IMG/VR virus record: IMGVR_UViG_3300009509_000001
Location: 1-64,000 of that record
Reading direction: 5' to 3' (one strand)
Length of the DNA stretch: 64,000 nt
Source: a virus
Position 1 is the stretch's first letter, and each line of letters opens with the position of its first letter. The notes beneath the pieces were generated by a model, which saw only the letters and a program-made list of their open reading frames with translations, searched no databases and was not told the origin of the DNA. Below are positions 1-64,000 of the stretch, piece by piece. The position numbers were made by a program, and so were the translations under genes.

Positions 1-3000
1 TTTGGATATAAAGTTCCATCAACAGAAATCGTTACAGTATATTCTTCAAATAATGCAGGATCGCACCCATTACAAGCAACAGTCGCTGCCGGTGCCGCGC
101 TGCTTTCCGCGCCCTGCTCCGATGATGGCTCCTGGGCCGCGCTGGATGGCGGCTCCGCGCTGCTTGGTTCGCCGGCGCTGCTTATCGGCCACTGACACGC
201 CGTCGCAAAATCCGTCACTGCAGGCAATGAACTTATATCGTCTCTGCCCAGTACACAGCCGTCGCCTCCGAATGGGTCGGTATCGAACCACTGTGTCCAG
301 TCGTTGACCTCCGGTACCTCCGCTGGCCATTTAAGCGCATAATCGCCTAATATGGTTTCAGGCGTTCCAGGCGGATTTTCGTAGATGTCGGTGACTCCGA
401 GGAACTGGAACGGTGACGTTGTCGTGTCTATCACCTGGTTGGCCGAAAGATTATAACCTTCAAGCGTAGTTATGTCGGCAGGTCCGTCGTAGACGGTGGG
501 CGCCGTACCGTTGGTCACGTAATACAGATAGAACGAATAAGAGTAGCTGGTACCGTCGGCGTAACCGAGACCTGCGTTCAAACCGCCACCGTCAAGCGCT
601 ATATACCACTTGTTGTGCTCGCCCGTAAACCCGGCCTCGTTTCCGAAGTTCTCAACCCCGAATGGAGATGTCTGCCAGTCAATCGCTACACCGTTGGCCT
701 TACGGTCTGGTCCAAAGTCACCATCTTCCCCGATCCATGTCTGAATGCCGTACAGGTTGCCAGGGCCAGTTATCGGTCCGGCACTGCTGATTTCGCCAGG
801 GCTTGAAGGCTCCTGGGCCGCACTCGACGGCTCTTCGGCGCTGCTTGGTTCCTGGGCCGCGCTGGACGGTTCACCGGGGCTGCTGGCTTCACCAGGGCTT
901 GACGGTTCACCGGGGCTGCTGGCTTCACCAGGGCTTGACGGTTCACCGGGGCTGCTCGGAAGATCGCTGGATATTTCGTAGCATGGGCAATTAACCAGCT
1001 CGGAGACGTCTGGGCAATCCAGAACGCCATCGACTTCAAACGGGATAAAGGACTCGTTCGGATAGAACTGGCATATCGGCGGTGTGGATAACGGATCATA
1101 AGTCCATGTTATCGGTGGCGTGTTGGCCGTCCAGTTAGCCGTGATAAGCGCAAGTGTATCACAATTAGGGTTCCAGGAAAATGTGCCCGTACCGCAGTCA
1201 TAGTCTATGTACGGGCCGCCGTAGAAAAACAGACTCGTAATAACGCCCGCGTCGGCCCACTCGGGGAACGTTCCGTTCATGTCGGGTGCCGACGGCGCCG
1301 GACTGCCCTTTTCCGTAACGTAATAGAGCACACCATCATAGCTACCGTTGTAGTTCGTTACCCATGTGTTGTAGTTTGCCTGCGGCATTTCACCGTAGGA
1401 GATATTCAGCTGTTCCAACGTCTGCGTCTCGCCGACGGGGCCGGTCACGGTGAGTTCCATCACCTCGCAGGGATTCTGATTAGGGGCACAAAAGTCGATA
1501 CGATAGACGTCATACTCCTGCGGCCCGCTACTGATCTCCTGGGGGCTCGACGGCTCCTGGGCTGCGCTCGACGGCTCCTGGGCTGCGCTCGACGGCTCAC
1601 CGGGGCTACTGGCTTCGCCGGCATCCGAGGACACTGGGCACGGGCAGTCTACTAGATAAGCCGTGGGCAGCGGCTCGGCCAGGTCTCTGACTATGGCCTC
1701 CCCTTCACACGAGAACTCACCTGCATCACACGGACTCAGGTAGGTTTGCCTTTTCAGGAATGTTCGTATGGGCTGCCCGGACCCACCGGTACCTTCCTCA
1801 CACGACCAGTCGTAGTCGGAGGGGCTTTCGTCGACATCTGTACAATAGTAACTTGTGACCTGAGCGCCCTGGGAAGATTGCCATGTGCCGGCATCGCAAT
1901 CATACACATTACCGAAGTTGATAACGCACCATGTCGGCGCCGCGCTGGACGCCTCTTCCGCGCTGGACGGCTCCTGGGCCGCTGATGACGGCTCTTCCGC
2001 GCTCGACGGCTCCTGGGCCGCTGATGACGGCTCACCGGGACTGCTGGCTTCACCGGGACTTGATTCCTGCTGCTCGCTGCTCGCTGCGGCCTCGCTAGGC
2101 AATTCTGACGAGGGCTCTTCACTTGACGGGCATGGCTCCAATGACCAGTTGGACGGTTCCGGCGAAGGCTCGATCGAAGGAGGCTCCGAAGGAGGCACCT
2201 CAGACGGAGGTTCGACCGATGGCGGTTCTTCAGACGATGGGGCTGCCGATGGCGGCGGCACTTCGGACACGCCTGACGGAGTTTCAGAGACCTCAGAGGC
2301 CGCGGATTCAGCTGACACCTCAGAGGCCGGTGGCGGCTCTTCAGACGGGGGCGGGGGTTCGGCTGACGAGGGGGCTTCCGACGAGGCGCATGGTTCAAGT
2401 GACCAGTTCGACGGCACCTCTGAAGGCACCTCTGACGGCGGTGCTTCCGATGGTGGCGCTACGGATGGGGGTTCCTCGGACACGACGCTCGGTGGCGCTT
2501 CGGACACGGCTGAAGCTGCCTCAGACACAGCCTCGGATGGTGGCGCTTCGGACACGGCTGAAGCTGCCTCAGACACAGCCTCAGACGGCGCAGATGCCTC
2601 TGAAGCGGCCTCTGAAGCCTCGGACGGCGGCGGAACTTCTGAGGGTTCTTCCGACGATCCGGATGGGCATGGTTCAAGTGACCAGTTCGAGGGTTCGGCC
2701 GACGGCACTTCCGATGGAGGGGCCTCTGACGGCGGGGCCTCGGATGGAGGCACTTCAGGCGATGGCTCTGACTGCGGGGCTGCAGATGACGGTGCCTCCG
2801 ATACAACCTCTGACGGAGCCTCCGATACTACTGCCTCGGACACCTCGGATGCGGCCTCGGACACCTCCTCGGACGATGGGGATATGCTTGAAGGGGACTC
2901 GCTTGATAACGACGATGGCGATGACGATGATTCGCTTCCAGGCGATGACGAACTCGACGATTCACTCGAAGTACAGCAGCACTTCGGATTGGCGGCGATC

Positions 3001-3056
3001 AGGTTTCCGAACTTCGCCCGCCGGAGTATCGTTCCATTCCATTTGTAAATCGGCAT
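1..3056 (-). CDS. Large (>1018 aa, 3'-truncated by window edge) fibre/adhesin-like protein with S/E/P/A-rich linkers alternating with Cys-containing globular domains; not in the ORF track
   Basis: ATG at 3056 (MPIYKWNGTILRRAKFGNLIAANPKCCCTSSESSSS...). The same frame reads ...ACNGCDPALFEEYTVTISVDGTLYP at position 1-90. The segments I translated by hand (1-240, 1081-1200, 1681-1800, 3001-3056) had no stop. Missing from the track presumably because no stop codon falls inside the window. Confidence 0.8.
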   Translation of the reverse strand, partial: MPIYKWNGTILRRAKFGNLIAANPKCCCTSSESSSSSSPGSESSSSPSSLSSESPSSISPSSEEVSEAASEVSEAVVSEAPSEVVSEAPSSAAPQSEPSPEVPPSEAPPSEAPPSEVPSAEPSNWSLEPCPSGSSEEPSEVPPPSEASEAASEASAPSEAVSEAASAVSEAPPSEAVSEAASAVSEAPPSVVSEEPPSVAPPSEAPPSEVPSEVPSNWSLEPCASSEAPSSAEPPPPSEEPPPASEVSAESAASEVSETPSGVSEVPPPSAAPSSEEPPSVEPPSEVPPSEPPSIEPSPEPSNWSLEPCPSSEEPSSELPSEAAASSEQQESSPGEASSPGEPSSAAQEPSSAEEPSSAAQEPSSAEEASSAAPTWCVINFGNVYDCDAGTWQSSQGAQVTSYYCTDVDESPSDYDWSCEEGTGGSGQPIRTFLKRQTYLSPCDAGEFSCEGEAIVRDLAEPLPTAYLVDCPCPVSSDAGEASSPGEPSSAAQEPSSAAQEPSSPQEISSGPQEYDVYRIDFCAPNQNPCEVMELTVTGPVGETQTLEQLNISYGEMPQANYNTWVTNYNGSYDGVLYYVTEKGSPAPSAPDMNGTFPEWADAGVITSLFFYGGPYIDYDCGTGTFSWNPNCDTLALITANWTANTPPITWTYDPLSTPPICQFYPNESFIPFEVDGVLDCPDVSELVNCPCYEISSDLPSSPGEPSSPGEASSPGEPSSPGEASSPGEPSSAAQEPSSAEEPSSAAQEPSSPGEISSAGPITGPGNLYGIQTWIGEDGDFGPDRKANGVAIDWQTSPFGVENFGNEAGFTGEHNKWYIALDGGGLNAGLGYADGTSYSYSFYLYYVTNGTAPTVYDGPADITTLEGYNLSANQVIDTTTSPFQFLGVTDIYENPPGTPETILGDYALKWPAEVPEVNDWTQWFDTDPFGGDGCVLGRDDISSLPAVTDFATACQWPISSAGEPSSAEPPSSAAQEPSSEQGAESSAAPAATVACNGCDPALFEEYTVTISVDGTLYP
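865..956 (-). repeat. Coding tandem repeat, 36-nt unit x2.5 (SSPGEPSSPGEA)
   Basis: gacggttcaccggggctgctggcttcaccagggctt at 865-900 and 901-936, partial at 937-956; in frame in the 3056 ORF. Confidence 0.9.
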
Positions 3057-3067
3057 CGGTCATTGTC

Positions 3068-3868
3068 CTATTCGCAGTCTGTTGTAGTAAACACCGGCAG
3101 ATCGTCTTGTGTGCCAATACAGTTTACCCATATCTGCGTCTTCTGTTGCCATTGGTTCTCCTGGCTGTCCATGTAGACGTCAGTCACCACCCACAGCATT
3201 TCGCCCGGACATTCGCTTCCGGCACCCTCGGATGGAGCCTGTGACGGAGCCTGGGACTCTTCCGACGGAGCCTGGGACTCTTCGGATTCTTCAGATTGCT
3301 CTTCGCTGGACTGCTCTTCGCTGGACTGCTCTTCGCTGGACTGCTCACTGCTGTACTCGCTGCTGTACTCGCTGCTGTATTCGCTGCTCAAACTTGATGG
3401 TGACCCGTGTTCGCAACAGTTGTATCCGTCGCCAATGGCCAGGAACGGTATGATTATCGGATCCATATAACCGGGGCTGAATACGACCTGCTGAGTCGAT
3501 TCCGCTCCGATCGGAAAGTCCTGAGACCCCTGTTCGTTCGAATTGGGGTTGTACGGGTATATACACGCATAATTCAGATAACTGTCCAGGCCGGAACGCC
3601 GGAACGCATTGTAAAGATCCATAAAGATGCCGGCGTTGAGTGGATCGTAATGCGTATCGCAGGTATCGAGCTCGGCCTGCATCTGCGCGTCGTCCACCAG
3701 TCCCTCGAGATCCTCATACGGCACATCGGTGACCAGCTTGCGGGTTTCTTTCGGGAGGCATTCGAACTTGTTGTTCGTGTCGTCCATATCGTCGATGCAG
3801 GGGCGATCGATCCCTACGCAGGTGTAACCAGAGTAGCCGGCCCGGTCAGGTTTTATTCTGGTAGGCAT
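3068..3868 (-). CDS. Cys-rich tail-associated protein with SSEY/SSEEQ/SQAPSEE low-complexity linker (266 aa)
   Basis: ORF track; coupled to neighbours; same linker-plus-Cys architecture as the downstream giant ORF. Confidence 0.6.
   Translation of the reverse strand: MPTRIKPDRAGYSGYTCVGIDRPCIDDMDDTNNKFECLPKETRKLVTDVPYEDLEGLVDDAQMQAELDTCDTHYDPLNAGIFMDLYNAFRRSGLDSYLNYACIYPYNPNSNEQGSQDFPIGAESTQQVVFSPGYMDPIIIPFLAIGDGYNCCEHGSPSSLSSEYSSEYSSEYSSEQSSEEQSSEEQSSEEQSEESEESQAPSEESQAPSQAPSEGAGSECPGEMLWVVTDVYMDSQENQWQQKTQIWVNCIGTQDDLPVFTTTDCE
3243..3383 (-). repeat. Short coding tandem repeats (SQAPSEE x2, SSEEQ x3, SSEY x3)
   Basis: Visible 12-, 15- and 21-nt units inside the 266-aa ORF. Confidence 0.85.
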
Positions 3869-4707
3869 CAGTTGTTCCCCTGGTTTCGTATGATTATGTC
3901 GAGCTTGCCGACCGTCAAGGCGTCCAGGTAGACACTGTCGCCGGGCTCAACCGGAACGACGCCGGCCAGGTTTATCCCGTTGATCGAGCGGGCGCCAGCT
4001 TCGAAGTCTTCGTCGGTGTCGTCCCAGGGGGTCGTCGGTGGCAGGCCGAGGCCGAATCCGGCACCGCCGGTCAGCCGCAGGGTCTGCGTGTCTTCATCGT
4101 AAGTCACCTCACAGTTGTACCCGTCGTTGAGTACGACGGTTCCGCCTTCTGGTACGGTAACGACGAGCCCATCCGGCGGCAGTATCGCACGGTTGTTCGG
4201 ATCGGATTCGCGATATTCGTTGTAAAGGGATATTGCGGTCACTCGGCGTCTGCACGGGACGATGCGCCCCGGCTCAACGACTGCCGTCATCGGATAGGCT
4301 CCTTCTCCTGGTGGAGTCAGTTTACCATGGTCGATGACGATGACGCTACGCCCGTCGTCGCCGAGCACGGTCTGTATGCCGAGCGATGGATCGGGTGTGA
4401 ACACGAAATTGCGGCCAACGGCCACGAGAGCTCCGTCCGGTATGTCGATGCCCGTGTCGATGAGGTCGGCGTCGCTGGCCACGAACACGGCGATCGAGAG
4501 CGTTACCTGACCACTGATGTCCTGGAGGTAAGAATAGGCTTCGGCGCCGCCGCCGACGATGGTGGACGTCGGTATATAGACGATGAGCGCGTCATCGGGC
4601 GACACGTACAGCAGGCAGTCGAGTATGCCGGCCACCTTGTCGGCGTCCAGCGGCGGAACCGGATATACGAACGGATAATCGATCTGCGCTGATTTGAATC
4701 TGTCCAT
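3868..4707 (-). CDS. Baseplate/fibre adaptor paralogue (279 aa)
   Basis: N-terminal YPF motif and C-terminal RSINGIN motif shared with the 229/290/353/310-aa neighbours. Confidence 0.5.
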   Translation of the reverse strand: MDRFKSAQIDYPFVYPVPPLDADKVAGILDCLLYVSPDDALIVYIPTSTIVGGGAEAYSYLQDISGQVTLSIAVFVASDADLIDTGIDIPDGALVAVGRNFVFTPDPSLGIQTVLGDDGRSVIVIDHGKLTPPGEGAYPMTAVVEPGRIVPCRRRVTAISLYNEYRESDPNNRAILPPDGLVVTVPEGGTVVLNDGYNCEVTYDEDTQTLRLTGGAGFGLGLPPTTPWDDTDEDFEAGARSINGINLAGVVPVEPGDSVYLDALTVGKLDIIIRNQGNN

Positions 4708-5396
4708 TAGTTGAAATCCCTACTTTTACCGACTTTGATGCGGCTCGCGTCGGATTCGATGCGCAATGCGCTTTCGTCCGCGTAATTGGAAAACACGTGT
4801 GCCAGAAAATAATAGTGCTCGGCCGGTATGCCGTTTATGGTTCTGAGCGGCGTGCCCAGGTTGCCGTGCTCCCCGTAAAGGTTGACGTTGCCGTTCGGGT
4901 CGATGTGCAACCCGTTCGAGAACACGATCCGGACATGGTTCTGGAACGACGCGTCCTCGTTCCATACATTGAGGACGCCGGAAGGCGTGTAGAACCGGCA
5001 TACGTCACTCGCCAGTTCAGTCTCCTCTTCGCTGAACGTCAGGCGGCCGTTGAACAGGTCTCCCTTCATGTCGTCCATAAGCTGCGCGTCGTATACCAGC
5101 ATCCCGACGGAGCGCCCGAACTCGTCCTTGATTAGGGCGGTCTCGTCGCCCACGCCACATAGCGCCTGCCCGACGACAACGCGCCGGGTGTCGGATATGA
5201 TGACGCGGACGGCATCGCCCGGGGCGTCTTCGATGGTGCTTATGAAGAACGGTGCGCTGAACGTCGTCGGAACGTACAGAGATGCGTCAAGGAACAACGA
5301 GACCGGGAACCGGGTCTGAATGGACTCCGCCGACAGCGGGTACTTCTCCTCGGCCGATGCGTCTCTGAACTGTTCGTTGTACGTGTTGTTCGGCAT
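4707..5396 (-). CDS. Baseplate/fibre adaptor paralogue (229 aa)
   Basis: KYPL...LFLDASLYVP start and LRTINGIP motif. Confidence 0.5.
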   Translation of the reverse strand: MPNNTYNEQFRDASAEEKYPLSAESIQTRFPVSLFLDASLYVPTTFSAPFFISTIEDAPGDAVRVIISDTRRVVVGQALCGVGDETALIKDEFGRSVGMLVYDAQLMDDMKGDLFNGRLTFSEEETELASDVCRFYTPSGVLNVWNEDASFQNHVRIVFSNGLHIDPNGNVNLYGEHGNLGTPLRTINGIPAEHYYFLAHVFSNYADESALRIESDASRIKVGKSRDFN

Positions 5397-6235
5397 TAAT
5401 ATAGGCTCTTCAGCTTGTTGTTGATCTTCTTGCGCTTGGCCGTGATGTGCGCTTTAACTCCGTCGCTCTGGCGCGTTCCGGCTATGCCGTGGTGCGTATC
5501 GTCTCCGAATATATCGATAAGGATCGCAGTCACGTCGTCGTATTTGACATACTTCTCGCCGTCCGTCGTTTCGTCCACGGCCTTCAGGTTCTTGATACGC
5601 TTTTTGAGCATCTCGCCAACTTCGACCCCGGCTTCGACGCCCTTGTCGGTCCGCAAGAATACCCATAATATAACACCGATCGCCGACAGAGCGAAGATGC
5701 CGAGTATGAACCATATGATATTGGCAAAAAACCACATGGCCAGACCGCTGCTCATGGTGAGCGAAATGCCCAGAGCGCCGACCTCCCACTGGGTGAAGCC
5801 TGACTTTATGAATATGACGATGCCGACGGCGGTCATAAGTACGCCGATGGTGACGGCGATACGGCACATCCAGGTTATCCAGGCGTTGTCCTCGGCCTCA
5901 AGCTCCTTGATGCGTTCGTTGGCCTTCTCGAGCTGCTTTTCGGCATCCTCCTTGGACTCCGCCTCTTTCGCCAATATGTCTATATTGTTCTTCAGGTCTA
6001 CGTTGGCCTCCTTGATCTTGCCGGCCGACTGCTTGGAGTGATCCTCCTTGGAGCGGCGCTGAATGTTCGTGGCCTCTTTGTCGATGACCGCGGTCGACGA
6101 CTTCTGTTTGTCGGCCGCATCGCTCAGCTGCTCGACCGACGGTCCGCCGATGTCGGCGGTCTGGAAGCAGCTTACCATATAACCGGTCAACAACAGGCTG
6201 ACGGCCACGAGAAGGATCATCGTATTCAATTTCAT
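5396..6235 (-). CDS. Predicted lipoprotein with coiled coil and ~3 transmembrane helices (279 aa); possible spanin-like lysis protein
   Basis: MKLNTMILLVAVSLLLTGYMVSC lipobox-like N-terminus, charged heptad region, then hydrophobic segments (WMCRIAVTIGVLMTAVGIVIFI; VGALGISLTMSSGLAMWFFANIIWFILGIFALSAIGVILWVFL). SD AAGGAGA. Confidence 0.5.
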   Translation of the reverse strand: MKLNTMILLVAVSLLLTGYMVSCFQTADIGGPSVEQLSDAADKQKSSTAVIDKEATNIQRRSKEDHSKQSAGKIKEANVDLKNNIDILAKEAESKEDAEKQLEKANERIKELEAEDNAWITWMCRIAVTIGVLMTAVGIVIFIKSGFTQWEVGALGISLTMSSGLAMWFFANIIWFILGIFALSAIGVILWVFLRTDKGVEAGVEVGEMLKKRIKNLKAVDETTDGEKYVKYDDVTAILIDIFGDDTHHGIAGTRQSDGVKAHITAKRKKINNKLKSLY

Positions 6236-6245
6236 AGGTCTCTCC

Positions 6246-7118
6246 TTATGCGCACGGCGGCGCTTTCGGGCCGCACGGGGTTTCTTTTCCTTTGAACCGC
6301 TCGAGGATCTTGTCGAACGGAAGCGGGTATGGTTTGCCCTGGCCGCAATCGCTGAACTTCAGCTGCTCGAGCAGGTTGTCGATCTCACAGCCGGCGATTC
6401 CCTTCGACCAGAGTATGAAGCCCTGAACGTCCGGGTTGTCGCATGGTACGGCGATTATGCCGGCGCTCCCTGTGAGCCCGGCCTCGAGAAGAACGTTGAC
6501 GTCGATGTTTCCGTTCGCATCCGGAAGCGCGTCGCCGAAGACATAGATCGGTGGCAATGGATTCTCCACCAGGCTCCGGGTAAGCGTCGTGTCGTCGATG
6601 AGGCTGTCGTTGCGGAAAAGCACGAGAGCCGCAGCGATGCCGGTAGCCAGGTCTCTGCCCGGGTCGGCCTCGGTCGCGATGAAGCCGTCGCCCACGACCT
6701 GTAGCGATGCCGGCATTTCGTACTGGCGGCCGTTGACCTCAAGCGTGAATCCACCGGACGCCGGCTCGTTGGCTATAAGCGCCCGCGGATCGATCTCGAG
6801 TTCCTTGTCGGCCGCAAGCTCATACTCGCGCTGCACGCCAGGTCCGAAAATGATCCAGCCTTCACCCTCCTGGGCTTCGAACTGGTAGATCGTCCACGGC
6901 TGTGGGTTCTGTACGTAAACGTGCGCCACGGCCGCACTGGACGTCTCTATGGCCACGAACGCGAAATATTCGGTCACGCGCACGGACGTGACCCTGCAGT
7001 CGGCCTGGATAGCCGCGTCGACCGATAGCGCCATGTCGACCAGGAGGTCGCTCGGAACGCTGGGGTCGAGCTCCGCAAGCGGATATGGATTGTCGGTGTT
7101 GTTGAAATAGCCGCTCAT
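6246..7118 (-). CDS. Baseplate/fibre adaptor paralogue (~290 aa; start moved to ATG 7118)
   Basis: NPYPL...LLVDMALSV and LPDANGNIDV motifs; TAATG overlap with the upstream stop at 7118-7120. Confidence 0.5.
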   Translation of the reverse strand: MSGYFNNTDNPYPLAELDPSVPSDLLVDMALSVDAAIQADCRVTSVRVTEYFAFVAIETSSAAVAHVYVQNPQPWTIYQFEAQEGEGWIIFGPGVQREYELAADKELEIDPRALIANEPASGGFTLEVNGRQYEMPASLQVVGDGFIATEADPGRDLATGIAAALVLFRNDSLIDDTTLTRSLVENPLPPIYVFGDALPDANGNIDVNVLLEAGLTGSAGIIAVPCDNPDVQGFILWSKGIAGCEIDNLLEQLKFSDCGQGKPYPLPFDKILERFKGKETPCGPKAPPCA

Positions 7119-8179
7119 TATACACTCGCGCTCCTGGTTATGCACTGATCGCCAGGCTCATCGCTTCCTAGCGGTCCAAGCGTGAGATGCGTGTTGCACC
7201 ACTCTGATGTGACGGAGAACCCGCATACGGGTTCACTGGTGCGGACCGTGAGCTGGAAGAACGCGTAGTCCCGATAGCTCATTGGCGGATAGGTTATGAC
7301 CACGAGGTTTCCGAACACCTCCATCGTCACCGGAACTCCGATCGAATTCGTCAGACGCACGTCAACGATGCCCGATGCGCCGCACCAGCTTATGTTCAGT
7401 GTCAGCTTTTGAACGATCTCGGTAAGGTCGACGCAAGCCTTCAAATAGTAGCCCGTGTTGATGGCGAAATAGGTGTCGCTGCCTTTGATGACCTTCAGCG
7501 GTATGGTCTGATTGTGGACCAGGTAGTTCCAGTAATGGATGGTCGACTGGTACTGGCGGAACAACGCCAGCTCGCCACTCGGGATGTCCGTCTGGTCGTC
7601 GTACAGGTTTCGAGTGACGTCCCAGACCTGAAACTCCTCGATGCGGGACATGAGTACCTTGATGTCCTCGTAATCCTGGCAGTCGATGCAAGCCTGACAG
7701 ATGTCCAGTATGCGCAATACGCCGGTTTCGTCGAGAAGCGCGCCTTCACCGACGCTCTCGGAGCCGCCGCCGCCCCACCCGCCGGACGGGTATTCGGGTT
7801 CGCCGCTGCCGACGCCGCCGCCCCACACTCCCACCTGGCCGCACGCCGTTCCGTAGAAGTCGAAATTGTTGACGAAGTTGGCCCGCACGCCGTTGATCGC
7901 GCCGATATAGTAGGGCATCCCGCTGAATGTCATCGGCGTTCCGTCGTCGTCGATGAAGGTGCCGCCGTTGATGATGACTTCTAGTTTACGCCGGAACCGT
8001 TCGTCGGCCGTGGCATAGGCGTCGCCCGCATTGAGCGTGATCGAGTTGTCGTCGCGGGAATGTACGAGCTCGAAGCCGCTGCCGGCCAGGAGCTTGATCT
8101 TTCCGGACATGGTGGCCTTCTCGACCCCGTTGCGATCGACCACTTTTATGCTCTGTAATGCGTTTGCGTAAAATGTCAT
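7118..8179 (-). CDS. Baseplate/fibre adaptor paralogue with Cys cluster (353 aa)
   Basis: IGAINGV motif, DICQACIDC cluster. Confidence 0.5.
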   Translation of the reverse strand: MTFYANALQSIKVVDRNGVEKATMSGKIKLLAGSGFELVHSRDDNSITLNAGDAYATADERFRRKLEVIINGGTFIDDDGTPMTFSGMPYYIGAINGVRANFVNNFDFYGTACGQVGVWGGGVGSGEPEYPSGGWGGGGSESVGEGALLDETGVLRILDICQACIDCQDYEDIKVLMSRIEEFQVWDVTRNLYDDQTDIPSGELALFRQYQSTIHYWNYLVHNQTIPLKVIKGSDTYFAINTGYYLKACVDLTEIVQKLTLNISWCGASGIVDVRLTNSIGVPVTMEVFGNLVVITYPPMSYRDYAFFQLTVRTSEPVCGFSVTSEWCNTHLTLGPLGSDEPGDQCITRSASV

Positions 8180-9108
8180 TGCGACTCGAGCCCCACCATT
8201 CGTGCCTGCATCTGATTCAGGGTCAGACCGATACTCTGGTAGTACGACTCGAGAACTGCATAACGCAGGTTAAGCTGGCTGAGGACGCCGTAGACGTCCG
8301 TGAGCATGGATTTGTCGCAGCATGGCTGAGCGCAGGGATTTGCGATTGAAATACTGTTGGGACCGGTTACGATGTTGGTGCAGTCCTCCCCACCGACTGC
8401 GAAGTTTCCAGCCGCATCGGGCGCCTGGCCGTTGATGCTGACGATCGGCTCGCCGTAGCGGTTTACCAATTCGTCCAGCAAATCGTCGTCGCTGCCGATC
8501 AACACACTGGTGTCGACATCGTTGATGACGGCGTTGACCGTGATCGTGTTGGCGGTCAAATCGATGTCGAAGCTTACGTTGTCACCCTCTTTCAGGATCA
8601 TATTTCCGGTAAGCAGGTTGGAGCCCACCTGGATTGATTGAACACATGCCAGCCCCGCCATGACTCTGGCCGGGAAAATGTAGGCGTCCCCGGGATTGAA
8701 TTCGAAGACCCCGGTGGTTTTCACGATGTAGGCGGCTTCACCGATGACGACGGCGCCGGTCAGCATCTCGAAGTCCTTCTCGACGTCCTGGGTGACGGCG
8801 TTGATGTAATAAACGGAGTTCCTGGCGGCGTCGGCAGGTATGTTCCTGGCCCATCCGACAGTGAGGTCGGCGCCGTCGTCGTACCCAATCTCGATGTCGA
8901 CGAACAACCGCCGTACGACCAGGCTCTTTACGAAGAACTTCGTCGTATCGTATCCCGGCGGAACCGCCAGAATCATGTCTACCATGAAGTTCTGCGGTAT
9001 GCTGTAGCCACCGGTTACGTCTTTTCCGCTCGCCGCGTCAGTCAGCGGAAATTGCCGGTGTGTATTCTCATCGGCCCACTCGTTGAGGGGTGTGTAAGTG
9101 CCTGGCAT
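8176..9108 (-). CDS. Baseplate/fibre adaptor paralogue with C-terminal coiled coil (310 aa)
   Basis: EWADENTHRQFPL start, SINGQAPDAAGN fibre-type motif, NPCAQPCC followed by a heptad tail. Confidence 0.55.
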   Translation of the reverse strand: MPGTYTPLNEWADENTHRQFPLTDAASGKDVTGGYSIPQNFMVDMILAVPPGYDTTKFFVKSLVVRRLFVDIEIGYDDGADLTVGWARNIPADAARNSVYYINAVTQDVEKDFEMLTGAVVIGEAAYIVKTTGVFEFNPGDAYIFPARVMAGLACVQSIQVGSNLLTGNMILKEGDNVSFDIDLTANTITVNAVINDVDTSVLIGSDDDLLDELVNRYGEPIVSINGQAPDAAGNFAVGGEDCTNIVTGPNSISIANPCAQPCCDKSMLTDVYGVLSQLNLRYAVLESYYQSIGLTLNQMQARMVGLESQ

Positions 9109-9124
9109 TGGTCAAACCTTTGTG

Positions 9125-10663
9125 TTAAACGGTGTAGAGGATGACGCCGAATCTTGCGATCTTGATGTCCTCCGATGGGGAGTTGAATCCCAATTTCAGG
9201 TAAACAGTGCCCTTCGACGTAATGGCGAACTGGTCGCCGATGTCGGCCTCCACTATAAGCGCGTTGCCGGCGGCGATTTCCGGGGTGGGCAGGGTGAACG
9301 AGGCGTCCCACGCGGACGGCATGGACTGGGCCACGGATGGATAGTCCTTGGCGATGTACGAAACGGCGAGTGCCGGTATGGCTCCGCCGACGCTCAGGCC
9401 GTAGACTTCCGCGATAACCGCGGCTTTCAGTGTGCCGGTGAAATACGGTAGAGAGATCCTGCCGAGCATGAAGGCGTCGCGCCCGGCCGGAAGGCTGAAA
9501 TAAGTGTAGAAGCCGTCGTTGGCTTCGATGGCGTTGTTCAGATTGACGTTCTGCGGTTCCAGGAACGTACCGATGGCTCCGTCGCTGATCGTGACGGTTC
9601 CGCTGCTCTCCTGCTTCTGCAGGTTGCCGGCGACTTCGACGGCAACTACGACCGGGCTGCGCAGAGCCTGGCGGCCGTTGAGAGACATGACGGCAAACCC
9701 CGTAGGCGGCTGGACGTCGTCATAGGTCCACGGTACCATGTTGGCCGTGAGTATGCCCTGGAGGGCGCTGAGAACGATTTCGCTCGGGGTGTCGCTTCGG
9801 GCTCCGCGGAGGACCGGTTCGCCAAAGCTGTACGGAATGGTGATGACGGCCTCGAGAGTCGTGTATGTGACGGCCGGTGACGTAACGTCGTCGCTCCACA
9901 GGTTGTCCACATTGTTGTAGATGCTGAGCGCCGTTTCCAGCAGAAGCACGCCGTCGCCGTAAATGCGGATGATGCCCGGGATGGTGGAAAATATGCGCTG
10001 CATGTCGGGATCGCTGGCAAGGTCGTAGCCCCACAGGGCCGTGAGCGGCTTCTCCATGTCGTCGAACTGAGTGTCGGATTCGGCGAGCCACGCCGCCGCC
10101 AGCGTATAGGACTGGTGGATATGGTTCGGAATGGCCGCCCGCTTGTCGAACATGACCATTACGCCGTTGCCCTGGTACTGGACGACCAGGACGTCGAGCT
10201 CCTGCTCGGACAACGTGAGTTCGCCGTCGTTCGTCATGGACAGACGGTAGGTACCCGGATCGGCACTTACGCCCAGAGCGGCGTCGGCCAGAGCCTGGCT
10301 TTCGAACGTTCCGGTCGTCCACACATAGGCGCTCGTGGCGTTCGGCTTCTCGGTAACGATGCCCAGCACATAGGCGGACTCGTTGAGCCGCAAGCTGCCG
10401 TCGGCCGCGTACGCCGACGCGAACTGGGAGAGTGCTTTCTTGACAGTTCCCGTCGAGGTTTCCAGATAGACCGTGTCACCGACGACCACGGTGGTGTCGA
10501 CGTTGTCGTAGAGTCCTACGAGGTTGCGGCCGGCCGTAATCTGATCCACCTGCTGCTTCAGCCAATCGGTCCTGGCGATCAGGTCAAAAACTGGCTTGTT
10601 CATGGCGGTATGCTCGGTCGAGTTCTCAAACTCGTATGTATCTACGTCTGGAATCCAAACCAT
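9125..10663 (-). CDS. Proximal tail fibre / baseplate-anchored fibre protein (512 aa)
   Basis: N-terminal NKPVFDLIARTDWLKQQ resembles the L-x-x-R-T-x-W-L-K fibre anchor motif; follows wedge genes. Confidence 0.55.
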   Translation of the reverse strand: MVWIPDVDTYEFENSTEHTAMNKPVFDLIARTDWLKQQVDQITAGRNLVGLYDNVDTTVVVGDTVYLETSTGTVKKALSQFASAYAADGSLRLNESAYVLGIVTEKPNATSAYVWTTGTFESQALADAALGVSADPGTYRLSMTNDGELTLSEQELDVLVVQYQGNGVMVMFDKRAAIPNHIHQSYTLAAAWLAESDTQFDDMEKPLTALWGYDLASDPDMQRIFSTIPGIIRIYGDGVLLLETALSIYNNVDNLWSDDVTSPAVTYTTLEAVITIPYSFGEPVLRGARSDTPSEIVLSALQGILTANMVPWTYDDVQPPTGFAVMSLNGRQALRSPVVVAVEVAGNLQKQESSGTVTISDGAIGTFLEPQNVNLNNAIEANDGFYTYFSLPAGRDAFMLGRISLPYFTGTLKAAVIAEVYGLSVGGAIPALAVSYIAKDYPSVAQSMPSAWDASFTLPTPEIAAGNALIVEADIGDQFAITSKGTVYLKLGFNSPSEDIKIARFGVILYTV

Positions 10664-10674
10664 GACTCAACTCC

Positions 10675-11238
10675 TTATGGTGCTTCGAACTTGATGCTTG
10701 CCTTCACACCAAGTTGAATGTTGGCGACCTTCGTGATCGGCGCGAAGGTTCCGGAGTACTTGAGCGCCGCCGCGTTGTACACGATGTCCTGGGAGGCGTC
10801 GTTGATGTCCGGCATGTGTACGAGCGCCACGGTGAAGAACTGGCTGACTCCGTCCTGAACCGCCACGATGCCTTCGGCGACCGGATCGGAAACGCCGACC
10901 ACGCGCGCTTTGTTGCCCGCATACTCGAGCGCCGTGCTCAGATACTCGGGATCGAGCGTCAACGGAACGCGGACGTACCCTTGATCGCCGACATAGCCAG
11001 GATCTTCATAAGCCGCGTAATAGGCACGATCCCGTGTGGGCAGTATGGTCGGCTCGATCGGAGCCGAGTTCTTGAACTCGACGTACATGCCGTTCAGAAA
11101 TTTGTTCGTCGTGGCCATCATGGCCAAAAGGTCGTACCCCGTGTACAACGTCGTATTGAACATCCGCGCCCGCGGCGCGAGAAAACATCCGCCTACCACG
11201 GGAGCGACCGTAAATTCACATGAAGGAAGCATCGTCAA
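10675..11238 (-). CDS. Baseplate wedge / tail-collar-like protein (~185 aa)
   Basis: Position between wedge and fibre genes; beta-rich; start may be ATG 11232 after GAGG. Confidence 0.45.
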   Translation of the reverse strand: MTMLPSCEFTVAPVVGGCFLAPRARMFNTTLYTGYDLLAMMATTNKFLNGMYVEFKNSAPIEPTILPTRDRAYYAAYEDPGYVGDQGYVRVPLTLDPEYLSTALEYAGNKARVVGVSDPVAEGIVAVQDGVSQFFTVALVHMPDINDASQDIVYNAAALKYSGTFAPITKVANIQLGVKASIKFEAP

Positions 11239-11242
11239 CCTC

Positions 11243-12631
11243 TCAGTATAGTTTTTCGTTACCTATAACATAGTCTGTTATCGTTGTTATGTCCAGCTCA
11301 TCAGCCTCTCCCACGCTCAACGGTTCAGCCTCGTCGGTACTCGCGATCGGCGACGTTTCTTCGTCAGCGAAAGCGAACGCGTTGAGGATGTAGGTTGTGC
11401 TCGCAGGCAACACCGCATCCAGATAACGAAGAAGCTTTATGGCTTCCGGATCGGGCAGTATTGCCAGGTCCGCCGTTATGAATATGACGCTGCTTGCAAG
11501 AAAGTTTGATCTGACGAGTTCGAATGGGTTGACCGTGAACGGTGCGTGCTGGTCGCCGATTATGGCTTCCTGCAGGTCGATCCCTCTGGCTGCCGCCTCG
11601 AGATCGGCCGTGGCCCAAAAGTATTCCACATCACTCGGGTCTCCCCCTATCGGGAATTTGTAATCGGTGACTTCGAGTTCGGCGTTTTCGAAGGAAAGCG
11701 CCTTTCCGCTCGGAGTCTCGATGAATGCATTGCTGAGCACGAGCTGCGGGAAATCTCCTGGGTCGATCTCTTCGCGGCCTCGCATGATATTGAAAGTGTT
11801 GAACAACCGGTCGCCGGTCTGTACCTGGTCACCGACGGCCACTATGGCGTTGCCGATTCCAGGGCATGAATGCAGCGTGTCGCCGACGGCCACCCAGGTG
11901 CGGTCGCCCTCGTCCCAGACTACGGTCACTTCGCCGTCGCCGTTCGCCACGTCGGTGTCGAGCAACGCACCCACGAACAAAGCCGTTCTGTAGGCCGTGC
12001 CACCCTCCTGGAGCAGATCGTAGATGGCGTTTAGTATGCGGCGGTAATACCGCGTTGACGGCGTGAGCATGCGGATCACGCGGCCGTAGTAGTCGGTCAA
12101 ATAGTTCGCGTCGTCCTCGGTGTGGACGAACCAGAGATCCACCAGTTTTATCTGGTTGTCGTTCTCGACCACGAGATGCTGCCGGAACGACTCCTCGAAC
12201 GGGTCGATGTACAGCCTCAGTTCATCGCCGACGATGTCGAAATGCGCGCCGCGGCTAAGGGCCAGATTGGGCTCCACCGGGTTGTCGATTATGGCCAGAC
12301 ATTTGTCGGTCGGTGCAGCCGCCACCCATATGGACGGGTTCGTCGTAAGCTCGTCGAGCTTGTGCCCCTGGTCCATAAGGTACGATCCGAGCGTCACGTA
12401 TTTTCGAGTGAGCTCTAGCTGGCTGAATCCGCCGTACTTCAATGAACGCGTCTTCGATACCGGAACATCAAATCTGTTGAGGAACTCCGGCAACTGCGCG
12501 ACGTCGCCCTGCAGCCGCTCGAACATGAAGTTCGTGGCCGTGAGCAGCGCTTTGTACAGGTCAGGGTCCTTCCAGGTGTTGTTCCAGAAAGATCCGAACA
12601 TTTGTTTCAGATCGTTTCTGCTTGTAATCAT
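11243..12631 (-). CDS. Baseplate wedge protein (P2 gpI/T4 gp7-like position, 462 aa)
   Basis: Directly downstream of baseplate J; C-terminal LRYLDAVLPASTTY resembles wedge-protein ends. Confidence 0.55.
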   Translation of the reverse strand: MITSRNDLKQMFGSFWNNTWKDPDLYKALLTATNFMFERLQGDVAQLPEFLNRFDVPVSKTRSLKYGGFSQLELTRKYVTLGSYLMDQGHKLDELTTNPSIWVAAAPTDKCLAIIDNPVEPNLALSRGAHFDIVGDELRLYIDPFEESFRQHLVVENDNQIKLVDLWFVHTEDDANYLTDYYGRVIRMLTPSTRYYRRILNAIYDLLQEGGTAYRTALFVGALLDTDVANGDGEVTVVWDEGDRTWVAVGDTLHSCPGIGNAIVAVGDQVQTGDRLFNTFNIMRGREEIDPGDFPQLVLSNAFIETPSGKALSFENAELEVTDYKFPIGGDPSDVEYFWATADLEAAARGIDLQEAIIGDQHAPFTVNPFELVRSNFLASSVIFITADLAILPDPEAIKLLRYLDAVLPASTTYILNAFAFADEETSPIASTDEAEPLSVGEADELDITTITDYVIGNEKLY

Positions 12632-14223
12632 GCTTTATCCCTCAGGTCTACTTTAATGAAGTCGGCGATACAGTAGAACATCGTGTTGCGCTCCGTGACC
12701 CAGCTGTAATCGGACTCCGGTACGTTTATTCTCCCCGTGATGCTCCGAACGGTCTCCACTGTGCCGTCCGGTTGCTGGAAATCTGCCTGAAGGGTCACCG
12801 GGAACTTCACATTGAGATCCGAGTTGACGCCTTCGACCGCGTTGACGACCAGTGACGCATCCAGGCCGTCTATTCCTATCTCGGTGGCGTTGATTGCGCT
12901 GGCGATCGCCGTCTGCAATGCCGTTACGGTCGTCGCGGTGTCGCCCGACTCGCGCTCGACGGTTACCGTGATGCTCACGGCCGCCGGGTTCGGGGCACGC
13001 ACGAGAACGTCATGAGCCTCGTTGCGGATGTCGCGTCGGTTGATGTATTCCTGAAGCGTCTGCAGGCCGGGAAGTCCACTCACGACGATCTCGAACACAG
13101 CGTCCGTATCGGCAATGTCGTTGAAAGTGAACAGAACCTGAGCGGTCTGGTAAACGCTGTAACGGGCGGTGTCGCCGCTGAATACGTGCGGGCCGCCGTC
13201 CTCTTCGGAATACCCGTAGATGACGGTTGCTTCATGCTCGTCGGTGACGATGCTGCTGGACTCAGGATGCTTGATCGACTCGATCCGGTAAAACCCGAGA
13301 CCCTGCTCGGCCGTGATGAAAAGCTGCCACGGGCTCGTCGAGGTCGCCCGGCTGGCCAGGACCTGGATCGTGCGCTCGATCGGAGCATCGGCGGTGCGGC
13401 ACCATGTGTCCACCCTGCCGCCGGCACTGATGCCGAAGACGTTGTCGCGGTCGCGGATGCACTCGGGATCGTTGATGCCGAAGCTGGCCTGGCTGTAGAT
13501 TGTTACGGCGCCGAAGTCACGGAACAGCGCCTCGAGGTGGGAGTTGCCGCTCGGAACCTTGGCCGTCATTCCGTTCAGGGCCTGGTCGAGAATCTCCTCG
13601 GTCGAATCCGGTTCGCGGCCGCCGGCGATGCTCGTCGCGGTTTCGATCCGGGTAACCTGGCTTGGACGCGTAGCGCTCGTCACCTGGACGCCGCGCGTCA
13701 CCGACTCGCCGGTGTAGTTCACGGTGCGAACAGGAACCAGGAACACGTACTCGTCACCCAGCTGCGTGAGCTGACGGTAAACGGTATCCTCGGTGTCGAC
13801 GTACTCGTCGATGTTCGGGACGCCGACGTAAGTAAGGTCGTTCGTCACCGCGAGGCCGCCCGCACTGTACTGCGATCCGCCGGGCAGATAGATGTTGCCG
13901 GCCTGCTTGGTGTAGACCGCAATGTCGCCAGTCCCGTAAAGGCCCGTATTCTGCGACACTCTGAAATTCGATGCAAGCGACAGGATGAGATCCTGATCGG
14001 GCGACTCGGCGATGCTGGCCAGATAAAGCGACATGTTCTCGCGCAGGGCCTCGATGTCGGCATCGTCGGCGGCGGCGCGGACGGCTGCCGGACGGATGAC
14101 CATCTCATACAGCATGCTGCCGTGATCCCATTCGTAGTCGGGATATTGCGTGCGGTATGCTTCAATAAAGAGCGCTTCGTATTCCTGAAGCACGTCGGTA
14201 TCGAGGCTTGCGAAATCTGTCAT
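12628..14223 (-). CDS. Baseplate J-like wedge protein (531 aa)
   Basis: YPDYEWDHGSMLYEMVIRPAA N-terminus, IAGGREPDSTEEILDQA and GGRVDTW motifs typical of gpJ/gp47; follows the gp25-like gene; SD AGGAGG. Confidence 0.85.
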   Translation of the reverse strand: MTDFASLDTDVLQEYEALFIEAYRTQYPDYEWDHGSMLYEMVIRPAAVRAAADDADIEALRENMSLYLASIAESPDQDLILSLASNFRVSQNTGLYGTGDIAVYTKQAGNIYLPGGSQYSAGGLAVTNDLTYVGVPNIDEYVDTEDTVYRQLTQLGDEYVFLVPVRTVNYTGESVTRGVQVTSATRPSQVTRIETATSIAGGREPDSTEEILDQALNGMTAKVPSGNSHLEALFRDFGAVTIYSQASFGINDPECIRDRDNVFGISAGGRVDTWCRTADAPIERTIQVLASRATSTSPWQLFITAEQGLGFYRIESIKHPESSSIVTDEHEATVIYGYSEEDGGPHVFSGDTARYSVYQTAQVLFTFNDIADTDAVFEIVVSGLPGLQTLQEYINRRDIRNEAHDVLVRAPNPAAVSITVTVERESGDTATTVTALQTAIASAINATEIGIDGLDASLVVNAVEGVNSDLNVKFPVTLQADFQQPDGTVETVRSITGRINVPESDYSWVTERNTMFYCIADFIKVDLRDKA

Positions 14224-14232
14224 GGTATCCTC

Positions 14233-14637
14233 CTATAATTCGAAACTGGTGTAAAGCGGCTGCCCGGCTCTGGTCACGACTTCGACCTCGACGGTGAGCG
14301 AATCCTCGTTGATCACGATATTCGCGAAATTTATGAACTCGAGAACCTCGTCGTCGGGTATGGAGCGGCCGACCTGGTCGCTCTGAATGATCTCTTTGAT
14401 GTCGGCGGCTGCCAGATTCAGCTCGTTCCTTATGAGCTCTTCACCCTGTGCCAGGTTCGACGATCCGACGTCGCTGGCTATGCCGGTCGATGGGAAGCGG
14501 GCCACGTCGTTGGTGCTGCTGAGCAGCATGGTGACGACCTTCTGGGCCAGCACGGAGCGCCCGGTGCATGTCCCGGTCAGTTTCAACGGCATGACGCGCA
14601 CGCCCTCGCTGGAATCAAGAAAACTGATGTCCTTCAA
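14233..14637 (-). CDS. gp25-like baseplate sheath-initiator (134 aa)
   Basis: LAQKVVTMLLSSTNDVARFPSTG motif, size, and position before J. Confidence 0.65.
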   Translation of the reverse strand: MKDISFLDSSEGVRVMPLKLTGTCTGRSVLAQKVVTMLLSSTNDVARFPSTGIASDVGSSNLAQGEELIRNELNLAAADIKEIIQSDQVGRSIPDDEVLEFINFANIVINEDSLTVEVEVVTRAGQPLYTSFEL

Positions 14638-15014
14638 AGCTCAACCCTCCTTATTCCGGCGAGCAGGAACCCGTCCGTGTCGTTGGGGTCTTTCGCATCG
14701 CCTTCATGCAGCGCCCGCTTCATGTAGAGCAGGTACCCTCGGCACATTTTCATCCGGTCGGCGGTGGCGCTGTAGTTGTCGCGTGCCAGCGACATGAGCA
14801 GATTTCCCTGACGGCTTGCCGCCTGGATCTCCCGCCGGTTGTTGTTGTACGCGGCGTCGGCCATGGCATCGTTGGTCTCGTTGATAACCTTGTCGACCTG
14901 ATCGATGCCGAGGGCGTCCGGCGGCCTGAAGCCGTGATCCGGCTCAGTGCCGGTCATGGACTCGACCCGCTTGTCGAACGTCTGTTTCAGGCTGTCGTAT
15001 ACTGGCTCAAGCAT
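14634..15014 (-). CDS. Hypothetical baseplate-region protein (126 aa)
   Basis: Tiles between sigma and gp25-like genes with overlapping junctions. Confidence 0.55.
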   Translation of the reverse strand: MLEPVYDSLKQTFDKRVESMTGTEPDHGFRPPDALGIDQVDKVINETNDAMADAAYNNNRREIQAASRQGNLLMSLARDNYSATADRMKMCRGYLLYMKRALHEGDAKDPNDTDGFLLAGIRRVEL

Positions 15015-15771
15015 TCAATTCCTGCCCTTCTTCGATCTTGGCGACGATCTTGTTGATGCGCTTGCTCACGGCCGGCGCGCTTATCTTCAGTCGTTGTGCG
15101 ATCTCGGCCTTCGGTATCTTCTCGACACCGCCGTAACCGGTACTCCACTCGTAAACCTTCTTGTCGATGGGATCGAGCTCTTCGTAAACATAATCCAGCC
15201 ACATGTCCTTGAGCTCACGGCCCTGCGACATCGGATCGCCCTTCTCGCTTTCGGTCGACGATTCCGTACGGCTGTTGCCGTATCTGTTGATGCGGTCGAT
15301 CTGGCGTATGCTGAAACCGCTGAGATCGGCAAGCTCCCGGAGGTTGGGTTCGCGGTCGTACTCCGCTTTGAACTCGTCGGCCTTCCGCTGCAGGTGCTGC
15401 TTCTCGGCGTGGACGTTTTCCGGGATGTGCATGACGCTCATGCGTTCCTGCCGGACCTGGGTAAGCTTGTGCAGACTGTTGCTGATGTGGGTGCGGATTC
15501 CGGCACCCTTCTGAGGGTCGTAGTTCTCGGCGGCCCGCAGCGCTATGAGCTGTGCCTGGGTTCGGTACTCATCCGGGTCCTTGCCGCCGAAGTTCTGCAG
15601 GGCCTTGTCGATCTCCGGCTGAAGCGCATTGAGGAACGGTTCGGCATTCTGCGGCGTCGGGGCACTCCGCCAGGTTTCGTAATAGTTGTCGACGTCGGTC
15701 TTGCTCGCAGGCGTCGGGCCGGCGGCCTTCACGTTGTCATTAGTTGCCCAGGGGCTGTTAGTCTTGTTCAT
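15007..15771 (-). CDS. Sigma-70-family RNA polymerase sigma factor (group 3-like; regions 2, 3, 4; 254 aa)
   Basis: Region 2 LIALRAAENYDPQKGAGIRTHI, region 3 AEYDREPNLRELADLSGFS, region 4 HTH PKAEIAQRLKISAPAVSKRINKI. Confidence 0.88.
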   Translation of the reverse strand: MNKTNSPWATNDNVKAAGPTPASKTDVDNYYETWRSAPTPQNAEPFLNALQPEIDKALQNFGGKDPDEYRTQAQLIALRAAENYDPQKGAGIRTHISNSLHKLTQVRQERMSVMHIPENVHAEKQHLQRKADEFKAEYDREPNLRELADLSGFSIRQIDRINRYGNSRTESSTESEKGDPMSQGRELKDMWLDYVYEELDPIDKKVYEWSTGYGGVEKIPKAEIAQRLKISAPAVSKRINKIVAKIEEGQELNA

Positions 15772-17372
15772 TTATTCGTGGCCTCCTTGACCTTTGTCAG
15801 GTATGCATCCGGGTCGCCGCCAATATCCTTCTGCTCGGATCTGCTCATGACCCTGCCGCTTCGATCGATGATCGCGGCAAGCTTGTCCTTGACCGGGTCC
15901 TTGTCTATCGTATAAAGCGGATGCTTGTCCAGACCATAGGTGTCGTTCGTCGCTTCCGACCGTATGTGGGTGGTCGTAAGCTCGAGCGACGCGCTGCTGC
16001 CGCCGGCCGTGCTCGATGCCTTGAAGACGCCTCCGGCCAAAAAGCCGTAAAGCACCTCGTCGTCACCGGTTCCGACATGCGGCTGCTCTATCTTCATAAG
16101 ATAGCCCAACGCGTCCAAAAACTCAAGGCGATACCACGGCAGCTTGATGGTCAGGCTCACGCCTGAGTTCTTGACTTCGCTGAAGAACGCGCGGGCCAAC
16201 GCTTTGGCGACGGTTTCCGCCACCTCGATGTTCTTCTGCGCCTGGTCCGTCTTCAGCTTGGCCTTCTTGCTGTTCTTCAGAACGTCCGTGGTCGGTTCTT
16301 CGGCCGCGTCGGCGTTGTTCAGTTTATCCAGGAACGGGTTCAGCCAGTCCGGGATCGACACGACCTTGGAAATACCGGCATCCGGCATAGCCGACGTGTC
16401 CGGGTAGGACTGGAACTGCGGAACGCCGGCCGGGCCGTACAGGGTCGGCACGAATATGGCGTCCACTATGTCCTGCTCGGCCGAAAGAGTCTGGTTGTTG
16501 GAAAGAGCTATGATGTCGCCCCGCTTGACGGTGGCCACGGCCTTCTTGGCCCAGGGGAACGCCGGGATCGGGTCCACCTGACCGCCTGTCGTCGGAACCA
16601 TGTTGAAGAACATGGTGCTTTTCAGCATGGCCGAGAGCGCCGTGTACGGGTCGCTCTCGAGGGCATATTTCTTCAACCGCTGCAGAAGGCGGGATTCCGG
16701 GTGACTACGGGAATCCAGATAGATCTCCTTGATGATCTGCGTTTCGCGCCCGCGCTCGTTTATGTGGGTCGTCACCACGTCCGTGCCGAACCGTTTGTTC
16801 GACAGATGCTGGGTGAGTATGCTCAAAGCGTTGACGATGAAGGGGACGACGCCGTTGACGAGCCGTGGATCCTTTTCATACACGCCGATGTTCACGAAAA
16901 AATTGTCGGTGTTTATCCGCTGCAACAGAGCGCTGCGGCCGAAGGCGTCGATGGTGGCTGCCGCCGCCCCGTTGCCTTCATAGGCCGTTCCCCAGTACCG
17001 ATAGCCCTGGACCGTAATCGTGCGGAGCGTGCTCACAGCGCTCAGGCAGTTAACGACCGTGCCCGTATAGGACCCGGACACGTTGTTGGCGGCCGTCCGG
17101 CTGACGGTCGAAACGAACCCGGTAAACACGACGAGACCGTCCGTCGCGCCGTCGATCTTGATCCTGACGACGACCGACGTGAATGCGGAGTCGAATTTCT
17201 TCGGCGAGTTGAAGCGTTTCTTGCCGAATGGGTCGATGCCCTGTGCAAGCACGAGCTCGGCGCTCGAAGGCTGGTTTACGGCCATGCGCACGCGGACGCT
17301 GGTAAGCGGGTACGACGTGCCGCCGATAGTCGCTTCCAGTTCATCTATGCGTACGCTATGCAGTTTAGTCAT
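15768..17372 (-). CDS. Baseplate hub protein (Mu gp44/P2 gpD/T4 gp27-like, 534 aa)
   Basis: N-terminal VRVRMAVNQPSSAELVLAQG and VVFTGFVSTVS strands typical of hub proteins; position after the tape measure. Confidence 0.65.
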   Translation of the reverse strand: MTKLHSVRIDELEATIGGTSYPLTSVRVRMAVNQPSSAELVLAQGIDPFGKKRFNSPKKFDSAFTSVVVRIKIDGATDGLVVFTGFVSTVSRTAANNVSGSYTGTVVNCLSAVSTLRTITVQGYRYWGTAYEGNGAAAATIDAFGRSALLQRINTDNFFVNIGVYEKDPRLVNGVVPFIVNALSILTQHLSNKRFGTDVVTTHINERGRETQIIKEIYLDSRSHPESRLLQRLKKYALESDPYTALSAMLKSTMFFNMVPTTGGQVDPIPAFPWAKKAVATVKRGDIIALSNNQTLSAEQDIVDAIFVPTLYGPAGVPQFQSYPDTSAMPDAGISKVVSIPDWLNPFLDKLNNADAAEEPTTDVLKNSKKAKLKTDQAQKNIEVAETVAKALARAFFSEVKNSGVSLTIKLPWYRLEFLDALGYLMKIEQPHVGTGDDEVLYGFLAGGVFKASSTAGGSSASLELTTTHIRSEATNDTYGLDKHPLYTIDKDPVKDKLAAIIDRSGRVMSRSEQKDIGGDPDAYLTKVKEATNK

Positions 17373-18015
17373 TGGCTCGTTCCAGGGCGTTGAGTATGTG
17401 TGCGGCCAGACGTACCGTGACGATCGGCGATTCCTTGTAGGGTTCGAAGGTCGGCGTCCAGTCGGTAAGCCTGAGTGCGGTGACGGCGTTGAGCGTCGCC
17501 AGAATGTCGCGCACGGGCTGCCGTAGAAGATTCACGGTCCCATTGAACGATCCAGCCGGTGTTCCGATGAACCGGAAGCGTACGTTCTTGTACTCGAAAG
17601 TCTGCGTTCCGCCTGCAGGCCAGGCCACTTCGTACCCGGCGAACGTCAGGGTGTCCACCCCGTCGTAGCTGAAGGCTATGGACTGCCGCACCCAGTTGTA
17701 GGCCGGGAGCGTATCAAATACGGAGACGCTGACATTTCCAGGAACTCCTGAAAATATGGTAGTTGGATCGGCCACGGTCTCGGCCGGCCGATCATAGGTG
17801 TTGTTCGGGTCCAGTGCCGCGAGTTCGGTCGGCAGCGCCGCAAGACACAGCTGGCAAAGTTGATCGGCGCAGTACTGGGTATAGGCAGTCTCCCCCACCG
17901 GCGGCATGAGCGCCCGCACGATCCGATCGGGTTCATAGGAACGGTCGGAGTGCCTGTAGTAGAATTCGCCGGGAGTGGAGGCATCGGCAAGAAAGCCGTA
18001 CAGCTGGTTGATCAT
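17365..18015 (-). CDS. Hypothetical baseplate-region protein (216 aa)
   Basis: Tiles with overlapping junctions. Confidence 0.55.
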   Translation of the reverse strand: MINQLYGFLADASTPGEFYYRHSDRSYEPDRIVRALMPPVGETAYTQYCADQLCQLCLAALPTELAALDPNNTYDRPAETVADPTTIFSGVPGNVSVSVFDTLPAYNWVRQSIAFSYDGVDTLTFAGYEVAWPAGGTQTFEYKNVRFRFIGTPAGSFNGTVNLLRQPVRDILATLNAVTALRLTDWTPTFEPYKESPIVTVRLAAHILNALERAND

Positions 18016-18479
18016 TTGTACCTCCCGTGGATTATTAGCGTGTATATGAATATGTCCATGTTCGCGCCGTCACTGAGGGTGTACGGCTGCTGCTGGATTC
18101 CCACGAGAACGCCTTCGAACACGTTGTCGTCCCAGCTGATCTTGACTAGGCTGACCTTACCGTCGGTCCGCTTGGCCCCTGCATGGTTCTCCTTGTAAAG
18201 CGTTGCCAGCGACTTGCCACCGCCACCGGCGCACCTGTTTTCAGCCGGGATGCTAAGACCCTTTATCGTCATCGGCAGCATCTTTTGCCCAAAAGGCGTG
18301 ACCAATATCGTATCGTCGAACGTCTTGTCGATCTGCACGTCGGCAGCGCCCGAACCCGCCTGTGACAGCAGGTGGTAGTCATCCGACAGCGGCGCGCCGT
18401 CGACGACGACCGTTATCTTCGGGTTTCGTCCTATATCGCCTGTCGGCTCGGAAACTTTTGTTTTATCAAAGAATTTCAT
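18012..18479 (-). CDS. Tail-tube-initiator-like protein (155 aa)
   Basis: Immediately after the tape measure; DDTILVTPFGQKMLPMTIKGL resembles tube-fold proteins. Confidence 0.55.
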   Translation of the reverse strand: MKFFDKTKVSEPTGDIGRNPKITVVVDGAPLSDDYHLLSQAGSGAADVQIDKTFDDTILVTPFGQKMLPMTIKGLSIPAENRCAGGGGKSLATLYKENHAGAKRTDGKVSLVKISWDDNVFEGVLVGIQQQPYTLSDGANMDIFIYTLIIHGRYK

Positions 18480-21310
18480 GGTTCGCCTCTGTCATTCTTC
18501 ATTTTAGCGAGCGCTTCCACCAGATCGCGCAAAACCGTCACGAGCTGTTCCTGCACTCCGGCCGCCGAGTCCGGCCCGACCTGTAGGACACTGGCGTTCT
18601 CCTTGACCTTTTCCTTGAAGGCATTGAAATCCACATCGCTGCCAATGGTCTCCTGAAGCGCGTCCAACCCAGTATAGATGTCCTCCATCGACTTGTCGGT
18701 TTTCAGGAGGTCCTCAATGGCCTTGCGACCCTTCGACCGTATCCCGCTGCCCTCGAGCGCCGCCATAACCGCCGACTCGCGCAATATGTTTTCACGCTCA
18801 TCCTGCAGATTCTTTGGTTTGCGGTCCAGTCCGAGCAACTGAGCATTGGCCTTAACGTGTTCCCTGTAGGTTTGGAACGCCTCGTTATCTCCAAGATTGT
18901 ACTTAGCCTGAATCTCGTCAAGGCCGGTGTAGACGTCCTGCATGGATTTGGCTTTGTAGAGATTTGACAACTCCTTAGAAATGTCTGAGCCGTCGTACAT
19001 ATCCGGCGTACTCCCGGTCTTCCTTCTGGCTCCGGTAAGGACTGCTCGTCGTAGCAGGGATGCACGCTCCTCCGGTGTCTTCGCATCCTCGATCGCATTT
19101 GCCATGTATGCGTAGGCGCCGGCTTCCTTCACCCGTTTACGCATTTCGTCGGCGTCGATCGTCTCCGGTGCACCGCCACGGCCGATCATGTCGAACCGCG
19201 ATTTGGTGCCGGCGGCCGTCAATATATCCTGCTGCTTCCTGGACATGTCGGAGCCAAGCAGGTAATCAAGCTCGTCGACGGTCTTCTCGTCGTATTCCCC
19301 TCGACCGATCAACTCGCCGAGCTTTTGAATGTTTCCGGCTCCTTCTTTTCCCTGGAACCGTTCATTCTGATCGATCTTGCCGAGATTGTCGGCTATGCGC
19401 AGAAGCTGACGGCGCTGACGATCGCTGGTATTTGCGTCCTTGTCCATCTTCTTCATGAATCGTTGGACGAAGGTACCCCCGATACCGCCCTGCTTGGCCA
19501 TGCCGCCTGCCACGGCCTTCTCATACTCTTCCGGGTTGAGCGCCCCTATGGCCGCGTTTACCAGATCTCCGAACTTGCCCTGCTTCTCGGCGCCGCCCTT
19601 GCGGAAGTATTCGGCAAGCCCGATGAGGCCACCCGGCTTCCTGAATTCGTCCATTCCCTGCTCGAAGTCGGCACGGGCCTCGACGACCTGGCGGATCTCC
19701 TCGGAGCCGCGGTACTGGGCCAGTCTGGCTTCGAACTCGGCTCCGTTCTTGAGACCGAACACGCCGGACGACACGGAGTCGAAGGTTCCGCCGACCAGGC
19801 TGGCCGCATCGGTTTCGCTGACGCCCTTGTCCCGTAGCATCTTTATGACGTCCTTCTGGCCCATGAGCTGCCCGTCTCTGAAGAAATCTTCCACGGCCAC
19901 CTTCTTGTCGGTGAACCGGCGGGTAACGCCCGCAAGGTTCGCGGCCATTATGCGCTGCTCGGCCTCGACGGTCTGCCGTATGCCGAAGCGGGCGACGTTC
20001 GGATCGTCCATCATGGACGTGCGAGCTTCGTCCGAAAGCGACATCATCTGCACATCGCGGGCAGTTCCGCCGGCAGCTGTGGCAAGACCCTGTAGATCCG
20101 TGGCGCCCTGCTCCTGGACGAGCCCGGCAAACCGATTGCGGTTGGCTTCGGTGTCCTCCAACGGCGTGCCTTCCTGACCCTGCCTACGGCGCCAGATCTG
20201 ATAGGCGCCCGCGTAATATTCCGCCCGGCGACTTGTGGCGCCGGCCACGTTGTTACGCAGCGTCGTGGCGCGCACGCGCTCCATGTTGACCCGGCGCATG
20301 TTTATGCCCTGGTCTGAAATGTTGGTCCCGAATCCGAAGGCGGTCTGTTCGGCCGCGGCCGACCCAACACCCTCGTCGAATCCGGCCTGCCCGGCGTACG
20401 CCTGTCCGACCATCATCATCTGGGCCGTGGCCTGCAATGACTGTCCGGTTACCAGGCTCGTCTGCTTGAGGCGCAGTACGCGCTGCTGCAGCTGGCTGCC
20501 GCTCATGGCACCGGCCGTGCCGCCGAAAACCGCATCCAGTTTGTCGAACACTTCCGGAATGCTGCCGCCGAAAAGCTCCTGCATGGAGCCTACGGCCCGG
20601 CTCATTTCCTTAACCTTCTGGTTCGTCTGCTGCGCCCGTTCCGGTCTGAAATCCTGCTGACCAAGCTGCCCACGCCGGGTCATCTCGCTCATGACGTTGG
20701 TGGCCTCGCCCATGTTGAGCCCGCCATACCCGGCTACATTCTGAAAATAGTCGTCCTGGAACTGCTTGTAGTACTGCTCGGCCTGCTTGAAGTTGGTGCG
20801 TTGCCGCTGGTTGAAGTCGCCGAGTTTGGCAGTGCTGGCGCTCGGCGCGTACATATTGCTGCCGAGAAGCGCCTGAGTGAAGTTCTCGTCCGCCTGAGCC
20901 ACGCCATGGCTCATCATCATGAGACTGCTGGTAAGGCCCGCGGGGCTGTAGATGTTGTCGAGCGCGTTCTGGGCACGCTGCTTGGATGTATCCGGGTTGA
21001 ACTCCAGATACGAATACATGCCGGTGAGCGCCTGCTTCTGGTAGTTCTGGGCGGAAGCGTCCGAGTATTTGAACCAGGTGTCGCGGGCCTGCTGATGGTA
21101 GACGTCGGCCATGTTCCGCGGCCGACCCATGAAGCTGCCGGTGCGGTAGGCGTTCTCGTTTCCGCTCAGGGAGTTCCAGAACCACTCGTCGGGACTCCAG
21201 CCGGCCATGCCGAAAAGTTTTCCGGCGCCGGGGACGAAACGATCGGCCATATTGGCGAAGACCTGTGGACCAGTGTCCTCTTCCACATAATCAAGATATG
21301 GTTCTGCCAT
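18476..21310 (-). CDS. Tape measure protein (944 aa)
   Basis: Long helical A/G/Q/E-rich protein after the chaperone pair and before hub genes. Confidence 0.75.
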   Translation of the reverse strand: MAEPYLDYVEEDTGPQVFANMADRFVPGAGKLFGMAGWSPDEWFWNSLSGNENAYRTGSFMGRPRNMADVYHQQARDTWFKYSDASAQNYQKQALTGMYSYLEFNPDTSKQRAQNALDNIYSPAGLTSSLMMMSHGVAQADENFTQALLGSNMYAPSASTAKLGDFNQRQRTNFKQAEQYYKQFQDDYFQNVAGYGGLNMGEATNVMSEMTRRGQLGQQDFRPERAQQTNQKVKEMSRAVGSMQELFGGSIPEVFDKLDAVFGGTAGAMSGSQLQQRVLRLKQTSLVTGQSLQATAQMMMVGQAYAGQAGFDEGVGSAAAEQTAFGFGTNISDQGINMRRVNMERVRATTLRNNVAGATSRRAEYYAGAYQIWRRRQGQEGTPLEDTEANRNRFAGLVQEQGATDLQGLATAAGGTARDVQMMSLSDEARTSMMDDPNVARFGIRQTVEAEQRIMAANLAGVTRRFTDKKVAVEDFFRDGQLMGQKDVIKMLRDKGVSETDAASLVGGTFDSVSSGVFGLKNGAEFEARLAQYRGSEEIRQVVEARADFEQGMDEFRKPGGLIGLAEYFRKGGAEKQGKFGDLVNAAIGALNPEEYEKAVAGGMAKQGGIGGTFVQRFMKKMDKDANTSDRQRRQLLRIADNLGKIDQNERFQGKEGAGNIQKLGELIGRGEYDEKTVDELDYLLGSDMSRKQQDILTAAGTKSRFDMIGRGGAPETIDADEMRKRVKEAGAYAYMANAIEDAKTPEERASLLRRAVLTGARRKTGSTPDMYDGSDISKELSNLYKAKSMQDVYTGLDEIQAKYNLGDNEAFQTYREHVKANAQLLGLDRKPKNLQDERENILRESAVMAALEGSGIRSKGRKAIEDLLKTDKSMEDIYTGLDALQETIGSDVDFNAFKEKVKENASVLQVGPDSAAGVQEQLVTVLRDLVEALAKMKNDRGEP

Positions 21311-21633
21311 CAGTCTTCAATGCCCTTGATCTTCTTGTATTTCTGCCACGCATCAACGCAGCGCTGTTTCAATGACTTGGGCGTGACGATGTTGGTCAAG
21401 ACCCACGGTAGACGGGTCTTGACGTATTCGGCGGCAAAGAGTTGTTGCTTGCGCGCATACGTCCTGTCGAACTGCAGGAACGTATCAGCCATAAGCTCAC
21501 GCTCTATGTCTTCGAGTATCAGCCGCTCCCGAAGGAGCGACGACACGTCATCTCGGGTCGTAACGCCGTAGTCAAGGGCGCCGGTTCGCGCAGCCCTGAC
21601 GGCTAAAACGGCCCAGCGCCCGTCCAGAAATTT
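21310..21633 (-). CDS. -1 frame extension of tail assembly chaperone (lambda T-like); the track's 78-aa ORF is its 3' part
   Basis: Frame is open from the slippery site 21633 to the stop at 21310 (KFLDGRWAVLAVRAARTGALDYGVTTRDDVSSLLRER...); no SD before GTG 21546. Confidence 0.65.
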   Translation of the reverse strand, partial: KFLDGRWAVLAVRAARTGALDYGVTTRDDVSSLLRERLILEDIERELMADTFLQFDRTYARKQQLFAAEYVKTRLPWVLTNIVTPKSLKQRCVDAWQKYKKIKGIED

Positions 21634-22265
21634 TCATCGAAGGATTGGGCTAGAAGTGACTGCTCCAGCGTACGGAACAACCCTACGCAGCGGGCCACCA
21701 TACCGACGACGGCTTCGGGCAAACCCGTGAACCGTTTGGCGAATGCCGCTTCCAGCTCCTTACGGTTGCTGGGCTGCATCGGCACGTCGAAATTCTTGGC
21801 CTCGCCGTCGCCCAGCTGCAGCGTTCGCAAGTAGAACAGCGCCCGGTACTTGGAGAGCACCTGGGAGAACTCGACCGGGTCCGTAACGTCCCGAAGACCG
21901 AGAATATGCGTATTCAGCTTGTCGCCTTCGTCACTCGTCAACGCGGTCATCTTCAGAATTATCTGACCACCCATGATCTCGTAAGCCTTGGAGAACGCGC
22001 GCCCGCCCAGGATCGCCCGGGTGTACTCGCGGACGTCGTCTTCATTGGGTTTCGAGGTGTCCGGGGTGTGTCCGCACCGTGCACACGCTTTCGGCTCTTC
22101 CTGCTCCTGGGGCTGCTCCGGCTCTTCCTGCTCCTGGGGCTGCTCCGGCTTGGGGAGCGGGGCATTGGCCTCCGCGTGGGCGATGATTTCCTCCATACGC
22201 TTGCGCTGCTCAGGCGGAATGTTGTCACCGAGCTGAATGACTTCGTTTGTTGCTTCTTCTGCCAT
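21603..22265 (-). CDS. Tail assembly chaperone (lambda G-like, 220 aa)
   Basis: Acidic helical protein upstream of the tape measure, ending in a slippery heptamer. Confidence 0.7.
   Translation of the reverse strand: MAEEATNEVIQLGDNIPPEQRKRMEEIIAHAEANAPLPKPEQPQEQEEPEQPQEQEEPKACARCGHTPDTSKPNEDDVREYTRAILGGRAFSKAYEIMGGQIILKMTALTSDEGDKLNTHILGLRDVTDPVEFSQVLSKYRALFYLRTLQLGDGEAKNFDVPMQPSNRKELEAAFAKRFTGLPEAVVGMVARCVGLFRTLEQSLLAQSFDENFWTGAGPF
21627..21633 (-). other. Programmed -1 ribosomal frameshift heptamer A AAT TTC
   Basis: X XXY YYZ pattern in the correct frame (GAA AAT TTC); the -1 frame has TGA immediately before and is open after. Confidence 0.65.
22092..22150 (-). repeat. Coding tandem repeat, 27 nt x2 (EQPQEQEEP)
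   Basis: cggctcttcctgctcctggggctgctc at 22092 and 22119. Confidence 0.9.
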
Positions 22266-22293
22266 GGTTCTTACCTTCGTTTCGTGTTAATGG

Positions 22294-24873
22294 TTACCTA
22301 TTTACAATATACTCGTCGAACGCCTTCATTCCAACCAGACCGGCATTTAGAGGCGTCTTCTTCGGACCATAGCCGGGATAGGCATAGGTGGCCTCCCCGT
22401 CTTTGTTCGTCACGGCCTTCTGCGTCCATTTCTCGGGCTCTCCCCCATTCATGAGCATTGCCTGCCAGCGCATCGCCTGGAGCTGATACTCGGTCTGCTG
22501 AACCTGCTCCGGCTTGTCGTAGCCGAACCACGCCTTCATGAGCTCGGCGTCCGTGAGATCCGACGGAACCGCCGCCGTGAACGATCTGGCGAGGACGCTT
22601 ATGTTCTTGACGCTGAACCGATCAATCTTTACCTGCGGGGCGCGGGCATTCTTCCATTGAACGCCGCTGGTGTCGCTGCCGTTGCCGAACGCGCCGCTGA
22701 GCGCGATGGCGTTGGTCGCCCTGACGGTTCCTTTGGCGGTGATTCCGCCACTCATGTCGATGCTGCCGTCGATCTGCATTCTGGGGGCCGACGGCGATGA
22801 GATGTTGATGGTGTCGATCCCGCGCTCAGCCAGGAGGGTGCGGGTTATACCGCTTTCCAGCGGAGTACTGAGCTTGAAAATCCCGGTACCGACGTTGAAC
22901 GTGTTACATACGCCGGTCATTATTCCGCCGGCCAGCGCAAACACGGCGCCGTTGCTGCTGAAGGACACGCCGCCCTCGAAATGGCCATATAGCGCGTTGC
23001 CCTGGAGCCCGACGAGGCCGCCGCGGCTGTCGATGATTATGTTGCCGTCCGCCCGGTTGCGGGACAAGCCGGTCTTGCTGCCCTCTTCCGGCGGCGTCAG
23101 GCCCATGTACATGTTGACGCCCATTAGGTTGAGCTGTGCCTTGCTTCTGACGGTTATTCCGCTGTTCTCGGCGGTGCCGCCGGCCGCCCTGGATTCAATA
23201 AGCAGTCTACCGGTCTCGCCGTTGGCCGCCAGTAGGTCGAGGTCGGTCTCGGCCTTTATCCTGATCTTGCCCTCGTTGCTGTTGAGCTGGATCTCTTTGC
23301 CGGCGTTCGTGACCTTTCGTCGCGGCACGAACTCGAAGCAGTCACGACCAGGCCGAAGCTCCAGGTCGACGGCCGGGCTGATGGAGATGCGGCCGCGATA
23401 CATGCGGATCTCGCTACCGTGGCCGTCACTGATGACGATGCTGCCGTCCGGCTGCTGTCTGATGATGGACTCAAGCGCGTAGATCCTGCGCTTCAGGTTG
23501 GTGACCGGATCCGTTTCGTCGACGACCGGTGGCCGATCGTAAAACTGTTTGGAAGGCGACAGTCGGTCCAGGCTGACCGGGGCGTCCTTGACGTTCAGGT
23601 TAGGGTACTTCTCGGCGAGCTGTTCACGGGTCATCACCCGCCAATAGTCCGACCGCGACTTGGCGATGCTGTTTCGGTTATTGGCAGTGTCGGCGTCGAA
23701 CTCCTGACTCTCGAGTACGGCTGAAAATGGCGAGAAATCACCCCCGAGCTGATCGGCGATTGCCCGCTCGTATGCCTCCTGCGGCTCCGGGGTCGAATCG
23801 AACGCGTCGCCGTCATGCGGCCGAGTCTGCTCGGGGACCGGTATGTACAGCGATTTTACGTGATCGATTCCGCCCGAAGCCCGCGTCTCATGCCTGCCAT
23901 CGTACGTGCGGCGGACGCTGACCTTCCCGATCGGGGGAAGCTCGTCGGTCGTGTGCACGCCGGTCTCCTCGGCTGGACGCGCAAGCGCAGTGAGGTCGCC
24001 GTCGGCTATTGGACCGGCCAGTTCCGAGTGCCGGAAGACACCCAGTTGACCATCGCCGCCCGCGTTCTCGATCTGCCCATCGGCATTCTCGATGAACGGC
24101 GCGACATCGCCGACTGCACCCATTCCCTCACGCTCCGTCATCGCAAGACGACGGTAATACATCATGGCTTTTTCATCCGGCTCCCAGCCGCTTTCGACGG
24201 CCAGGCTCCGTACCTCGTGCGTGCGGGCCTGTATCCGCACCTTGTCATGGAAAGCGAATGCCTCGACCATAGCCATCGGGCTGGCGCCGATGGACGTTTT
24301 GGACGCGCACACGCTGAAGAAAGTGTAGAGCGGCGAGTACTTGACGTAGTCGCCGGAAAAGACGTCGTTGGGCATTCCGAAGCTTACGTCTCTGAGCGTG
24401 GCCGTCAGCTTCTTGGTGCTGGCGAACGCTTCGGTCATAAGCTGGTTGAAGAAGTCGAGCTCCTCACCGTGGATGTTGGCTCCCGGGTATCCCTGCGCGG
24501 TGGCCATGAAGTCAGGCGGGGCCGCGCACAGGATATAGCCGAGATCGCTCATTACCCCGGCGGCAAGATTGGGCGTGGTCGAATAACGCTGCCGGGCGTA
24601 CAACACTTCGTCGCCGGCTTCGTAAATGTCACCGCCCCTTGCACCGCTGCGGCCCATGCCGCCCTGCATGCTGCAGCAGAGCGACAGGTCGCCGGTCTTC
24701 TCCCCGTGCTTGGGGAGAACGAGGTAGACGCCAAGTCCCGGATATACCATGAAGACCTCACCCTGAATGAGTTCAAGGTTGAGGCCCTCAACGGACTTGG
24801 CGAGCTCCTGGAAGCCTGCGGGTCCCTGATTAAAGAGCCGCGCAGGGTTCATTCCTGGTGGACCACCTGCCAT
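22294..24873 (-). CDS. Central spike / VgrG-gp5-like baseplate protein (859 aa)
   Basis: N-terminal OB-fold-like GGDIYEAGDEVLYAR; later PDGSIVISDGHGSEIRMYRGRISIS beta-helix-type repeats. Confidence 0.6.
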   Translation of the reverse strand: MAGGPPGMNPARLFNQGPAGFQELAKSVEGLNLELIQGEVFMVYPGLGVYLVLPKHGEKTGDLSLCCSMQGGMGRSGARGGDIYEAGDEVLYARQRYSTTPNLAAGVMSDLGYILCAAPPDFMATAQGYPGANIHGEELDFFNQLMTEAFASTKKLTATLRDVSFGMPNDVFSGDYVKYSPLYTFFSVCASKTSIGASPMAMVEAFAFHDKVRIQARTHEVRSLAVESGWEPDEKAMMYYRRLAMTEREGMGAVGDVAPFIENADGQIENAGGDGQLGVFRHSELAGPIADGDLTALARPAEETGVHTTDELPPIGKVSVRRTYDGRHETRASGGIDHVKSLYIPVPEQTRPHDGDAFDSTPEPQEAYERAIADQLGGDFSPFSAVLESQEFDADTANNRNSIAKSRSDYWRVMTREQLAEKYPNLNVKDAPVSLDRLSPSKQFYDRPPVVDETDPVTNLKRRIYALESIIRQQPDGSIVISDGHGSEIRMYRGRISISPAVDLELRPGRDCFEFVPRRKVTNAGKEIQLNSNEGKIRIKAETDLDLLAANGETGRLLIESRAAGGTAENSGITVRSKAQLNLMGVNMYMGLTPPEEGSKTGLSRNRADGNIIIDSRGGLVGLQGNALYGHFEGGVSFSSNGAVFALAGGIMTGVCNTFNVGTGIFKLSTPLESGITRTLLAERGIDTINISSPSAPRMQIDGSIDMSGGITAKGTVRATNAIALSGAFGNGSDTSGVQWKNARAPQVKIDRFSVKNISVLARSFTAAVPSDLTDAELMKAWFGYDKPEQVQQTEYQLQAMRWQAMLMNGGEPEKWTQKAVTNKDGEATYAYPGYGPKKTPLNAGLVGMKAFDEYIVNR

Positions 24874-24893
24874 ATTAGATCATCCAGTAAGCT

Positions 24894-25370
24894 TTAGGTC
24901 CCTGGATTGAGCGACAAGCCTGTGATGATCATGCTGATCCCGGTCGTTACGACCGAGAGTTCGCCAATGGTCTGCACGTTGACCTGAAGTTCATTGATGA
25001 TACAACCGGACGCCTCGAAGCTGGTCGGGTTCGTCCCGCCCGCGCATTGCTCGATGCCGCCAGGCTGAACGAGGATGGTGTTTCCTGCGTTCTGGCACAC
25101 ATCTGCGTACCTCTGCAGGAACGCATCCATCGTGGCCTTGGGACCGACGAGTGACGTCAGGTTGATGCTTCCCGTGCCCTGCCCTGCGATGAGGACGGTG
25201 CCCGTCTTGTTCAGCGGACGATACGGAGTGATCTGACGAGCATAGCGCATCTGAAAGCCGATGGCGATCAGATCGTCGCCGCCCTCAATGGTGAGAACGG
25301 CTTCGTTGAGCTGCCACGCATCATAGATAGTCCCGTCATTTCCGAAAATATCTGGGTTGTTGGCTGGCAT
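24894..25370 (-). CDS. Tail tube protein (158 aa)
   Basis: Follows the sheath; size and all-beta character; SD GGAGG. Confidence 0.75.
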   Translation of the reverse strand: MPANNPDIFGNDGTIYDAWQLNEAVLTIEGGDDLIAIGFQMRYARQITPYRPLNKTGTVLIAGQGTGSINLTSLVGPKATMDAFLQRYADVCQNAGNTILVQPGGIEQCAGGTNPTSFEASGCIINELQVNVQTIGELSVVTTGISMIITGLSLNPGT

Positions 25371-25382
25371 TCAATTACCTCC

Positions 25383-28028
25383 TTAGAAGATACGGAATTT
25401 CAAGTTGAGAATGTTCAACGGCTCCGGCAAGTCGAGATCGACCTCGACCCAGACATTGTCGATGTTGACAGGGTCGATGTAGAGACGTTGTATCGTCATG
25501 TCCTGGATCTGCGGGCCGAGCTGCGGCGGGTAGGTCCTGGACGCGATGACGTTCTTCACGGAGAGTAGCCGTGACCGGATCAGTTCGAGCATCTCCTGGG
25601 ACACGTTACCGCGACCGTAGAGATCCTGGACGTTGTCGCGGAAGTCACGAATGACCTGGTCGGCGTTGGTCGTGACGCTGTTTTCGCGATGGCGAACGTC
25701 ACTCATGTCTGTCGTCAACTGGTGACGCGACAGGACCTGGCCGGATTCGTCCGCGTAGACGATCCAGATACCGCCACCGGCCATCGTGTTGAGCTGGTCG
25801 CCCGTAAGGGTCAACGTGTCTTCAACACTGATGTTCGAGAGCGGGTAGTTGCTCAGCGGCTGATGCGGTGCAACCGCACTGCGGAGGCCGGCGATCATGG
25901 CAGCGAGAATGGAGTTGCTGACTCCCTCGATGCCGCCGAATGTGAGTTTGTCGGACCAGACGACGCAGACACGCCGGTCGGTGTAGTACTGGCCGATTGC
26001 GGCAACCGCTTCGGCGTATTCGTCGCCGGTGCTGGTGCGCCAGACTTCGAACTTCACTTCGGTTCCGATGTTGACGAGCGGGGCTTCCACGACGGTGGCC
26101 TCGGTGTCCGAGATCACTTCGTCAATGACGTAAGAGTCGTAGATGATGCCGCCCTTGTTGTCGGGACGGTAGTTGATGTGCACGGTGTCGCCTGCGCGAA
26201 CGCCTGCGGCCTGCAGCGTGCCGTTGGTGGTCACGAGATCGGTGCCGATCAATGTGGCCAGCAGCGGGGCCTCCAACGCGTCTTCAGTATAGAACGCATT
26301 GTAGACTGGAACGTCGGCGCCGCGTACCATGATGCGGTACAACGACCGATCCTTGGCGCTCGCCTTGTCCACGCTCGCCTTGATGACGTCGGTGATCGCG
26401 GTATCGGTGCTGTACGGAACCAGACTGTAGGGCTCCAGGCGGTAATCCTGAGCACCTGCGGCCGCCGTGTAACCGGCCAGGTCGTCGGACGCCAGCTGGA
26501 TATAGTACACGCGGGTACCGTTCGCGGGCGTGAGCGCCGCCTTGACCATGAGGGACAAGGGGTTGGCTTCCACTGCCGGGCCGAGAGTGTCTTCGACGTC
26601 CAGGACGTCGTCGAGGCTCAACAGCTTGTTGGCGTTGGCGACCAGGAGCTCGCGATAATCCACATAGGCGTCGCCGCCGAGGATGTTGTGAGCCGTGGCC
26701 ACGCCGAGATACAGGCCGGTGTAGGTCGCCGCTGCGGCCAGATCGATCTGGCTTGCGTTGGCGTTCCAGTATTCGACGCCGAGATCGATGGTATCGACCA
26801 GGCTCAACGTGATGTCGAGGACGTCGGTGGTGACTGCGCCGACCAGTTTGTCGCGCATGATGACGGTGCGGATCGCGCCTGCGCCTGCGGCCGTAACGAC
26901 CACCAGGTACTTGTCGCCCGTGACCAGCGTTTCAGCGGCCTCGAACTGCAGAGTTGCGCCCTGCGTTCCGATGGCGTTGAACAAGCCCGATGCAACGATG
27001 GCAGTGACGCTTGCGTCGTAACCGTGGATGGACAGGGCCGAGATCTTGACGACGTCGGTGCCGACGATACCACCCTGCTCGACGGTCACGATGTAGGTCG
27101 TGTCCTTGAGGCCCAGGTAGTTGCCGCCGCCCTCGAGGGTCGGAACGACGTTGTCGGTACTGACGGTCACGGTGACCGTGTCGTTGACGTTGACTGTTTC
27201 GGTCCCGTCGCCGGCTCCGCCGTCACCAAAGGTGATGGTCGCACCCTGATTGCCGATTTCGACAGGGGTGTTGTAGGCCGCGATGGTGATTTCGCCGTTG
27301 TCGTCGCCGTTGGTCGCCTGAACCGTGAAAACAGTTCCGGGGATCTTGTTGCCGGCGCCGGCGGTTTTGACCGTAAGGATGTAAGTTTCTTCGGGATGGC
27401 CATAAGCCAGTCCGGTGAATCCGGTTTCGTCGAGCGCGATGACCAGCGTGCCGGGGACTGACAGGCTGTTGTTGTCGACGTTGTTGGCTGCGACCGATGC
27501 CGCGGCGTTGGCTGCGTCCGGGGTGGCGTTCGCCACAGTCGCCGGATCGACGTCGGCCACGAGGCCGCTGACCACGCTGTCGACGGTGGTAGACCCGAAG
27601 GTCACGCGAATGCGGTCGCCGAGTGCCACGTCACGGGTCCCGAAGCTTGCGCTGCGGGCATAGCCGTTGGCAGTCTTGAGGATGTGGTTCGGGAGACGGA
27701 TCCGGTTGCCGTCGTTTTCCAGCACGCCGTGAGTCGGATCAACGGACCCGTCGACGGCAGTGTTGAAGTATTGCAGCACCGCATCCTTGATCTTCACGAC
27801 GGACGAGCCGACGTCGATCGTGCTTCCGACGACCCTGCCGGGCCATCCGATGAAGGTGTTGCCGAGATCAGCGTCATAGGCGCCGAGCAAAGCCTGTTCC
27901 CCCTCCACGCCGAAACGATGAAGCCCGTAACGGGGAGCGAGAATGCAGGCGTACAGTGGCAGTGCATTGGAATCCGGTGTGGATACCAATTCCTGCTCAA
28001 TGAACAGAGACGGAGGGGTGTAGGTCAT
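25383..28028 (-). CDS. Contractile tail sheath protein (881 aa)
   Basis: C-terminal SRHQLTTDMSDVRHRENSVTTNADQV...DNVWVEVDLDLPEPLNILNLKF typical of sheath C-domain; precedes the tube; SD AGGAGA. Confidence 0.85.
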   Translation of the reverse strand: MTYTPPSLFIEQELVSTPDSNALPLYACILAPRYGLHRFGVEGEQALLGAYDADLGNTFIGWPGRVVGSTIDVGSSVVKIKDAVLQYFNTAVDGSVDPTHGVLENDGNRIRLPNHILKTANGYARSASFGTRDVALGDRIRVTFGSTTVDSVVSGLVADVDPATVANATPDAANAAASVAANNVDNNSLSVPGTLVIALDETGFTGLAYGHPEETYILTVKTAGAGNKIPGTVFTVQATNGDDNGEITIAAYNTPVEIGNQGATITFGDGGAGDGTETVNVNDTVTVTVSTDNVVPTLEGGGNYLGLKDTTYIVTVEQGGIVGTDVVKISALSIHGYDASVTAIVASGLFNAIGTQGATLQFEAAETLVTGDKYLVVVTAAGAGAIRTVIMRDKLVGAVTTDVLDITLSLVDTIDLGVEYWNANASQIDLAAAATYTGLYLGVATAHNILGGDAYVDYRELLVANANKLLSLDDVLDVEDTLGPAVEANPLSLMVKAALTPANGTRVYYIQLASDDLAGYTAAAGAQDYRLEPYSLVPYSTDTAITDVIKASVDKASAKDRSLYRIMVRGADVPVYNAFYTEDALEAPLLATLIGTDLVTTNGTLQAAGVRAGDTVHINYRPDNKGGIIYDSYVIDEVISDTEATVVEAPLVNIGTEVKFEVWRTSTGDEYAEAVAAIGQYYTDRRVCVVWSDKLTFGGIEGVSNSILAAMIAGLRSAVAPHQPLSNYPLSNISVEDTLTLTGDQLNTMAGGGIWIVYADESGQVLSRHQLTTDMSDVRHRENSVTTNADQVIRDFRDNVQDLYGRGNVSQEMLELIRSRLLSVKNVIASRTYPPQLGPQIQDMTIQRLYIDPVNIDNVWVEVDLDLPEPLNILNLKFRIF

Positions 28029-28054
28029 GCCAGGTCTCTCCTGTTATGTTGTCG

Positions 28055-28750
28055 TTATTGGTGGTTCGAAGTTAAACCTATACTCTTTAATATAGGTGCT
28101 ATTGGTTTCAAAGTCCAACTGTGTCCGGTAGTCCATGCAATCTGCACGCCGCACATGAAATTCTCGTGATCTTCATTCTCCATCGGCTTCACCTCGGTGA
28201 TGGCCGTGACTCTCAGGTTCGCGATGCTGAGATCCTTGGAAATCGCAGGGCCGTATTCCATGATCATGTAGAACACTTCTTCGCTGAGCCGATCAAGCGC
28301 CATGCGGCTCTTGGCCGCCGCGCAGATGATCTGATGGCGGCACTGCAGAAGCTGCAGATAGTCGGTTCCCTCGAGATTTCCGGAGCGCGCCGACAAGTGC
28401 GTGAGCGCCCGGTCGCGGATGGCGATTCGCTGCACCTGGACAGGGCCGCGGCTGACATAGAGCGCCGGCCGCTGCTGCAGATGTGTCGGATCGTAGTCCC
28501 ACGATGGCTCGATGTGGATTTTCGACTGCTCGGTTTCGTCGTCGGTGTCGGGCTTCCACAGAAGGTCGCGCAGCTTCAGGTCGTTGATGTTGTCGGCGAC
28601 GTAGAAATGGGCCTGCAGAAGCTTGAGCAGATACCCCGTCATCTGGCTTGGCCGAACGTGCCGTTTGCACAGAGCCGAAATATCCTTCTCGGCGAGCTGC
28701 ACGGCATCCACGGTGCCCCATGACGGTTCTGGTAAAGGTGTTGTCGGCAT
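28055..28750 (-). CDS. Tail terminator / tail completion protein (231 aa)
   Basis: Position between neck and sheath; QQRPALYVSRGP motif. Confidence 0.6.
   Translation of the reverse strand: MPTTPLPEPSWGTVDAVQLAEKDISALCKRHVRPSQMTGYLLKLLQAHFYVADNINDLKLRDLLWKPDTDDETEQSKIHIEPSWDYDPTHLQQRPALYVSRGPVQVQRIAIRDRALTHLSARSGNLEGTDYLQLLQCRHQIICAAAKSRMALDRLSEEVFYMIMEYGPAISKDLSIANLRVTAITEVKPMENEDHENFMCGVQIAWTTGHSWTLKPIAPILKSIGLTSNHQ
28086..28095 (-). promoter_or_regulatory. Candidate late-promoter element CTATATTAAA
   Basis: AT-rich 10-mer 58 nt upstream of the sheath ATG; identical copy at 58705-58714. Confidence 0.35.
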
Positions 28751-29607
28751 CAGAAATCCTCCTCGCAGAGATCGTCATACCAGGTATGCTCGGTGCCGGT
28801 CGGAAGAACTTCCGGAATCTCGGTGGCCTTGTCGTGGCCTTCCGGCTCCTTGTAGATCACGTCGGTCATCGGCATGCGGTGCAGCGTGAGCTGGTAGATG
28901 ATGGGCACGCCCTTGATCTCGGTTACGGGCGTAACGCCGCGGACCACCCAGCGGGTGCCGTTCTTGTCGTCGAGCCACAAATCGTTTTCCTTGATGAGCG
29001 TCGGATAGGCCACGCACCGCACCTGCCGTCGCGTGTCGTCGACCAGGGCCATTTCGGTCTTCTGCCTGGTGGCCTGTTTCTGAATCGGATTCACCGTGAG
29101 AACGATCGGCGCATAATAGCCGCCGGTTATTCCGGTTCCGAAACACTCGGGGCACTGGGCGTCCACGGCCTCGTCCGTATCGTGATCGGCGCAGGTGGTG
29201 CATACCGGCCCCCACTCGCGGCGCTTCAGGATGACTCCGGTTAGGCCGAGCCGCTGGTAGCTCAGCAGTTCCTTTCGGGTCAGCTCCTTGGCCAGTATGT
29301 AGTCCTGACGCGACCAGCCGCCGATGGCCCTGACGGGAATCGAGTACTGCCAATCATCGACGCCGCGGTCGTACCGTATGCGGTAAAAGGTGTTCATGTC
29401 CTTGTTCCAGTTCCAGCGAACCGGGTCGACGTAGGTGCATTGGTCAGTCAACGGACCGGCCACGTTTTCCCATTCGCCCCCTGACCGGGCTTTGTCGACG
29501 TAGAAGTCTATGGACAGATCGCTCGTGAAATTGCGGCGCATCTCCCAATGGATGATCTTCTGCATCCTGAGATCGGTCGTCACGTATGTCCATTCGAAGT
29601 CGCTCAT
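28750..29607 (-). CDS. Neck / head-closure protein with inserted Cys4 zinc ribbon (285 aa)
   Basis: Position; CTTC...CPECFGTGITGGY motif. Confidence 0.6.
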   Translation of the reverse strand: MSDFEWTYVTTDLRMQKIIHWEMRRNFTSDLSIDFYVDKARSGGEWENVAGPLTDQCTYVDPVRWNWNKDMNTFYRIRYDRGVDDWQYSIPVRAIGGWSRQDYILAKELTRKELLSYQRLGLTGVILKRREWGPVCTTCADHDTDEAVDAQCPECFGTGITGGYYAPIVLTVNPIQKQATRQKTEMALVDDTRRQVRCVAYPTLIKENDLWLDDKNGTRWVVRGVTPVTEIKGVPIIYQLTLHRMPMTDVIYKEPEGHDKATEIPEVLPTGTEHTWYDDLCEEDF

Positions 29608-30488
29608 CTGACGCGGTATCCGTTATAAGCCGGGCTGCCGACATAGCCGTAGCACGCCAGCGAATTGATACGCACTTTTTCCTGCTTCATCCAGGTACGC
29701 CATTCGTCGACGAGATCCTGGCCCAGCTTTCCGTAGGCGTCCCACTTGCGCTTGTCGTTTATGGTAAGGCCGCCCGCACTGTACTGCAGGTCGTCGCGCA
29801 GGTATTTGCGGGCGGCTGTGCGCATCAGGTACCCCAGCGTGGCTTTCCGCCAATGTTCCCGATAGGGGAATGTGGCACCCGTGTATGTCGTGACCGGCGG
29901 CAGCGACTCGTTCCATTCCTCAATGGGCCGCATGATCGCGAACGCGATCTCGGTGTCGCTCCACTCGTAGTCGAGTAAAAGGTTGTTGGCTTCCGGTTCG
30001 GCATCCCGGGCCATGAGCCGGACTTCGGCGATGCTGATCGGCGTGTTGTGCGGGATGTCCTGCGTCAGGCCCTTGCGGACCTCGAGCCACATCCGGTATT
30101 CACCGATGATGTTCGGCGTCGCGTCGTAGAGAATGATCGCCGCATACCACATGCCTGCATAAGGGATGTCCACCGGGTCGAAGTCGATGACGACCGTGCC
30201 GTCCGTCGGGGTGACCGGCGGAGCGAGTGTCTTCTCGATGTAGAGCTGTTGATGGAACAGCATCTCCTTGGCCACGAATTTGATGGAGTCGACGTTCGTG
30301 AGGTCCACTGGCGTATCGTCGGAGATGGACGTCTGGAGCTGCACGGTTATGGTCTTGTCCTGGTCCGTCACGAGCGCGAGTACGGGCATTCCGCCCCCAG
30401 AGTTCCCTCCGCCGCCACCAGGAGTGTCGCCACCGCCGCCACCGCCGCCACCGCCGTTTCCAGCTATGCACAGTTCAGGAATGGGCAT
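29604..30488 (-). CDS. Head-tail adaptor (neck) protein with N-terminal poly-Gly and BppU-like beta domain (294 aa)
   Basis: SIAEVRLMARD...NNLLLDYEWSDTEI and DDLQYSAGGLTINDK motifs; position. Confidence 0.6.
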   Translation of the reverse strand: MPIPELCIAGNGGGGGGGGGDTPGGGGGNSGGGMPVLALVTDQDKTITVQLQTSISDDTPVDLTNVDSIKFVAKEMLFHQQLYIEKTLAPPVTPTDGTVVIDFDPVDIPYAGMWYAAIILYDATPNIIGEYRMWLEVRKGLTQDIPHNTPISIAEVRLMARDAEPEANNLLLDYEWSDTEIAFAIMRPIEEWNESLPPVTTYTGATFPYREHWRKATLGYLMRTAARKYLRDDLQYSAGGLTINDKRKWDAYGKLGQDLVDEWRTWMKQEKVRINSLACYGYVGSPAYNGYRVR

Positions 30489-30505
30489 TGTATGTCTCCT
30501 TGAGT

Positions 30506-30532
30506 AAAGGCTGCGGGGTTTCCCCCGCAGCC
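30506..30532 (-). terminator. Intrinsic terminator-like hairpin after patatin gene
   Basis: Minus strand GGCTGCGGGG-GAAA-CCCCGCAGCC-TTTA: perfect 10-bp stem, GNRA loop, short U tract. Confidence 0.65.
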
Positions 30533-30568
30533 GGCAAGAGGGTGCGTACGAGGAACCCTTCTACCAAT

Positions 30569-31447
30569 TTATTTGAATCTGGCGAACGCCTCATCGAACG
30601 CCTTCGAAAACTTCTCGCTCATCGACTCCACGATCGGAACGAGTTCAGGCTGGTCCATCTTCCACGATGGTTCGAGGGTCACCGGATCGAAAATCTCCAG
30701 ACGGTCGAATCCCATCTGCTTGCCGACGAAGCACGAGCGCATTTCATTGGCCTTGACGGCCAGGTCGATGATCGGCATGATCCATTTGAACTTGGACCAC
30801 TTGCGGACTTTGCGCATATCGTGCGGAATCGTCGGGTACTGGCCCGTGCCGATCACGAAGATCTGCATGTCCCTGTACCTTATGTTGAGCTTGTGCTTGA
30901 CCGCCGCAGCCGTCTCCATGAGCGGAATGTTGGCTACGAGGCCGCCGTCGATGAAGCTCTGGAACGGTGGGAAATAGGTAGGTGCCGCGGCCGTGGCCAT
31001 GCCGATCTCCCAGCAGGGCTTGTCGGCGTCGCCGTCCGGGATCAACGTATCGAAAACCTTCGGCTTGTTGAGCTCGAAATCCATGGCCGGAACCACGATC
31101 GGCCTGTCGAGCTGCCCTGCGGTCGTATTCTCGAACACGGTCTGGAGCGCCTGCTGCAGGCCCTTGCCCTTGTACGACGGTTTGAACGGGTTGATCCGCT
31201 CGAGCCACGTGCGCTTCGGGAACGCCTGGGGCGCCATGATCTTGAAATCGTGCAGCACGTTTTCGCACGTGCGGCCTGATGCGTACATCATGGCCAGGAT
31301 TCCACCGATCGACGTGCCGGCGAAGCAGTCGAACTTGTCGGCGATCGACTTGTCCTTGAAATGTTTCGCCAGAAACGCTGCAGGGACGGCGCCGAAAACG
31401 CCGCCCCCCGCTATGACGAGGATTCTGTAAGGCTGACGCCTGACCAT
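30569..31447 (-). CDS. Patatin-like phospholipase (~292 aa; start moved to ATG 31447)
   Basis: AGGGVFG oxyanion motif, GTSIG nucleophile elbow, ATAAAPTYFP, DGG catalytic Asp; SD GGAGG before 31447. Confidence 0.92.
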   Translation of the reverse strand: MVRRQPYRILVIAGGGVFGAVPAAFLAKHFKDKSIADKFDCFAGTSIGGILAMMYASGRTCENVLHDFKIMAPQAFPKRTWLERINPFKPSYKGKGLQQALQTVFENTTAGQLDRPIVVPAMDFELNKPKVFDTLIPDGDADKPCWEIGMATAAAPTYFPPFQSFIDGGLVANIPLMETAAAVKHKLNIRYRDMQIFVIGTGQYPTIPHDMRKVRKWSKFKWIMPIIDLAVKANEMRSCFVGKQMGFDRLEIFDPVTLEPSWKMDQPELVPIVESMSEKFSKAFDEAFARFK

Positions 31448-31455
31448 AATGCCTC

Positions 31456-31854
31456 CTATGCCAAAGAGCACCCTAATTGCGTAGCCATGTCGGCATCCGC
31501 AGCTGGGACCACCTTCAGTTTCTTGAACAGTTTGACGAGCGGCCCGTCCTTCGGAACATCGACTGGTCCGACGGATGCAAGCTTCTCCTCCCCATCGTCA
31601 TTCATGGCGATAAGGTAGGGAACATGCTTGAATTCGGTAGCCGAACGTAGCTCGCGTCGCGGGATGCTCATTGACAGCATGCTGTCGCAGATCACCAGAG
31701 ACGCCGGTTCGGCCGACTCGTACATTTCACAGATTGCTTCTTGAACGGTTTCGACCTTGACAATCAGGCATTCGCGGCTTTTAACCTCGCGGAGCGTTTC
31801 CGCCAGCTTGTCGGTCGTCATCAGTCCCCCTGTCACCCATATGATCTTCGTCAT
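31456..31854 (-). CDS. Degenerate response-regulator receiver (CheY-like) domain protein (132 aa)
   Basis: KIIWVT...TVQEAI...PASLVICDSML...FKHVPYLIAM follows the (beta/alpha)5 receiver pattern; phospho-Asp position kept, beta1 acidic pair replaced by TG. Confidence 0.5.
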   Translation of the reverse strand: MTKIIWVTGGLMTTDKLAETLREVKSRECLIVKVETVQEAICEMYESAEPASLVICDSMLSMSIPRRELRSATEFKHVPYLIAMNDDGEEKLASVGPVDVPKDGPLVKLFKKLKVVPAADADMATQLGCSLA

Positions 31855-32393
31855 TGCAGTTTCTCTTTGACCTCCAATTTGAGTCCATCTACTTTGTTCG
31901 TAAGGTACTTGGAGACGCCTTCAGTGTTGTCGAAGGTCTTGACTTGATCGGTAACGTCTTCGCAGAGCTTGTCGAAGGATTTCTTGTTGACCATGTCGCC
32001 AATCGAAACGCCATTGTATTTGAAAACCCCGAGCTTGTCCTTTATCAGCAGGTACTCTGCCTTGATGACGAGCTCGAGGTTCCATTTGCCAGGGGTCATG
32101 ACCGGCTTGCCTTCACGGATGTAGCTGCACAACCAGCAGTTTAGAACATGGCCCATGTTGGTGTACACGGATTCCAGTATCTTGTCCGCCTGCTCGTGGC
32201 TGACGTTCGAGTTGTACCCCTGCGTCAGCGTCTCGAGATGCGTACGTATCACCGTAAGGGTGTCGGCGTTGGCCTTTTTGTCTCTGCTGCGGTACCAGAG
32301 CAGCGCGATCGTCAGTATCATGCTACCGAACGAAAACACGGCTACCACCGCTTCGGATACGGCCTTCAGCATCTCTTTGTCCAGCTTGTCCAT
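31851..32393 (-). CDS. Single-TM membrane protein, holin candidate (180 aa)
   Basis: One N-terminal hydrophobic helix (VVAVFSFGSMILTIALLWY) followed by a basic stretch and a soluble domain. Confidence 0.4.
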   Translation of the reverse strand: MDKLDKEMLKAVSEAVVAVFSFGSMILTIALLWYRSRDKKANADTLTVIRTHLETLTQGYNSNVSHEQADKILESVYTNMGHVLNCWLCSYIREGKPVMTPGKWNLELVIKAEYLLIKDKLGVFKYNGVSIGDMVNKKSFDKLCEDVTDQVKTFDNTEGVSKYLTNKVDGLKLEVKEKLQ

Positions 32394-32401
32394 TTTACCG
32401 G

Positions 32402-32776
32402 TTATTCTCCGTCAAGCAGTTCACAGATTTTGCCAGAAACTCCCGCCTGGGTGTACACGACGCACACGGCGTTCTGGATAAGGGTAGCTTCCTTGGCGGA
32501 CAGCTCGACCGTGCCGTCGGCATCGATGGCATCGATGACCCGGTTGGCAAGCTTATAGCGTTCGCGCACATTCTCCGGCTTCGGGTGTTGCCCGTCGCCC
32601 ACGGCGGCGGCAGGATGCAGCAGGGACGCCGCGATGACGCTGCCGACGGTCATGTCGCGCATCTCCGGAGGTTCCCCGGTTTCTCTGATTTTCTGCAGAT
32701 CCTGACCGGGAACCGCTTCCTGCATGCTCTGACCGCTGATGCGGTTCATGATGACTTCATTGACGTCAATCTTCAT
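32402..32776 (-). CDS. Small helical protein of a type often found after fibre genes (124 aa)
   Basis: RERYKLANRV...VELSAKEATLIQNAV motif; SD GAGGAG. Confidence 0.55.
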   Translation of the reverse strand: MKIDVNEVIMNRISGQSMQEAVPGQDLQKIRETGEPPEMRDMTVGSVIAASLLHPAAAVGDGQHPKPENVRERYKLANRVIDAIDADGTVELSAKEATLIQNAVCVVYTQAGVSGKICELLDGE

Positions 32777-32806
32777 GTCGTCTCCTCGTCGCTTTGTGTT
32801 AATGGG

Positions 32807-32825
32807 GGCAACCCGAGCGGCTGCC
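32807..32825. other. Intergenic GC hairpin
   Basis: ggcaacc-cgagc-ggctgcc; a T-run follows only on the plus strand (tttca), so it is not a convincing terminator for the minus-strand genes. Confidence 0.35.
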
Positions 32826-32855
32826 TTTCATAATAAAATAGCATATATAGCGTAA

Positions 32856-33431
32856 TCAGTCAATATCCAGAACGCGGCCCGTATGCAGCGCAAACCTGCG
32901 CCTTCCGGCCGATTCCTTGAGGATCTGACGAAGAGCGGATTCGAATCCGCGCAAACTGGACATGGCCGTGACCATAAGCCTGTACGGCTTTTTCCCGGTT
33001 ATCGGCTCGGCGTCGGAATCCATCGCAGCGCTGTCCCGGTATCCGTCGAACAACGAGTACGCCTCATCGGTCGTGAAGTTCATGACAAGCGTCTTCTGTT
33101 TCCAGGCACCGGCCACCACGCCTTTTGCGGTAGTGACCTGCTTCTTTCGATACGAGTCGGACTTGTCCGCGGCCACGGCGCCGCTCAGCGGGCTGCCGTC
33201 GTACGTAAACATTTCGTATACGATGCGATCAATAAGATCCGAGAACAGGTTGACGTCGCGAAGTTCGATCTCGATCTGAACGGTATCCACATACACGGGG
33301 CTCTCCGGGGTGCACTTGCCGGACAACGTGAGAAGGCCCTTGAGCGGCCCGTCCATGGTGAACGTGGACGGTACCCAGATGGCGGTCGTGGCCCCGGTCG
33401 GAAGCTCTACCCGTCGCTGTATGCAAAGCAT
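32856..33431 (-). CDS. Fibre assembly chaperone-like protein, two internal repeats (191 aa)
   Basis: IQRRVELPTGATTAIW / RKKQVTTAKGVVAGAW...DGYRD...PITGKKP; paralogue of the next ORF. Confidence 0.5.
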   Translation of the reverse strand: MLCIQRRVELPTGATTAIWVPSTFTMDGPLKGLLTLSGKCTPESPVYVDTVQIEIELRDVNLFSDLIDRIVYEMFTYDGSPLSGAVAADKSDSYRKKQVTTAKGVVAGAWKQKTLVMNFTTDEAYSLFDGYRDSAAMDSDAEPITGKKPYRLMVTAMSSLRGFESALRQILKESAGRRRFALHTGRVLDID

Positions 33432-33433
33432 GG

Positions 33434-34039
33434 CTATGCCCCCACTTCTTTGACGATTCCGCCCTCGAGCGCCGTTCCCACCATTATGTCGGCCAGGATG
33501 TCGGCATACAGGTCGGGATATGTCGCGAGCGTATCCATCGGTATCGATACGCGAATCGGCTTCTTCCCGGTAACCGGCGGCTTCCCGTTACAGAACGAGT
33601 CGACGTCCAGATACCCGAACATGTACAGCTCCACGGCATTCTCCTTCAATCTGGCAATCAGTTTGGCACACCGCCAGCAGCTGGCCGCTGCACCGGACTC
33701 GGTCACGACGCTTTTGACGATGAGCCGTCCGTGGACATCGATCGGGCATGGCTCGATGGAGCCGCCGTACCACTTGCTGTCCTCCTGGGTAAGAAGGTAC
33801 GTAGCCAGCTCCGTGAAAACGGATTCATAGCTGGCCAGGATTCTGATGTCCACGATCTGGATGTCCAGCGGCAGCAACGGATCACCGTCGGCCACAAGGG
33901 CGGCCTCGTCGACATATCCAAGCAGCGACACTTCCGCCTGCCCGGATTCCAGGTCTGCATTCAGCAGCGTACCGTCCCAGGCCAGCGCAGGGGCGCCGCA
34001 GGGCGTATCGATGCTCTTCTCAATGTATTTCTCTGCCAT
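33434..34039 (-). CDS. Fibre assembly chaperone-like protein, two internal repeats (201 aa)
   Basis: IEKSIDTPCGAPALAW...LLGYVD / IVKSVVTESGAAASCW...MFGYLD...PVTGKKP. Confidence 0.5.
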   Translation of the reverse strand: MAEKYIEKSIDTPCGAPALAWDGTLLNADLESGQAEVSLLGYVDEAALVADGDPLLPLDIQIVDIRILASYESVFTELATYLLTQEDSKWYGGSIEPCPIDVHGRLIVKSVVTESGAAASCWRCAKLIARLKENAVELYMFGYLDVDSFCNGKPPVTGKKPIRVSIPMDTLATYPDLYADILADIMVGTALEGGIVKEVGA

Positions 34040-34052
34040 AATTTATCTCCTA

Positions 34053-36329
34053 TTAAAGATGTTCGCCGTCACGGAACTGCAGGGCCTTCACCAGGAAGGA
34101 CACGCCGTACGTGTTTCCGGCCGTTCCCCGACTGGCGGCTTCGATGTTCAGCCACAGCAGCTCTGCCGGATCTCCGTCGGCTTCAGCGCCCTTGTGACTG
34201 ATGTCCAGCGTAAACTGATAGGTGACCTGCTGGCCGGCCACACCGCTCTTGCTGACGGTGTGGCTCGTCTCACCGGCCGTGCTCGCAGGATCGGTGGTAG
34301 ATATGGTATCACCATCTTTGCTGGAATTCAACCAGGCGATCATCTGCAGCGTCCCGGTGCCCGAAGGAACCAGGACGACCTCCACCACAAGCGGGGCCGA
34401 CGTATCGATCCAGCGTGCGAGCGGGAACACGGCACCGACATTGTCGTCATCCGTATTGAAATTGTTGTTGATCATGCCGGCCTTGCAGTTGGAGCTGCGC
34501 CACAGATCCTGGTCGCCCATGTTGGCGCCGGCGTCCTGGAAACTGTTCCAGAACACGGGGATACCGGCGTAGGCCCTGGCGTTTCCGGACATCTGCCGGA
34601 ACCCGTCGACATTGATCTTGACATTGTCCGTCTGCAGTCTTATCTGCTCGAAGGTCGGCGCCGTAGTGATCGTGGCCGTGATAATACGGAATCTGACCCA
34701 ATAATAACTGGTGCCCAGCGTCATCGGATCAGTCTTGGTCCAGTCGGCCCGTATGGCCGGGTTGAACATGACGTCGTAAGTTCCTGTGGCCACGGTGAAC
34801 AAAGCGCTGTTCTTGCGGTAGTACTTGCCGGACGCCTGCACGGTCATGATGTTGAACCTGGACCAGACATCTCCCCAGGTTCCGGTAGCGTCATTGGCCA
34901 CCCAGGTATCGGTGATCTCGAACGTATTCGTAGTAACGTTGGTGATCTCGAACGTACCGTTGTAGTTGGTGGTTCCGGAAATCGTGACGACGTCGCCGTT
35001 GGACAATCCGTGTGCAGCGGAAGTAACGGTGACCTGGCCGCCGCCGGCATCGGCGAACGCCGTAATAGAGCCTGTCTGTGCTGTCGGGTATTCAGCAACC
35101 ATATCGCCGGAACCGAGTACGGCCGCCACCGTACTGCTGAACTGGATTCCGAGGAACTTGTGGAATTCGGAAGTGGATATGGGAACCATCGACCCGACGT
35201 AAAGCGCATCGTTGACGTCGAGGCCCATGGTGAACGTACTCGCAGCTGGGCTCTTGGCTTCGGTCGTTCTGTCAGTGTATGTCGTAAGCCCGTCGTCATA
35301 CGTATATACAAGCATGCCGTTGACGTAGCTTGCGCCTGCGCCGAGGGACGCTTTGCGCGGGAACGTCGGATGCCCGACATGCAGCTCCGCGAGTACGGCG
35401 AGCGACTCTGCTTCTGCCGCGGTGCTGAGGAAGTGCGCCTGCATTGTCGCATCCGGGTGCAGACTGAAATAGTTGGCGTCGGAGATACCGAATCCCTTCG
35501 AGATCGTCCCGGCTCCCGCCTGGTAATTCAAAACCGTGTTGTCCAGGAAACTGACGTTGAACCCGGAGAACACACTGCCTGTCCCGGTGATGTCGCAGCC
35601 ATAGTCGTTCTCGTTCATGATCCCTGCGCGGAGGATGAGTTCGCCGCCCGACTCGATGTAGCAACCCTTAGTGGCGTTGCGCACGATGACCTCGTTGGCA
35701 TCGAGTACGCCGGTGGCCGATACGTGCAGTCCGTTGACGACGCTTGCCTGCTCACTGAAGCCACTGAATAGCGTGGCGTGTCCGCCGGAGACGAAAATAA
35801 GGTCCGTCAGTGCCAGATTGCCGCCCGTACGGATGTCGAAGATAGCGGGTGTGCCCGCTTCAACCTTGATGCCGACCGTCATTGCGTCGCCGAACGGCAG
35901 GAATACCGGACGGCGGATCGTCGGACGGGCGCTTGCATGGTTCACCAGGACACAACGGGTGACGTCCAGGAACGTGATGTCGTCCAATACGTAACTGCCG
36001 GCCGCATTGATGTTGAACGCATAGGCTGACGAAAGATGATTCTGGATGGCCACGCCGATAACCTTGGAACCGGAGGACAGGGTGATGGCTTCCTGCGTCG
36101 TGTTTCCGGTGAAGTCCAGGATGGTGTCTCCACCGAGGGCCTGCAGCGTGACGTAGGCAGGGACGTTAAGCACATTGTTGCCGATGCTGTAGACGCCGGC
36201 GTTCAGATACACGACGTACGGCTTGCTGATGGACGAGTCGGTGATGGCATCCAATGCCGCCTTGATGTCGTCGCCTACGCACAGGTTGTATATCTGCTTG
36301 GCAGGATTATGATGGTTGTCGTGGCCCAT
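34053..36329 (-). CDS. Fibre/spike protein: pectin-lyase-like beta-helix, FCCH-like barrel, C-terminal jelly-roll (758 aa)
   Basis: DDIKAALDAITDSSISKPYVVYLNAGVY beta-helix cap; VTVTSAAHGLSNGDVVTISGTTNYNGTFEI motif. Confidence 0.65.
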   Translation of the reverse strand: MGHDNHHNPAKQIYNLCVGDDIKAALDAITDSSISKPYVVYLNAGVYSIGNNVLNVPAYVTLQALGGDTILDFTGNTTQEAITLSSGSKVIGVAIQNHLSSAYAFNINAAGSYVLDDITFLDVTRCVLVNHASARPTIRRPVFLPFGDAMTVGIKVEAGTPAIFDIRTGGNLALTDLIFVSGGHATLFSGFSEQASVVNGLHVSATGVLDANEVIVRNATKGCYIESGGELILRAGIMNENDYGCDITGTGSVFSGFNVSFLDNTVLNYQAGAGTISKGFGISDANYFSLHPDATMQAHFLSTAAEAESLAVLAELHVGHPTFPRKASLGAGASYVNGMLVYTYDDGLTTYTDRTTEAKSPAASTFTMGLDVNDALYVGSMVPISTSEFHKFLGIQFSSTVAAVLGSGDMVAEYPTAQTGSITAFADAGGGQVTVTSAAHGLSNGDVVTISGTTNYNGTFEITNVTTNTFEITDTWVANDATGTWGDVWSRFNIMTVQASGKYYRKNSALFTVATGTYDVMFNPAIRADWTKTDPMTLGTSYYWVRFRIITATITTAPTFEQIRLQTDNVKINVDGFRQMSGNARAYAGIPVFWNSFQDAGANMGDQDLWRSSNCKAGMINNNFNTDDDNVGAVFPLARWIDTSAPLVVEVVLVPSGTGTLQMIAWLNSSKDGDTISTTDPASTAGETSHTVSKSGVAGQQVTYQFTLDISHKGAEADGDPAELLWLNIEAASRGTAGNTYGVSFLVKALQFRDGEHL

Positions 36330-36340
36330 AGTTCTCTCCC

Positions 36341-37036
36341 CTATGTTCTAAATGGTGCGTCTTTGTTCTTCGTTCCGCCCACCATTGGCCTGAAGTGAAC
36401 GTCACCAGTTTCGATGAACGGATCGGACGACATCGTGCCGTTGTAGGTCCAGGTGATTTGAATGATGCCGTCCACCTCGATCTCGTCGGTGTCGAGCAAC
36501 CCGCCCGCACCACCAGGGGCACTGAGCTGGATCTCGTTGACGACGTGGCAGAACTGCGGATAGTTGGCGATGGTCAGTCCGTTGACGGCGATCTGCAGAG
36601 CGATCGGTGGGCTGAACTTGGCGAACGGCGCAGCCGTATTGCGTGGTGCGTAGCTGACTGCCAGGTTCATCACGAAGTTGCCGCTGATCGTCTCCGCACC
36701 AAGCAGATCCGTAGCGCTTCCCGCATTGTGCGCCCAGTGCGGATGCACATACAGGTCGCTGCCCAGTACGTACCGGTGTGGGATATGGTAGCGCGTGTCG
36801 ACCTTGTCGTTGGGGCCATACTGGAACCCGCGGACTATCGTACCGCCGTTGTCCTGAAAGTTGGCCACGGCTGGTGCGTTCGCGCCGGCGTAGTCGGGAA
36901 GGACAAGGCCGATGATGTCGTCCCATCCCCAGTCGTTTGCGAGCTCGTCACCGACCTTCATGCCTTCGCTTCCGGAGGGCATGACAATTTCCGCAGGGTA
37001 TATGGTTGCTCCGTTGTGATTTTCATGTCCTGGCAT
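36341..37036 (-). CDS. Putative carbohydrate-binding virion protein (231 aa)
   Basis: WDDIIG...RYHIPHRYVLGSDLYVHPHW motif; located in the fibre cluster. Confidence 0.5.
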   Translation of the reverse strand: MPGHENHNGATIYPAEIVMPSGSEGMKVGDELANDWGWDDIIGLVLPDYAGANAPAVANFQDNGGTIVRGFQYGPNDKVDTRYHIPHRYVLGSDLYVHPHWAHNAGSATDLLGAETISGNFVMNLAVSYAPRNTAAPFAKFSPPIALQIAVNGLTIANYPQFCHVVNEIQLSAPGGAGGLLDTDEIEVDGIIQITWTYNGTMSSDPFIETGDVHFRPMVGGTKNKDAPFRT

Positions 37037-37048
37037 ATAATAATCTCC

Positions 37049-39871
37049 TTAAATCATTGGCGGACGGCGCTTGTATGGATGCGTGTCCGGAAGTTGATGC
37101 GGGAAGCCCCATTTCCAGGCGAGGTAGCCTTCGATCTTGTAGATCGTATCCGAGTCTAGCGGAACAGGTACTATCAGCACCTCGTTAACGTCTCCGAAGC
37201 CTTCGGAATCCGTACCTGCGTTACCGCCGAGTGCGGTTGCTTGATCGTCAGGTGATCCGCTGAATACGAACGATAGTGCGCCGCCGTTCTTTTGATAAGC
37301 ATTGCCACCTGGGACGAAGCCTATTAGTGCCCGCTCTGCTTCAGCCCAGGCAATGCCGGAAGCCCCCGTAAAGCCGGGCGCCATGTGTCCGACATCGTCT
37401 CCGCCCGTGTTCACGACAAACGGCTGATTGCCGGCGCTTGTGTACAGAAGCGTCCTGATCGCCGTATTCGCTCGGGGTGCCCCCACTACGAACATGTAAT
37501 AGGTAGCTCCCAGCGGAGTCGTGAAGTCCATGTTGTCGTCGAGTCCGAACGCTACGGTCTTCCCTGTAATCGTCGGTCGCTGTGCCGGTGTGGCCTGGAC
37601 CAGATGGTTGGCGTTGCCGCTCCTGTCATTCCAGGCGGATACGGCCCCGGCACCTTCATCCGTAATGGTACTGGTATACGCTGCGTCGTACCATGCTGCC
37701 GTGGCAATGTCGTTCGGCGTCCAGAGCTTGGTGCGCTGCGGCTTCTTCGCCTTGTACGGGTGGTCAGCCGGCAGATTGGCGGTCAGGCCCCACTTGTGGG
37801 CCAGGTAGCCTTCGATCTGCTGGCGAGTGGTCTGCGAGGCACCCTCAAGTACGATGATTTCGCCCATCGCGCCGTTCATGCCGACAGTGCTGTCCACGTT
37901 GAGGAGTGCGGAATCGGTTACGTCAGCCGGAACGGCGGTACCGTTGGTAGACCCCGTGGACGTCAATTCAACACCATCCAGGAAAGCCTTTGCCTCGGCA
38001 TACTGATCGCCGGCTGCGCGTGTGAACACCGCTATGTGCGCGGTGGCGTCGCCCGCTATGTCGAACTTTACCATACCGTCGATGTATCGCCAGGATAGTT
38101 GGTCCTGTTCATATGAAATGCCCAGGCTGCCGTTGCCCGCGCCGATCTGCAGGAACCTGCCAAAACCGGTGGCTGGGTCGTCGTCACTTGCGAGTACCGC
38201 TACGACACACAAATCAGGGTCGGCGCCGAGGCCGAGCCTGGACGCGATGTCCATTGACTCGGCAGCCGTATCGTCGAAATCAAGAGCGTTACGTCCGTTG
38301 ATCGTACGTATGCGCGTTGTAGGCCGCTGGCTGGCGACACTCTGTATGGCGTGCCTGGCGTTACCGCTCTTGTCATTCCACTGCTGCACGTCGGTCGACG
38401 CCTGGGAGATTATGAGAACCTCGGAGATGGCCAGGATGTACATCTGTTCGGTGACCGCTGCGCTGTCGGCGCGGCGCCACTGGAAGTCGTCCTCGGCTTC
38501 GCAGATGCCCAAAGACACGGATGCCCCGCCCACTTCCTTGCCGGCGAGAGCGGAGCCGTTCTGGGCGCAGCCCGTCCATACAGGCGTATAGTTGAAGAAC
38601 GGGGCCGTGCCGGGAAGATCCGGAGCCGACGAAACCGCGGCACCGTTCTCGAAGCGATTGATCTTGTTGGGAAGCGCGGGCGGGCTGGTGAACAGCCCTG
38701 CCAGGTTTTCCTTTACCGTTTGAGACGCCATATTGAACAGGGCGCTGTCCGTGGAGACGCCGGGGACCATATCCGTATTAACCTGGGCGGCCACCGTCGG
38801 AGTCGATACGAACGCCTTCCAGGTTATGGCTCCGAGGCCGGCAGCCGCTGCCGCCGCCTGGACGTGATTGTTGTAATCGGCGATGTTACTGGACGTCGCA
38901 TCACGCACGGTGCTGCTGACGAAGGCCATGCGATATTTGTCGCCGATCTTCCAGAGAGCGCCCGTGTTCGGATTGATCCCGCCGTTGGCCGTGAGATCCA
39001 GCAGCCCGGCGTTCACCGGAGTCCGTTCGACGGTATCGGCGTCGGCACCGTCGTACCAGGCGACCATAGCGATGTCGCTCGGGTCCCAGTCTTCCGCGGC
39101 CAGCGACGAGTCGGTGGGTGGGCGGTACTTGAACGGGTGGTCTTCCGGCAAACTGGCTGTCAGTCCCCACTTATGGGCCAGGTGACCTTCCATCTTCTGC
39201 CTATCTTCCGGACTCAAGTGCGGTGTGATGATGAACTCGGCGACTGCACCGTCGAACCTTCCTGCGGAGAAGTCGTTGGTACACAGATTAATGAAATAAA
39301 TACTGGTCGGGGCGTCCGGAATGTCTTTATCACTGATAGTAGGATCTACCGTACCGTCCCTGAATATGGAGATGGCACTCCCGTCGAACGCCCACGCTGC
39401 TATGTGCGGATTCGCATCCCAGGTGAATGTCCCTCCGGCCGACGACGGCACTGCTGCGTCATTGCCATAAAAATACCCGCCGAGACCGCCCAAAGTGGCG
39501 CCCGCTCGCAAACCCTTTCCGGCGGATCTGAACGTGAACAGGTTCTCGTTGTTGCTGAGGTCCGATATGGCCACGGCGTATACGTCGTAATCGGTGTTCC
39601 GAAGCCCTGCTGGGGATACTTTCCTCAGACGTTCTTCAAAGGTATCGTTGAAGTCAATGATGTTCTTGCCATTCAACGTACGCGTGCCGGTAGACGGCTT
39701 GAGGGCCAGCGTGGTCTCAGTCAGGTGGTTTCCTTTACCGCTCTTGTCGCTCCACTGCTCCACCCTACCAGGATTGGTGGTGTGGATAACGGTCGACAAG
39801 TCAGAGGCGTCGTACCACGCTTCGGTAGCGAGCAGCTTCGGTGTCCAGGGTCTCATTCCTATTGCTGGCAT
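37049..39871 (-). CDS. Adhesin with three LamG/ConA-like repeats and an inserted lectin-like domain (940 aa)
   Basis: W-x-P...AWYDA...QWxDKSGN...EGYLAHKWG...DHPYK occurs three times; ~200-aa insertion at 38408-39016. Confidence 0.7.
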   Translation of the reverse strand: MPAIGMRPWTPKLLATEAWYDASDLSTVIHTTNPGRVEQWSDKSGKGNHLTETTLALKPSTGTRTLNGKNIIDFNDTFEERLRKVSPAGLRNTDYDVYAVAISDLSNNENLFTFRSAGKGLRAGATLGGLGGYFYGNDAAVPSSAGGTFTWDANPHIAAWAFDGSAISIFRDGTVDPTISDKDIPDAPTSIYFINLCTNDFSAGRFDGAVAEFIITPHLSPEDRQKMEGHLAHKWGLTASLPEDHPFKYRPPTDSSLAAEDWDPSDIAMVAWYDGADADTVERTPVNAGLLDLTANGGINPNTGALWKIGDKYRMAFVSSTVRDATSSNIADYNNHVQAAAAAAGLGAITWKAFVSTPTVAAQVNTDMVPGVSTDSALFNMASQTVKENLAGLFTSPPALPNKINRFENGAAVSSAPDLPGTAPFFNYTPVWTGCAQNGSALAGKEVGGASVSLGICEAEDDFQWRRADSAAVTEQMYILAISEVLIISQASTDVQQWNDKSGNARHAIQSVASQRPTTRIRTINGRNALDFDDTAAESMDIASRLGLGADPDLCVVAVLASDDDPATGFGRFLQIGAGNGSLGISYEQDQLSWRYIDGMVKFDIAGDATAHIAVFTRAAGDQYAEAKAFLDGVELTSTGSTNGTAVPADVTDSALLNVDSTVGMNGAMGEIIVLEGASQTTRQQIEGYLAHKWGLTANLPADHPYKAKKPQRTKLWTPNDIATAAWYDAAYTSTITDEGAGAVSAWNDRSGNANHLVQATPAQRPTITGKTVAFGLDDNMDFTTPLGATYYMFVVGAPRANTAIRTLLYTSAGNQPFVVNTGGDDVGHMAPGFTGASGIAWAEAERALIGFVPGGNAYQKNGGALSFVFSGSPDDQATALGGNAGTDSEGFGDVNEVLIVPVPLDSDTIYKIEGYLAWKWGFPHQLPDTHPYKRRPPMI

Positions 39872-39881
39872 ATGTCAATCC

Positions 39882-41999
39882 TTAAATGTGCGGAGGGTCG
39901 ATCTTGTACGGGTGGTTGGACGGCAGCTTGGCCTGCAACCCCCATTTATGGGCGAGGTAACCTTCGGCTTTCTGTCTCGTTACAGTGTCAGATACCGGGA
40001 CCATAATGAATTCACCTATAGCTGTCAGGGTGTTTGCATCGGCAAAAGCCCCCAGTTCGATTGTGTCTACGGTGAACGGAGGAGTAACCGTGCCGGTTGT
40101 CCCTGCGGCATTTCCGTTAAGATAGCCTTTAACGTTGGTCTCGTCATAGGAGCACGACACTATCATCGGCGTTGCTTCCAGTGTCGCCGAACCGAAAACC
40201 TGTTGGTTAGTTCCGGCGTCGTTTTCCATCCTGAAATTAATAGCCTTGAGTCCGTTAACCTTGGTGTATGCAAACGCCTGGCCACCGGAATTTGATAACT
40301 GCCAGAAGGCTTCATACGCCAGAAGAGGATTATACCAAGCTCCTACAAAAACTACCTCAAACCCGCCGCTGCTCGAAAACGGTAGAGACCCAACGAGCTT
40401 TCTCGGGAACTCCGAGTAAACAGTATTAAGTCCGTTTATGAACTTACTTCCTATCTGCGGCTGCGACGTAGGAACGGCTTGCGACACATGCCGGGCATTG
40501 CCACTCTTATCGCTCCACTGGCTTACAGATCCGCCAGCTTCGGTAACGGTGCTGGTAGCCGAGGCGTCATACCAGGCTGCCGTGTCGATGTCAGCAGGTG
40601 TCCACAGAACCGTAGGAGCTGCGTCCTTGTACGGGTGATCGTCAGGGAGGTTCGCAGTAAGCCCCCACTTGTGGGCCAGGTAGCCTTCGATCCGCTGGCG
40701 GTCTGCAAGAGTCGGCTCTGTCAGCATGATGATGACTTCACCAAGCTTCCCGTCCAAATTGTCGGCGCCGTTACGCCCTAATCGGCTGATTTCAAAGTCC
40801 ACTGCGCTCCAGGTTCCGGCACTGACGGGAGTTCCGCCGTTCTTGGCAACATACGCTTCGTTGTCAGATCCGACCCAGTACTCCAGAATACCTGGTGTTC
40901 CTGCCGATATACCGCTGCCGGCTGCTCCGGTGAAGTCTATACCTCCAACCTCATCGGCACCTAACCTCATATAAAACTTGTCTTGGAACAGCCCAAGTTG
41001 TGTGTATCGACTTGTAGTGGAGTCGTACACCACTGAGTTAGTCGCATCCGAATCCGTCTCCATAACAATAAAGCAGTACAACGGAGGATTATCGGTAATT
41101 ATAGATGATAATGGCATCTGTGTCTGGGGGCTAAGAGCTTGCCAGTCAAGGGTGTTTAATCCATTTATAGTCCTGGTACCTGTAATGGGCTGGACGGTAG
41201 GCGTTGGTTGGATCAGGTGGTTGGCATTACCGCTCTTGTCGCTCCACTGCTCCACCTGTCCGGGCGTCGTGGTGTCGTCGATCGTTGTTTCGTCGGCTGC
41301 ATCGTACCAGGCGGCCGTAGCAATCTTGTCAGGTGCCCAGTTGACGCGCCTGGCGCCGTTGATCTGCTCGACCTTGACGCTGGTGATGATGGCGGAAGCC
41401 GTCGCGCCGATTATGGCAATGGCCAGATCGTAGCCTTTGCGTCCGATGTCGTTGACCGGGTCGGTAGTGTATTCACCTACAAAGGTATGAACGAGGTCAT
41501 CGCTCGCCACCGATCCGGTAAGGCTTACGAATGCCCTTGCTTTCTGTATGGCACCGACACCTACAAAGTCTGACCGACTACCTAGACCTGTTGCTGGAAA
41601 CCCAGGCTCAAAGGCACACAGCCTGACATCGTAGGCACCACTGGCAGCGCCGTAAAGCTTTCCGCTAAGAAACTTGTCGTAGGCCACTGTGATCGTGAAC
41701 CGGTACGTAACCGTATTGATATTGATCGGCCCTATAACACTCTCAGCTGTGATGGCACCGGTGTTGGTGTAGTTGGGGTCAACGCCCTGTTCATCTGCTG
41801 GTCCTGGACTGACCCAGTCCCCGCTAGAGGCATTATTCAAGCCGATACGATCAGCACCGAAGCCATTACTGGACCTAAGCCAGCCGACCGTCGGAACTCC
41901 CTGTAGATACCCGGGAACGACAGGGCTCTCGAAGCCCTCCTCAAACAGAAGAGCTCCCGGCGCAAGCTGCTTTGCGGTGGCTAATACTAGATTGCTCAT
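39882..41999 (-). CDS. Adhesin with N-terminal beta-sandwich and two LamG/ConA-like repeats (705 aa)
   Basis: Same repeat signature twice; locally lower GC. Confidence 0.7.
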   Translation of the reverse strand: MSNLVLATAKQLAPGALLFEEGFESPVVPGYLQGVPTVGWLRSSNGFGADRIGLNNASSGDWVSPGPADEQGVDPNYTNTGAITAESVIGPININTVTYRFTITVAYDKFLSGKLYGAASGAYDVRLCAFEPGFPATGLGSRSDFVGVGAIQKARAFVSLTGSVASDDLVHTFVGEYTTDPVNDIGRKGYDLAIAIIGATASAIITSVKVEQINGARRVNWAPDKIATAAWYDAADETTIDDTTTPGQVEQWSDKSGNANHLIQPTPTVQPITGTRTINGLNTLDWQALSPQTQMPLSSIITDNPPLYCFIVMETDSDATNSVVYDSTTSRYTQLGLFQDKFYMRLGADEVGGIDFTGAAGSGISAGTPGILEYWVGSDNEAYVAKNGGTPVSAGTWSAVDFEISRLGRNGADNLDGKLGEVIIMLTEPTLADRQRIEGYLAHKWGLTANLPDDHPYKDAAPTVLWTPADIDTAAWYDASATSTVTEAGGSVSQWSDKSGNARHVSQAVPTSQPQIGSKFINGLNTVYSEFPRKLVGSLPFSSSGGFEVVFVGAWYNPLLAYEAFWQLSNSGGQAFAYTKVNGLKAINFRMENDAGTNQQVFGSATLEATPMIVSCSYDETNVKGYLNGNAAGTTGTVTPPFTVDTIELGAFADANTLTAIGEFIMVPVSDTVTRQKAEGYLAHKWGLQAKLPSNHPYKIDPPHI

Positions 42000-44953
42000 A
42001 CGCTAAGGTCTACGCTGTAGGTCTTAACCCCGTCGTAGTAACTCCAGGTTTTGGTGTTCGCGTCCTTGGCCTGCATCCAGACGAAGCCTGCCGGAGGATT
42101 GACTGGTGCCACGGCGTATTCCACGACCGTGAAGCCGCTGCCGCCTGCGGGGGCCGTCGTGGCCTTGATGCCACTTTCCTGCACGTCTCCGTTCAGGTCG
42201 GTGGTCAGGATCTCGTCGCCGCTGTTCAATTTACTGAGGCGCAAGGTTCCCTTGACGTCCACTCGGCTGTCAGCGGCAACGCCGCTTAGCTTGTCGAACT
42301 GCACGATTTTGTCGTCGTCGATCGAGATGTCGGTGGAGAACGCAGGGCCTGCTCCATGGCTGTACCAGTCGAGCGCCACGCTGCTGAGTCTTGCGTAGAC
42401 TTCGCCGGAAGTGCCGAGGCCGCCCCAGTCCTTCGACCAGACTTCAAGAACATCGCCGCGAACGCCGAGGCCAGCCTCTACCGCGCCGTCGACGTTGATC
42501 TCGCCCTGGGCGCCGATGGAACCCGGGGTGTAGATCGCGCCGCCGGTGATGGAGCCGGCGCCAGATAAGATCGGTGTGCCCGTGTTCGCCGTGAACGCCA
42601 TGTTGGTCACGAAGGATACTGAATTACCGTCAATTAGCGGAGTACCGTTGATCGTGACGTCGAACTGATCGTTGGCGCCCGTGACGACTACCGGAGAAGC
42701 CCCGCCCGAAGCCACGTTCATCGTGAGCGTGGCCATATCGAGAGTCAGCGAATCGAGCCCGGCATCGTATACGAAGGCGGACCCTGAGACGTTCTTTCTG
42801 ATGGCGAAGTTCAGGTCGGCGAAGCCGTCGTTGAACGCAACTGCTCCATTGTTTATCGTAAGGGATTCCTTCGCAGCCGCCCCCTGGACGTCTATCACCG
42901 GTTGTGCGCCGTTCCTCGTCTGGAACGCGCCGACCACGGTAAGCGTCTCGGCATCCCAGGTGAAATTGGCGTCGCCTTCGATGATGCCGTCAGCCGTCCA
43001 TACTGCGACCTGGTTATCGACCGGAGCCCCGGTCTTCGTAACGTAGCCGGTGGTTGTCAAATAGTCGATGACTGCGCCGCTGGTGGGCAGTGCCGCGTCT
43101 GTGTCCGTAATGGTGGTCTGAAGAGAGTCTATGTTGACTGCTCCCATGATGAAGCCGTTAAACAACGTGAGCTCCGGCCCGATCAGCATTCCGGTGGTGC
43201 CTACAGTTGGACCACGGGTGATGTCGAATACGGTGGTATAGCCATTTTCAGCATCGTTTACAGTATACAGCCCGAACACGGCTGCATTCGCTCTAAACGC
43301 CCACTTTCCTCTGTCGACTGCGGCATCGGTTTCCACAAGCATCGACACGGGTGACGTCCCGTACGTTCTCGACTTCCCGTACTCGACCGTGAACGCATCA
43401 GCCGGGATGCCACCGCCGGTCGGAGCCGCCTCGAACACCCACCGCATGCCATGGTTGGACGTAGTGTGCGTTTCAGTCGCTTCCGAGTACAGGCTGGCCG
43501 CTTCAGAAAATGCCCAGACGGCCGCACCGGAACCGCGCGTGTAGGTCCGCAGCCGCTGCGTGACGTCGCCTGACTGTGTGAGTCCCACGGAACCGAAATA
43601 GACGTCAAGGTTCAACGGCTGCTGGTCGGTCAGGGCTATGATATTAGCAGGCTGATCCCCACCGTAGGTGTTCAGGCCGATAGACGGGTCCGCCGTCACG
43701 GGCGATACGAGCGTGGACCAGATGCGGCTCGTCGCCGCCGGTTCCTGGATGTCCAGGCCGTTGAGGGCCGTGCGCGTGTTGTTGACACGGAAGCCAAACG
43801 CCGTGTTCGCATTGTCGACGACCATGTAAAGGTCATTCACCCGGACACAGTTCTGGATGTACAGGTCACTCGTGGCGTCGATGTACATGGTGCCATAGCC
43901 CTGGATCATCGGCTGATCCTTGGTTCCAGTACCTGCTATGGCCAACCGGGAACCTGCCTCGAGAACAGTATTGGTGTTGTTGTAGGAAATGTCGATCAAT
44001 GCACCGGCGGCGTTGCTGGAGTTGAAGCGGGCGACCTCGGCGGAGGTGTTATTGACCAAAAGATTGTAATTGCCGATCGCCACATCACTGCCAATCAGCG
44101 TCTTGCTGTTGATCCTGAAGCGCGGATCAATCCCGGGACCAGAAGTTATCAGCAGCAGTTCGTTCTGATCCGGCGCAAGCTGAAACTCCGCGGATACGGG
44201 GGAGCCGCCGCTGGTCGAGGCGTTAATACCAAGCTTGTGCGTAGTCCCATTGGCAGGTATATACCCGGCATATACATCGCCCTTGAAAGTGGACGCCGAC
44301 TCGGCGATGACAGCCGCAAGGTTGGCGCCGTTCGTATACAGTGCGATCTGAGCTGAAGATTTTATGCCGAGACCGGTAGGAAACGAAAGAGCGAATTCAG
44401 GGTTGGTTATAAGCTGAAGCTCGGCCGTGCCGCCTTGGAAGGTGTCGGTCAGCGTCAGCAAAGTCTGCGTAGTTTCGTACGGGAGCGCATCTGAGAGATT
44501 CAGCGTCTTGAACGCGACGGCGCTGTTGGTGCGCAAGTCCTGGTTGATCGTGTCGATGTTGACGAGATTCGGGTGCTGATGCGCTTTGGACCCAAGGGCG
44601 GCGAGCGTATCGTCAACATAGTTTCCAGCGGGCGTAATGCCTATTGTAGTCCCGTAGGGGAGCGCTCCCGTTACGTAGACATTGGGGTCGCCTATCAGGT
44701 CGGCGCTGTAATCGTCGGCCTGCGCCACGATGTTGGGGCCGGGCCGTCCAAATACCGACGTTATGGAGCCGGCGGTACCGGAGTTCTCCCATCCCGGGGT
44801 CGGAATTTCGGACCATGCGTATACAGCTGCCGGGTCACCGTCGATGATGGCCCAGTCACCGGGTTCGCCGGTTGGGTATGCGGTCTGCAATTCGACCAGA
44901 GACGTGTAATATCCAAGAAAATTGGTGCCGCCAACTACATTGATAATAGGCAT
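41996..44953 (-). CDS. Long fibre protein (985 aa)
   Basis: TSVFGRPGPNIVAQADDY, DTDAALPTSGAVIDY and GAPVDNQVAVWTADGIIEGD motifs recur in phage fibres. Confidence 0.65.
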   Translation of the reverse strand: MPIINVVGGTNFLGYYTSLVELQTAYPTGEPGDWAIIDGDPAAVYAWSEIPTPGWENSGTAGSITSVFGRPGPNIVAQADDYSADLIGDPNVYVTGALPYGTTIGITPAGNYVDDTLAALGSKAHQHPNLVNIDTINQDLRTNSAVAFKTLNLSDALPYETTQTLLTLTDTFQGGTAELQLITNPEFALSFPTGLGIKSSAQIALYTNGANLAAVIAESASTFKGDVYAGYIPANGTTHKLGINASTSGGSPVSAEFQLAPDQNELLLITSGPGIDPRFRINSKTLIGSDVAIGNYNLLVNNTSAEVARFNSSNAAGALIDISYNNTNTVLEAGSRLAIAGTGTKDQPMIQGYGTMYIDATSDLYIQNCVRVNDLYMVVDNANTAFGFRVNNTRTALNGLDIQEPAATSRIWSTLVSPVTADPSIGLNTYGGDQPANIIALTDQQPLNLDVYFGSVGLTQSGDVTQRLRTYTRGSGAAVWAFSEAASLYSEATETHTTSNHGMRWVFEAAPTGGGIPADAFTVEYGKSRTYGTSPVSMLVETDAAVDRGKWAFRANAAVFGLYTVNDAENGYTTVFDITRGPTVGTTGMLIGPELTLFNGFIMGAVNIDSLQTTITDTDAALPTSGAVIDYLTTTGYVTKTGAPVDNQVAVWTADGIIEGDANFTWDAETLTVVGAFQTRNGAQPVIDVQGAAAKESLTINNGAVAFNDGFADLNFAIRKNVSGSAFVYDAGLDSLTLDMATLTMNVASGGASPVVVTGANDQFDVTINGTPLIDGNSVSFVTNMAFTANTGTPILSGAGSITGGAIYTPGSIGAQGEINVDGAVEAGLGVRGDVLEVWSKDWGGLGTSGEVYARLSSVALDWYSHGAGPAFSTDISIDDDKIVQFDKLSGVAADSRVDVKGTLRLSKLNSGDEILTTDLNGDVQESGIKATTAPAGGSGFTVVEYAVAPVNPPAGFVWMQAKDANTKTWSYYDGVKTYSVDLSV

Positions 44954-45004
44954 ATGTCAGCCCTCCGGAGCCTAGTTATGTTTCACAAAGGTTCAGAAAA
45001 TTGT

Positions 45005-45331
45005 CTAAGCTGAGCAGGACATTACGCAGATTCGATGCTGCACGCCAGTGTCGGCATGGATGGCCCAGATCTCGGCCTTGGTATAGTTCACCTCGTTGAT
45101 CTCATACGATCCGCCGTCGGGCGACAGATAGATGCCTTTGCCCACTTCGGCCTGGTTGGTCGGACTGTCGGGATCAGGGCTGTTGGTTACCGCCAGATAC
45201 ATGCCCACATTCGATGGGTTCGTAATGGTGATACATCTGCGCGGATACTCAGTCCTCGGATGAATGAGAGTCCCGGTGGACTCCACGTCGAACCCGGTGG
45301 GTATTCCACCATTGTTTACGTTTTCCGGCAT
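45005..45331 (-). CDS. Small beta-sandwich virion protein (108 aa)
   Basis: PRRCITITNPSNVGMYL...GIYLSPDGGSY pattern; SD AGGAG. Confidence 0.55.
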   Translation of the reverse strand: MPENVNNGGIPTGFDVESTGTLIHPRTEYPRRCITITNPSNVGMYLAVTNSPDPDSPTNQAEVGKGIYLSPDGGSYEINEVNYTKAEIWAIHADTGVQHRICVMSCSA

Positions 45332-45350
45332 ATGATGCTCCTGCTATTTG

Positions 45351-45381
45351 AAAAAGCGGCCCGACCCCGATGAGCCGGGCC
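45351..45381 (-). terminator. Intrinsic terminator
   Basis: Minus strand GGCCCGGCTC-ATCG-GGGTCGGGCC-GC-TTTTT just after the stop at 45388. Confidence 0.75.
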
Positions 45382-45387
45382 TGTTGA

Positions 45388-46128
45388 TTATTTTGTCTCA
45401 GCCTTCTTTGCGGCTGCCTTCTTTTTGCGCGTTTCAGCCGCTTTCTTCGAGGCTGCGCTGCGCTTTGCCGCCGCCGCGGCTTCAGCATCTGCCTCGGCTT
45501 TGGCCTTGTCGGCTTCGATCTCCTGGGCGGTCTTCACCGCCTCTTGCGCCTGTTCCTTCTCGGCGGCCTTAGCGGCCTTTTCGACCGGGTCGCCGATGTT
45601 CTCGGTCAGGGCTTCGTCCATGCTGACGACTTCGGCGTCCTGACCCTGGCGGGTGTCACTGGTGCCCGGTTCCTGCCAGCCCATGGCGTCGCGCATGCTG
45701 ACGGTCTCCTGGCCAGTGGCCTTCTGGACGATGTCCTTGGAGTCCTCTACGGCGTCCTTGCCGTCACCAACCGCGTTGATGATCTTCTCGCGCGATTTCT
45801 TGGGCTCGGCTGCCTTCTCGGCCGCCTTGGCCGCTGCTTCAATCTGCTTCTGCTCGGTCTCGTAAACGATACCGTCGGTGATAGCGGTGACGTGGTCGAC
45901 CTCGACGCCGCCTGCGACGCGGTACTTGAGCTTTACCATCTTGGTCTGCAGCGCCTGCGTGAGCTCGGCTTTCTGCGTTTTCGTGCCGGCCGTGTAAACA
46001 CAGTACGGATAGACGACGGTCTGTCCGGCCTTGATGATCACACCGTTGGATCCGATCCATTTGTACTTCAAATCACGCGCAGTCGGGTTTGTTACGACTG
46101 AGGCGATAGTGGGTTCTGAGTTTCTCAT
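45388..46128 (-). CDS. Post-capsid protein with A/K/E-rich C-terminal tail (246 aa)
   Basis: Own transcription unit between two terminators. Confidence 0.6.
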   Translation of the reverse strand: MRNSEPTIASVVTNPTARDLKYKWIGSNGVIIKAGQTVVYPYCVYTAGTKTQKAELTQALQTKMVKLKYRVAGGVEVDHVTAITDGIVYETEQKQIEAAAKAAEKAAEPKKSREKIINAVGDGKDAVEDSKDIVQKATGQETVSMRDAMGWQEPGTSDTRQGQDAEVVSMDEALTENIGDPVEKAAKAAEKEQAQEAVKTAQEIEADKAKAEADAEAAAAAKRSAASKKAAETRKKKAAAKKAETK

Positions 46129-46160
46129 TTTCTCGTACCTTCTCTTGCTTTGGGATATTA

Positions 46161-46200
46161 AGAAAAAGACTCCCGGACCCGCGGTCCGGGTACGGGAGCC
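46161..46200 (-). terminator. Intrinsic terminator after major capsid gene
   Basis: Minus strand CCCGGACC-GCG-GGTCCGGG-AGTC-TTTTTCTT. Confidence 0.75.
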
Positions 46201-46243
46201 TTACCATTAACACAAAGGTCAATCGGTTGGTCTGCAGCCTAGA

Positions 46244-47212
46244 CTACAGAAGGGCACCGGTCCGCCAGTTGTGTGCACTGCCGGTGAAGCGTGCCAGGCA
46301 CACTGCGGCAATGTTCGCGACGGTGGCACCCACACATTCGTAGGCGTAGAAGCTGAGCATGAAATCCTCGTGCTTGGTGGACATACAGATGTTGTCCAAC
46401 ACGAAGAAGTCGCCCAGATATTTCGGCGCTGCGAACATGTAAAGGTCGTTGTCGGCGACCAGGTCGTTCTTGATGGTGATGTTCCACTTCAGGCCCATGA
46501 TGGTCCGTTCGGTGAAACCGTTGGTGAAGAGATCTTCAGCCAAGTCACCCCCGATGGTATTCCGGTCGAACGCAACAATATCCCAGATGGTATAGTTGTT
46601 GATCAGACCAGCCACCGGGTTCAAACGACGGTTGGTTGCGGCCAAACCACGCATGGCGTTGGCCAGGGTGTCGCGGTCCATGCCACCAGCCTCGATCGTC
46701 TGACAAGCAGCGAGCGTGGGGTTCGGCACGTTCGGCGTACCGGGAACTACGATGGCATCGACGGTCGCCATGAACTTCCGGTCTTCTTCCGCAAGGATGT
46801 CCTTGAGGATGAAGTCGTTGAAGATCTGACGGATGTCCATGTCGTAGGTGAGCAGCTCGTTGACGTCGGCGACGTAACGACGGCTCATGATACGGTCGAA
46901 CATGACGCGGTAGCGCGGGGCGGTAAGGTTGCTGTCCATGGGGCTGGTGCCGAACGGGACGGTGTAAGCGCCCGCAGAGTTCGGTTCCATGTCCTTGACG
47001 ATGACGGGAAGCGGGGTGTCAACCTGCTTGTCGAGATCGCTGGGCATCACGTCCGCAACGTCGTAAAACTTGCGGGCGAAACCTTCTTCACGTTGACGCA
47101 GGCGAAGGTAGTTGTTAACCTTGTCCTCAGCCTGCTTGCGGATGCCGAAGTCCTGGGAGGTAAGACCCTGGACGACGGACTCGTTCATCATTTTGACTTC
47201 AGAGGTGTTCAT
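46244..47212 (-). CDS. Major capsid protein (HK97-fold presumed, 322 aa)
   Basis: Order protease-scaffold-small-decoration-this gene-terminator; VNELLTYDMDIRQIFNDFILKDILAEEDRKF spine-helix-like segment; SD GGAG. Confidence 0.75.
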   Translation of the reverse strand: MNTSEVKMMNESVVQGLTSQDFGIRKQAEDKVNNYLRLRQREEGFARKFYDVADVMPSDLDKQVDTPLPVIVKDMEPNSAGAYTVPFGTSPMDSNLTAPRYRVMFDRIMSRRYVADVNELLTYDMDIRQIFNDFILKDILAEEDRKFMATVDAIVVPGTPNVPNPTLAACQTIEAGGMDRDTLANAMRGLAATNRRLNPVAGLINNYTIWDIVAFDRNTIGGDLAEDLFTNGFTERTIMGLKWNITIKNDLVADNDLYMFAAPKYLGDFFVLDNICMSTKHEDFMLSFYAYECVGATVANIAAVCLARFTGSAHNWRTGALL

Positions 47213-47226
47213 CGTTTAGAGTCTCC

Positions 47227-47745
47227 TTAGACGTCGGCGCCGGCGGGAATGTACTCCGTCCAGAAGGACAGAACATTCTTGCCATCGCGGTTAACGCTTA
47301 CACCCTTGGACACGACACCAACAGCGGTGAGGTTTCCGTAGGGGAGCTGTCCGAGCAGGTCCACCAGACCGTCGGCCTTGCCTTGCAGCAGGTCGTTCGG
47401 TGCGTACGCGGACGTACCGGTGTACTCGGTGGTTTCAACTTCGAAGGCACCGGAGCCCACGAGGCCGGACATTACTCCACCGGAGATGTTGCCGACGTCG
47501 GAGTTGGTGTCGAAGTCGTCCTGCGAGTTGATCACGAAGATCGGCATCGGCTTGTTGCCGACTGCACCCACGGGACAGCCCTTCACGAGTTCGCCTTGTG
47601 CATCCAGAGAGCAGCACATGCCTTCCAGAATGTCTTCACCGGCCTTGGGGGGCGCAGCGAAGTCAAGGCGGCGAGTGGGGATAGCGCCCTTGACGCTAAC
47701 GAGGGTATGGTCAAACATTTGACCAGGAGTGAGAGTACCACCCAT
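47227..47745 (-). CDS. Capsid decoration/cement protein (172 aa)
   Basis: Beta-tulip-like EVETTEY...YAPNDLL...VGVVSKG; directly upstream of MCP; SD AGGAGG. Confidence 0.65.
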   Translation of the reverse strand: MGGTLTPGQMFDHTLVSVKGAIPTRRLDFAAPPKAGEDILEGMCCSLDAQGELVKGCPVGAVGNKPMPIFVINSQDDFDTNSDVGNISGGVMSGLVGSGAFEVETTEYTGTSAYAPNDLLQGKADGLVDLLGQLPYGNLTAVGVVSKGVSVNRDGKNVLSFWTEYIPAGADV

Positions 47746-47768
47746 TTTGTAGCCTCCTTTTCTTGGTT

Positions 47769-48167
47769 TTAGCTAAGAGTTGTATTCCAGCTTTGTTCCC
47801 ATGCTTCGTCCGAAGCTGCCTTATTCTGCCCACCGGCGGCATCAGCCGCCTGTTTGGCGAGCGGAGCGGGCGTGCCAAGCGGACGAGGTGCGGAGTCGCT
47901 TTCGCGCTTCCCAAACTCGTCTGCGAGACGCTGCAGACTCAGCAATGCTTGATCCGGATTTTCCGGATACGACTGCACCAGCGTTTCAGCGGCCTCCTTT
48001 GACAGGAGATTACGAGCAACCAGCTTTTTGGCCGTTTGCTTGAGGACATCCTCACTGAAAGCGGGCTTTGCACTGGCCACTGCGGCCTTCTTGCGAAGGT
48101 CTGCGATGACTTCCTGCGACACTTCAACGTAGTCCACTACGTTTTCGAGCAGTTCCCGCGTGTTCAT
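47769..48167 (-). CDS. Small helical head-assembly (scaffold-like) protein (132 aa)
   Basis: Between scaffold and decoration; three KxA motifs. Confidence 0.55.
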   Translation of the reverse strand: MNTRELLENVVDYVEVSQEVIADLRKKAAVASAKPAFSEDVLKQTAKKLVARNLLSKEAAETLVQSYPENPDQALLSLQRLADEFGKRESDSAPRPLGTPAPLAKQAADAAGGQNKAASDEAWEQSWNTTLS

Positions 48168-48179
48168 GATGATGTCTCC

Positions 48180-49226
48180 TTACTTCGCTTGGATTGACTT
48201 CAGGGCTTCCAGAAGGGCGCCCTTACGGTCGGATGCGGTTTTCTCCAGAGGCGGCTCCTCGACGGGAACTTCCTCTTCGGCCATGGGCTCTTCACCCATA
48301 GCGGCTTCTTCCTGAAGCATCGCTACGATCTCTTCATCAGAAGCACCGGTTTCTGCCTTGATTTCCTCAACGGCGGCTTGCGCCTCCATGAGTTCCTCAG
48401 GCGTCACACCGGCAGCATCCAGTTGTGCTGCCAAGTCATCCAGGGCAGCCGTATCGTCTGGAGACAACTCGGCTTCCGGTTGGGCCTCCTCAGGAAGGAC
48501 AGCCTCCGGACTCTGGACGGCGGCGGCGTCGAGCAATGCGGCGGCTTCTTCCTCGGAAGGAGCCATGCCTGCGTCGACGACCTCGTTTATGTCCTCAGCT
48601 TTCTTCTGCAGGCCCCGTTGGAAACCGGCGTTGAAAGCCAGAAAACTTTCGAGAACTTCGGGATCGATGTCCTCTTCGGCCAATTTGCTGATGCCGGCTG
48701 CGGGCGCCTGGGACGCCTGCTTCTGGATCGGCTCGACCTGTTCAAACTTGTTGGTGGCGATGACTTGCAGAATCGTCGAAGCCAGCCGTTCCGCACGCGC
48801 AACCTTCGCGATCTCACTGGGAGCCGCGTGGGCGGTGGTAACGTCGGTGACGTTCACGTTGTCGCCTTCCATCTTGACGGACTCGTCCGCGTTGAGCTCT
48901 TTCGGGCTCTGCGGGTTGTCCTGCGGATGAGTGACTTCGTCCTCTTCCTTGACCTGGGCGCCGTCGTCGGTGGCCAGCTGAGCGTCACCCTTGGTGGCTC
49001 CCATTTCGCTGTCCTTGAGATCGGCTTCCATTTCCGCACCACGATCCTTTTCGGCAGCCAGCGTGTTGTCGGCGCTGACCTCTTTGATCTCGGTGCCCGT
49101 CTTCTTTGCCTTCAGCTCTTCAGCACCTTCCCCCTGGGGGTTGGTCTGGTCGGCGGCGGTCTTCTGCAGGTTGGCCTGGTCGAAGAAGTCGTCGACGAGT
49201 GAAGTGACCAAATCTTGTTGATTCAT
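48180..49226 (-). CDS. Acidic scaffolding/core protein (348 aa; start moved to ATG 49226)
   Basis: Very acidic, helical or disordered, follows the protease; six KxA motifs. The track's N-terminal 19 codons overlap the protease gene end. Confidence 0.65.
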   Translation of the reverse strand: MNQQDLVTSLVDDFFDQANLQKTAADQTNPQGEGAEELKAKKTGTEIKEVSADNTLAAEKDRGAEMEADLKDSEMGATKGDAQLATDDGAQVKEEDEVTHPQDNPQSPKELNADESVKMEGDNVNVTDVTTAHAAPSEIAKVARAERLASTILQVIATNKFEQVEPIQKQASQAPAAGISKLAEEDIDPEVLESFLAFNAGFQRGLQKKAEDINEVVDAGMAPSEEEAAALLDAAAVQSPEAVLPEEAQPEAELSPDDTAALDDLAAQLDAAGVTPEELMEAQAAVEEIKAETGASDEEIVAMLQEEAAMGEEPMAEEEVPVEEPPLEKTASDRKGALLEALKSIQAK

Positions 49227-49267
49227 TGTCACGGGTCCTTTTTGGTTTCCGTTTGGATTGCACCTAC

Positions 49268-50710
49268 CTATACTGTAGCACAAAGTTGGACTACAGACAA
49301 ACGCTGCTCGGTGTCGGTGAGACCATCAGCGAAGCTAAGCACGTAATTGGCGTACTCGCGCGCCAGGAGAACGGACGAGTCCGATGCCTCCGACGCCTTC
49401 TTCTGTATGACGACCTTACCGCCCACAGGGGCTCCATTCAGAACGGCCCTGATGACCCGAACCCGTACAGGTTCTTGTTCAATCGAACACTCGGGCTGCA
49501 TGGCCTTCGCGTCCGCCATCAGTGACCCGTCACAGGAACCGGCGGGCTCGTAGCTGCCGTCGTTCAGAACGTCGGAGAGACTGTCGGACTCCAGCAGATT
49601 GCCCAGGATTCCCGGGACGGCCTGCTTTACGTCGGCCATTTCGCCTTCGACGTCGCCGAACTTGTCACCCATGACCAGCTTTAGGAAAAGCTCCACCGGC
49701 AGGATGACCTTGCAGCGTTTGAGCGCGCCCATTACGGCGTGCGGGTCTTCGGCCGACATGCGGCCGATTGCATTGTCGTCGACGCATCCGAAGCCGGATT
49801 CCGGGGCAAACGCCTCGGTACCCATATCCGGGTCGTTCGACAGCAAAACTTCTTTTTCGATCTTGGCCAGCTTCTGGAGCAGGTTGTACCTGCGAGCCAG
49901 GTTACTACCGGCCGGGAAAGCGTTTACGGGCGGAGCCATGCCGTACATTTCGGCCAGGTGGGCTCCGGTGAGAACTCCGGCGGCGGCGACTTTTCGCAGC
50001 CCGAAGCAGATCTTCTCGGCGGGGCGTTCGACGCCGCTGATGTCATGGAAGAACGGGCGCGGCGTAAGCGCGCACACCTGCGTTCCGTCGCTGGCCAGCT
50101 GCATCGCGTACTTGTTGAGGTGGTCGCAATAGTCTTCGATCTTGCGGGCCTCGTTATGGCAGTAGCTGCAGATGTCCTCAGGGCAGTCGCTGCCCATGCT
50201 GAAAAAGATGGCTTCGTCATTGGCGACCTTCTGGAGCTCTTTGCGCCATTGCCGTTCATCGACGCCGATGATGAGCTCACCGCGATCCATCGGCAGGTTG
50301 TACGCCGCTTTGACGATATAGCCGCTGGGTTTTCCGTCTTCATGCTTGTTGATGTGCTGCTTGTAGACGGCGCCGTTGGCCATGAAAGTCTTGTCGTGGT
50401 AGTCGACCAGGCCGCCCTTGAGATGGATGGTGCGGCGTTCCGGGTCCTTCGGGTCCGGGCACGTATGGCTCGCGCTCTTGCGGATGAAGGCGTCACCGTT
50501 GTTGTTCGGCCCGTAGCGATCCCATGCGCCGACACTGATAAGATGGATGTACTGGTGCCCCGGCCGGCGCTCGAATTCCATGTCCTTGTCGAACAGTGCG
50601 GCACGCTTGTGCAGCCAGCCGTTGTCGATCCCGCGGCTGTGCAGCGGTACCAGGCTTGCCGTCGGCATGCCGAAGTCGAACGAATCCGGGAATATCAGCT
50701 TCCTGATCAC
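49268..50710 (-). CDS. Prohead maturation serine protease with Cys/His zinc-binding segment (480 aa)
   Basis: GPNNNGDAF, YKQHIN, FSMG (catalytic Ser candidate) followed by CPEDICSYCHN...YCDH, then FHDISGVERPAEK. Confidence 0.75.
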   Translation of the reverse strand: MIRKLIFPDSFDFGMPTASLVPLHSRGIDNGWLHKRAALFDKDMEFERRPGHQYIHLISVGAWDRYGPNNNGDAFIRKSASHTCPDPKDPERRTIHLKGGLVDYHDKTFMANGAVYKQHINKHEDGKPSGYIVKAAYNLPMDRGELIIGVDERQWRKELQKVANDEAIFFSMGSDCPEDICSYCHNEARKIEDYCDHLNKYAMQLASDGTQVCALTPRPFFHDISGVERPAEKICFGLRKVAAAGVLTGAHLAEMYGMAPPVNAFPAGSNLARRYNLLQKLAKIEKEVLLSNDPDMGTEAFAPESGFGCVDDNAIGRMSAEDPHAVMGALKRCKVILPVELFLKLVMGDKFGDVEGEMADVKQAVPGILGNLLESDSLSDVLNDGSYEPAGSCDGSLMADAKAMQPECSIEQEPVRVRVIRAVLNGAPVGGKVVIQKKASEASDSSVLLAREYANYVLSFADGLTDTEQRLSVVQLCATV

Positions 50711-52386
50711 TTGGTGCCTCCGCTTACCATGTAATCGAGGAGATTCTTGTACTCCTCGTCGGTCATGTTTCCGCCTTCACGCAGCTTCTTGATGGCCGTG
50801 ATGGCCTTGCGGCCGACCTTCTTGGTTTTGCTGCGCGCGGCCTTGACGTCCTTCTCGGACTGGGTACGACGCTCGGCGCCCTTTTCCTTGAGATCCATTT
50901 CGCGTTCCTTGACGGAGAGTTCGCGCTCTTTGAGAGCGTCGGACTTGGCGTCGCGGCGCGGGGCCTTCTTTTCACCGCCGCCGGCTTTCGCCGGAGCGCC
51001 CTTAGCCCCTGCGGACCCGTCGAGAATGTCGCCGACGCGCCCGGCATCGAGACCGGCCTTGTACTTGGCGGCCCGGTCCTCAAGCTGCTTGGCAGCCAGA
51101 TCGACGTCGGTTATCCGCCCCTTGGCGATCTCCTTGCCGATGGCCTGGAGTTCCTTGATGGTGGCCGGATCGGAAACGTTGCCCTGGACGAGCTGCTGGC
51201 GTACCAGCGACTTCAGCCACGAGCTGTATTTCGGATCCAACAGGTCGGGCATTGCGCCGACGACGTTGTTGTATGCCTCCATCGTTTCGTCGATGGGATA
51301 ATCTTTGGTAAAATCGTCGGCCGCGACGTCCACGAACGCCTGCGTGGCCCGGATCTGGTTGAGGCGGTTGCGCAGAGTGGCGTCAAACGCCTCCTCTTCG
51401 CCGACCTTCTTTTCCTTGGTCAGCTGCTCGTACATCGGGGTCTTGGCGAAGTTGATGACCGGGTCGAGAAGACGCTGGGCGCTTCCCTTGACCGCCGCCC
51501 CGACTCCGCGTGCGGCACCGCCGACGTTGCCCAGGGACGTCATTCCCCGAACACCTTCGCCTGCCTCTTCCTGAAACTGCTCTGCTACGCCCAGCTCGGG
51601 AAGCGTCAGCGCCACTTTCTTGAGCAGACGGTTGAAATGGTTGTATGACCGGGCCTCGTCGATTGCGATGCTTACGCTGGTATAGGGTTCCTCCAGCGGG
51701 AAGATCGCGGCGGCCGCAGTCTTGTGGAGTTTGAATTCCGTGGACGTGTGCGCTCCGACCAGCTTCATCAGCCGGACGCCGTCGTCGCCGTAACGGTTGA
51801 CGGCTAAGCGTGCGACCTTCATCATCGGCTTGCTGGGCATGCGCCGGATGACGCTGCAGATACGATGGATGGCGTCCTCGCTTGCCTGCTTGTGCATCGA
51901 GATCTTTTCGCGGAATTTGTCGATGCTGCGGCTCAGGTTGTCGGTCGCGGTCATGATTTGTCGGTCCAGGCAACGGACGTCGACCGGCTTCGGCTCGGCA
52001 CCCAGATCGAAGGCGACCTTGCTCAGGCCGTGCACCCTCAACGTGTTCTCCTGGAGAGCCGGTATCGGCAGGTCGAGTGCGGCGGAAGCCGCCTTCTTGT
52101 GGTATCCGTAGATAATGTTGATGACGATGTTGGGATCGATGAGCGGAATGTCTTCGGCGCGGTCTTCACTCGCGCGCTTCTGGAGCGTATGAATGCTCTT
52201 CGACTTGTTGTAGGCTTCGCATGCGCGCCGGACGAGTTCCGGGGTCATGCCGTCGAACTGCGTGAAAGTTTCCGCTGCCACTTTGTTCAGGTCGGCGTCA
52301 GGCGTGAATCTCGTTTTGTCGATTATCTGCTCGATGGCCGACATGACCGACTGTTCAAGGGCTTTGTCAAGTTTCTTGAAACTCAT
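50707..52386 (-). CDS. Internal head protein candidate (559 aa, eight KxA motifs)
   Basis: ORF track; motif density; basic low-complexity C-terminus. Confidence 0.55.
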   Translation of the reverse strand: MSFKKLDKALEQSVMSAIEQIIDKTRFTPDADLNKVAAETFTQFDGMTPELVRRACEAYNKSKSIHTLQKRASEDRAEDIPLIDPNIVINIIYGYHKKAASAALDLPIPALQENTLRVHGLSKVAFDLGAEPKPVDVRCLDRQIMTATDNLSRSIDKFREKISMHKQASEDAIHRICSVIRRMPSKPMMKVARLAVNRYGDDGVRLMKLVGAHTSTEFKLHKTAAAAIFPLEEPYTSVSIAIDEARSYNHFNRLLKKVALTLPELGVAEQFQEEAGEGVRGMTSLGNVGGAARGVGAAVKGSAQRLLDPVINFAKTPMYEQLTKEKKVGEEEAFDATLRNRLNQIRATQAFVDVAADDFTKDYPIDETMEAYNNVVGAMPDLLDPKYSSWLKSLVRQQLVQGNVSDPATIKELQAIGKEIAKGRITDVDLAAKQLEDRAAKYKAGLDAGRVGDILDGSAGAKGAPAKAGGGEKKAPRRDAKSDALKERELSVKEREMDLKEKGAERRTQSEKDVKAARSKTKKVGRKAITAIKKLREGGNMTDEEYKNLLDYMVSGGTK

Positions 52387-52389
52387 GCC

Positions 52390-53220
52390 TTATACCTCAT
52401 CTTGAAATTTGTTAATAGCTATCATTTCATCTTCAAGCGTCATCGACTCGTCCGGACGTCGTATCGCGGACTCCAACGCGTCGAAAACTTCCGCCAGCAT
52501 GGCCCGATCATCATGAGTGTTGTCGTCATCGGGCCTTGTGGACTCCTTGTGCCACAGAGCCGTAAGGCTCGCTGCGGGAGTACCAGCACTATCTATTAAC
52601 TTAGCACCGGTATGGATAGATTTCAAAACTTCCTTGACGTGCGTGCTTATGCCGAGCCCCTGCATCCACTGGGCGAGCTCCGGCTCCAGGTGTTTTCCGT
52701 CTATCGCATACTTCGAAAATTTGTCTATTCCGCCGCCATAGGCGACGACCTTCCACATGTACGCCGTGTCGAACTTGTCCTTTCGAGTGATGCTCCTGTT
52801 CGGCACGAAAATGTTCTTGTGCACCCAGAACGGTTTGTCTCTGTCGGCCGCCACGTCGAAGAACAGGTGCTGGTACAGCTTTACCAGCCGAGGCGTAAGG
52901 AACCTGGACACGTACGCCTGGAAAAACTCGATGTCGGCGTCTTCGGCCAGCAGCCCGGCCTCCATGATGTCCCGGAACCCGCTGACGCTGTTGTCCCGGT
53001 AGATCTCCAGCGCGAGCACGAGCCCACGTATATGCCCGTTGTTGCGGAGCATGTCCTTATCCAGCGACTGGTTGTAGTACCGTACGATCAGCTCCTTCAA
53101 CCGCTTGACGCCGTCATCCGGGCACTGGCCGTAGACCGGGAGATTCGCTTTCTCCCGCTCCACTTCGCGCATGGCGATCTGAAACCGCCAGTCGGGTCTG
53201 TCTGTGAATGGACTATCCAA
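52390..53220 (-). CDS. Hypothetical helical protein (276 aa)
   Basis: Tiles with neighbours; no recognised motif. Confidence 0.6.
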   Translation of the reverse strand: MDSPFTDRPDWRFQIAMREVEREKANLPVYGQCPDDGVKRLKELIVRYYNQSLDKDMLRNNGHIRGLVLALEIYRDNSVSGFRDIMEAGLLAEDADIEFFQAYVSRFLTPRLVKLYQHLFFDVAADRDKPFWVHKNIFVPNRSITRKDKFDTAYMWKVVAYGGGIDKFSKYAIDGKHLEPELAQWMQGLGISTHVKEVLKSIHTGAKLIDSAGTPAASLTALWHKESTRPDDDNTHDDRAMLAEVFDALESAIRRPDESMTLEDEMIAINKFQDEV

Positions 53221-55408
53221 AGTTTTCCGTCAGCTCGTCTGCGAATAGGTTGGCGTCGCTTCCACTGGTCGACTTGTGCAGGAACAGCGTCAGGTCGCTG
53301 AGATTCTGGAAGTTGTCGCGGAGACTGTCTTCCAGCTCGCTCATCTTTTCCTGACCGTACTGATCCTTGAACTGGTTGTAGTGCCAGTAGAACATGAAGA
53401 GGATGCGGCCGATGCGGTCAAGCGCCAGCAGCAGATCCTGCATATAGTCCTCGACCATCCGGCTTGGGCTGCCGTTGGCGGCCAGCGCCTTCAGGACGCT
53501 GACGTCCATGACGTCCTTGACGCCTTTCTCACTGGCCTTGACGACCTTGTCGACATCGCCCTCGGCCATGGCCGGGTCGAGCGTCTCATTCTCTTCGAAC
53601 GGGGTCACGTCTTCATAGTAGACGCTCTTGACCTTTTCGTCGTCTTCACCGATCTGCGGAGCAGCGTACTTGACCAGGTAGTCGGTGCGGTCGGGCCGTC
53701 CGACGCTGGCCTGTTTGCTCAGCATCTGGCGGGCATCCGGGGCACTGATCTTGTGCTGTTTGATCAGCTTGAGCAGCGCCGCGTTCTTGGTGAGCATGCG
53801 CTCCTTGCCGAACTTGCTGTCCAGCGAGAAGCTCAGCCCATCGGTCTGAATGGTAAGGCCACGCCATCCGGCGGTCTTTATGATCTTGTGCTTGATGGTC
53901 TCGATGTCGCCGAACGCCATATCCATGTCGCAACATCCGCGCAGCGCCACGATCCGTGCGCCTTCGGGGATGTACAGGTGCGTTCCCTTGCGGCATACTT
54001 CACCAGGCTTACCGGTCAACTCGATGATGCCCTTCGTGTCCACCCAGTCATGGGTGTCGGTGTCGCATGGAAGCTTCACCTGGGCGATCTTGTTGCCGAT
54101 GATGGAGGAATCGTTGCCCGTGCGGAATTCCTGGTAATTGCCCTTGCTGTCGATGGCGATGCAGTTCTGCCATTCCCATCTCTTCAGCGTGTCGTCGCTT
54201 TCCGGCGATTCTTCCGCCGGGCCGTCGCTCTCGGCGTCGTCGAACTTGCGGAGCAGGTTCGTCGGCTTGATGCCGATGCCCATAAGGTCGGTCGCTTCCC
54301 GGGCCTCGAGTGTGCGGGCCAGCAAAGGCTGCTCGCACTTGACGGCCACGGAGGGCCGGTCGAGATCGATGACGACGCAGGTGAAAGCCTTGATGTCGAC
54401 GGTGTTGCCGCCGTCCGGGTGCTTCCAGCTACCCTTCTTCTGCGGCTGCACGATGACGTAGCATTTGCGGAAGCTGCCGTCGGCCAACAGGATCTCGTAG
54501 TACCCGTTCTTGACCGGCGTGCTGAGACTGCCGCTGTCCTGCTTGTCGGTGAACACCGTGGACGTGTACTCGCGGTTGTCGACCACGTACAGGCCGTCGC
54601 GAAGCACCACTTCCTTAGCCTTGTCGTCCAGCTTCTGGACGGCTTCGGCGTCATCGATGCTGACGACCTGGAGATCGCTCTGATCGACCGTGTCCTCGAC
54701 CTTCAGCGAGTAACTGCCGTCCTGCACTTCGGTACCGTCGGCGGCAGGGGTCTGATCCTGCACGGCGGCCGCGATCTTGCGAATCGACTCGGGCTCGTAG
54801 TGGGCCAGCACGGCATTCGCGAAATCCGGATTGCCGTTCATGGTGCGCATGAAACTGACGAACGCGTGCTTCCCGAGGCGTGGAATCCACGTGCGCAAGT
54901 CGAATGCATTGTAATCGTAACGATCGTAAACGGTGAGCATGTCTTCGACGTCCACGTCGCGCAGCAGCGAATTGTCACTGGCGCCCTTGAACATGATGCT
55001 GTTGCTCTTGCCGTCGCGGCGGAGGCTGACGCCGTCGGCACGTTTCGGGTTGCTCTTCGGCATGTCGCCGGCGGGTTCGCCGAGCACGGTGGCCCGGTTC
55101 GACTTGATGTAGCTTACCCAGCTGTCCTTGGCCGGTACGAACTGGCTCTTCTCCGGCAGATACATCATATCGTATCCACGGATGCGTCCGTTCAGGAGGA
55201 AGCACGGCACATAGATCCACTGGTCGCCGATCTTGTAGACCATGACGCCCATTCCGCGGGTGCCTTCGTCATCGCGTTCGATCAGCTGGAAACCGACCTT
55301 GTATTCACTGAGAGACGGGAGCCGCTGTGTGATCTCCGCCTCGGCTACGTTCGACAACTTGATTTCGAAGTCATCTGCCGATGCATTCTTTCTGAGTACG
55401 TTTATCAT
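53213..55408 (-). CDS. Large internal head protein candidate (731 aa, five KxA motifs)
   Basis: ORF track; motif occurrences LRKNAS, IRKIAA, IIKTAG, LSKQAS, LVKYAA. Confidence 0.55.
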   Translation of the reverse strand: MINVLRKNASADDFEIKLSNVAEAEITQRLPSLSEYKVGFQLIERDDEGTRGMGVMVYKIGDQWIYVPCFLLNGRIRGYDMMYLPEKSQFVPAKDSWVSYIKSNRATVLGEPAGDMPKSNPKRADGVSLRRDGKSNSIMFKGASDNSLLRDVDVEDMLTVYDRYDYNAFDLRTWIPRLGKHAFVSFMRTMNGNPDFANAVLAHYEPESIRKIAAAVQDQTPAADGTEVQDGSYSLKVEDTVDQSDLQVVSIDDAEAVQKLDDKAKEVVLRDGLYVVDNREYTSTVFTDKQDSGSLSTPVKNGYYEILLADGSFRKCYVIVQPQKKGSWKHPDGGNTVDIKAFTCVVIDLDRPSVAVKCEQPLLARTLEAREATDLMGIGIKPTNLLRKFDDAESDGPAEESPESDDTLKRWEWQNCIAIDSKGNYQEFRTGNDSSIIGNKIAQVKLPCDTDTHDWVDTKGIIELTGKPGEVCRKGTHLYIPEGARIVALRGCCDMDMAFGDIETIKHKIIKTAGWRGLTIQTDGLSFSLDSKFGKERMLTKNAALLKLIKQHKISAPDARQMLSKQASVGRPDRTDYLVKYAAPQIGEDDEKVKSVYYEDVTPFEENETLDPAMAEGDVDKVVKASEKGVKDVMDVSVLKALAANGSPSRMVEDYMQDLLLALDRIGRILFMFYWHYNQFKDQYGQEKMSELEDSLRDNFQNLSDLTLFLHKSTSGSDANLFADELTENFG

Positions 55409-55409
55409 G

Positions 55410-57233
55410 TCAGACCTCGTTTATGTTTACTAGCCTCGGGAAATAGGAAATGCTGTCCTTCTCGCTGACAGCTCCTCTGGTGGCGGCTCTGGTCACCGTT
55501 CGTTTAAGATTTTCACCCGCCAACTGCGTCATGAGATCGGGGTCCGTGCTCATGAAGTCCTGCGCACGGATGATCTCCGGTTCGAAAGGTGGCGGGCTCG
55601 CATGCGTCATAACCTGTTTTACACCGGCTGCCTGAAGCTTTCTGATCACGCGCGGCGTTATGCGCGTTCCAATGGTGTAATGCAGGTATGGCTGTTCTAA
55701 GTATAACTTATTCGCCGTAGTGACCGTTTTCAACCCAGCCCCCTCACGCGGCGTCCAATCGGCGGCCAACGTGTTGTAGTTTATCACGTCGTCCGGAAGG
55801 TGGCCGTTGATTCCCTCCGGGTCGGTGATGCGCACCTTGTTGACGAATTCACGGGCAAGGTACTCGAGATTCCGACGGTCGGTTCCGCTGTTCGAATTCT
55901 TCAGCAGGCTGCGAAGATGATTCAGGAAGTATACCCGGCCTTCGCCGATTCCCTTGTGCTTCACGAGCTCGGCGGCGTTGAGCATGCCGTTGGTCATCAT
56001 GTCGCCGGCCTCCACCGTGTCACCCTGTTTTACCGTGATGTCGTAGCCTTCGGGCACATAGTGCTTCTCACTGCCGACCCACAGAAACGTCCCGCCCTGG
56101 GCGGCCTTGGCGACTCTGGCGACCTTTCCGTCCACCTGGGACAGTACTGCGGCGCCAGGAAATTCCTTGGGCACCTGAAAAAACTTGTTGACGGCCTTGA
56201 AGCCGCTCTCCTGCTTCTGCGTGCTGCCGATCTCCCCGCCGGCATGCTTCGAGCTGATGGCGCTCTGGGTAAGCGGCTCGATGAAACTTCTGGCGCCCGT
56301 AATCCCCACGGTGTCGCCGATGTCCGGCAACGTCCCGGTTTCGCGCACTCCCGCGCACTTGGCGCAGATGCCCTCTTTGGCTTTGCAGTTCAGGGCGCTT
56401 CGGCCCACGATCTTCTTATCCTTGATCAGCGCGGAGTTCTCGTCGTCGATGATCGTCCCTGCCGGAAGACCCGCGATCGGCTTGGCCAGCACGGTTCCGA
56501 TGTTGTCCGGATCGTCGCCGTCCAGCTCGAGGCCCTCGGTCGTTCCGCAATCCTCCGTGGTCACCACGTCGCGATGACTCACGTTGGTGAGTTGCTTTCC
56601 GAAGTAACCGCTGTCGGCCGTCGCGAACTGCACGTCCACGTAACCTTTGCGCCCGCCGTGACTGGCGGCCCAGTAGGACAGTGGGCTCACGCCCTCGGCG
56701 TAGCCCTCTAAGTTTGGATAAGGCACGGGCCTTCCCTTGGAGTCGGCGCTTATGAGGTTGCCGAGCAGCAGCTGACGCAGCTGAAAGGCTTTACCGCGGC
56801 TCCCGCTGTTGATCTGGAGTGCGAACGCGCCATTGCGGTCGCTGACCGCCTTCAACAGGTCGTCGTCGATCGTGGCGCTGAAGTCCTGGACCATTTTGAG
56901 GACGGCCTGCTCCTTCTGCTCTGGGCTCAGCAGCGGGCTGTCATACGTCTGGTCGACCTTTTCCTTCAAGGCGTCGCGCCGTTGTTTGATCTCCGGCGGG
57001 ATCTTGAAGTCTTCAAGGCTAAGCGAGGCTTCGCGACCGTACAGCGACGCCACGTTGATGCCGATCGTGTTCAGCTTCTGGAGCGACTCGACATACTTGT
57101 CGGGGTCTTCCTGGGCCATGCGGGTGAACAGCTTGCCGACGGCACGCTTGTCCAACGCTCCCTGGAAGTCCTTGTAGCCTTCCGGTAGTGCTTCCCTGAC
57201 CTTTTCACGGCCCAATGTGGTTACTGCGCTCAT
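55410..57233 (-). CDS. rpoC: Phage multi-subunit RNA polymerase, beta' C-terminal half (607 aa)
   Basis: TTLGR start; INSGSRG; bridge helix HGGRKGYVDVQFATADSGYFGKQL; Zn site EDCGT...NCKAKEGICAKC; trigger loop EPLTQSAISSKHAGG. Confidence 0.93.
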   Translation of the reverse strand: MSAVTTLGREKVREALPEGYKDFQGALDKRAVGKLFTRMAQEDPDKYVESLQKLNTIGINVASLYGREASLSLEDFKIPPEIKQRRDALKEKVDQTYDSPLLSPEQKEQAVLKMVQDFSATIDDDLLKAVSDRNGAFALQINSGSRGKAFQLRQLLLGNLISADSKGRPVPYPNLEGYAEGVSPLSYWAASHGGRKGYVDVQFATADSGYFGKQLTNVSHRDVVTTEDCGTTEGLELDGDDPDNIGTVLAKPIAGLPAGTIIDDENSALIKDKKIVGRSALNCKAKEGICAKCAGVRETGTLPDIGDTVGITGARSFIEPLTQSAISSKHAGGEIGSTQKQESGFKAVNKFFQVPKEFPGAAVLSQVDGKVARVAKAAQGGTFLWVGSEKHYVPEGYDITVKQGDTVEAGDMMTNGMLNAAELVKHKGIGEGRVYFLNHLRSLLKNSNSGTDRRNLEYLAREFVNKVRITDPEGINGHLPDDVINYNTLAADWTPREGAGLKTVTTANKLYLEQPYLHYTIGTRITPRVIRKLQAAGVKQVMTHASPPPFEPEIIRAQDFMSTDPDLMTQLAGENLKRTVTRAATRGAVSEKDSISYFPRLVNINEV

Positions 57234-57237
57234 TTAT

Positions 57238-57942
57238 CTACTTCAGGGGTTCGGGCACGCCACCTGCCGCCCATGATTTCGCGGATTCATGAAGACCAGC
57301 CGCAGCACCGCCGTAAAGCAACGTTCGAAGAGCCGTTGCGAGGGCGCCTTTGCCGGCGGTTTTCAACTTTGCACGCGTCGGGATGCCCGGCGCACTCTTT
57401 ATCTTTCCTGGGCTGACGTTCATCCCCTTCGGAGCATTTACTCCGATAGACATCTTCTTGGGCTTTCCAGCCTGGGCAGCCTCGAACTTGGCGAGTTCGC
57501 CTGCCTCGAGCTTGTTAAGATCGTACAAAGACTTCAAACCGCTCCCAATGCCAAAGACGGGTGCAGCGACTCCGGTGACCTTGGCTACGTTCCCGGTTGC
57601 GGCATCCGCAGCCGTCTCGAGAATCCCGCGATTGGCGAGTTTCTTCTTTTCGGCGAGAAGCTTGTCGTAATCTTCGTATTCCTTTTCCTTCTTCTTGCCC
57701 TGGGCCGACAGGTACGAGCCGACCCCGGCCCCGGCAGTGGCACCGAGGCCAGCGCCGAGTATGCCGGCACCCGCGCCCTTCAGTCCGAGCCCGTAACGCG
57801 TAAGCAGGTAGCCCATTCCGCCGCCGCCGAGAGTGGTCAATGCCAGAAGCATCGCACGTTGCTTGGATGCATCCTTGCTCGACGGCTTGGCGTCCTTCTT
57901 GTCTTCGTCGCCCGCTGTTTTGTAAAGTAGGTACTGTCGCAC
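57238..57942 (-). CDS. Glycine-zipper membrane-active protein, ejection-protein candidate (234 aa; GTG start 57942)
   Basis: SD AGGAGG 7 nt upstream; LLALTTLGGGGMGYLL...GAGAGILGAGLGATAGAGVG; N-terminal LYKTAG. Confidence 0.6.
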   Translation of the reverse strand: MRQYLLYKTAGDEDKKDAKPSSKDASKQRAMLLALTTLGGGGMGYLLTRYGLGLKGAGAGILGAGLGATAGAGVGSYLSAQGKKKEKEYEDYDKLLAEKKKLANRGILETAADAATGNVAKVTGVAAPVFGIGSGLKSLYDLNKLEAGELAKFEAAQAGKPKKMSIGVNAPKGMNVSPGKIKSAPGIPTRAKLKTAGKGALATALRTLLYGGAAAGLHESAKSWAAGGVPEPLK

Positions 57943-57953
57943 TGTCGGCCTCC

Positions 57954-58685
57954 TTATCGAGCCAGCTTGGTTTTGCTCCAATCGATGACGCTGGCCGTTT
58001 TCGGCAAGGTTTCACCTGGAGGGAGCCCGGCATCCATCTCTGAAAATCCAGGAGCTCCTGAAAGTTGGTCTGCAGCGAGGGCCGCTGCCGCATTGTCGAT
58101 TTCGGACGGTTCGGCCTGCGCCGGCGTCGGTTCGGTATCGCCGCCCATGCCGACGTCACCGGCCGGAAGCTGCACGCCCATGGCTGCAGCCAATGCCGAC
58201 AAGCGATCGTCCACGGCCTGCATTTTGGCCATGATGTCCTTGTTCGTGGCGCGGCCGGATTCTTCTTTCTCCTTGCCGCCGCTCACTTCCTGCAAAATCT
58301 GCTGAAGGTCTTCGAGATTGAGCTGAACGGGGGTTCCCGCCGCCGCTTCCATCTCTTCCATTCCGGGCTCCGGGGGCATTCCGCCGCCCATTGCCATTGC
58401 AGCCATCGGATCACCGCCCATAGCTGCCATCGGATCACCGCCCATTGCGACCGGGTCCATCGGCATTCCGCCGCCGCCCATTGCGGCCATCGGATCACCG
58501 CCCATAGCTGCCATCGGATCACCGCCAGGAGGCATGCCACCCATTGCGGCCATCGGGTCCATCGGCGGGGCACCACCACCCATGGCAGCAGCCTGAGCTT
58601 CTTGCGTTACGGGGTTGAAGGCGTTCTTTTTCAGCCCGTTTCTGGCCTCGGCTGCCTGTTTCTTCAATAGGTTAAGGTCAATCAT
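57954..58685 (-). CDS. Met/Gly/Pro-rich low-complexity internal protein (243 aa; ATG 58685)
   Basis: SD AGGAGG; MIDLNLLKKQAA...; GGDPMAAM repeats; LPKTAS near the C-terminus. Confidence 0.7.
   Translation of the reverse strand: MIDLNLLKKQAAEARNGLKKNAFNPVTQEAQAAAMGGGAPPMDPMAAMGGMPPGGDPMAAMGGDPMAAMGGGGMPMDPVAMGGDPMAAMGGDPMAAMAMGGGMPPEPGMEEMEAAAGTPVQLNLEDLQQILQEVSGGKEKEESGRATNKDIMAKMQAVDDRLSALAAAMGVQLPAGDVGMGGDTEPTPAQAEPSEIDNAAAALAADQLSGAPGFSEMDAGLPPGETLPKTASVIDWSKTKLAR
58371..58585 (-). repeat. Coding repeats GGDPMAAM
   Basis: gccatcggatcaccgcccat at 58402, 58426, 58486 and partial at 58510. Confidence 0.85.
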
Positions 58686-58704
58686 GATTCCTCCTGAGTT
58701 TCTA

Positions 58705-58714
58705 TTTAATATAG
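58705..58714 (-). promoter_or_regulatory. Candidate late-promoter element CTATATTAAA
   Basis: In the intergenic gap after the RNAP stop, 20 nt upstream of ATG 58685; identical to 28086-28095. Confidence 0.4.
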
Positions 58715-58716
58715 TC

Positions 58717-61700
58717 TTATGCCTTGCTTTTTTCCAATATGACGATCGGCGTGTCGATGTCGATCTCCCCGGCGTTGAACGCTTCCTGCGCTTCGCGCAT
58801 GGTTCTGAACGTACGCTTGGCCTGGCCCTTGCCCGGCCGCGTGGCCAGATACAGCCCCTGTACGAACTGCTGGCGCGGTACGTAGTGGGCCGTGAAGTCA
58901 CGCGGACTCAGGAGGTTAGCTTCGGGCGTCATCTTGGCCCTGGCCTCCTCGACCGCCTCTTTGCTGACGGGAGCGTAATAGGTCACGCTGTCTCCGTCGA
59001 AATCCATACCGTAAGGTTCGACGATGCTGGGGCTCACCTGCACCGACTTGCCTTTGACGAGCACCGGTTCGAACGCCATGACTCCGTACTTGTGCAGCGT
59101 CGGTGCCCGGTTCACGATGACCGGGCGTTCCTTGACCGCTTCGTACAGGAAGCTCTCGGCCTTCTGATCGCGATCCTTCACGCGCTTGATGGCGTCGGTC
59201 GGCGCATAACCGCTCTTCACCATGTTGCGGACGACGAACGGCTCGAAGACGTCCCAGGCATCCTTGATCGGAATGCCGATCTTGTTAAGGGGCATGGACG
59301 GGTTCGGCGTCACGACGCCGCTTCCGGCCAGGTTCATGGCCGTACCGAGCACGCGGCGGTGATAGCCACCGTACTTGGCGCTCCCCTTTCCGAGTGCCCA
59401 CTTGAGCAGGCCCTGGACGTTCTTTTCCTGGAGCTTGGCGTCGTCGGGATCATACATCCCGGTGAGTGCCTTGTAGGTGTTGTACATCTGTTTGCGGGCG
59501 CCCTTTATACTGCTGTCGGGCAGTCGCTCGCGAGCCGAACGCATGTCGTCGCGGGCGAACACCAGGCTGCGGTACAGCATATTGGCATCGGCCGTGATGT
59601 TCGTGCCGTCGAGCTGCGTAACCGGGCGGAACTTCGGCGGGAGCACCGGGACACGCTCCATCATGAAGTCTTTCGGGTGAACGTCCTGTTCCTCCATGCT
59701 CTTCAGGAACCGGTAACGCTTGAGCGCCTTGTCCTTCTTGCTGGGCGTACTTCCCTTCAGATCCTCCATGGCGCCCTTGACCGCGGCCTTCATGTCGATC
59801 TTGGCCAGCGCCGCCTGTATGGCGGCTCCGCCGGTCTTGTCGCCGATGGCCTCTTCGCCGCTCATGACGGCGTTGAATTTCTTCTGCGTCATTCCGAGTA
59901 CGCTGGCGAGCGCAGGCTCCATGACCGGGTTCGGTAGTGGCTCGTCGAGCTGAATGTAACCCCAGCCGGTGCCGTCGTCTCCGAAAATCTTCGGATCGAA
60001 CAGGCCCCCGTCGATCGGCTTCATGGTCTTCTGGTCGAAGGTGCGGGCGACCCCGAGCTCATGGCCTTTGGCCAGATCCTTGGCCTGGCGGTCAGTCATT
60101 CCGAAAAAGTTGATGCGGTCGGGCTGCTCATCGACGTTGATGCCGGCTCCCTTCAGATGCTCGTAGAACTTCTTGTTGACGATGGGGGTGCTCGGCATCT
60201 TGGGCACGCGGCCCATGCGGAAGTCACGCCAGAACTCGTCGTTGGCCTGGCCGCGGATGAGCTTCGCGTCCTTGAGTACCTTCATGGCTCCGTGGCTCAC
60301 CAGCGCCGACGTGTGAAGTCCCCCGATGAACTTGGAACCATGCTTGCCGCCTCTGAGCGGCGTGTCCTCACCGGAGGACGGGCCGACTCCACGGCCTTTG
60401 CCTTTGTCCTCGGCCATATGCATCAGTCTGTAGTAGAAGGCTTCGCCTGTGAGGACTTCGGGTATCTTGCGGCCGGTCACGGGGTCATATAGATCTTCGT
60501 TGGCGCTCAGGCCGGCCTGCTTCAGTTTTTCCTCGTACTTATCAATCATCTTTTCGTCGAATCCTTCGACGATTTCGGGCTTCCCGGTCTTCCTGGCCAG
60601 CTTTCCGGCAAGCGCTTCGGTGACCTGCATCGGATTGACGCGGCTGATTATGCCGAGCGGGCTCAGCAGCACATCGTATGGGTTGCCGTCCTTGTCCAGC
60701 GGCATCTCGTTGTCGGGAAGAATGTTCACCACGCCCTTGGCTGCATATCGGCTGCTCATTTTGTCGCCGTTGCGCATGGGCACGTTGGCCCTGGTGTAAA
60801 CCGTGGCGTGCTTGTCGCCTTTGTCGGCTTCCACGACCTTGCCTTCGTAATCGTGATCCCAGGTTTCGACCACGGCCGTGCGGGTCTTGCGTCCCAGGCT
60901 GCCGGGCTTGGCCTCGTTGTGCCTGACGGCCACGATCATCGGGTCGCCCTTGCGCAACACGGTGCCGGGCTTCACGATCCCCTGGTCGGTAAGCGTGTCC
61001 ATCTGGTCCTTGGTGAATCGGCCGGAGAACTTGCCGATAAATTCCTTCTTGTCAAAAGCGGTGTTGGTGGAGACGGGTACGCGCTGCTTGTACATCTTCT
61101 CGGCGGCGAGCTTCTTGGCTGCCGATTCGGAGATCGTGATCGCGTCTTCGTATGCGTGACCCTTCCAGTTCATGTAGGCTACGCGCAGATTGCGGCCCTG
61201 GGCTGCGACGCCCTTGTCGTCCGTGTAGTTGGTCGTGGCCAGAACCTGGTTGGGTTTGACCTCGTCGCCGACCTTAACCTGCGGAATGCTGCGCAGGTAC
61301 CCCTTCTGGTTGAACGGGTGATTGTTGTACAGATCGTATGTCTCGGTGCCTTCGGGTCCGCGGATGGTGATGCTGTCGGCGTCCATGGCTGCAACAGTCC
61401 CCTTGATCGTGGACTTCCGCACACCCATCATCTGCCCGATGTCCTCTTCGGCCGTGCTGGTGCCCTGGCGACTGCGTACGAGTGGAGCTTCACGCTGCGC
61501 AAGCGGCATCGCCTGGACGCCGTACTTGCCACCCATCTGCAGGCGGTTGGACATGATCCCGCTCTTCCCGGGGACGCTGTTGGAGCCCTTGCTGAACATG
61601 TTGGAGTCGTCCATGATGTAGTAGTCCACGTCCTGCTTGGGGACGATCTTCACGCCCTTGCTTCCGTGGATGGCCGGAACGAACTTTCCCTTGGCATCGA

Positions 61701-63075
61701 ACTCCTTCTTGGTCGCCACGCGGCTGCGGGCGGCCGTCAGACTGTCGACCCATTCTTCCTTGCCGGTCTTGGCATTGAACATTTTGGTGTAAAGCCGGCC
61801 ATCGTCGCCCTTTCGGACACCGTTGGCCAGGTACAGATCCAAACCGACGCGTAGAGATTCCACGCTGCGGACGGGGTCGACGAAGCCGGCAAAGCTGTCC
61901 TGTACCGCCCGAGTCTCGCTGGGAGCCGTGCGTACACCGCTGATCCCACCTTCGCCAATGCGGCTGATCTTCGTGCTCAGGTCGATGGCTGAAAAGGGAC
62001 TGCTCCCATCGATATAACTCGCATGACGTGACTCGTTGAATATTGCATCGACGTGTTTATTCATGGGAGCAGTCGGTATATCATCGAAATTACCGCGACG
62101 CGATATGCGCCACAGCAGATTCCGCGCTATGCCCCCACCGTCACGCACGATGCGCTCGGCGAAATAATCGGCGGGTCCGTCCACCTTCTGAAATTCAAGG
62201 CTGTCTCGATAATCCTCCCCGGCTTCTCCCCGGCTAAGCTTCAGGACCTTGCCGGCCGATTCCAGAAGAGTCTCGGGCGTGAGCCTCGGGTGTGGGCGTC
62301 CAAGCGTAATCTCGGTGGATACCGGGTCCAGCTCTGTACGCTGGAGCTTCTCGATGAGCTCGTCGTATTGGGCGGACTTGTCCTGCGCCGTTTTCGGTAT
62401 TCCACCCGTAAACCGCTGCGTCGGCTGCTGGATGTCGCTGGCACGTCGGTTGACGTCCAGGAGCTCGGCGCCCCACTGTTGTTTGATCTGATCGTCGGTC
62501 ATCCCCTGCCGTTTCAGGATCGTGTAAAGTTTGTAACCCCTTGTTCCCTGCTTGAGCCGGAATATGCCGGTCTTCGGGTCGAGCTCGATCTTGAACTGGC
62601 CGCCGGTACCCTGCTTCGGGTTTACGTGGGCCTCGAAAAAGCCGTTCTCCTTCTTGCGCGTGTATACGCCCGGCGTCAGTCTGAACATGTAGTTGATCGA
62701 CTGTTCGCTGCCGTTGCGGATGAAGGTTCCCCGTTCCGTCATCCACGGCACGTTCATGAGCACGCGCGGATTGCTCGTGGTGGTTTCCCCGGTCTCCTTG
62801 TTCGTTAGCTTCCAGCGACCGCGCAGCTTGGCGGTCACGCTGCCGTTCTGAAGCACGGCCTGCTTCTCGTCCCGGAGCCTGGGTTTGTATTCGTCGTAAT
62901 CGACACCGTCGACATCGAGCACGAAGCGTTCGTTCTCCAGCGGGAAACGCTGTCTGAACGCGCTTTTCGTGTTGTCGAGGATCCGTTGGCGCACCTGGGC
63001 GTAGTCCGTCGGGCTGTATGGCTTCGACTTTGCACCGACAACCGGATCCAGTAGACGGGTCTGGAAGTCCTGCAT
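58717..63075 (-). CDS. rpoBC: Phage multi-subunit RNA polymerase: complete beta (~982 aa) fused to beta' N-terminal half (~470 aa), 1452 aa
   Basis: Beta motifs PWMTERGTFIRNG, HAYEDAI, GDKMSSRYAAKG, ISRVNP, RLMHMAEDK. Junction near 60130 (AGINVD/EQPDRI). Beta' motifs PVLPPKFRP, NRAPTLH, catalytic YGMDFDGD (58990-59013). Confidence 0.95.
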   Translation of the reverse strand: MQDFQTRLLDPVVGAKSKPYSPTDYAQVRQRILDNTKSAFRQRFPLENERFVLDVDGVDYDEYKPRLRDEKQAVLQNGSVTAKLRGRWKLTNKETGETTTSNPRVLMNVPWMTERGTFIRNGSEQSINYMFRLTPGVYTRKKENGFFEAHVNPKQGTGGQFKIELDPKTGIFRLKQGTRGYKLYTILKRQGMTDDQIKQQWGAELLDVNRRASDIQQPTQRFTGGIPKTAQDKSAQYDELIEKLQRTELDPVSTEITLGRPHPRLTPETLLESAGKVLKLSRGEAGEDYRDSLEFQKVDGPADYFAERIVRDGGGIARNLLWRISRRGNFDDIPTAPMNKHVDAIFNESRHASYIDGSSPFSAIDLSTKISRIGEGGISGVRTAPSETRAVQDSFAGFVDPVRSVESLRVGLDLYLANGVRKGDDGRLYTKMFNAKTGKEEWVDSLTAARSRVATKKEFDAKGKFVPAIHGSKGVKIVPKQDVDYYIMDDSNMFSKGSNSVPGKSGIMSNRLQMGGKYGVQAMPLAQREAPLVRSRQGTSTAEEDIGQMMGVRKSTIKGTVAAMDADSITIRGPEGTETYDLYNNHPFNQKGYLRSIPQVKVGDEVKPNQVLATTNYTDDKGVAAQGRNLRVAYMNWKGHAYEDAITISESAAKKLAAEKMYKQRVPVSTNTAFDKKEFIGKFSGRFTKDQMDTLTDQGIVKPGTVLRKGDPMIVAVRHNEAKPGSLGRKTRTAVVETWDHDYEGKVVEADKGDKHATVYTRANVPMRNGDKMSSRYAAKGVVNILPDNEMPLDKDGNPYDVLLSPLGIISRVNPMQVTEALAGKLARKTGKPEIVEGFDEKMIDKYEEKLKQAGLSANEDLYDPVTGRKIPEVLTGEAFYYRLMHMAEDKGKGRGVGPSSGEDTPLRGGKHGSKFIGGLHTSALVSHGAMKVLKDAKLIRGQANDEFWRDFRMGRVPKMPSTPIVNKKFYEHLKGAGINVDEQPDRINFFGMTDRQAKDLAKGHELGVARTFDQKTMKPIDGGLFDPKIFGDDGTGWGYIQLDEPLPNPVMEPALASVLGMTQKKFNAVMSGEEAIGDKTGGAAIQAALAKIDMKAAVKGAMEDLKGSTPSKKDKALKRYRFLKSMEEQDVHPKDFMMERVPVLPPKFRPVTQLDGTNITADANMLYRSLVFARDDMRSARERLPDSSIKGARKQMYNTYKALTGMYDPDDAKLQEKNVQGLLKWALGKGSAKYGGYHRRVLGTAMNLAGSGVVTPNPSMPLNKIGIPIKDAWDVFEPFVVRNMVKSGYAPTDAIKRVKDRDQKAESFLYEAVKERPVIVNRAPTLHKYGVMAFEPVLVKGKSVQVSPSIVEPYGMDFDGDSVTYYAPVSKEAVEEARAKMTPEANLLSPRDFTAHYVPRQQFVQGLYLATRPGKGQAKRTFRTMREAQEAFNAGEIDIDTPIVILEKSKA

Positions 63076-63076
63076 A

Positions 63077-64000
63077 CTACACCACCGCTACGTTGCGAGC
63101 CAACGTGTCCGTCGGGTCGATGATCTGGTCCTCGAGAGCTCCGGCACTCGCACCCTGGTCGATGAGATTGACGCTGCGTGGCCGGACCTTCTTTTTCTTG
63201 TTTATATGCGCGTCGAGCTTGGCCTTTATGCGCGGGTCGATAGCGCCGATGAGTACCGGCGGACGCTCCTGCAAGGCCATGCGCTCGGCCGCCTTTTCAG
63301 CCGCCTTTATGCGCTGCCGGTTGGGATCGCGCTCGTCGGCCCACTGCTTGGTAAGCACGGCGCCGCCGGCGAAAGCCGTCACGCCCAGCAACGCCAATGC
63401 GGCCTGGAGCGATCCCATGGTAGATGACTGTCCCGGGTCCTTGATGCCGAGGATGAGGCGCTGGGCAAACGTCGGGCGCTGGCGATCTTCGGCTTCCTTC
63501 TCGATCAGGTCCCGGGTGATCCCGGCGGCCTGCTCGGCCCGTTCCTTACCGTAGTCGCGGAGCGACGGGTCCGGGCTGATGACCGGCATTCCGGCCTGTA
63601 CGGACGCTTCGAGCCTGCGGTTGCCCTTCTGGGCCTCCTGCTTGCGCTCGAGCGCGCTGAGAAGATACTTGATCCCGAAGGCGCCGCCGCCGTAGAGCCC
63701 TGCCATGAGCATGGCTTTCGTCAGCATCTTCTGATCGAAGGTCGCATCTTTTCCGGCGGCCCGCATGAAGCCTGGCACCGGAGTGTCTTCGACGCCGAAC
63801 GGAAGAGCGGCCGCCTTCACGTAATCGCCAATTCCGGCCGTTTTGCGAACTGTACTCATAAGCTCGAGATTGACCTTGCCGAGCTTGTTCATATTCTCTT
63901 CAATGCGTTTCTGCCGCTCACGCTTCGCACGTATATCGGCGAGCTTGTTGGCCAGGGTAAAGCCACCGTAGCTGCTGATTGCCATGGCCGCGATCGGAAG
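63077..64000 (-). CDS. Membrane-active internal protein candidate, 5'-truncated (>=307 aa)
   Basis: Frame stays open upstream of ATG 63985 to the window edge (LPIAAMAISS...); hydrophobic segments AMLMAGLYGGGAFGIKYLL and AALALLGVTAFAGGAVL; VRKTAG, YVKAAA, IEKEAE motifs. Confidence 0.6.
   Translation of the reverse strand, partial: LPIAAMAISSYGGFTLANKLADIRAKRERQKRIEENMNKLGKVNLELMSTVRKTAGIGDYVKAAALPFGVEDTPVPGFMRAAGKDATFDQKMLTKAMLMAGLYGGGAFGIKYLLSALERKQEAQKGNRRLEASVQAGMPVISPDPSLRDYGKERAEQAAGITRDLIEKEAEDRQRPTFAQRLILGIKDPGQSSTMGSLQAALALLGVTAFAGGAVLTKQWADERDPNRQRIKAAEKAAERMALQERPPVLIGAIDPRIKAKLDAHINKKKKVRPRSVNLIDQGASAGALEDQIIDPTDTLARNVAVV

Follow-up and report, generated by a model that had tools for sequence, protein, structure and literature searches.

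The window analysed here is a stretch of 64,000 nucleotides (positions 1 to 64,000 of IMG/VR record IMGVR_UViG_3300009509_000001) from the genome of an uncultured 195-kb phage, and its right-hand part, from position 46,244 onwards, encodes a head module on the minus strand. The major capsid protein, an HK97-type protein of 322 aa (46244..47212), matches PHROG 2522 (major head protein) and has a weak sequence match to gp27 of phage G (PDB 6wkk). Read along this one strand, the gene order is a putative prohead protease of 480 aa (49268..50710), an Ala-rich, scaffold-like protein of 367 aa (48180..49283), two small genes of 132 aa (47769..48167) and 172 aa (47227-47745) and the capsid gene, an arrangement shared by Salmonella phage Arash and Vibrio phage D69. 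The composition of the 367-aa protein and its position between the protease and capsid genes, the two grounds for the assignment, suggest that it is the scaffold. On the other side of the protease gene lie genes for proteins of 559 aa (50707..52386), 276 aa (52390-53220) and 731 aa (53213..55408). The interval 55410..63075 holds the RNA polymerase genes (607 aa, C-terminal part of beta'; 1452 aa, beta plus N-terminal part of beta'), identified by Pfam RNA_pol_Rpb1_5 and PHROG RNA polymerase matches, and a 247-aa gene; a Met/Gly/Pro/Ala-rich repeat protein of 243 aa, with co-directional homologues in five related loci, is encoded at 57954..58685. The module reaches the right edge of the window with a gene (63077..64000) that runs to genome base 64057 and encodes 326 aa in the full genome.

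The first-pass annotation had proposed that a [LIVMY]-x-K-x-A-(A/S) motif pervades this module as an Ala-specific prohead-protease code that also identifies the packaged proteins. All of the hexamers that it listed were present in the genes to which it had assigned them, including IRKQAE near the N terminus of the capsid protein (residue 24) and IPKTAQ at residue 226 of the 1452-aa RNA polymerase, and its copy numbers were accurate for the 559-aa (eight), scaffold-like (six), 132-aa (three), 243-aa (three), right-edge (three in the window) and sheath (two) proteins. It had undercounted the protease and the 731-aa protein, which carry eight loose copies each (four and six strict ones, respectively) instead of five, and the tape measure protein, which carries two instead of about one. 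Tag-rich proteins also occur beyond the interval considered in that annotation, at 97-108 kb and 186 kb of the genome.

We compared the number of motifs with composition-matched nulls. The head-module proteins contain 45 copies of [LIVMY]-x-K-x-A compared with 11.1 +/- 3.3 in 5000 whole-protein shuffles, none of which reached the observed count (maximum, 26), and shuffling inside 30-aa blocks gave a similar expectation (11.2 +/- 3.2). The strict form of the tag occurs 22 times in the head module compared with 1.8 +/- 1.3 by shuffling. In the tail module, the motif is at chance level (14 copies compared with 13.5 expected). Further, an unbiased genome-wide scan of ~72,000 gapped tripeptides ranked L.K.A first (54 copies compared with 20.8; p 1e-9). 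The excess was strong in individual head proteins such as the protease (8 copies compared with 0.75) and the 731-aa protein (8 compared with 1.05), and tags were commoner in the first 40 residues of proteins than expected (22 compared with 6.3). A signal at the level of DNA was ruled out because the codon use of the tags matches the background.

Next, the specificity of the signal was determined in 88 homologues (48.6 k residues), in which the hydrophobic-x-Lys-x-Ala motif (h-x-K-x-A) occurs 521 times compared with 77.8 expected (6.7-fold). Replacing Lys with Arg reduced the enrichment to 1.5-fold, and replacing Ala with Gly, Ser or Thr reduced it to 0.6-1.15-fold. At the first position, the ratio to expectation was 9 for Leu and Met, 6 for Ile and Phe, 2.3 for Val and 0.6 for Tyr. 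Ser or Ala directly follows the Ala of the tag in 48% of 473 unique instances, and the full tag with Ser/Ala occurs 269 times compared with 11.1 expected (24-fold), whereas versions minus one anchor are at ~1-fold. Between Lys and Ala, Gln, Thr, Val, Glu, Leu and Ile are frequent, and Gly, Pro and Asp are rare. In the same 473 instances, the information is restricted to positions 0-6, and the flanks are uninformative. The refined tag is [LMIF]-x-K-x-A-[S/A]-[E/D], in which the hydrophobic residue, Lys and Ala are three anchors that are all needed. Both these strict residue requirements and the excess in head proteins over a composition-matched null are what would be expected of a prohead-protease motif.

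Could the tag instead arise simply from the composition or the amphipathic helices of scaffold-like proteins rich in Lys, Ala and Leu, or be left over from internal repeats? The carrier proteins are indeed rich in Ala and Lys, and AlphaFold2 (AF2) places several tags in helices, but the global and the block shuffles account, on average, for only ~11 of the 45 copies. Reordered tag residues and other spacings are mostly near expectation in the 88 homologues, with a few at 2-3-fold at most compared with 6.7-fold for the tag itself, and an origin in composition would not explain why Arg cannot replace Lys nor Gly or Ser replace Ala. The few raised variants share the preferred residues of the tag. 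Because the flanks carry no information, the tags are not parts of longer repeats. This explanation is hardly credible, and the data support reading the motif as a specific, short linear signal that is under selection at the protein level, concentrated in head-assembly proteins and conserved across relatives only 25-35% identical.

We then asked how widely the tag is conserved. A megablast search of the head module against GenBank phages gave no match, and related loci were found by an alignment-based scan, a single-sequence scan having returned none. Homologous proteins from Salmonella phage Arash, Vibrio phage D69 and 29 related metagenomic loci are likewise filled with the tag, in many cases at positions that correspond in the alignments, and its positions are kept across homologues with identities of only 26-76%. 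The head modules of Arash and D69 are also enriched for the tag. More distantly, the protease homologue of Bacillus phage G, gp19, contains 7 tags compared with 0.73 expected; the phage G paper names gp19 as the head maturation protease, without a stated specificity.

The 480-aa protein carries the tag at residues 33, 76, 132, 159, 198, 238, 278 and 435, and its homologues contain a mean of 7.3 tags compared with 0.95 expected. Pfam and PDB sequence and profile searches with this protein found nothing, a Foldseek search of its AF2 model against the PDB gave no match, and the hhalign alignment of its family with T4 gp21 was not significant. An exhaustive structural comparison of the model (mean pLDDT 84) with 48,161 chains returned T4 gp21 (5jbl) as the best match (Z 9.9; 136/165 residues; 3.0 A rmsd), followed by the varicella-zoster virus (VZV) protease (1vzv; Z 8.0), with the proteases of HCMV (Z 5.7) and KSHV (Z 4.3) lower down. 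The catalytic domain (approximately residues 16-242) has an assemblin-type fold and is followed by a helical C-terminal extension (residues 243-480). In 71 protease homologues, H105, H119, S171, D223 and S225 are invariant and H197 is nearly so; the spacing of H119, S171 and H197 is, we presume, comparable with that of the herpesvirus His-Ser-His triad. A Cys/His cluster (C181, C184, C195 and H197) is also invariant or nearly so. The fold supports the earlier assignment of this protein as the prohead protease, and its gene precedes those of the scaffold-like and capsid proteins within the head module, as expected of such an enzyme.

Tags bracket the domains of the protease. Those at residues 33 (nt 50597-50614, minus strand) and 238 (49982-49999, minus strand) lie near either end of the catalytic domain and that at residue 435 (49391-49408, minus strand) lies near the C terminus; of the 71 homologues, 68 retain the tag at K35, 64 that at K240 and 64 that at K280. 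The tags at residues 238 and 435 fall within segments of low pLDDT (238-251 and 430-439), and those at residues 132, 159 and 278 are inside confidently predicted strands or helices. It could be argued that a different enzyme reads the tag, for instance a protease of the host or one that modifies Lys, as the link between the tag and the 480-aa protein is one of co-occurrence rather than of biochemistry. Nevertheless, the tag and this protease family co-occur in very distant phages whose hosts are Salmonella, Vibrio, a member of the Bacillus group and uncultured ones, and the tag is densest in the protease itself, which makes a different reader very improbable.

The capsid protein contains a single copy of the tag, IRKQAE, at residues 24-29 (nt 47126-47143, minus strand), which predicts a propeptide of ~28 residues. 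A tag lies 24-29 residues from the N terminus in 16/17 capsid homologues, including that of Arash (LVKEAG), and the D69 capsid protein also has an N-terminal tag (LTKEAG). The published virion proteome of Arash was obtained from a trypsin digest, and its coverage column disagrees with its peptide counts, giving, for example, 100% coverage from 2 unique peptides (PMC10585845). The 41 uncovered residues of the Arash capsid protein correspond either to residues 1-38 plus a tripeptide or to one 41-residue tryptic peptide, in which case the N terminus was seen.

The scaffold-like protein carries tags at residues 39, 158, 186, 198, 225 and 346 (6 compared with 0.75 expected), the last of which is ~20 residues before its C terminus; its family in the related loci has 26 compared with 3.3 after de-duplication. 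Three strict tags (LRKKAA, LSKEAA and LAKQAA) occur in the 132-aa protein, whose homologues have 5 compared with 0.5. In the 559-aa protein, eight tags (compared with 1.64 by the composition null) are spaced 24-43 residues apart within residues 33-260, and the C-terminal 300 residues are tag-free; the family contains 103 compared with 13.9, and the sites at K35, K123, K222 and K273 (reference numbering) are kept in 14, 12, 11 and 10 of 14 homologues, respectively. The tags of the 731-aa protein form two clusters (residues 5, 139, 178 and 209, and residues 509, 539, 563 and 578), its family contains 109 compared with 16.0, and 13-18 of 22 homologues retain each of the sites K141, K180, K541, K564 and K580. 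The AF2 model of this protein is weak (pLDDT 64), with site 139 in a low-confidence segment and sites 509-578 in predicted helices or strands, and a fold search with it returned generic helical hairpins only. The 243-aa protein has tags at residues 7, 18 and 227, and the right-edge protein has, in addition to the three in the window, one further tag at residue 7, beyond the window. The presence of the tag at conserved positions in the capsid propeptide region, the scaffold-like protein and the protease is as expected of a prohead-protease motif. Overall, by analogy with known systems, its placement in protease-domain linkers, near the capsid N terminus and near the C terminus of the scaffold-like protein appears typical of prohead-protease substrates.

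A conserved linear motif with uninformative flanks and a bias toward N termini could instead be a targeting signal, that is, an uncut docking peptide bound by the capsid protein, portal, scaffold or an exosite of the protease, by which proteins are recruited into the prohead. But chains with 8-9 copies spaced ~25-40 residues apart, tags bracketing the catalytic domain of the protease itself and tags at the domain borders of a multi-enzyme chain are better suited to degradation. The latter chain (941 aa, encoded outside the window) carries tags at residues 172, 347 and 818, its Pfam domains span residues 43-152 and 195-334, and a kinase-like PHROG entry is weakly matched by residues 825-888. 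Among the candidate cargo is an enzyme chain that has an Acb1-like 2H phosphoesterase domain. A docking role is also difficult to reconcile with an abundant virion RNA polymerase that has no conserved tags, and we consider it quite improbable.

The RNA polymerase genes and the 247-aa gene carry tags at chance level; the beta' C-part family has 12 compared with 13.8 expected, the polymerase copies are unconserved in homologues, and LDKRAV at the N terminus of the 607-aa protein is likewise not conserved. No excess was seen for the 276-aa gene (family, 0 compared with 2.4) or the 172-aa gene (family, 2 compared with 1.3). Active avoidance of the tag by presumed non-substrates was considered, as the raw counts were low for the 276-aa family (1 compared with 6.9) and the RNA polymerase (19 compared with 30.7), and was rejected, the difference not being significant after near-identical loci were removed. 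RNA polymerase subunits are the most abundant proteins of Arash virion preparations (PMC10585845). Because the tags of the RNA polymerase are at chance, the tag does not mark every packaged protein, and the first-pass annotation was right only in part in taking it to tell which proteins enter the head.

The most probable explanation, to which we assign a probability of about 0.72, is that [L/M/I/F]-x-K-x-A-[S/A]-[E/D] is the signal at which the phage's own prohead protease, the 480-aa protein, recognizes and cuts its substrates. During prohead maturation, the protease would cut itself at the tags close to residues 35 and 240, which would free its catalytic domain, and would remove ~28 residues from the N terminus of the capsid protein. 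The scaffold-like protein would be chopped into fragments of ~12-120 residues, as would the tag-dense halves of the 132-, 559-, 731- and 243-aa proteins. The folded domains of cargo proteins would be released and stay in the head. Against this reading, several conserved tags (residues 132, 159 and 278 of the protease and 509-578 of the 731-aa protein) are located within predicted secondary structure, and presumed non-substrates show no significant avoidance of the tag after de-duplication.

In which register might the tag be cut? T4 gp21 cuts (Leu/Ile)-x-Glu sites, in which Leu/Ile and Glu are spaced exactly like the hydrophobic residue and Lys of the tag, and T4 internal proteins carry capsid-targeting sequences. 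Herpesvirus assemblins cut (V/L/I)-x-Ala|Ser at their release and maturation sites. The same protease could cut the same sites after Lys, with L/I-x-K as P3-P2-P1, Lys in place of the Glu of the T4 rule and Ala at P2'; the matching spacing and the preference for Leu, Met, Ile and Phe at the first position, which resembles T4 P3, are consistent with this. However, such a register requires an absolute Ala at P2', places bulky Gln, Thr, Val, Glu, Leu or Ile at P1' and shifts the Ser/Ala preference to P3', unlike the P1' Ser of SPN3US gp245. We regard a cut after Lys as unlikely, though still to be reckoned with. SPN3US gp245 cleaves A-x-E|S with Ser preferred at P1' (PMC10052503). The "Ala-specific" reading of the first-pass annotation is favoured because Ser/Ala follows the Ala and bulky residues are tolerated between Lys and Ala, as in the SPN3US and herpesvirus registers. 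By this analogy, the scissile bond is probably K-x-A|S/A, with the hydrophobic residue at P5, Lys at P3, Ala at P1 and Ser/Ala at P1'.

The system thus proposed resembles those of T4, the phiKZ group and herpesviruses in different respects. In addition to its fold, it shares with T4 gp21 a single protease encoded upstream of scaffold-like and capsid genes, recognition by alternate residues and a similar set of putative substrates (the capsid N terminus, scaffold-like and internal or cargo proteins and the protease itself). It differs in that the signal is h-x-K-x-A-(S/A) rather than x-Glu, with an additional hydrophobic anchor two residues upstream, and in that the protease, at 480 aa compared with 212 aa, has a 240-aa helical extension and a Cys/His cluster that are absent from gp21. 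With phiKZ gp175 and SPN3US gp245 (A/S/G-x-Glu), it shares a large phage with a multisubunit RNA polymerase among the head genes, many head proteins with several motif copies in propeptide regions and a predicted P3-x-P1 layout with Ser after the cut; the predicted P1 and P3 residues are Ala and Lys instead of Glu and Ala, and, unlike that of phiKZ, the capsid protein is small and of the phage G type. The likeness to herpesvirus assemblin comprises the fold, the Ala followed by Ser/Ala and a long C-terminal extension with conserved sites right after the catalytic domain and near the C terminus. Unlike in herpesviruses, Lys rather than a hydrophobic residue stands two positions before Ala, and a nested protease/scaffold gene pair was rejected because the extension has no similarity to the scaffold-like protein.

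Which proteins remain in a phage head, and in what form, depends on the prohead protease. To our knowledge, the cutting specificity has been described for only a few of these enzymes (those of T4, the phiKZ group, HK97 and herpesviruses), and we found no published phage head protease with a Lys-x-Ala rule in the literature. Tentatively, and with more doubt than confidence, we suggest that the tag may serve a clade of large, mostly uncultured phages, with Arash, D69 and, more remotely, phage G among its members, as cutting rule and packaging address at once. In this clade, an assemblin-fold protease might have switched from the Glu-specific rule of the phage enzymes studied so far to an Ala-specific one with Lys at P3. 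If the cleavage reading is true, this would be a new and highly specific rule common to hundreds of uncultured large phages and three cultured ones, and it would reveal how specificity evolves within the assemblin fold, Ala at P1 being the herpesvirus solution. The compact protease/tag pair could be used to engineer phage cargo. Further, propeptides would become predictable from sequence alone, as would mature capsid proteins and candidate injected cargo. If the tag is a packaging address as well, the sequence would directly disclose the injected cargo of these phages, multi-enzyme anti-defence chains among it, and the protease and tag would be an orthogonal pair with which to load chosen proteins into phage heads.

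The source record is a complete 194,576-bp genome of an uncultured virus with direct terminal repeats; within the window, all real genes are carried by the minus strand and the GC content is 57–61% along the whole length. The flagged region (46244–63985) is the head module. It encodes an HK97-type major capsid protein (322 aa, 46244–47212, PHROG 2522), two small proteins (172 and 132 aa), a scaffold-like protein rich in Ala (367 aa, 48180–49283), the 480-aa predicted protease (49268–50710), proteins of 559 (50707–52386), 276 and 731 aa (53213–55408), the C-terminal part of RNA polymerase β′ (607 aa, 55410–57233, Pfam RNA_pol_Rpb1_5), two small genes, a fusion of RNA polymerase β with the N-terminal part of β′ (1452 aa, 58717–63075) and a 326-aa protein that extends past the window end, all on the minus strand. 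Cultured relatives are confined to Salmonella phage Arash and Vibrio phages D69, D181 and D148, whose capsid proteins are 25% identical and protease regions 33–34% identical to those of the window; Bacillus phage G is a further-removed relative, linked via gp19.

The first-pass annotation had read a recurrent motif in these proteins, [LIVMY]-x-K-x-A, with Ala or Ser following in a strict form, as a candidate Ala-specific cleavage code of the prohead protease. Every hexamer it listed was found in the window; the protease and the 731-aa protein had been undercounted and have eight loose copies each. Against a composition-matched null, the head-module proteins contain 45 copies compared with 11.1 ± 3.3 in 5000 shuffles (maximum 26), and shuffling inside 30-residue blocks, which keeps local composition, gave the same expectation as shuffling the whole protein. 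The strict form occurs 22 times versus 1.8 expected. Enrichment over a per-protein composition null was also evident (protease, 8 versus 0.75; 731-aa protein, 8 versus 1.05; scaffold-like protein, 6 versus 0.75; 559-aa protein, 8 versus 1.64), whereas copies in the tail module do not exceed chance (14 versus 13.5 expected). In the tail region, two neighbouring large proteins of 940 and 705 aa (37049–39871 and 39882–41999, minus strand), both without tags, are probably tandem paralogues because they have PHROG families 10356 and 11772 in common. The motif was not cherry-picked, since an unbiased scan of ∼72,000 gapped tripeptide patterns across all 223 predicted proteins placed L.K.A first (54 versus 20.8, p 1e-9), with I.K.A also ranking high.

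We defined the residue requirements of the tag using 88 homologous proteins (48.6 k residues) of five head-module families, drawn from 29 related metagenomic loci. In this set, [LIVM].K.A occurs 521 times versus 77.8 expected, whereas the other five orders of the same three residue classes and other spacings stay mostly near expectation, the exceptions (up to 2–3-fold) overlapping the tag's own preferred residues. Replacing Lys by Arg left 1.5-fold, and replacing Ala by Gly, Ser, Thr, Val or Pro left 0.6–1.15-fold. Leu and Met are preferred at the first position (9-fold), followed by Ile and Phe (6-fold), Val (2.3-fold) and Tyr (0.6-fold). With Ser or Ala after the Ala, enrichment reached 24-fold (269 versus 11.1), and dropping any one of the three anchors returned it to ∼1-fold. 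A logo of 473 unique instances contains information at seven consecutive positions only, [L/M/I/F]-x-K-x-A-[S 25%, A 23%]-[E/D 30%]; because its flanks are flat, the tags are not fragments of longer repeats. Further, Lys and Ala codon usage inside the tags matches that elsewhere in the genes, so it is the protein, not the DNA, that is under selection.

Tag positions are also widely conserved. At least 114 metagenomic members of the protease family exist, and in an alignment of 71 sequences (26–76% identical to the window protein) there are on average 7.3 tags per member (range 2–14) versus 0.95 expected. Of the 71 sequences, 68, 64 and 64 retain the tags at K35, K240 and K280 (window numbering), and 43, 36 and 26 retain those at K161, K134 and K437; most tag sites of the 559-aa and 731-aa families are likewise conserved in position. 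With near-identical loci removed, family totals were 119 versus 13.7 (protease), 103 versus 13.9 (559-aa), 109 versus 16.0 (731-aa) and 26 versus 3.3 (scaffold-like). Raw counts had hinted at tag avoidance by the 276-aa and RNA polymerase families, a signal that disappeared upon this removal. In 16 of 17 capsid protein homologues, that of Arash (LVKEAG) among them, there is one tag 24–29 residues from the N terminus (IRKQAE in the window), and the D69 protein is likewise tagged (LTKEAG). The same pattern is seen in the head modules of Arash (gp218–gp226) and D69 (genes 0268–0275), where some 250–310-aa proteins contain eight or nine tags. In phage G, the distant protease homologue gp19 (JN638751, 13704–14606) has 7 tags versus 0.73 expected and the portal gp14 contains MAKQAAS near its N terminus, at residue 16; the capsid protein gp27 has no tag in its sequence, and 280 of its 282 residues are present in the deposited chain (6wkk), which is thus essentially full length. 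Given this distribution, the tag rule may be old in the protease lineage.

In an AF2 model of the 480-aa protein (mean pLDDT 84), residues ∼16–237 form a confident mixed α/β domain and the C-terminal half is helical. Foldseek returned no match with this model; when 48,161 representative chains were compared exhaustively by structure, the T4 prohead protease gp21 came out on top (5jbl; Z 9.9, 136 residues, 3.0 Å) and the VZV protease second (Z 8.0), with the HCMV and KSHV proteases lower in the list. His105, His119, Ser171, Asp223 and Ser225 are invariant in the family, as is a cluster of Cys181, Cys184 and Cys195 within the catalytic domain, with His197 almost so. These four residues look like a zinc-binding insert, for which the 212-aa T4 gp21 has no room, although His197 might instead be catalytic. 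An hhalign comparison of the family with T4 gp21 gave no significant alignment from which to assign catalytic residues. The two best-conserved protease tags sit on either side of the catalytic domain, and tags 238 and 435 match low-confidence linkers of the model (238–251 and 430–439). This layout resembles that of gp21, which processes itself, and of herpesvirus protease precursors, which have release and maturation sites. The C-terminal extension here departs from the herpesvirus arrangement in that it does not duplicate the scaffold-like gene. A point against cleavage is that several conserved tags fall within confidently predicted strands or helices.

Enzymes of the same fold hint at which bond would be cut. 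For herpesvirus assemblins the site is (V/L/I)-x-A|S, and for T4 gp21 the cut follows (L/I)-x-E. The SPN3US protease gp245 cleaves after A-x-E with a P1′ preference for Ser (PMC10052503). These enzymes read P3 and P1 and favour a small P1′, the layout of K-x-A followed by Ser or Ala. The position between Lys and Ala frequently holds Gln, Thr, Val, Glu, Leu or Ile but seldom Gly, Pro or Asp, a pattern that suits P2 better than P1′. Cleavage after Lys is less likely: L-x-K would reproduce the T4 layout with an opposite charge, but it would demand an unusually strict Ala at P2′. Scission after Ala is thus the better fit by analogy. The Arash virion proteome comprises 116 proteins, including many non-structural enzymes (PMC10585845). 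Its Table 2 'coverage' column gives 100% for some proteins from two unique peptides, an inconsistency that means it is not true sequence coverage and is useless for inferring processing. The 41 uncovered residues of the Arash capsid protein could be residues 1–38 plus a tripeptide, as expected from a cut after Ala29, or equally one 41-residue tryptic peptide, in which case the N terminus would have been detected.

Across the genome, the first 40 residues of proteins are enriched in tags (22 versus 6.3, p 9e-7), as are two blocks, the head module (40 versus 8.2) and, beyond the flagged interval, 97–108 kb (20 versus 6.1); a 344-aa protein encoded at 186 kb, likewise beyond it, has 5 tags versus 0.49. 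A 941-aa protein outside the window (genome 104741–107566, minus strand) contains 2H phosphoesterase (Acb1-like, 43–152) and InPase (195–334) Pfam domains and a weak polynucleotide-kinase-like PHROGs match (825–888), with tags 172, 347 and 818 at domain borders. This protein is probably an enzyme polyprotein packaged in the head, and the tags fit a chain that would be cut into separate enzymes there. In the 243-aa protein (57954–58685, minus strand), tags at residues 7, 18 and 227 frame Met/Gly/Pro/Ala-rich repeats of the type DPMAAMGG that make up most of the chain. Five related loci have homologues in the same direction; the plus-strand ORF at 58065–58670 is probably a shadow of this gene. 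Separately, a 159-aa ORF outside the window (genome 85218–85697, minus strand) ends in a ∼60% identical copy of capsid residues 31–60, the segment beginning right after the predicted cleavage tag. The RNA polymerase subunits have tags at chance level in non-conserved positions, and the IPKTAQ that had been counted as part of the code is probably a chance match. Their Arash homologues exceed all other proteins of the virion preparation in abundance (PMC10585845), which suggests a packaged polymerase; the tag therefore cannot mark every head-packaged protein.

We found no report of Lys-x-Ala cleavage specificity in the literature, and cleavage rules are not discussed in the Arash (PMC10585845) and phage G papers. 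In T4, phiKZ and herpesviruses, a single protease of the assemblin fold acts on the capsid protein, the scaffold, cargo and its own chain at a short motif, and from sequence and model the system in the window looks functionally similar. It differs in the long extension and Cys/His cluster of its protease and in the predicted rule, Lys at P3, Ala at P1 and a hydrophobic residue at P5, whereas the phage enzymes follow an x-Glu rule.

Follow-up and report, generated by a model that had tools for sequence, protein, structure and literature searches.

Gene content of the head operon

The window, a stretch of 64,000 nucleotides, corresponds to positions 1–64,000 of a complete phage genome of 194.6 kb (~195 kb). 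Its 46.2–64 kb region is the head-morphogenesis operon of a distant relative of Salmonella phage Arash (OQ632216), the closest isolate, and the minus strand there forms part of one tightly packed operon that begins with the portal gene, beyond the window at 68.4–70.2 kb, and ends with the capsid gene. The following features were identified, where L009–L012 denote relatives of this phage:

46172–46190, minus strand: GC-rich hairpin followed by a T-run, terminator- or attenuator-like, just downstream of the capsid gene
46244–47212, minus strand: major capsid protein, 322 aa (phrog_2522; homologue of Arash gp226, 4e-23)
47227–47745, minus strand: conserved head protein, 163–172 aa, directly upstream of the capsid gene and kept in L009–L012
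47769–48167, minus strand: head-module protein, 132 aa, in which residues 24–28 read LRKKA
48180–49283 (or from 49226), minus strand: scaffold-like acidic protein, 348–367 aa
49268–50710, minus strand: prohead (capsid maturation) protease, 480 aa (AF2 fold; homologue of Arash gp222)
50707–52386, minus strand: 559-aa protein whose tail is rich in Lys and Ala and which carries LHKTA and MHKQA internally
52390–53220, minus strand: 260–276-aa protein with homologues in L009 and L012 only
53213–55408, minus strand: 731-aa protein, homologue of Arash gp218
55410–57233, minus strand: small RNA polymerase (RNAP) chain, the C-terminal half of beta' (beta'C), 607 aa (Pfam Rpb1_5, PDB, TIGR02386, E. coli alignment)
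57238–57981 (to 57942 for the 234-aa form), minus strand: glycine-zipper protein, 234–247 aa, with LYKTA at residues 19–23
57954–58685, minus strand: 243-aa low-complexity protein, rich in Ala, Gly, Met, Pro and Asp
58717–63075, minus strand: large RNAP chain, a direct fusion of beta with the N-terminal half of beta' (beta-beta'N), 1452 aa (Pfam, PDB, NCBIfam, E. coli and clade alignments)
63077–64057, minus strand, past the window end at 64000: 326-aa protein with an N-terminal IKKQA and two hydrophobic segments
15007–15771, minus strand: diverged sigma-70-family factor with regions 2, 3 and 4, 254 aa (NCBIfam, profile, AF2 model; homologue of Arash gp10)

From 68208 to 46244 (22 kb), a run that starts just downstream of the portal gene, ends with the capsid gene and includes both RNAP genes, all gene junctions measure –11 to +50 nt. 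The stop codon of the 326-aa gene lies 1 nt ahead of the beta-beta'N start, 4 nt precede beta'C, and the 731-aa gene begins 1 nt past the beta'C stop. An earlier note on this DNA had described the RNAP genes as interleaved and translationally coupled with KxA-bearing, glycine-zipper and low-complexity proteins, in one operon with protease, scaffold and capsid, and with a sigma gene further along the same strand; all of this was confirmed, the scaffold being assigned by position and composition. Two RNAP genes are indeed present, but the description of them as beta and beta' genes did not hold, since Pfam resolved them into the beta-beta'N fusion and beta'C.

Four metagenomic relatives and Arash keep the same succession of genes, with beta-beta'N first, then beta'C and a ~700-aa gene, and finally protease and capsid; Arash also shares the order of portal, RNAP, ~600–700-aa protein, protease and capsid. 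The gene content between the two RNAP genes differs in other clade members: in one relative they are separated by homing-endonuclease and LigD-like genes, and in Arash, which has many tRNA genes, by other genes, some on the other strand. The 731-aa homologue comes after beta'C in the four metagenomic relatives, whereas Arash has the helicase gp217 inserted between gp216 and gp218; this helicase and a second sigma factor of Arash, gp196, are absent here. The 731-aa protein matched nothing in Pfam, PHROG or NCBIfam, and its ESM Atlas model was of low confidence. Among the neighbouring proteins, the 326-aa protein has homologues in the close relatives L009 and L012 only and the glycine-zipper protein in L009 only. 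The 243-aa protein, whose real start is M73 of the listed 315-aa open reading frame, is kept in L009 (3e-49) and L012 (7e-16) and carries LLKKQA and GLKKNA near its N-terminus and LPKTA near its C-terminus.

The KxA motif and the prohead protease

The motif [LIVM]xKxA occurs 112 times genome-wide, versus 58.6 ± 7.5 in shuffled proteins. Its density per 1000 aa was 6.06 in the head module, about six times that of the rest of the proteins (0.97), and 0.61 in the tail module; the head proteins of Arash are similarly enriched (6.44 versus 0.82 in its tail module). Within the first 45 residues, the motif was present in 12/20 head-module proteins, versus 7/164 elsewhere and 0/33 in the tail. It is probably the cleavage code of the prohead protease, in whose AF2 model (pLDDT 79.9) residues 16–229 adopt the T4 gp21/herpesvirus assemblin fold and the C-terminal half is helical. 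In VIA-align, this model retrieved 5jbl_A as the best match (Z 9.4), followed by herpesvirus proteases; the ESM Atlas also gave a lead to the protease fold, and the invariant residues include H105, H119, S171 and D179. Additionally, the capsid protein has an [IVML]xKxA site at residues 24–28 that aligns in five clade members, and the scaffold-like protein combines 81 acidic versus 29 basic residues with three [LI]xK[TQ]A motifs. The N-terminal leader was absent from both RNAP chains and from the sigma factor; beta-beta'N has one internal KxA site, IPKTA at 226–230, kept in close relatives only and absent in Arash. The presence of the cleavage code and of a gp21-fold protease in the RNAP's own operon was counted in favor of packaging of the polymerase, and the missing leader was counted against it.

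A bacterial-type RNA polymerase in two chains

Judged from its sequence, the enzyme is a bacterial-type RNAP in two chains. In the 1452-aa chain, Pfam recognized Rpb2_6 at 556–901 (1.6e-49) and Rpb1_1 and Rpb1_2 at 1095–1380, and its best NCBIfam models were PRK09603 and PRK14844, two families of fused beta/beta' chains. Alignment to E. coli and to the clade showed the catalytic motif GMDFDGD, retained clamp helices, a shortened beta flap region and the absence of the beta' zinc-binding domain. The 607-aa chain matches Rpb1_5 (4.4e-19) and positions 549–1067 of TIGR02386, and it keeps the bridge helix; its trigger loop retains the His and lacks the SI3 insertion. Bacterial PDB chains matched the beta and beta' portions of the large chain at 1e-55 to 1e-56 and beta'C at 1.9e-51; in PHROG, bacterial-like RNAP families matched at 1e-57 to 1e-61, whereas phiKZ/AR9-type virion RNAPs reached only 1e-10 to 1e-18. 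The earlier note had also asked about a second RNAP or an alpha subunit elsewhere in the genome: no RNAP paralogue was found by six-frame phmmer, Pfam Rpb2_6 and Rpb1_2 gave one match each, and neither alpha nor omega was detected in the complete genome. The rifampicin pocket carries Q513S, H526L and R529K (E. coli numbering), with position 526 never His in 17 clade members, and such alterations fit an enzyme built for host-independent work.

Clustering at 50% identity gives at least 150 clusters that share the combination of fusion and split, a large clade that is mechanistically unstudied. In bacteria, the closest likenesses are the Helicobacter/Wolbachia beta-beta' fusions, represented by the two PRK families above, and the split beta' of cyanobacteria and plastids, beta'N aligning to cyanobacterial gamma and beta'C to RpoC2 from about position 34. 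The present RNAP differs from these variants in having fusion and split together, in a split point ~60–70 residues upstream of the cyanobacterial one, and in lacking SI3, beta SI2, the beta' zinc-binding domain and any detected alpha or omega.

Among phages, phiKZ/AR9-type phages (Chimalliviridae, PBS2-like jumbo phages) also have a multisubunit RNAP of the beta/beta' lineage. Their virion RNAP, a late product, is enclosed in the head and enters the cell by injection, early transcription being host-independent and rifampicin-resistant, and their heads contain many protease-processed internal proteins. The N4 virion RNAP and crAss-like gp66 are likewise packaged, injected and responsible for starting early transcription, but these are giant single chains without sigma (T7-like and two-barrel, respectively) and show little or no sequence relationship with the present enzyme. 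The phiKZ/AR9 type comprises four to five chains, a second non-virion set and no sigma-70-family gene (PMC7824862, PMC13282480), whereas the present phage has one two-chain set, near bacterial RNAP, together with a sigma factor. The statement in the earlier note that phiKZ-like enzymes are sigma-independent proved too simple, as the non-virion RNAP subunit gp68 is described as structurally sigma-like (PMC13282480). The metagenomic mReC phages (Weinheimer & Aylward 2020, PMC7481178) are tailed and encode cellular-type RNAPs with separate beta (~1000–1560 aa) and beta' (~900–1390 aa), sometimes in two sets. Among the table entries compared, no 1452 + 607 arrangement appears. Their capsids match T4 Gp23 (PF07068), whereas the present capsid protein matches no Pfam family, and the account discusses neither sigma nor packaging.

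The sigma factor and probable delivery of the polymerase

The sigma gene lies ~40 kb away from the RNAP genes, where it overlaps its two neighbours by 4 and 8 nt and is translationally coupled inside a baseplate/tail operon. Its NCBIfam matches (SigB/F/G, 1.7e-6; sigma-70 superfamily, 1.5e-5) are co-linear and under the curated cut-offs; a profile of 29 homologues matched SigA, RpoD and SigF in the PDB at 1e-11 to 1e-8, and the top folds retrieved by its AF2 model (pLDDT 80.8) were sigma factors only. The beta' clamp helices are the main docking site for sigma. Co-folding of the sigma factor with beta'N 985–1452 scored 0.57 (runs 0.57, 0.16 and 0.63; best control 0.00), with partner pLDDT of at least 64 and at least 18% of contacts agreeing between runs. 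The pass mark used was reached by 58/80 solved complexes and 2/110 mismatched pairs, and scores of up to 0.60 were obtained by only 7 of the 80 solved complexes, yet by both passing mismatches. Moreover, sigma on beta' is a textbook pair, so that the pass may mirror likeness to solved structures; the modeling thus weakly suggests a sigma-beta'N pairing.

In the LC-MS of purified Arash particles, gp206, which shares the beta-beta'N fusion (98% coverage, 30% identity), ranked top of all proteins with 128 unique peptides and 3516 spectra; also detected were the separate beta'C gp216 (40 peptides, 1210 spectra), gp218 (36 peptides, 1149 spectra) and gp10 (24 peptides, 467 spectra), the sigma homologue, encoded within a structural module (PMC10585845). 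Roughly computed from these data, spectra per residue were 2.3 for gp206, 2.0 for gp216, 2.0 for gp10, 1.9 for gp218 and 1.5 for the portal. Since Arash particles hold all three homologues, packaging of the present RNAP is plausible, with probable injection with the DNA. The packaging case is built on Arash, whose virion data also cover gp222 and whose RNAP is only ~30% identical. This proteome appeared in 2023, and its authors suggested an early-transcription role (PMC10585845); the idea of a virion RNAP was therefore already hinted at in print, the combination had been reported, and the earlier note's view of it as uncharacterised does not stand. By contrast, the note's packaging interpretation was indirectly supported as regards the bacterial-type two-chain RNAP, the sigma-70-family factor and, through Arash, the presence of homologues in particles.

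By analogy with Arash, we consider it rather probable that RNAP and sigma are packaged, delivered with the DNA and start transcription independently of the host. The polymerase would be made late alongside the head proteins and enclosed in the capsid, together with the sigma factor from the tail/baseplate operon; both would enter the cell with the DNA, where the holoenzyme would start phage transcription without host RNAP. Because there is no second polymerase set, newly made copies of the same RNAP may serve the remaining cycle.

Alternatively, the host RNAP may read sigma-70-type promoters early and the phage RNAP, alone or together with the phage sigma, take over middle or late transcription, its position among head genes being historical and its presence in Arash particles carry-over. 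This has perhaps one chance in four, and it agrees with the missing N-terminal head-protein motif and with canonical, consensus-like TTGAC[AT]-N17-TAnnnT promoters in about ten intergenic regions, one upstream of the head operon (71418–71552), which host sigma-70 RNAP could in principle use; the search for an early promoter motif specific to the phage gave none. Additionally, the Arash list of 116 proteins includes ribonucleotide reductase, ligase and primase, which indicates that the preparation contained non-structural proteins, and its authors accept that strongly expressed enzymes may have been carried over (PMC10585845). On the other hand, ligase, primase and helicases gave 2 peptides each, versus 24–128 unique peptides for the RNAP chains and sigma (PMC10585845). 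A pre-late enzyme would not be expected in a late head operon, with 1–4 nt junctions and no promoter of its own, and the RNAP position is kept across very distant relatives, all of which argues against this alternative.

It is unlikely that the glycine-zipper and low-complexity proteins form a membrane channel for RNAP and DNA entry, as the earlier note had proposed from composition. Hydrophobic or glycine-zipper segments do occur at 63077–64057, at 57238–57942 and in two more proteins between the portal and RNAP genes, and N-terminal [LI]xKxA leaders suggest processed head proteins; however, fold and family searches gave no support, and conservation of the interleaved proteins ends with close relatives, which leaves the role unsupported for the clade; the Arash interval holds opposite-strand genes. 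According to the abstract of its description (PMC10585845), the Arash tail is contractile, so that a separate channel would not obviously be required.

Least probable, if only slightly more so than the channel, is a packaged RNAP with a sigma that redirects the host RNAP, as T4 gp55 and SPO1 gp28 do, or acts only late, directing newly made phage RNAP to structural genes. Phage sigmas characterised so far work on host RNAP (Iyer et al. 2021, PMC7824862), the sigma gene is remote from the RNAP genes, and the short flap and missing zinc-binding domain imply that sigma contacts may differ from bacterial ones, but the clamp helices are retained, gp10 is a well-supported virion protein whereas gp196 is not in the Arash list (PMC10585845), and sigma co-occurs with RNAP on single contigs of 59 kb and 139 kb in relatives.

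Organisation of the polymerase genes

The source record comprises 194,576 bp with a terminal repeat of 144 bp and is rated complete, the window being its first 64 kb. In a codon-usage-based gene call covering the whole genome, 235 of the 243 genes were placed on the minus strand and, consequently, the head region lies within a single very long transcription direction. Opposite-strand genes occur only in a small block at 181972-188161, around the large terminase gene.

Features of the head operon (the portal-to-capsid gene run) and the sigma-like gene, in window coordinates
upstream of beta-beta'N, minus strand: 326-aa protein with two hydrophobic segments
58717-63075, minus strand: beta-beta'N RNAP chain, 1452 aa (Pfam)
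57954-58685, minus strand: Ala/Gly/Met/Pro/Asp-rich protein, 243 aa, between the RNAP genes; M73 of the ORF as listed is the true start
between the two RNAP genes, minus strand: glycine-zipper protein, 234 aa
55410-57233, minus strand: beta'C RNAP chain, 607 aa (Pfam)
downstream of beta'C, in order: 731-aa protein, two further proteins, 480-aa protein, acidic 348-aa protein, two small proteins, capsid protein
46244-47212, minus strand: capsid protein
15007-15771, minus strand: sigma-like gene, overlapping its neighbour on each side

It had been claimed in the earlier note that both RNAP genes are interleaved with low-complexity and glycine-zipper proteins in an operon shared with protease and capsid genes. 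This layout was borne out, since all junctions measure -11 to +50 nt across a 22-kb stretch that begins a short way past the portal gene and ends with the capsid gene, with the 243-aa and 234-aa proteins lying between the RNAP genes, the hydrophobic 326-aa protein upstream and the acidic 348-aa protein also present; a hairpin with a T-run is found directly 3' of the capsid gene. Four metagenomic relatives retain the genes running from beta'C through to capsid; there, the interval between both RNAP genes represents variable cargo. The 243-aa protein is kept in two relatives. The 731-aa neighbour gave no family match, and its Atlas model (pLDDT 0.38) returned meaningless fold matches. Elsewhere in the window, two adjacent large paralogous virion proteins of 940 and 705 aa (37049-39871 and 39882-41999) both match phrog_10356 and phrog_11772.

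The genes among the head genes are, however, not separate beta and beta' genes as had been claimed. Their Pfam domain content establishes a beta-beta'N fusion, in which the catalytic barrel domain of beta, Rpb2_6 (1.6e-49, 169.4 bits, cut-off 23.4), is followed by beta' domains 1 and 2, and a beta'C chain (55410-57233) carrying beta' domain 5. In the fused chain no linker separates the end of beta from the start of beta', and beta' is split at TIGR02386 positions 536/549, which is about 60-70 residues further upstream than the cyanobacterial rpoC1/rpoC2 split. The closest solved structures are bacterial beta/beta' (C. difficile, cyanobacterial, Thermus and E. coli, 1e-51 to 1e-56), whereas PHROG families of the phiKZ type match at 1e-10 to 1e-18 only; the clade enzyme stands much closer to bacterial RNAP than phiKZ-type enzymes do. 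Additionally, the phiKZ-like vRNAP/nvRNAP consists of two paralogous sets with beta/beta' split in several chains, in contrast to the single two-chain set found here.

The catalytic elements are well preserved. At the Mg-binding triad, GMDFDGD aligns with E. coli NADFDGD, the DxDGD motif being present in all 8 displayed clade members and D1358, D1360, G1361 and D1362 being invariant in 17 of 17. The bridge helix and trigger loop are covered by beta'C, which aligns with E. coli residues 721-956 and 1127-1284; its trigger loop keeps the His, and the clamp helices and the bridge helix of the enzyme are likewise retained. SI3, beta SI2 and the beta' zinc-binding domain of the E. coli enzyme are absent, and no zinc-binding Cys cluster was found between GGLFDPKIFG and WGYIQLDEP in any of 17 clade members. 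The rifampicin pocket is altered by Q513S, H526L and R529K (E. coli numbering), and the H526 position is never His among 17 clade members. Since substitutions at H526 have a known effect on rifampicin sensitivity, the phage RNAP, judged by its pocket residues, is probably insensitive to this drug.

A second RNAP or an alpha subunit elsewhere in the genome, envisaged in the earlier note as a check, did not emerge. Neither six-frame phmmer nor the Pfam models Rpb2_6 and Rpb1_2 detected a second RNAP in the whole genome, and no RNA_pol_L, RNA_pol_A_bac or RNA_pol_Rpb6 match indicative of alpha/omega was found in the complete genome, while 14 of 14 control genomes matched. The T7-like RNAP family search was uninformative, as it matched none of the control genomes. 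The phage RNAP may use host alpha.

The nearest isolates are the cultured Salmonella phage Arash (OQ632216; 98% coverage, 30% identity, same fusion) and the Vibrio phages D69, D148 and D181. When the beta'N part was used in a full HMMER scan, 7186 relatives were recovered, of which the 150 best representatives at 50% identity were examined. These score at least 295 bits, against about 177 for bacterial beta', and nearly all of them have the beta'N match at the C-terminal end of proteins of 1340-3082 aa, indicating that the members of this best set share the fusion and the split, which are therefore common to at least 150 clusters at 50% identity. Many samples have yielded clade contigs of 170-190 kb. 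Inteins (LAGLIDADG, Hint) interrupt the beta-beta'N, beta'C and prohead protease genes of many members, including the metagenomic relatives L010, L011 and L012, and the fused chain with inteins reaches 3082 aa.

In the mReC, metagenomic phages with cellular-type beta/beta', the two subunits are encoded by distinct genes and the capsid is of the T4 Gp23 type (PF07068), according to the part of their description covered here (Weinheimer & Aylward 2020, PMC7481178), whereas in this phage a fused beta-beta'N accompanies beta'C and the capsid sequence matched nothing in Pfam at E <=0.01. Judged by gene arrangement and capsid family as given in that part, the phage falls outside the mReC. Assignment by contig name was also tried and rejected, the sample IDs of the relatives being absent from the mReC supplements.

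The sigma factor and candidate promoters

A sigma factor further down the same strand had also been proposed, and the gene at 15007-15771 matches solved sigma factors in both fold and profile, over sigma domains 2 to 4. As a single sequence, its matches are co-linear and lie below curated cut-offs (Sigma70_r3 0.0024, r4 0.0074, TIGR02980 1.7e-6, TIGR02937 1.5e-5), and precomputed Sigma70_r3 matches exist on many of its homologues. A profile of 29 homologues matched SigA, RpoD and SigF in the PDB at 1e-11 to 1e-8, with best values of 1.1e-11 for SigA and 2.1e-8 for sigma F over positions 81-250. The AF2 model (pLDDT 80.8) returned only sigma factors as top Foldseek matches (E 1e-6 to 1e-8, 240-254 columns).

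Sigma-70 factors bind the core enzyme via the beta' clamp helices, which are preserved in this RNAP. Co-folding of sigma with beta'N lent weak support, scoring 0.57 (runs 0.57, 0.16 and 0.63; best control 0.00), with a partner pLDDT >=64 and >=18% of contacts common to the runs. Of 80 solved complexes 58 attained the mark, as did 2 of 110 mismatched pairs, but scores <=0.60 came from only 7 of the 80 complexes together with both mismatches; sigma on beta' is a textbook pair, and the pass may reflect likeness to solved structures. A second sigma candidate at 108581-108667 was rejected, its weak Sigma70_r4 match being an XRE-type helix-turn-helix in a repressor-like protein.

K-mer searches for an early-promoter motif yielded nothing beyond generic sigma-70-like hexamers and two contexts of translation initiation, AACTGGAGAAC-N5-8-ATG and TTAACACAAAGGAG. 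A scan of 44.5-64 kb for consensus promoters and terminators did not stand out from shuffles (8 vs 4.9 +/- 2.5; 24 vs 22.2 +/- 4.9). The conserved context formed by AACTGGAGAAC, 5-8 nt and ATG occurs at about 17 minus-strand sites at 109-181 kb of the genome (G000:C1; for example 109356, 114927, 116015, 133616 and 175259) and is limited to the non-structural part, with none in the head or tail operons. A leader, ATTAACACAAAGGAG, is located just 5' of start codons at window positions 9118 and 32792 and at G000:C1 79529, 81119, 88868 and 192150, and a -10-like TATA(C/A)T often stands ahead of it; an inverted copy at about 46206, in the intergenic region after the capsid gene, adjoins the hairpin there. 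Three promoter-like sites at G000:C1 89664-89910 and 96840-97202 have CTTGAC(A/T)-N5-6-CGGCAA-N-TA...T in common, in which a conserved spacer element is added to canonical -35/-10 hexamers.

Evidence for the proposed virion packaging

The notion of a packaged RNAP acting independently of the host was advanced in the earlier note as experimentally new. The notion itself has a published precedent, if an indirect one, in the LC-MS of Arash particles and the early-transcription suggestion of its authors, and the claim of novelty consequently falls (PMC10585845). In these particles the beta-beta'N homologue Gp206 headed the detected proteins with 128 unique peptides and 3516 spectra, and the beta'C homologue Gp216 (40 peptides, 1210 spectra), sigma Gp10 (24, 467), Gp218, the counterpart of the 731-aa neighbour (36, 1149), and the protease Gp222 (16, 365) were also detected, with 2 peptides each for the listed replication enzymes; an early-transcription role or, alternatively, carry-over was proposed (PMC10585845). 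Proteome comparison revealed that both phages have in common the gene order portal, beta-beta'N, beta'C, gp218-like gene, gp222-like protease and capsid, and that Arash gp10 lies inside the structural module common to both. By homology to the Arash virion proteins, the RNAP would be present in the virions of this phage. The Arash helicase gp217 (OQ632216 141261-142679), encoded directly after beta'C, was detected at an abundance like that of the RNAP chains (38 peptides, 1148 spectra); no homologue of it was found in this genome.

Packaging together with sigma use, as read here from the genes, is considered reasonably probable. Packaging is favoured by a late-operon position conserved over great evolutionary distance, by the single RNAP set and by the Arash virion proteome. 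A purely non-virion RNAP, which seems unlikely, would accord with the impurity of the Arash preparation, the lack of a leader motif in RNAP and sigma, and the presence of canonical sigma-70-type promoters readable by host RNAP, all of which weigh against packaging. That the interleaved proteins between and around the RNAP genes serve as a membrane channel is very unlikely.

Within the packaging reading, it is conceivable, if somewhat doubtful, that each particle carries several copies of a complete holoenzyme able to work by itself, in which beta-beta'N, beta'C and the sigma-70-family factor, perhaps joined by the conserved ~700-aa neighbour, are about equally abundant, and that this sigma-dependent enzyme transcribes the whole genome from injection to lysis; a single enzyme would serve the entire cycle because no second polymerase exists in the genome. 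The altered rifampicin pocket is a hint that early transcription may require neither host RNAP nor fresh protein synthesis.

If the several-copy holoenzyme were real, it would rank as the first virion RNAP to depend on sigma-70 and would add to the N4/crAss and phiKZ types a third way of transcribing phage genes independently of the host, in a large and widespread clade. A packaged holoenzyme would also offer a simple model, sigma with a two-chain core for which neither alpha nor omega was found, and could reveal how a bacterial-type RNAP is assembled, threaded through the tail and directed to promoters. In a survey of RNAP-encoding large and jumbo phages, genomes with multisubunit RNAP lacked sigma and those with sigma lacked RNAP (PMC7824862); contrary to this pattern, the Arash-like clade has both. 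A 2026 jumbo-phage review mentions neither Arash nor the mReC. The question is directly testable, since cultured members exist (Salmonella phage Arash; Vibrio phages D69, D148 and D181).

The KxA motif and the putative head protease

The KxA-bearing head proteins described in the earlier note were confirmed by enrichment of the motif against both shuffled proteins and the tail module. Genome-wide, [LIVM]xKxA occurs 112 times, against 58.6 +/- 7.5 in shuffled proteins, and its density per 1000 aa is 6.06 in the head module and 6.47 in a cluster at 97-107.6 kb, while the tail module has 0.61 and the rest 0.97. Among head-module proteins, 12 of 20 have it in their first 45 residues, compared with 7 of 164 others and none of 33 tail proteins. 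In Arash the densities are 6.44 (head) and 0.82 (tail), and the site position at capsid residues 24-28 is kept in five clade members, Arash included. Processing of the RNAP at IPKTA (226-230) was rejected as a clade feature, since this site, retained in 4 of 5 near relatives, is absent from Arash and from most of 16 wider members.

The putative protease (49268-50710, 480 aa) has no Pfam or NCBIfam match, and its fold model (pLDDT 79.9) gave nothing at E <=0.001 with Foldseek against the PDB. With an exhaustive aligner, by which alone gp21 was found, the best match of the N-terminal domain was T4 gp21 (5jbl_A; Z 9.4, rmsd 3.4 A, 140 of 165 residues), followed by the herpesvirus assemblins (VZV protease Z 7.5, HCMV 5.5, KSHV 4.7). 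H105, H119, S171 and D179 are invariant across 41 homologues and are candidates for the Ser/His catalytic residues. Given this gp21/assemblin fold in a head-operon protein, the specificity of a maturation protease is the most economical reading of [LIVM]xKxA, cleavage itself being inferred. Such a code, combined with the gp21-fold protease, would enable sequence-based prediction of head-located proteins in these phages.

Outside the window, the motif-dense cluster at 97-107.6 kb includes a 941-aa protein (G000:C1 104741-107566, minus strand, equivalent to L015:7942-10767), which joins a 2H phosphoesterase domain (2_5_RNA_ligase2 2.4e-12; weak Acb1 match) to an InPase domain (4.5e-49). Five [LIVM]xK[TQ]A sites are found between these domains, and the protein could be a packaged polyprotein.

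What the first reader, a model, noticed from the sequence alone, without database searches (positions are those of the whole stretch)
55410..63075. RNA polymerase with relocated subunit boundaries: beta fused to beta'-N, beta'-C separate and two genes away
Seen: one 1452-aa chain runs from beta N-terminal motifs through the beta C-terminus (AGINVD, ~60130) directly into beta' and ends ~90 aa after DFDGD. The rest of beta' starts at TTLGR in a separate 607-aa gene. Both double-psi barrels and all catalytic residues are thus in a single chain, while bridge helix and trigger loop are supplied in trans. Established: full beta-beta' fusions occur in Helicobacter and Wolbachia; cyanobacteria split beta' nearby but just after the TTxGR motif; archaea split it much later. 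Inference: an independent fusion-plus-split that makes the mobile catalytic elements a separable, potentially regulatory subunit.
Basis: partly seen in the sequence, partly recalled or inferred. Interest (0 to 1): 0.88.

Follow-up and report, generated by a model that had tools for sequence, protein, structure and literature searches.

The report
Phage RNA polymerase, rearranged subunit boundaries
A complete 195-kb phage from marine sediment encodes its own bacterial-type RNA polymerase as two unusual chains (all of beta fused to the first half of beta', and the second half of beta' as a separate gene). The layout is real and shared by hundreds of uncultured and a few cultured phages. It is probably carried inside the virus particle, and I found no description of it in the papers I could search.

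Summary
Window 58717-63075(-) is one 1452-aa ORF holding a complete beta, joined with almost no linker to beta' up to E. coli residue ~556. Window 55410-57233(-) is a 607-aa ORF that starts four residues before TTLGR (E. coli beta' 572-576) and carries the bridge helix, trigger loop and second zinc site. Two small genes lie between them.

It is not an artefact. The junction is identical in contigs from an independent study. All 80 related IMG/VR loci examined, and Salmonella phage Arash and Vibrio phage D69, show the same layout.

The window is a complete 194.6-kb phage with one RNAP set, no alpha or omega, and a sigma-like gene. In Arash, both chains and the homologous sigma are among the most abundant virion proteins.

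A sister clade encodes the whole enzyme as one ~2060-aa beta::beta' chain. The beta-beta' fusion is therefore shared, and the break in beta' most likely arose once.

First-reader notes of this scan report the same layout in two other genomes. I rate it a new variant of a known kind (phage multisubunit RNAP). I found no description of it in the searchable literature.

The parts
58717..63075 (-). Gene for the 1452-aa beta::beta'N chain (P0001). It holds all of beta and beta' up to E. coli residue ~556, and contains no cysteine.
60118..63075 (-). Beta part (residues 1-986). Active-site lysines K772 and K780 correspond to E. coli K1065 and K1073. The rifampicin pocket is altered (H526 to L) and the flap tip is shortened.
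58717..60117 (-). Beta' N-terminal part (residues 987-1452) plus the stop codon. The zinc-binding domain is deleted. The clamp helices are residues 1155-1210, the motif GMDFDGD is 1356-1362, and the chain ends just after the conserved IDIDTPI strand.
57954..58685 (-). Intervening gene 1, ~243 aa. It has an N-terminal LLKKQAA leader and Pro/Met/Ala/Gly-rich DPMAAMGG repeats. This 'family A' gene is found between the RNAP genes in 56 of 61 related loci.
57238..57981 (-). Intervening gene 2, 247 aa, Gly/Ala/Lys-rich with an LYKTAG leader motif. It has no family match and is present only in close relatives.
55410..57233 (-). Gene for the 607-aa beta'C chain (P0002). It carries TTLGR at residues 5-9, the bridge helix, the trigger loop, and the four zinc ligands C229, C283, C290 and C293.
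15007..15771 (-). Sigma-70-like factor of 254 aa, homologous to the virion-detected Arash gp10. It is the probable initiation factor of this polymerase.

Best explanation
The two genes encode the two-chain catalytic core of the phage's only RNA polymerase, a bacterial-type multisubunit enzyme.

Chain 1 (beta::beta'N) carries both double-psi beta-barrels, the Mg-binding Asp triad, the beta lysines and the clamp helices. Chain 2 (beta'C) carries the bridge helix, the trigger loop, the second zinc site and the rest of the clamp and jaw. The two chains must assemble to form an active site cleft.

Shown:
- The layout is real, under purifying selection and clade-wide.
- The beta-beta' link is shared with a sister clade of single-chain (~2060 aa) enzymes.
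- The break in beta' defines one monophyletic clade.

Inferred:
- The order of events was separate beta and beta', then a full beta::beta' fusion, then one fission at the surface loop beta' 557-571.
- The covalent beta-beta' link stands in for the alpha-dimer assembly platform, because the genome has no alpha or omega.
- The enzyme, together with a phage sigma-like factor, is packed into the capsid and ejected with the DNA. It would then transcribe early genes without the host polymerase, and probably insensitively to rifampicin.
For: Reality and conservation:
- ORFs and domains are as described.
- 179 protein clusters span the junction and carry both PF00562 and PF00623.
- 512 IMG/VR stretches encode a relative. 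All 80 loci kept carry the junction in one frame, and 60 have beta'C downstream starting at query residue 1-6.
- The top 150 cluster representatives of beta'C all begin at the same N-terminus, and none is long enough to be a full fusion.
- D1358/D1360/D1362 and K772/K780 are invariant.
- Independent contigs match with no differences.

Cultured members: Arash gp206 (1525 aa) with gp216 (606 aa), and Vibrio D69 (1527 and 609 aa).

Sister clade: L088 holds a single 2464-aa ORF, and more than 100 clusters of ~2050-2130 aa carry PF00562, PF00623 and PF04998 together.

Trees on the beta+beta'N columns, rooted on Salmonella and a Firmicute RpoB+RpoC: the split clade gets 97 (FastTree) and 99 (IQ-TREE SH-aLRT), the full clade gets 100 in both, and one change of state is needed.

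Genome content:
- There is one RNAP set in a complete 194,576-bp genome with terminal repeats.
- No alpha or omega was found, while the control genomes all gave matches.

Virion packaging:
- In the Arash virion proteome, gp206 is the most-detected protein (3516 spectra, 100% coverage). gp216 gave 1210 spectra and sigma gp10 reached 100% coverage (PMC10585845).
- The window's RNAP genes lie between a portal homologue (E 3e-64 to Arash gp204) and an MCP-like gene.
- They sit among genes enriched in a candidate maturation motif (39 occurrences against 11 +/- 3.3 in shuffles).
- P0001 and 13 relatives have 0 Cys, against a proteome frequency of 1.5%.

Sigma:
- The window ORF 15007-15771 matches phrog_351 at 2.6e-9.
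- Its only matches in the phage database are the four phages with this RNAP layout, including Arash gp10.
- The complex prediction of sigma with the beta' clamp (residues 1075-1345) gave weak support: score 0.42 against a best control of 0.00. That mark was reached by 58 of 80 solved complexes and 2 of 110 mismatched pairs. At 0.60 or under, only 7 of those 80 reached it, as did both mismatches. The runs agree in at least 87% of contacts and the partner's pLDDT is at least 71. Sigma bound to the clamp helices is a solved textbook pair, so the pass may be from memory.
Against: - There are no expression, proteomic or biochemical data for this phage. Virion packaging rests on one proteome of a ~30%-identical relative, and its authors note that abundant enzymes might simply co-purify.
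- The beta flap tip is shortened and the beta' zinc-binding domain is deleted. Both contact sigma or DNA in bacterial holoenzymes, so the way sigma is used may differ, or the sigma may serve the host RNAP.
- The sigma complex prediction gave only weak support.
- Absence of alpha and omega by Pfam does not exclude use of the host subunits or an unrecognisable analogue.
- The direction of change (fission rather than re-fusion) rests on parsimony with only two bacterial outgroups. Other phage RNAP lineages were not in the tree.
- P0002 keeps four cysteines.
Confidence: 0.7

Rival explanations
1. Assembly or sequencing artefact: a missed stop at the beta/beta' junction, or a frameshift that falsely separates beta'C.
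For: None was found. The only break in the Logan contigs (58431-58497) lies in the DPMAAMGG repeat of the intervening gene, not in an RNAP gene.
Against: Contigs from an independent study and from another sample are identical. All 80 loci examined, 179 protein clusters and two cultured phage lineages show the same layout. Two full-length genes with their own starts lie in the gap. No intron was found.
Confidence: 0.01
2. One reading: the 607-aa chain is a separable, regulatory subunit, supplied or withheld to switch the catalytic chain on and off.
For: The bridge helix and trigger loop really are on a separate polypeptide. The two genes are separated by other genes, so they could in principle be expressed differently.
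Against: The chain is single-copy with no paralogue. Where found, it lies on the same strand in a tightly packed run of genes. Its abundance per residue in Arash virions is about equal to that of the fusion chain. The sister clade has it covalently attached. Cyanobacteria, plastids and phiKZ/AR9 phages carry comparable beta' breaks as constitutive subunits (PMC7824862; established knowledge).
Confidence: 0.08
3. The enzyme is an ordinary intracellular (non-virion) phage RNAP for middle or late genes. It assembles with host alpha/omega and perhaps host sigma, and its presence in Arash particles is carry-over.
For: No alpha, omega or clear region-2 sigma Pfam match is encoded. The Arash authors raise carry-over as a possibility. 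The core is much closer to bacterial RpoB/RpoC (27-30% identity, full length) than to phiKZ-type enzymes.
Against: In Arash it is the single most-detected protein, with the homologous sigma at 100% coverage. The genes lie in the head module next to the portal in both clades. The 1452-aa chain is cysteine-free, like the structural proteins and unlike the replication enzymes of the same genome.
Confidence: 0.2

Closest known systems
Salmonella phage Arash gp206 + gp216 (OQ632216; PMC10585845) and Vibrio phages D69/D181/D148
   Same: Same two-chain layout (1525 + 606 aa; 1527 + 609 aa), same position after the portal gene, and a homologous sigma (gp10). Identity to the window's chains is ~30%.
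   Different: They are deep-branching members of the split clade. Arash has nine genes between the halves. They are annotated simply as 'beta' and 'beta'' or as 'hypothetical', and the fusion and split are not remarked on.
Uncultured sister clade with single-chain beta::beta' (~2060 aa; e.g. IMGVR_UViG_3300022719_000152, P0275 to P0395)
   Same: The same beta-to-beta' junction, the same loss of the zinc-binding domain, a homologous portal immediately upstream, and phage contigs of 130-220 kb.
   Different: Beta' is unbroken. A ~20-30-aa linker carrying a hydrophobic-x-K-x-[AGS]-[AGS] motif sits where the window's genes are split.
Helicobacter / Wolbachia rpoB-rpoC fusion (established knowledge)
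   Same: The beta C-terminus is joined to the beta' N-terminus in one ORF. This is sterically possible because the two termini are adjacent in the core enzyme.
   Different: Those are cellular enzymes with full-length beta', alpha2 and omega. Here beta' is broken, the zinc-binding domain is deleted and no alpha or omega is encoded.
Cyanobacterial/plastid RpoC1 (gamma) + RpoC2 split of beta'
   Same: The break falls between the catalytic barrel and the bridge-helix/trigger-loop half, within ~10-25 residues of the phage break (chain 8gzg_Z).
   Different: The cyanobacterial break lies after TTxGR and the phage break before it. Beta is a separate subunit there. RpoC2 carries a large trigger-loop insertion that P0002 lacks.
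phiKZ / AR9 jumbo-phage multisubunit RNAPs (PMC7598289, PMC7824862)
   Same: They are phage-encoded two-barrel enzymes without alpha or omega. Beta' is split after the catalytic barrel, and one version is packed in the virion.
   Different: Those phages split beta as well, encode two enzyme sets and have no sigma-70-type factor. Their sequences are far more divergent: 20-24% identity over partial matches.
mReC phages (Weinheimer & Aylward 2020, PMC7481178)
   Same: Uncultured tailed phages with RNAP close enough to the bacterial enzyme to align over its full length.
   Different: mReC entries list separate beta (~1000-1560 aa) and beta' (~900-1300 aa) proteins, and the paper describes no fusion or split. 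I could not test whether some mReC entries hide this layout.

Membership tests
Bacterial-type multisubunit (two-barrel) RNA polymerase core | Beta-type barrel with two active-site lysines (E. coli K1065, K1073). | tested here: met
   K772 and K780 of P0001 align to them and are invariant in 16 and 22 relatives. Pfam Rpb2_6 matches at E 1.6e-49.
Bacterial-type multisubunit (two-barrel) RNA polymerase core | Beta'-type barrel with the DxDGD Mg-binding triad. | tested here: met
   GMDFDGD at residues 1356-1362, with the three Asp invariant. The N458 equivalent is G in the window and N or G in relatives.
Bacterial-type multisubunit (two-barrel) RNA polymerase core | Bridge helix and trigger loop. 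| tested here: met
   P0002 136-351 aligns with E. coli beta' 721-956. Pfam Rpb1_5 matches. The trigger-loop His is kept.
Bacterial-type multisubunit (two-barrel) RNA polymerase core | Alpha dimer and omega encoded alongside. | tested here: not met
   PF01000, PF01193 and PF01192 gave no match at E<=1 in the complete genome, while all 14 control genomes matched.
Bacterial-type multisubunit (two-barrel) RNA polymerase core | Beta' N-terminal zinc-binding domain (four Cys). | tested here: not met
   The segment is deleted and P0001 has no cysteine.
Full beta::beta' fusion (Helicobacter/Wolbachia type) | Beta and the whole of beta' in one polypeptide. | tested here: not met
   The chain stops at beta' ~556 and the rest is a separate gene 1.5 kb downstream.
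Cyanobacterial/plastid split beta' (RpoC1/RpoC2) | A break after the TTxGR motif, with beta as a separate subunit. | tested here: not met
   The break is before TTLGR, and beta is fused to the N-terminal half.
phiKZ/AR9-type jumbo-phage RNAP | Beta split into two or three chains, two paralogous enzyme sets, and no sigma-70-type factor. | tested here: not met
   Beta is intact, there is a single enzyme set, and a sigma-like ORF is present.
Virion-packaged RNA polymerase | The protein is physically present in purified particles and is ejected into the host. | not testable with these tools
   Shown only for the Arash orthologues by mass spectrometry. For this window the support is indirect: head-module position, cysteine-free chain, flanking motif-rich genes.
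Sigma-70 family (window 15007-15771) | Regions 2, 3 and 4. | tested here: inconclusive
   phrog_351 matches at 2.6e-9. Pfam r3 and r4 score only below their cut-offs, and r2 was not detected. Relatives carry PF04539.

The most novel reading that the evidence does not exclude
The genetic split copies a proteolytic one. In the single-chain sister clade, 61 of 115 proteins carry a hydrophobic-x-K-x-[AGS]-[AGS] motif fixed 4-5 residues before TTxGR, where ~0.017 per window is expected. The same motif is enriched, several copies per protein, in the head-module genes that flank the window's RNAP genes.

If this motif is the prohead-protease site, the single-chain enzyme is cut during capsid maturation into the same two chains that the window encodes separately: the predicted new N-terminus falls within about one residue of P0002's. 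That would mean a break at this loop is needed for the packaged enzyme to be stored, ejected or activated. The enzyme would then be a capsid-matured, zymogen-like cellular-type RNA polymerase.
Probability: 0.25. Interest if true: 0.8.

Novelty: new variant of a known kind. Interest (0 to 1): 0.62.

Why it matters
- It defines a large, environmentally widespread phage lineage with at least three cultured members. Its RNA polymerase is close enough to the bacterial enzyme to align end to end, yet it is built differently. Beta and beta' are covalently joined and no alpha or omega is encoded. The zinc-binding domain is gone, the large chain has no cysteine, and a sigma-like factor appears to travel in the virion.
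- It offers a natural experiment on what the alpha platform and subunit boundaries contribute to assembly of cellular-type RNAPs.
- It offers a second, independent case, besides the phiKZ-like phages, of a multisubunit RNAP delivered by a capsid.
- Because Arash grows on a laboratory Salmonella strain, the predictions can be tested directly.
- Annotation pipelines currently label the chains simply 'beta' and 'beta'', or 'hypothetical'.

Tried and rejected
- RNA evidence: no RNA holder was listed among the public runs, so nothing can be said about expression.
- PHROGs 24349 and 25354, which looked like unsplit phage relatives, are probably built on bacterial rpoB/rpoC. The best matching 'phage' records are UNVERIFIED_ORG contigs or Salmonella genome contigs. 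I used them only as outgroups.
- The proteins of 2091-2136 aa looked like full fusions, but they are beta::beta'N chains with inteins. P0051 has no similarity to P0002.
- I considered that the break arose by insertion of a free-standing homing endonuclease, as first suggested by Vibrio phage D181. That interruption is in fact a group I intron (RF00028, 100.7 bits), so it is not a fission.
- The second sigma-r4-like match, at G000 108.6 kb, is an ordinary HTH regulator.
- The C-terminal extension of the beta'C relative tested (P0164) is not homologous to the 731-aa gene downstream of P0002. None of the five extended relatives scanned has a Pfam match in the extension.
- 'Family B', an ~80-aa gene found between the halves in 48 of 61 loci, is absent from this genome, Arash, D69 and L088.
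- PHROG scans of the genes flanking L088 gave nothing.
- Eight literature searches found no description of a beta::beta'N + beta'C or a single-chain bacterial-type RNAP in phages. Subscription journals are not covered.
- I did not fold the whole enzyme, because 2059 residues exceed the limits of the tools.


Full report
**1. What is there**

The window is the first 64 kb of a complete 194,576-bp virus record with direct terminal repeats. On the minus strand, 58717-63075 is an uninterrupted 1452-aa ORF (P0001) and 55410-57233 is a 607-aa ORF (P0002).

Pfam finds Rpb2 domain 6, Rpb1 domain 1 and Rpb1 domain 2 in P0001, and Rpb1 domain 5 in P0002. Against solved structures, P0001 56-983 aligns with an entire cyanobacterial beta. 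P0001 1075-1436 aligns with E. coli beta' 174-540, and P0002 136-351 with E. coli beta' 721-956.

An alignment with Salmonella RpoB and RpoC gives exact landmarks:
- Beta ends at residue 986 (…GAGINVDEQPD) and beta' starts at residue 987, so there is effectively no linker.
- The beta' zinc-binding domain is deleted.
- The clamp helices are residues 1155-1210.
- The Mg triad is D1358/D1360/D1362.
- The chain ends opposite beta' E556.
- P0002 has four residues and then TTLGR, which corresponds to beta' 572-576.
- Only a 15-residue surface loop is missing between the two chains.

The beta lysines K1065 and K1073 (K772 and K780 in P0001) and the Asp triad are invariant across relatives.

**2. It is not an artefact**

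Contigs of four public runs were laid on 57000-61000.
- The likely source sample covers everything with no differences.
- A 612-nt contig from a different study bridges the beta/beta' junction with no differences.
- A contig from another sample bridges the stop codon.
- The one contig break falls in the low-complexity repeat of an intervening gene.

No intron lies in 55000-63500.

Conservation is stronger evidence than reads.
- 179 protein clusters at 90% identity span the junction and carry both beta and beta' Pfam domains.
- 512 IMG/VR stretches encode a relative. In all 80 loci kept, one reading frame crosses the junction.
- In 60 of these 80 loci the beta'C gene lies downstream on the same strand. 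It starts at the same residue and is separated by 0.86-5.3 kb, never adjacent. In most of the other 20 the fetched DNA ended within 6 kb.
- The 150 best cluster representatives of beta'C, out of 1.84 billion proteins, all begin at this N-terminus.

**3. Cultured members and what is known about them**

Salmonella phage Arash (gp206, 1525 aa; gp216, 606 aa) and Vibrio phages D69, D181 and D148 have the same layout at ~30% identity.

The Arash paper (PMC10585845) calls the two proteins beta and beta' and does not mention the fusion. Its virion proteome shows gp206 as the most-detected protein (3516 spectra, 100% coverage). gp216 gave 1210 spectra and a sigma factor, gp10, reached 100% coverage. 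Per residue the two RNAP chains are about equally abundant.

The window's ORF 15007-15771(-) matches a phage sigma family (phrog_351, 2.6e-9). Its only homologues in the phage database are Arash gp10 and the Vibrio phages, which are exactly the phages with this RNAP layout. It has 45 metagenomic relatives, many of them carrying Sigma70 region 3.

**4. Genome context**

The genome holds one RNAP set and no detectable alpha or omega.

The RNAP genes lie between a portal homologue at G000 68365-70224 (E 3e-64 to Arash gp204) and an MCP-like gene at 46244-47212. The same portal-then-RNAP order holds in the sister clade.

P0001 has no cysteine in 1452 residues, and neither do 13 relatives. P0002 has only the four ligands of the second zinc site. 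The crude proteome average is 1.5%, with structural genes low and replication genes high.

The genes on both sides of the RNAP genes are rich in a hydrophobic-x-K-x-A-[A/S] motif, with 39 occurrences against 11 +/- 3.3 in shuffles. Other first-reader notes of this scan had flagged this motif as a possible prohead-protease code. I confirm the enrichment, not the function.

Together with the Arash proteome, these points make a virion-packaged enzyme the best reading. It remains an inference for this phage.

**5. Evolution of the layout**

One of the 80 loci, L088, has a single 2464-aa ORF in which beta, all of beta' and an intein are continuous. A search with its join region found more than 100 clusters of ~2050-2130 aa holding beta, the beta' barrel and Rpb1 domain 5 in one chain, on contigs of up to 220 kb. 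None is from a cultured phage in the August 2025 phage collection.

I built trees on the beta+beta'N columns only, so the trait itself is excluded, and rooted them with Salmonella and a Firmicute RpoB+RpoC.
- The 'split' clade is supported at 97 (FastTree) and 99 (IQ-TREE SH-aLRT).
- The 'full' clade is supported at 100 in both.
- The two are reciprocally monophyletic sisters.

The beta-beta' fusion is therefore shared by both clades. With unbroken beta' in the outgroups, the most parsimonious history is a fusion followed by a single fission. The caveats are that only two outgroups were used and that other phage RNAP lineages are absent from the tree.

The split chains always end 3-6 residues after a conserved IDIDTPI strand. 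The full-length forms continue with a 20-30-aa linker.

**6. How it most likely works**

Chain 1 supplies both barrels and all catalytic side chains. Chain 2 supplies the mobile elements and completes the clamp.

Comparable breaks in beta' are tolerated as constitutive subunit boundaries in cyanobacteria, plastids and the phiKZ/AR9 phages (established knowledge). The beta C-terminus and the beta' N-terminus are neighbours in the core enzyme, as the natural Helicobacter fusion shows.

I infer that the covalent tie replaces the alpha platform. I also infer that the sigma-like factor provides promoter recognition. The complex prediction of sigma with the clamp gave weak support only: score 0.42 against a best control of 0.00. 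That mark was reached by 58 of 80 solved complexes and 2 of 110 mismatches, but at 0.60 or under by only 7 of those 80 and by both mismatches. Contact agreement was at least 87% and partner pLDDT at least 71. This is a textbook pair, so the pass may be from memory.

The shortened flap tip and missing zinc-binding domain mean the holoenzyme cannot be a simple copy of the bacterial one.

The rifampicin pocket is altered (H526 to L), which predicts insensitivity to the drug.

**7. The regulatory-subunit idea**

Nothing supports it. The short chain is single-copy, co-oriented and tightly packed with the other genes, about equimolar in Arash virions, and covalently attached in the sister clade.

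**8. A more novel possibility**

In 61 of 115 full-length proteins the K-x-A-type motif sits 4-5 residues before TTxGR, where 0.017 per window is expected. If it is a maturation-protease site, the single chain is cut where the window's genes are split. This is untested.

**9. Literature**

The mReC paper lists separate beta and beta' proteins and describes no fusion. The jumbo-phage overviews describe only the phiKZ/AR9 type. Further searches found nothing.

First-reader notes of this scan report the same layout in two other genomes.

**Verdict**

This is a real, conserved and so far undescribed variant of phage multisubunit RNAP. It is interesting and testable, but it is not a new kind of system.

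Noticed in passing
L009 4934-5214 (Vibrio phage D181; also D148): The beta::beta'N gene is interrupted by a group I intron (RF00028, 100.7 bits, E 1.4e-26), followed by a homing-endonuclease ORF. The record annotates the two exons as separate hypothetical proteins.
   Followed up: yes
relatives P0009-P0121, P0124-P0273, P0275: The RNAP genes of this phage lineage are crowded with inteins (LAGLIDADG, Intein_splicing and Hint Pfam hits). Examples are one directly after DFDGDS (P0051), one in beta, and others near beta'C residues ~200 and ~326, which includes the trigger loop. They lengthen chains to as much as 3.7 kaa.
   Followed up: partly
relatives P0164, P0171, P0187, P0219, P0234 and others: Many beta'C homologues carry C-terminal extensions of 400-1200 aa. 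The five scanned have no Pfam match there, and the one compared (P0164) shows no similarity to the gene downstream of P0002.
   Followed up: partly
window 57954-58685 (-); L013-L087: A Pro/Met/Ala/Gly-rich protein with a K-x-A leader ('family A') sits between the two RNAP genes in 56 of 61 loci. An ~80-aa protein ('family B') sits just before beta'C in 48 of 61 loci, but is absent from this genome, Arash and D69. Their roles are unknown; they may be capsid-internal proteins or RNAP partners.
   Followed up: partly
window 47769-55408, 57238-57981, 63077-64057; G000 97203-107566: The motif [LIVMFY]-x-K-x-A-[AS] is enriched about 3.5-fold over shuffles and occurs 3-7 times per protein in a block of head-module genes. 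This pattern resembles multiply cleaved internal or scaffold proteins.
   Followed up: partly
window 58717-63075: The chain has zero cysteines in 1452 residues, and so do 13 relatives. The same genome's replication-type genes have 1.2-5.9% Cys.
   Followed up: yes
window 58400-58520: Logan contigs of all four runs break or diverge in the DPMAAMGG repeat region. Repeat number may vary between strains.
   Followed up: no
phage database records OR844998, OR846602, CAKLQF020000005 and others: Several records filed as phages carry ordinary bacterial rpoB-rpoC operons (one is marked UNVERIFIED_ORG). PHROGs 24349 and 25354 appear to be built on such sequences.
   Followed up: partly
L007 (Rhizobium phage RHph_Y65, Kleczkowskaviridae): This phage encodes an unsplit 1127-aa beta' (EVB97_326). 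It represents another phage RNAP layout that was not placed in the tree.
   Followed up: no
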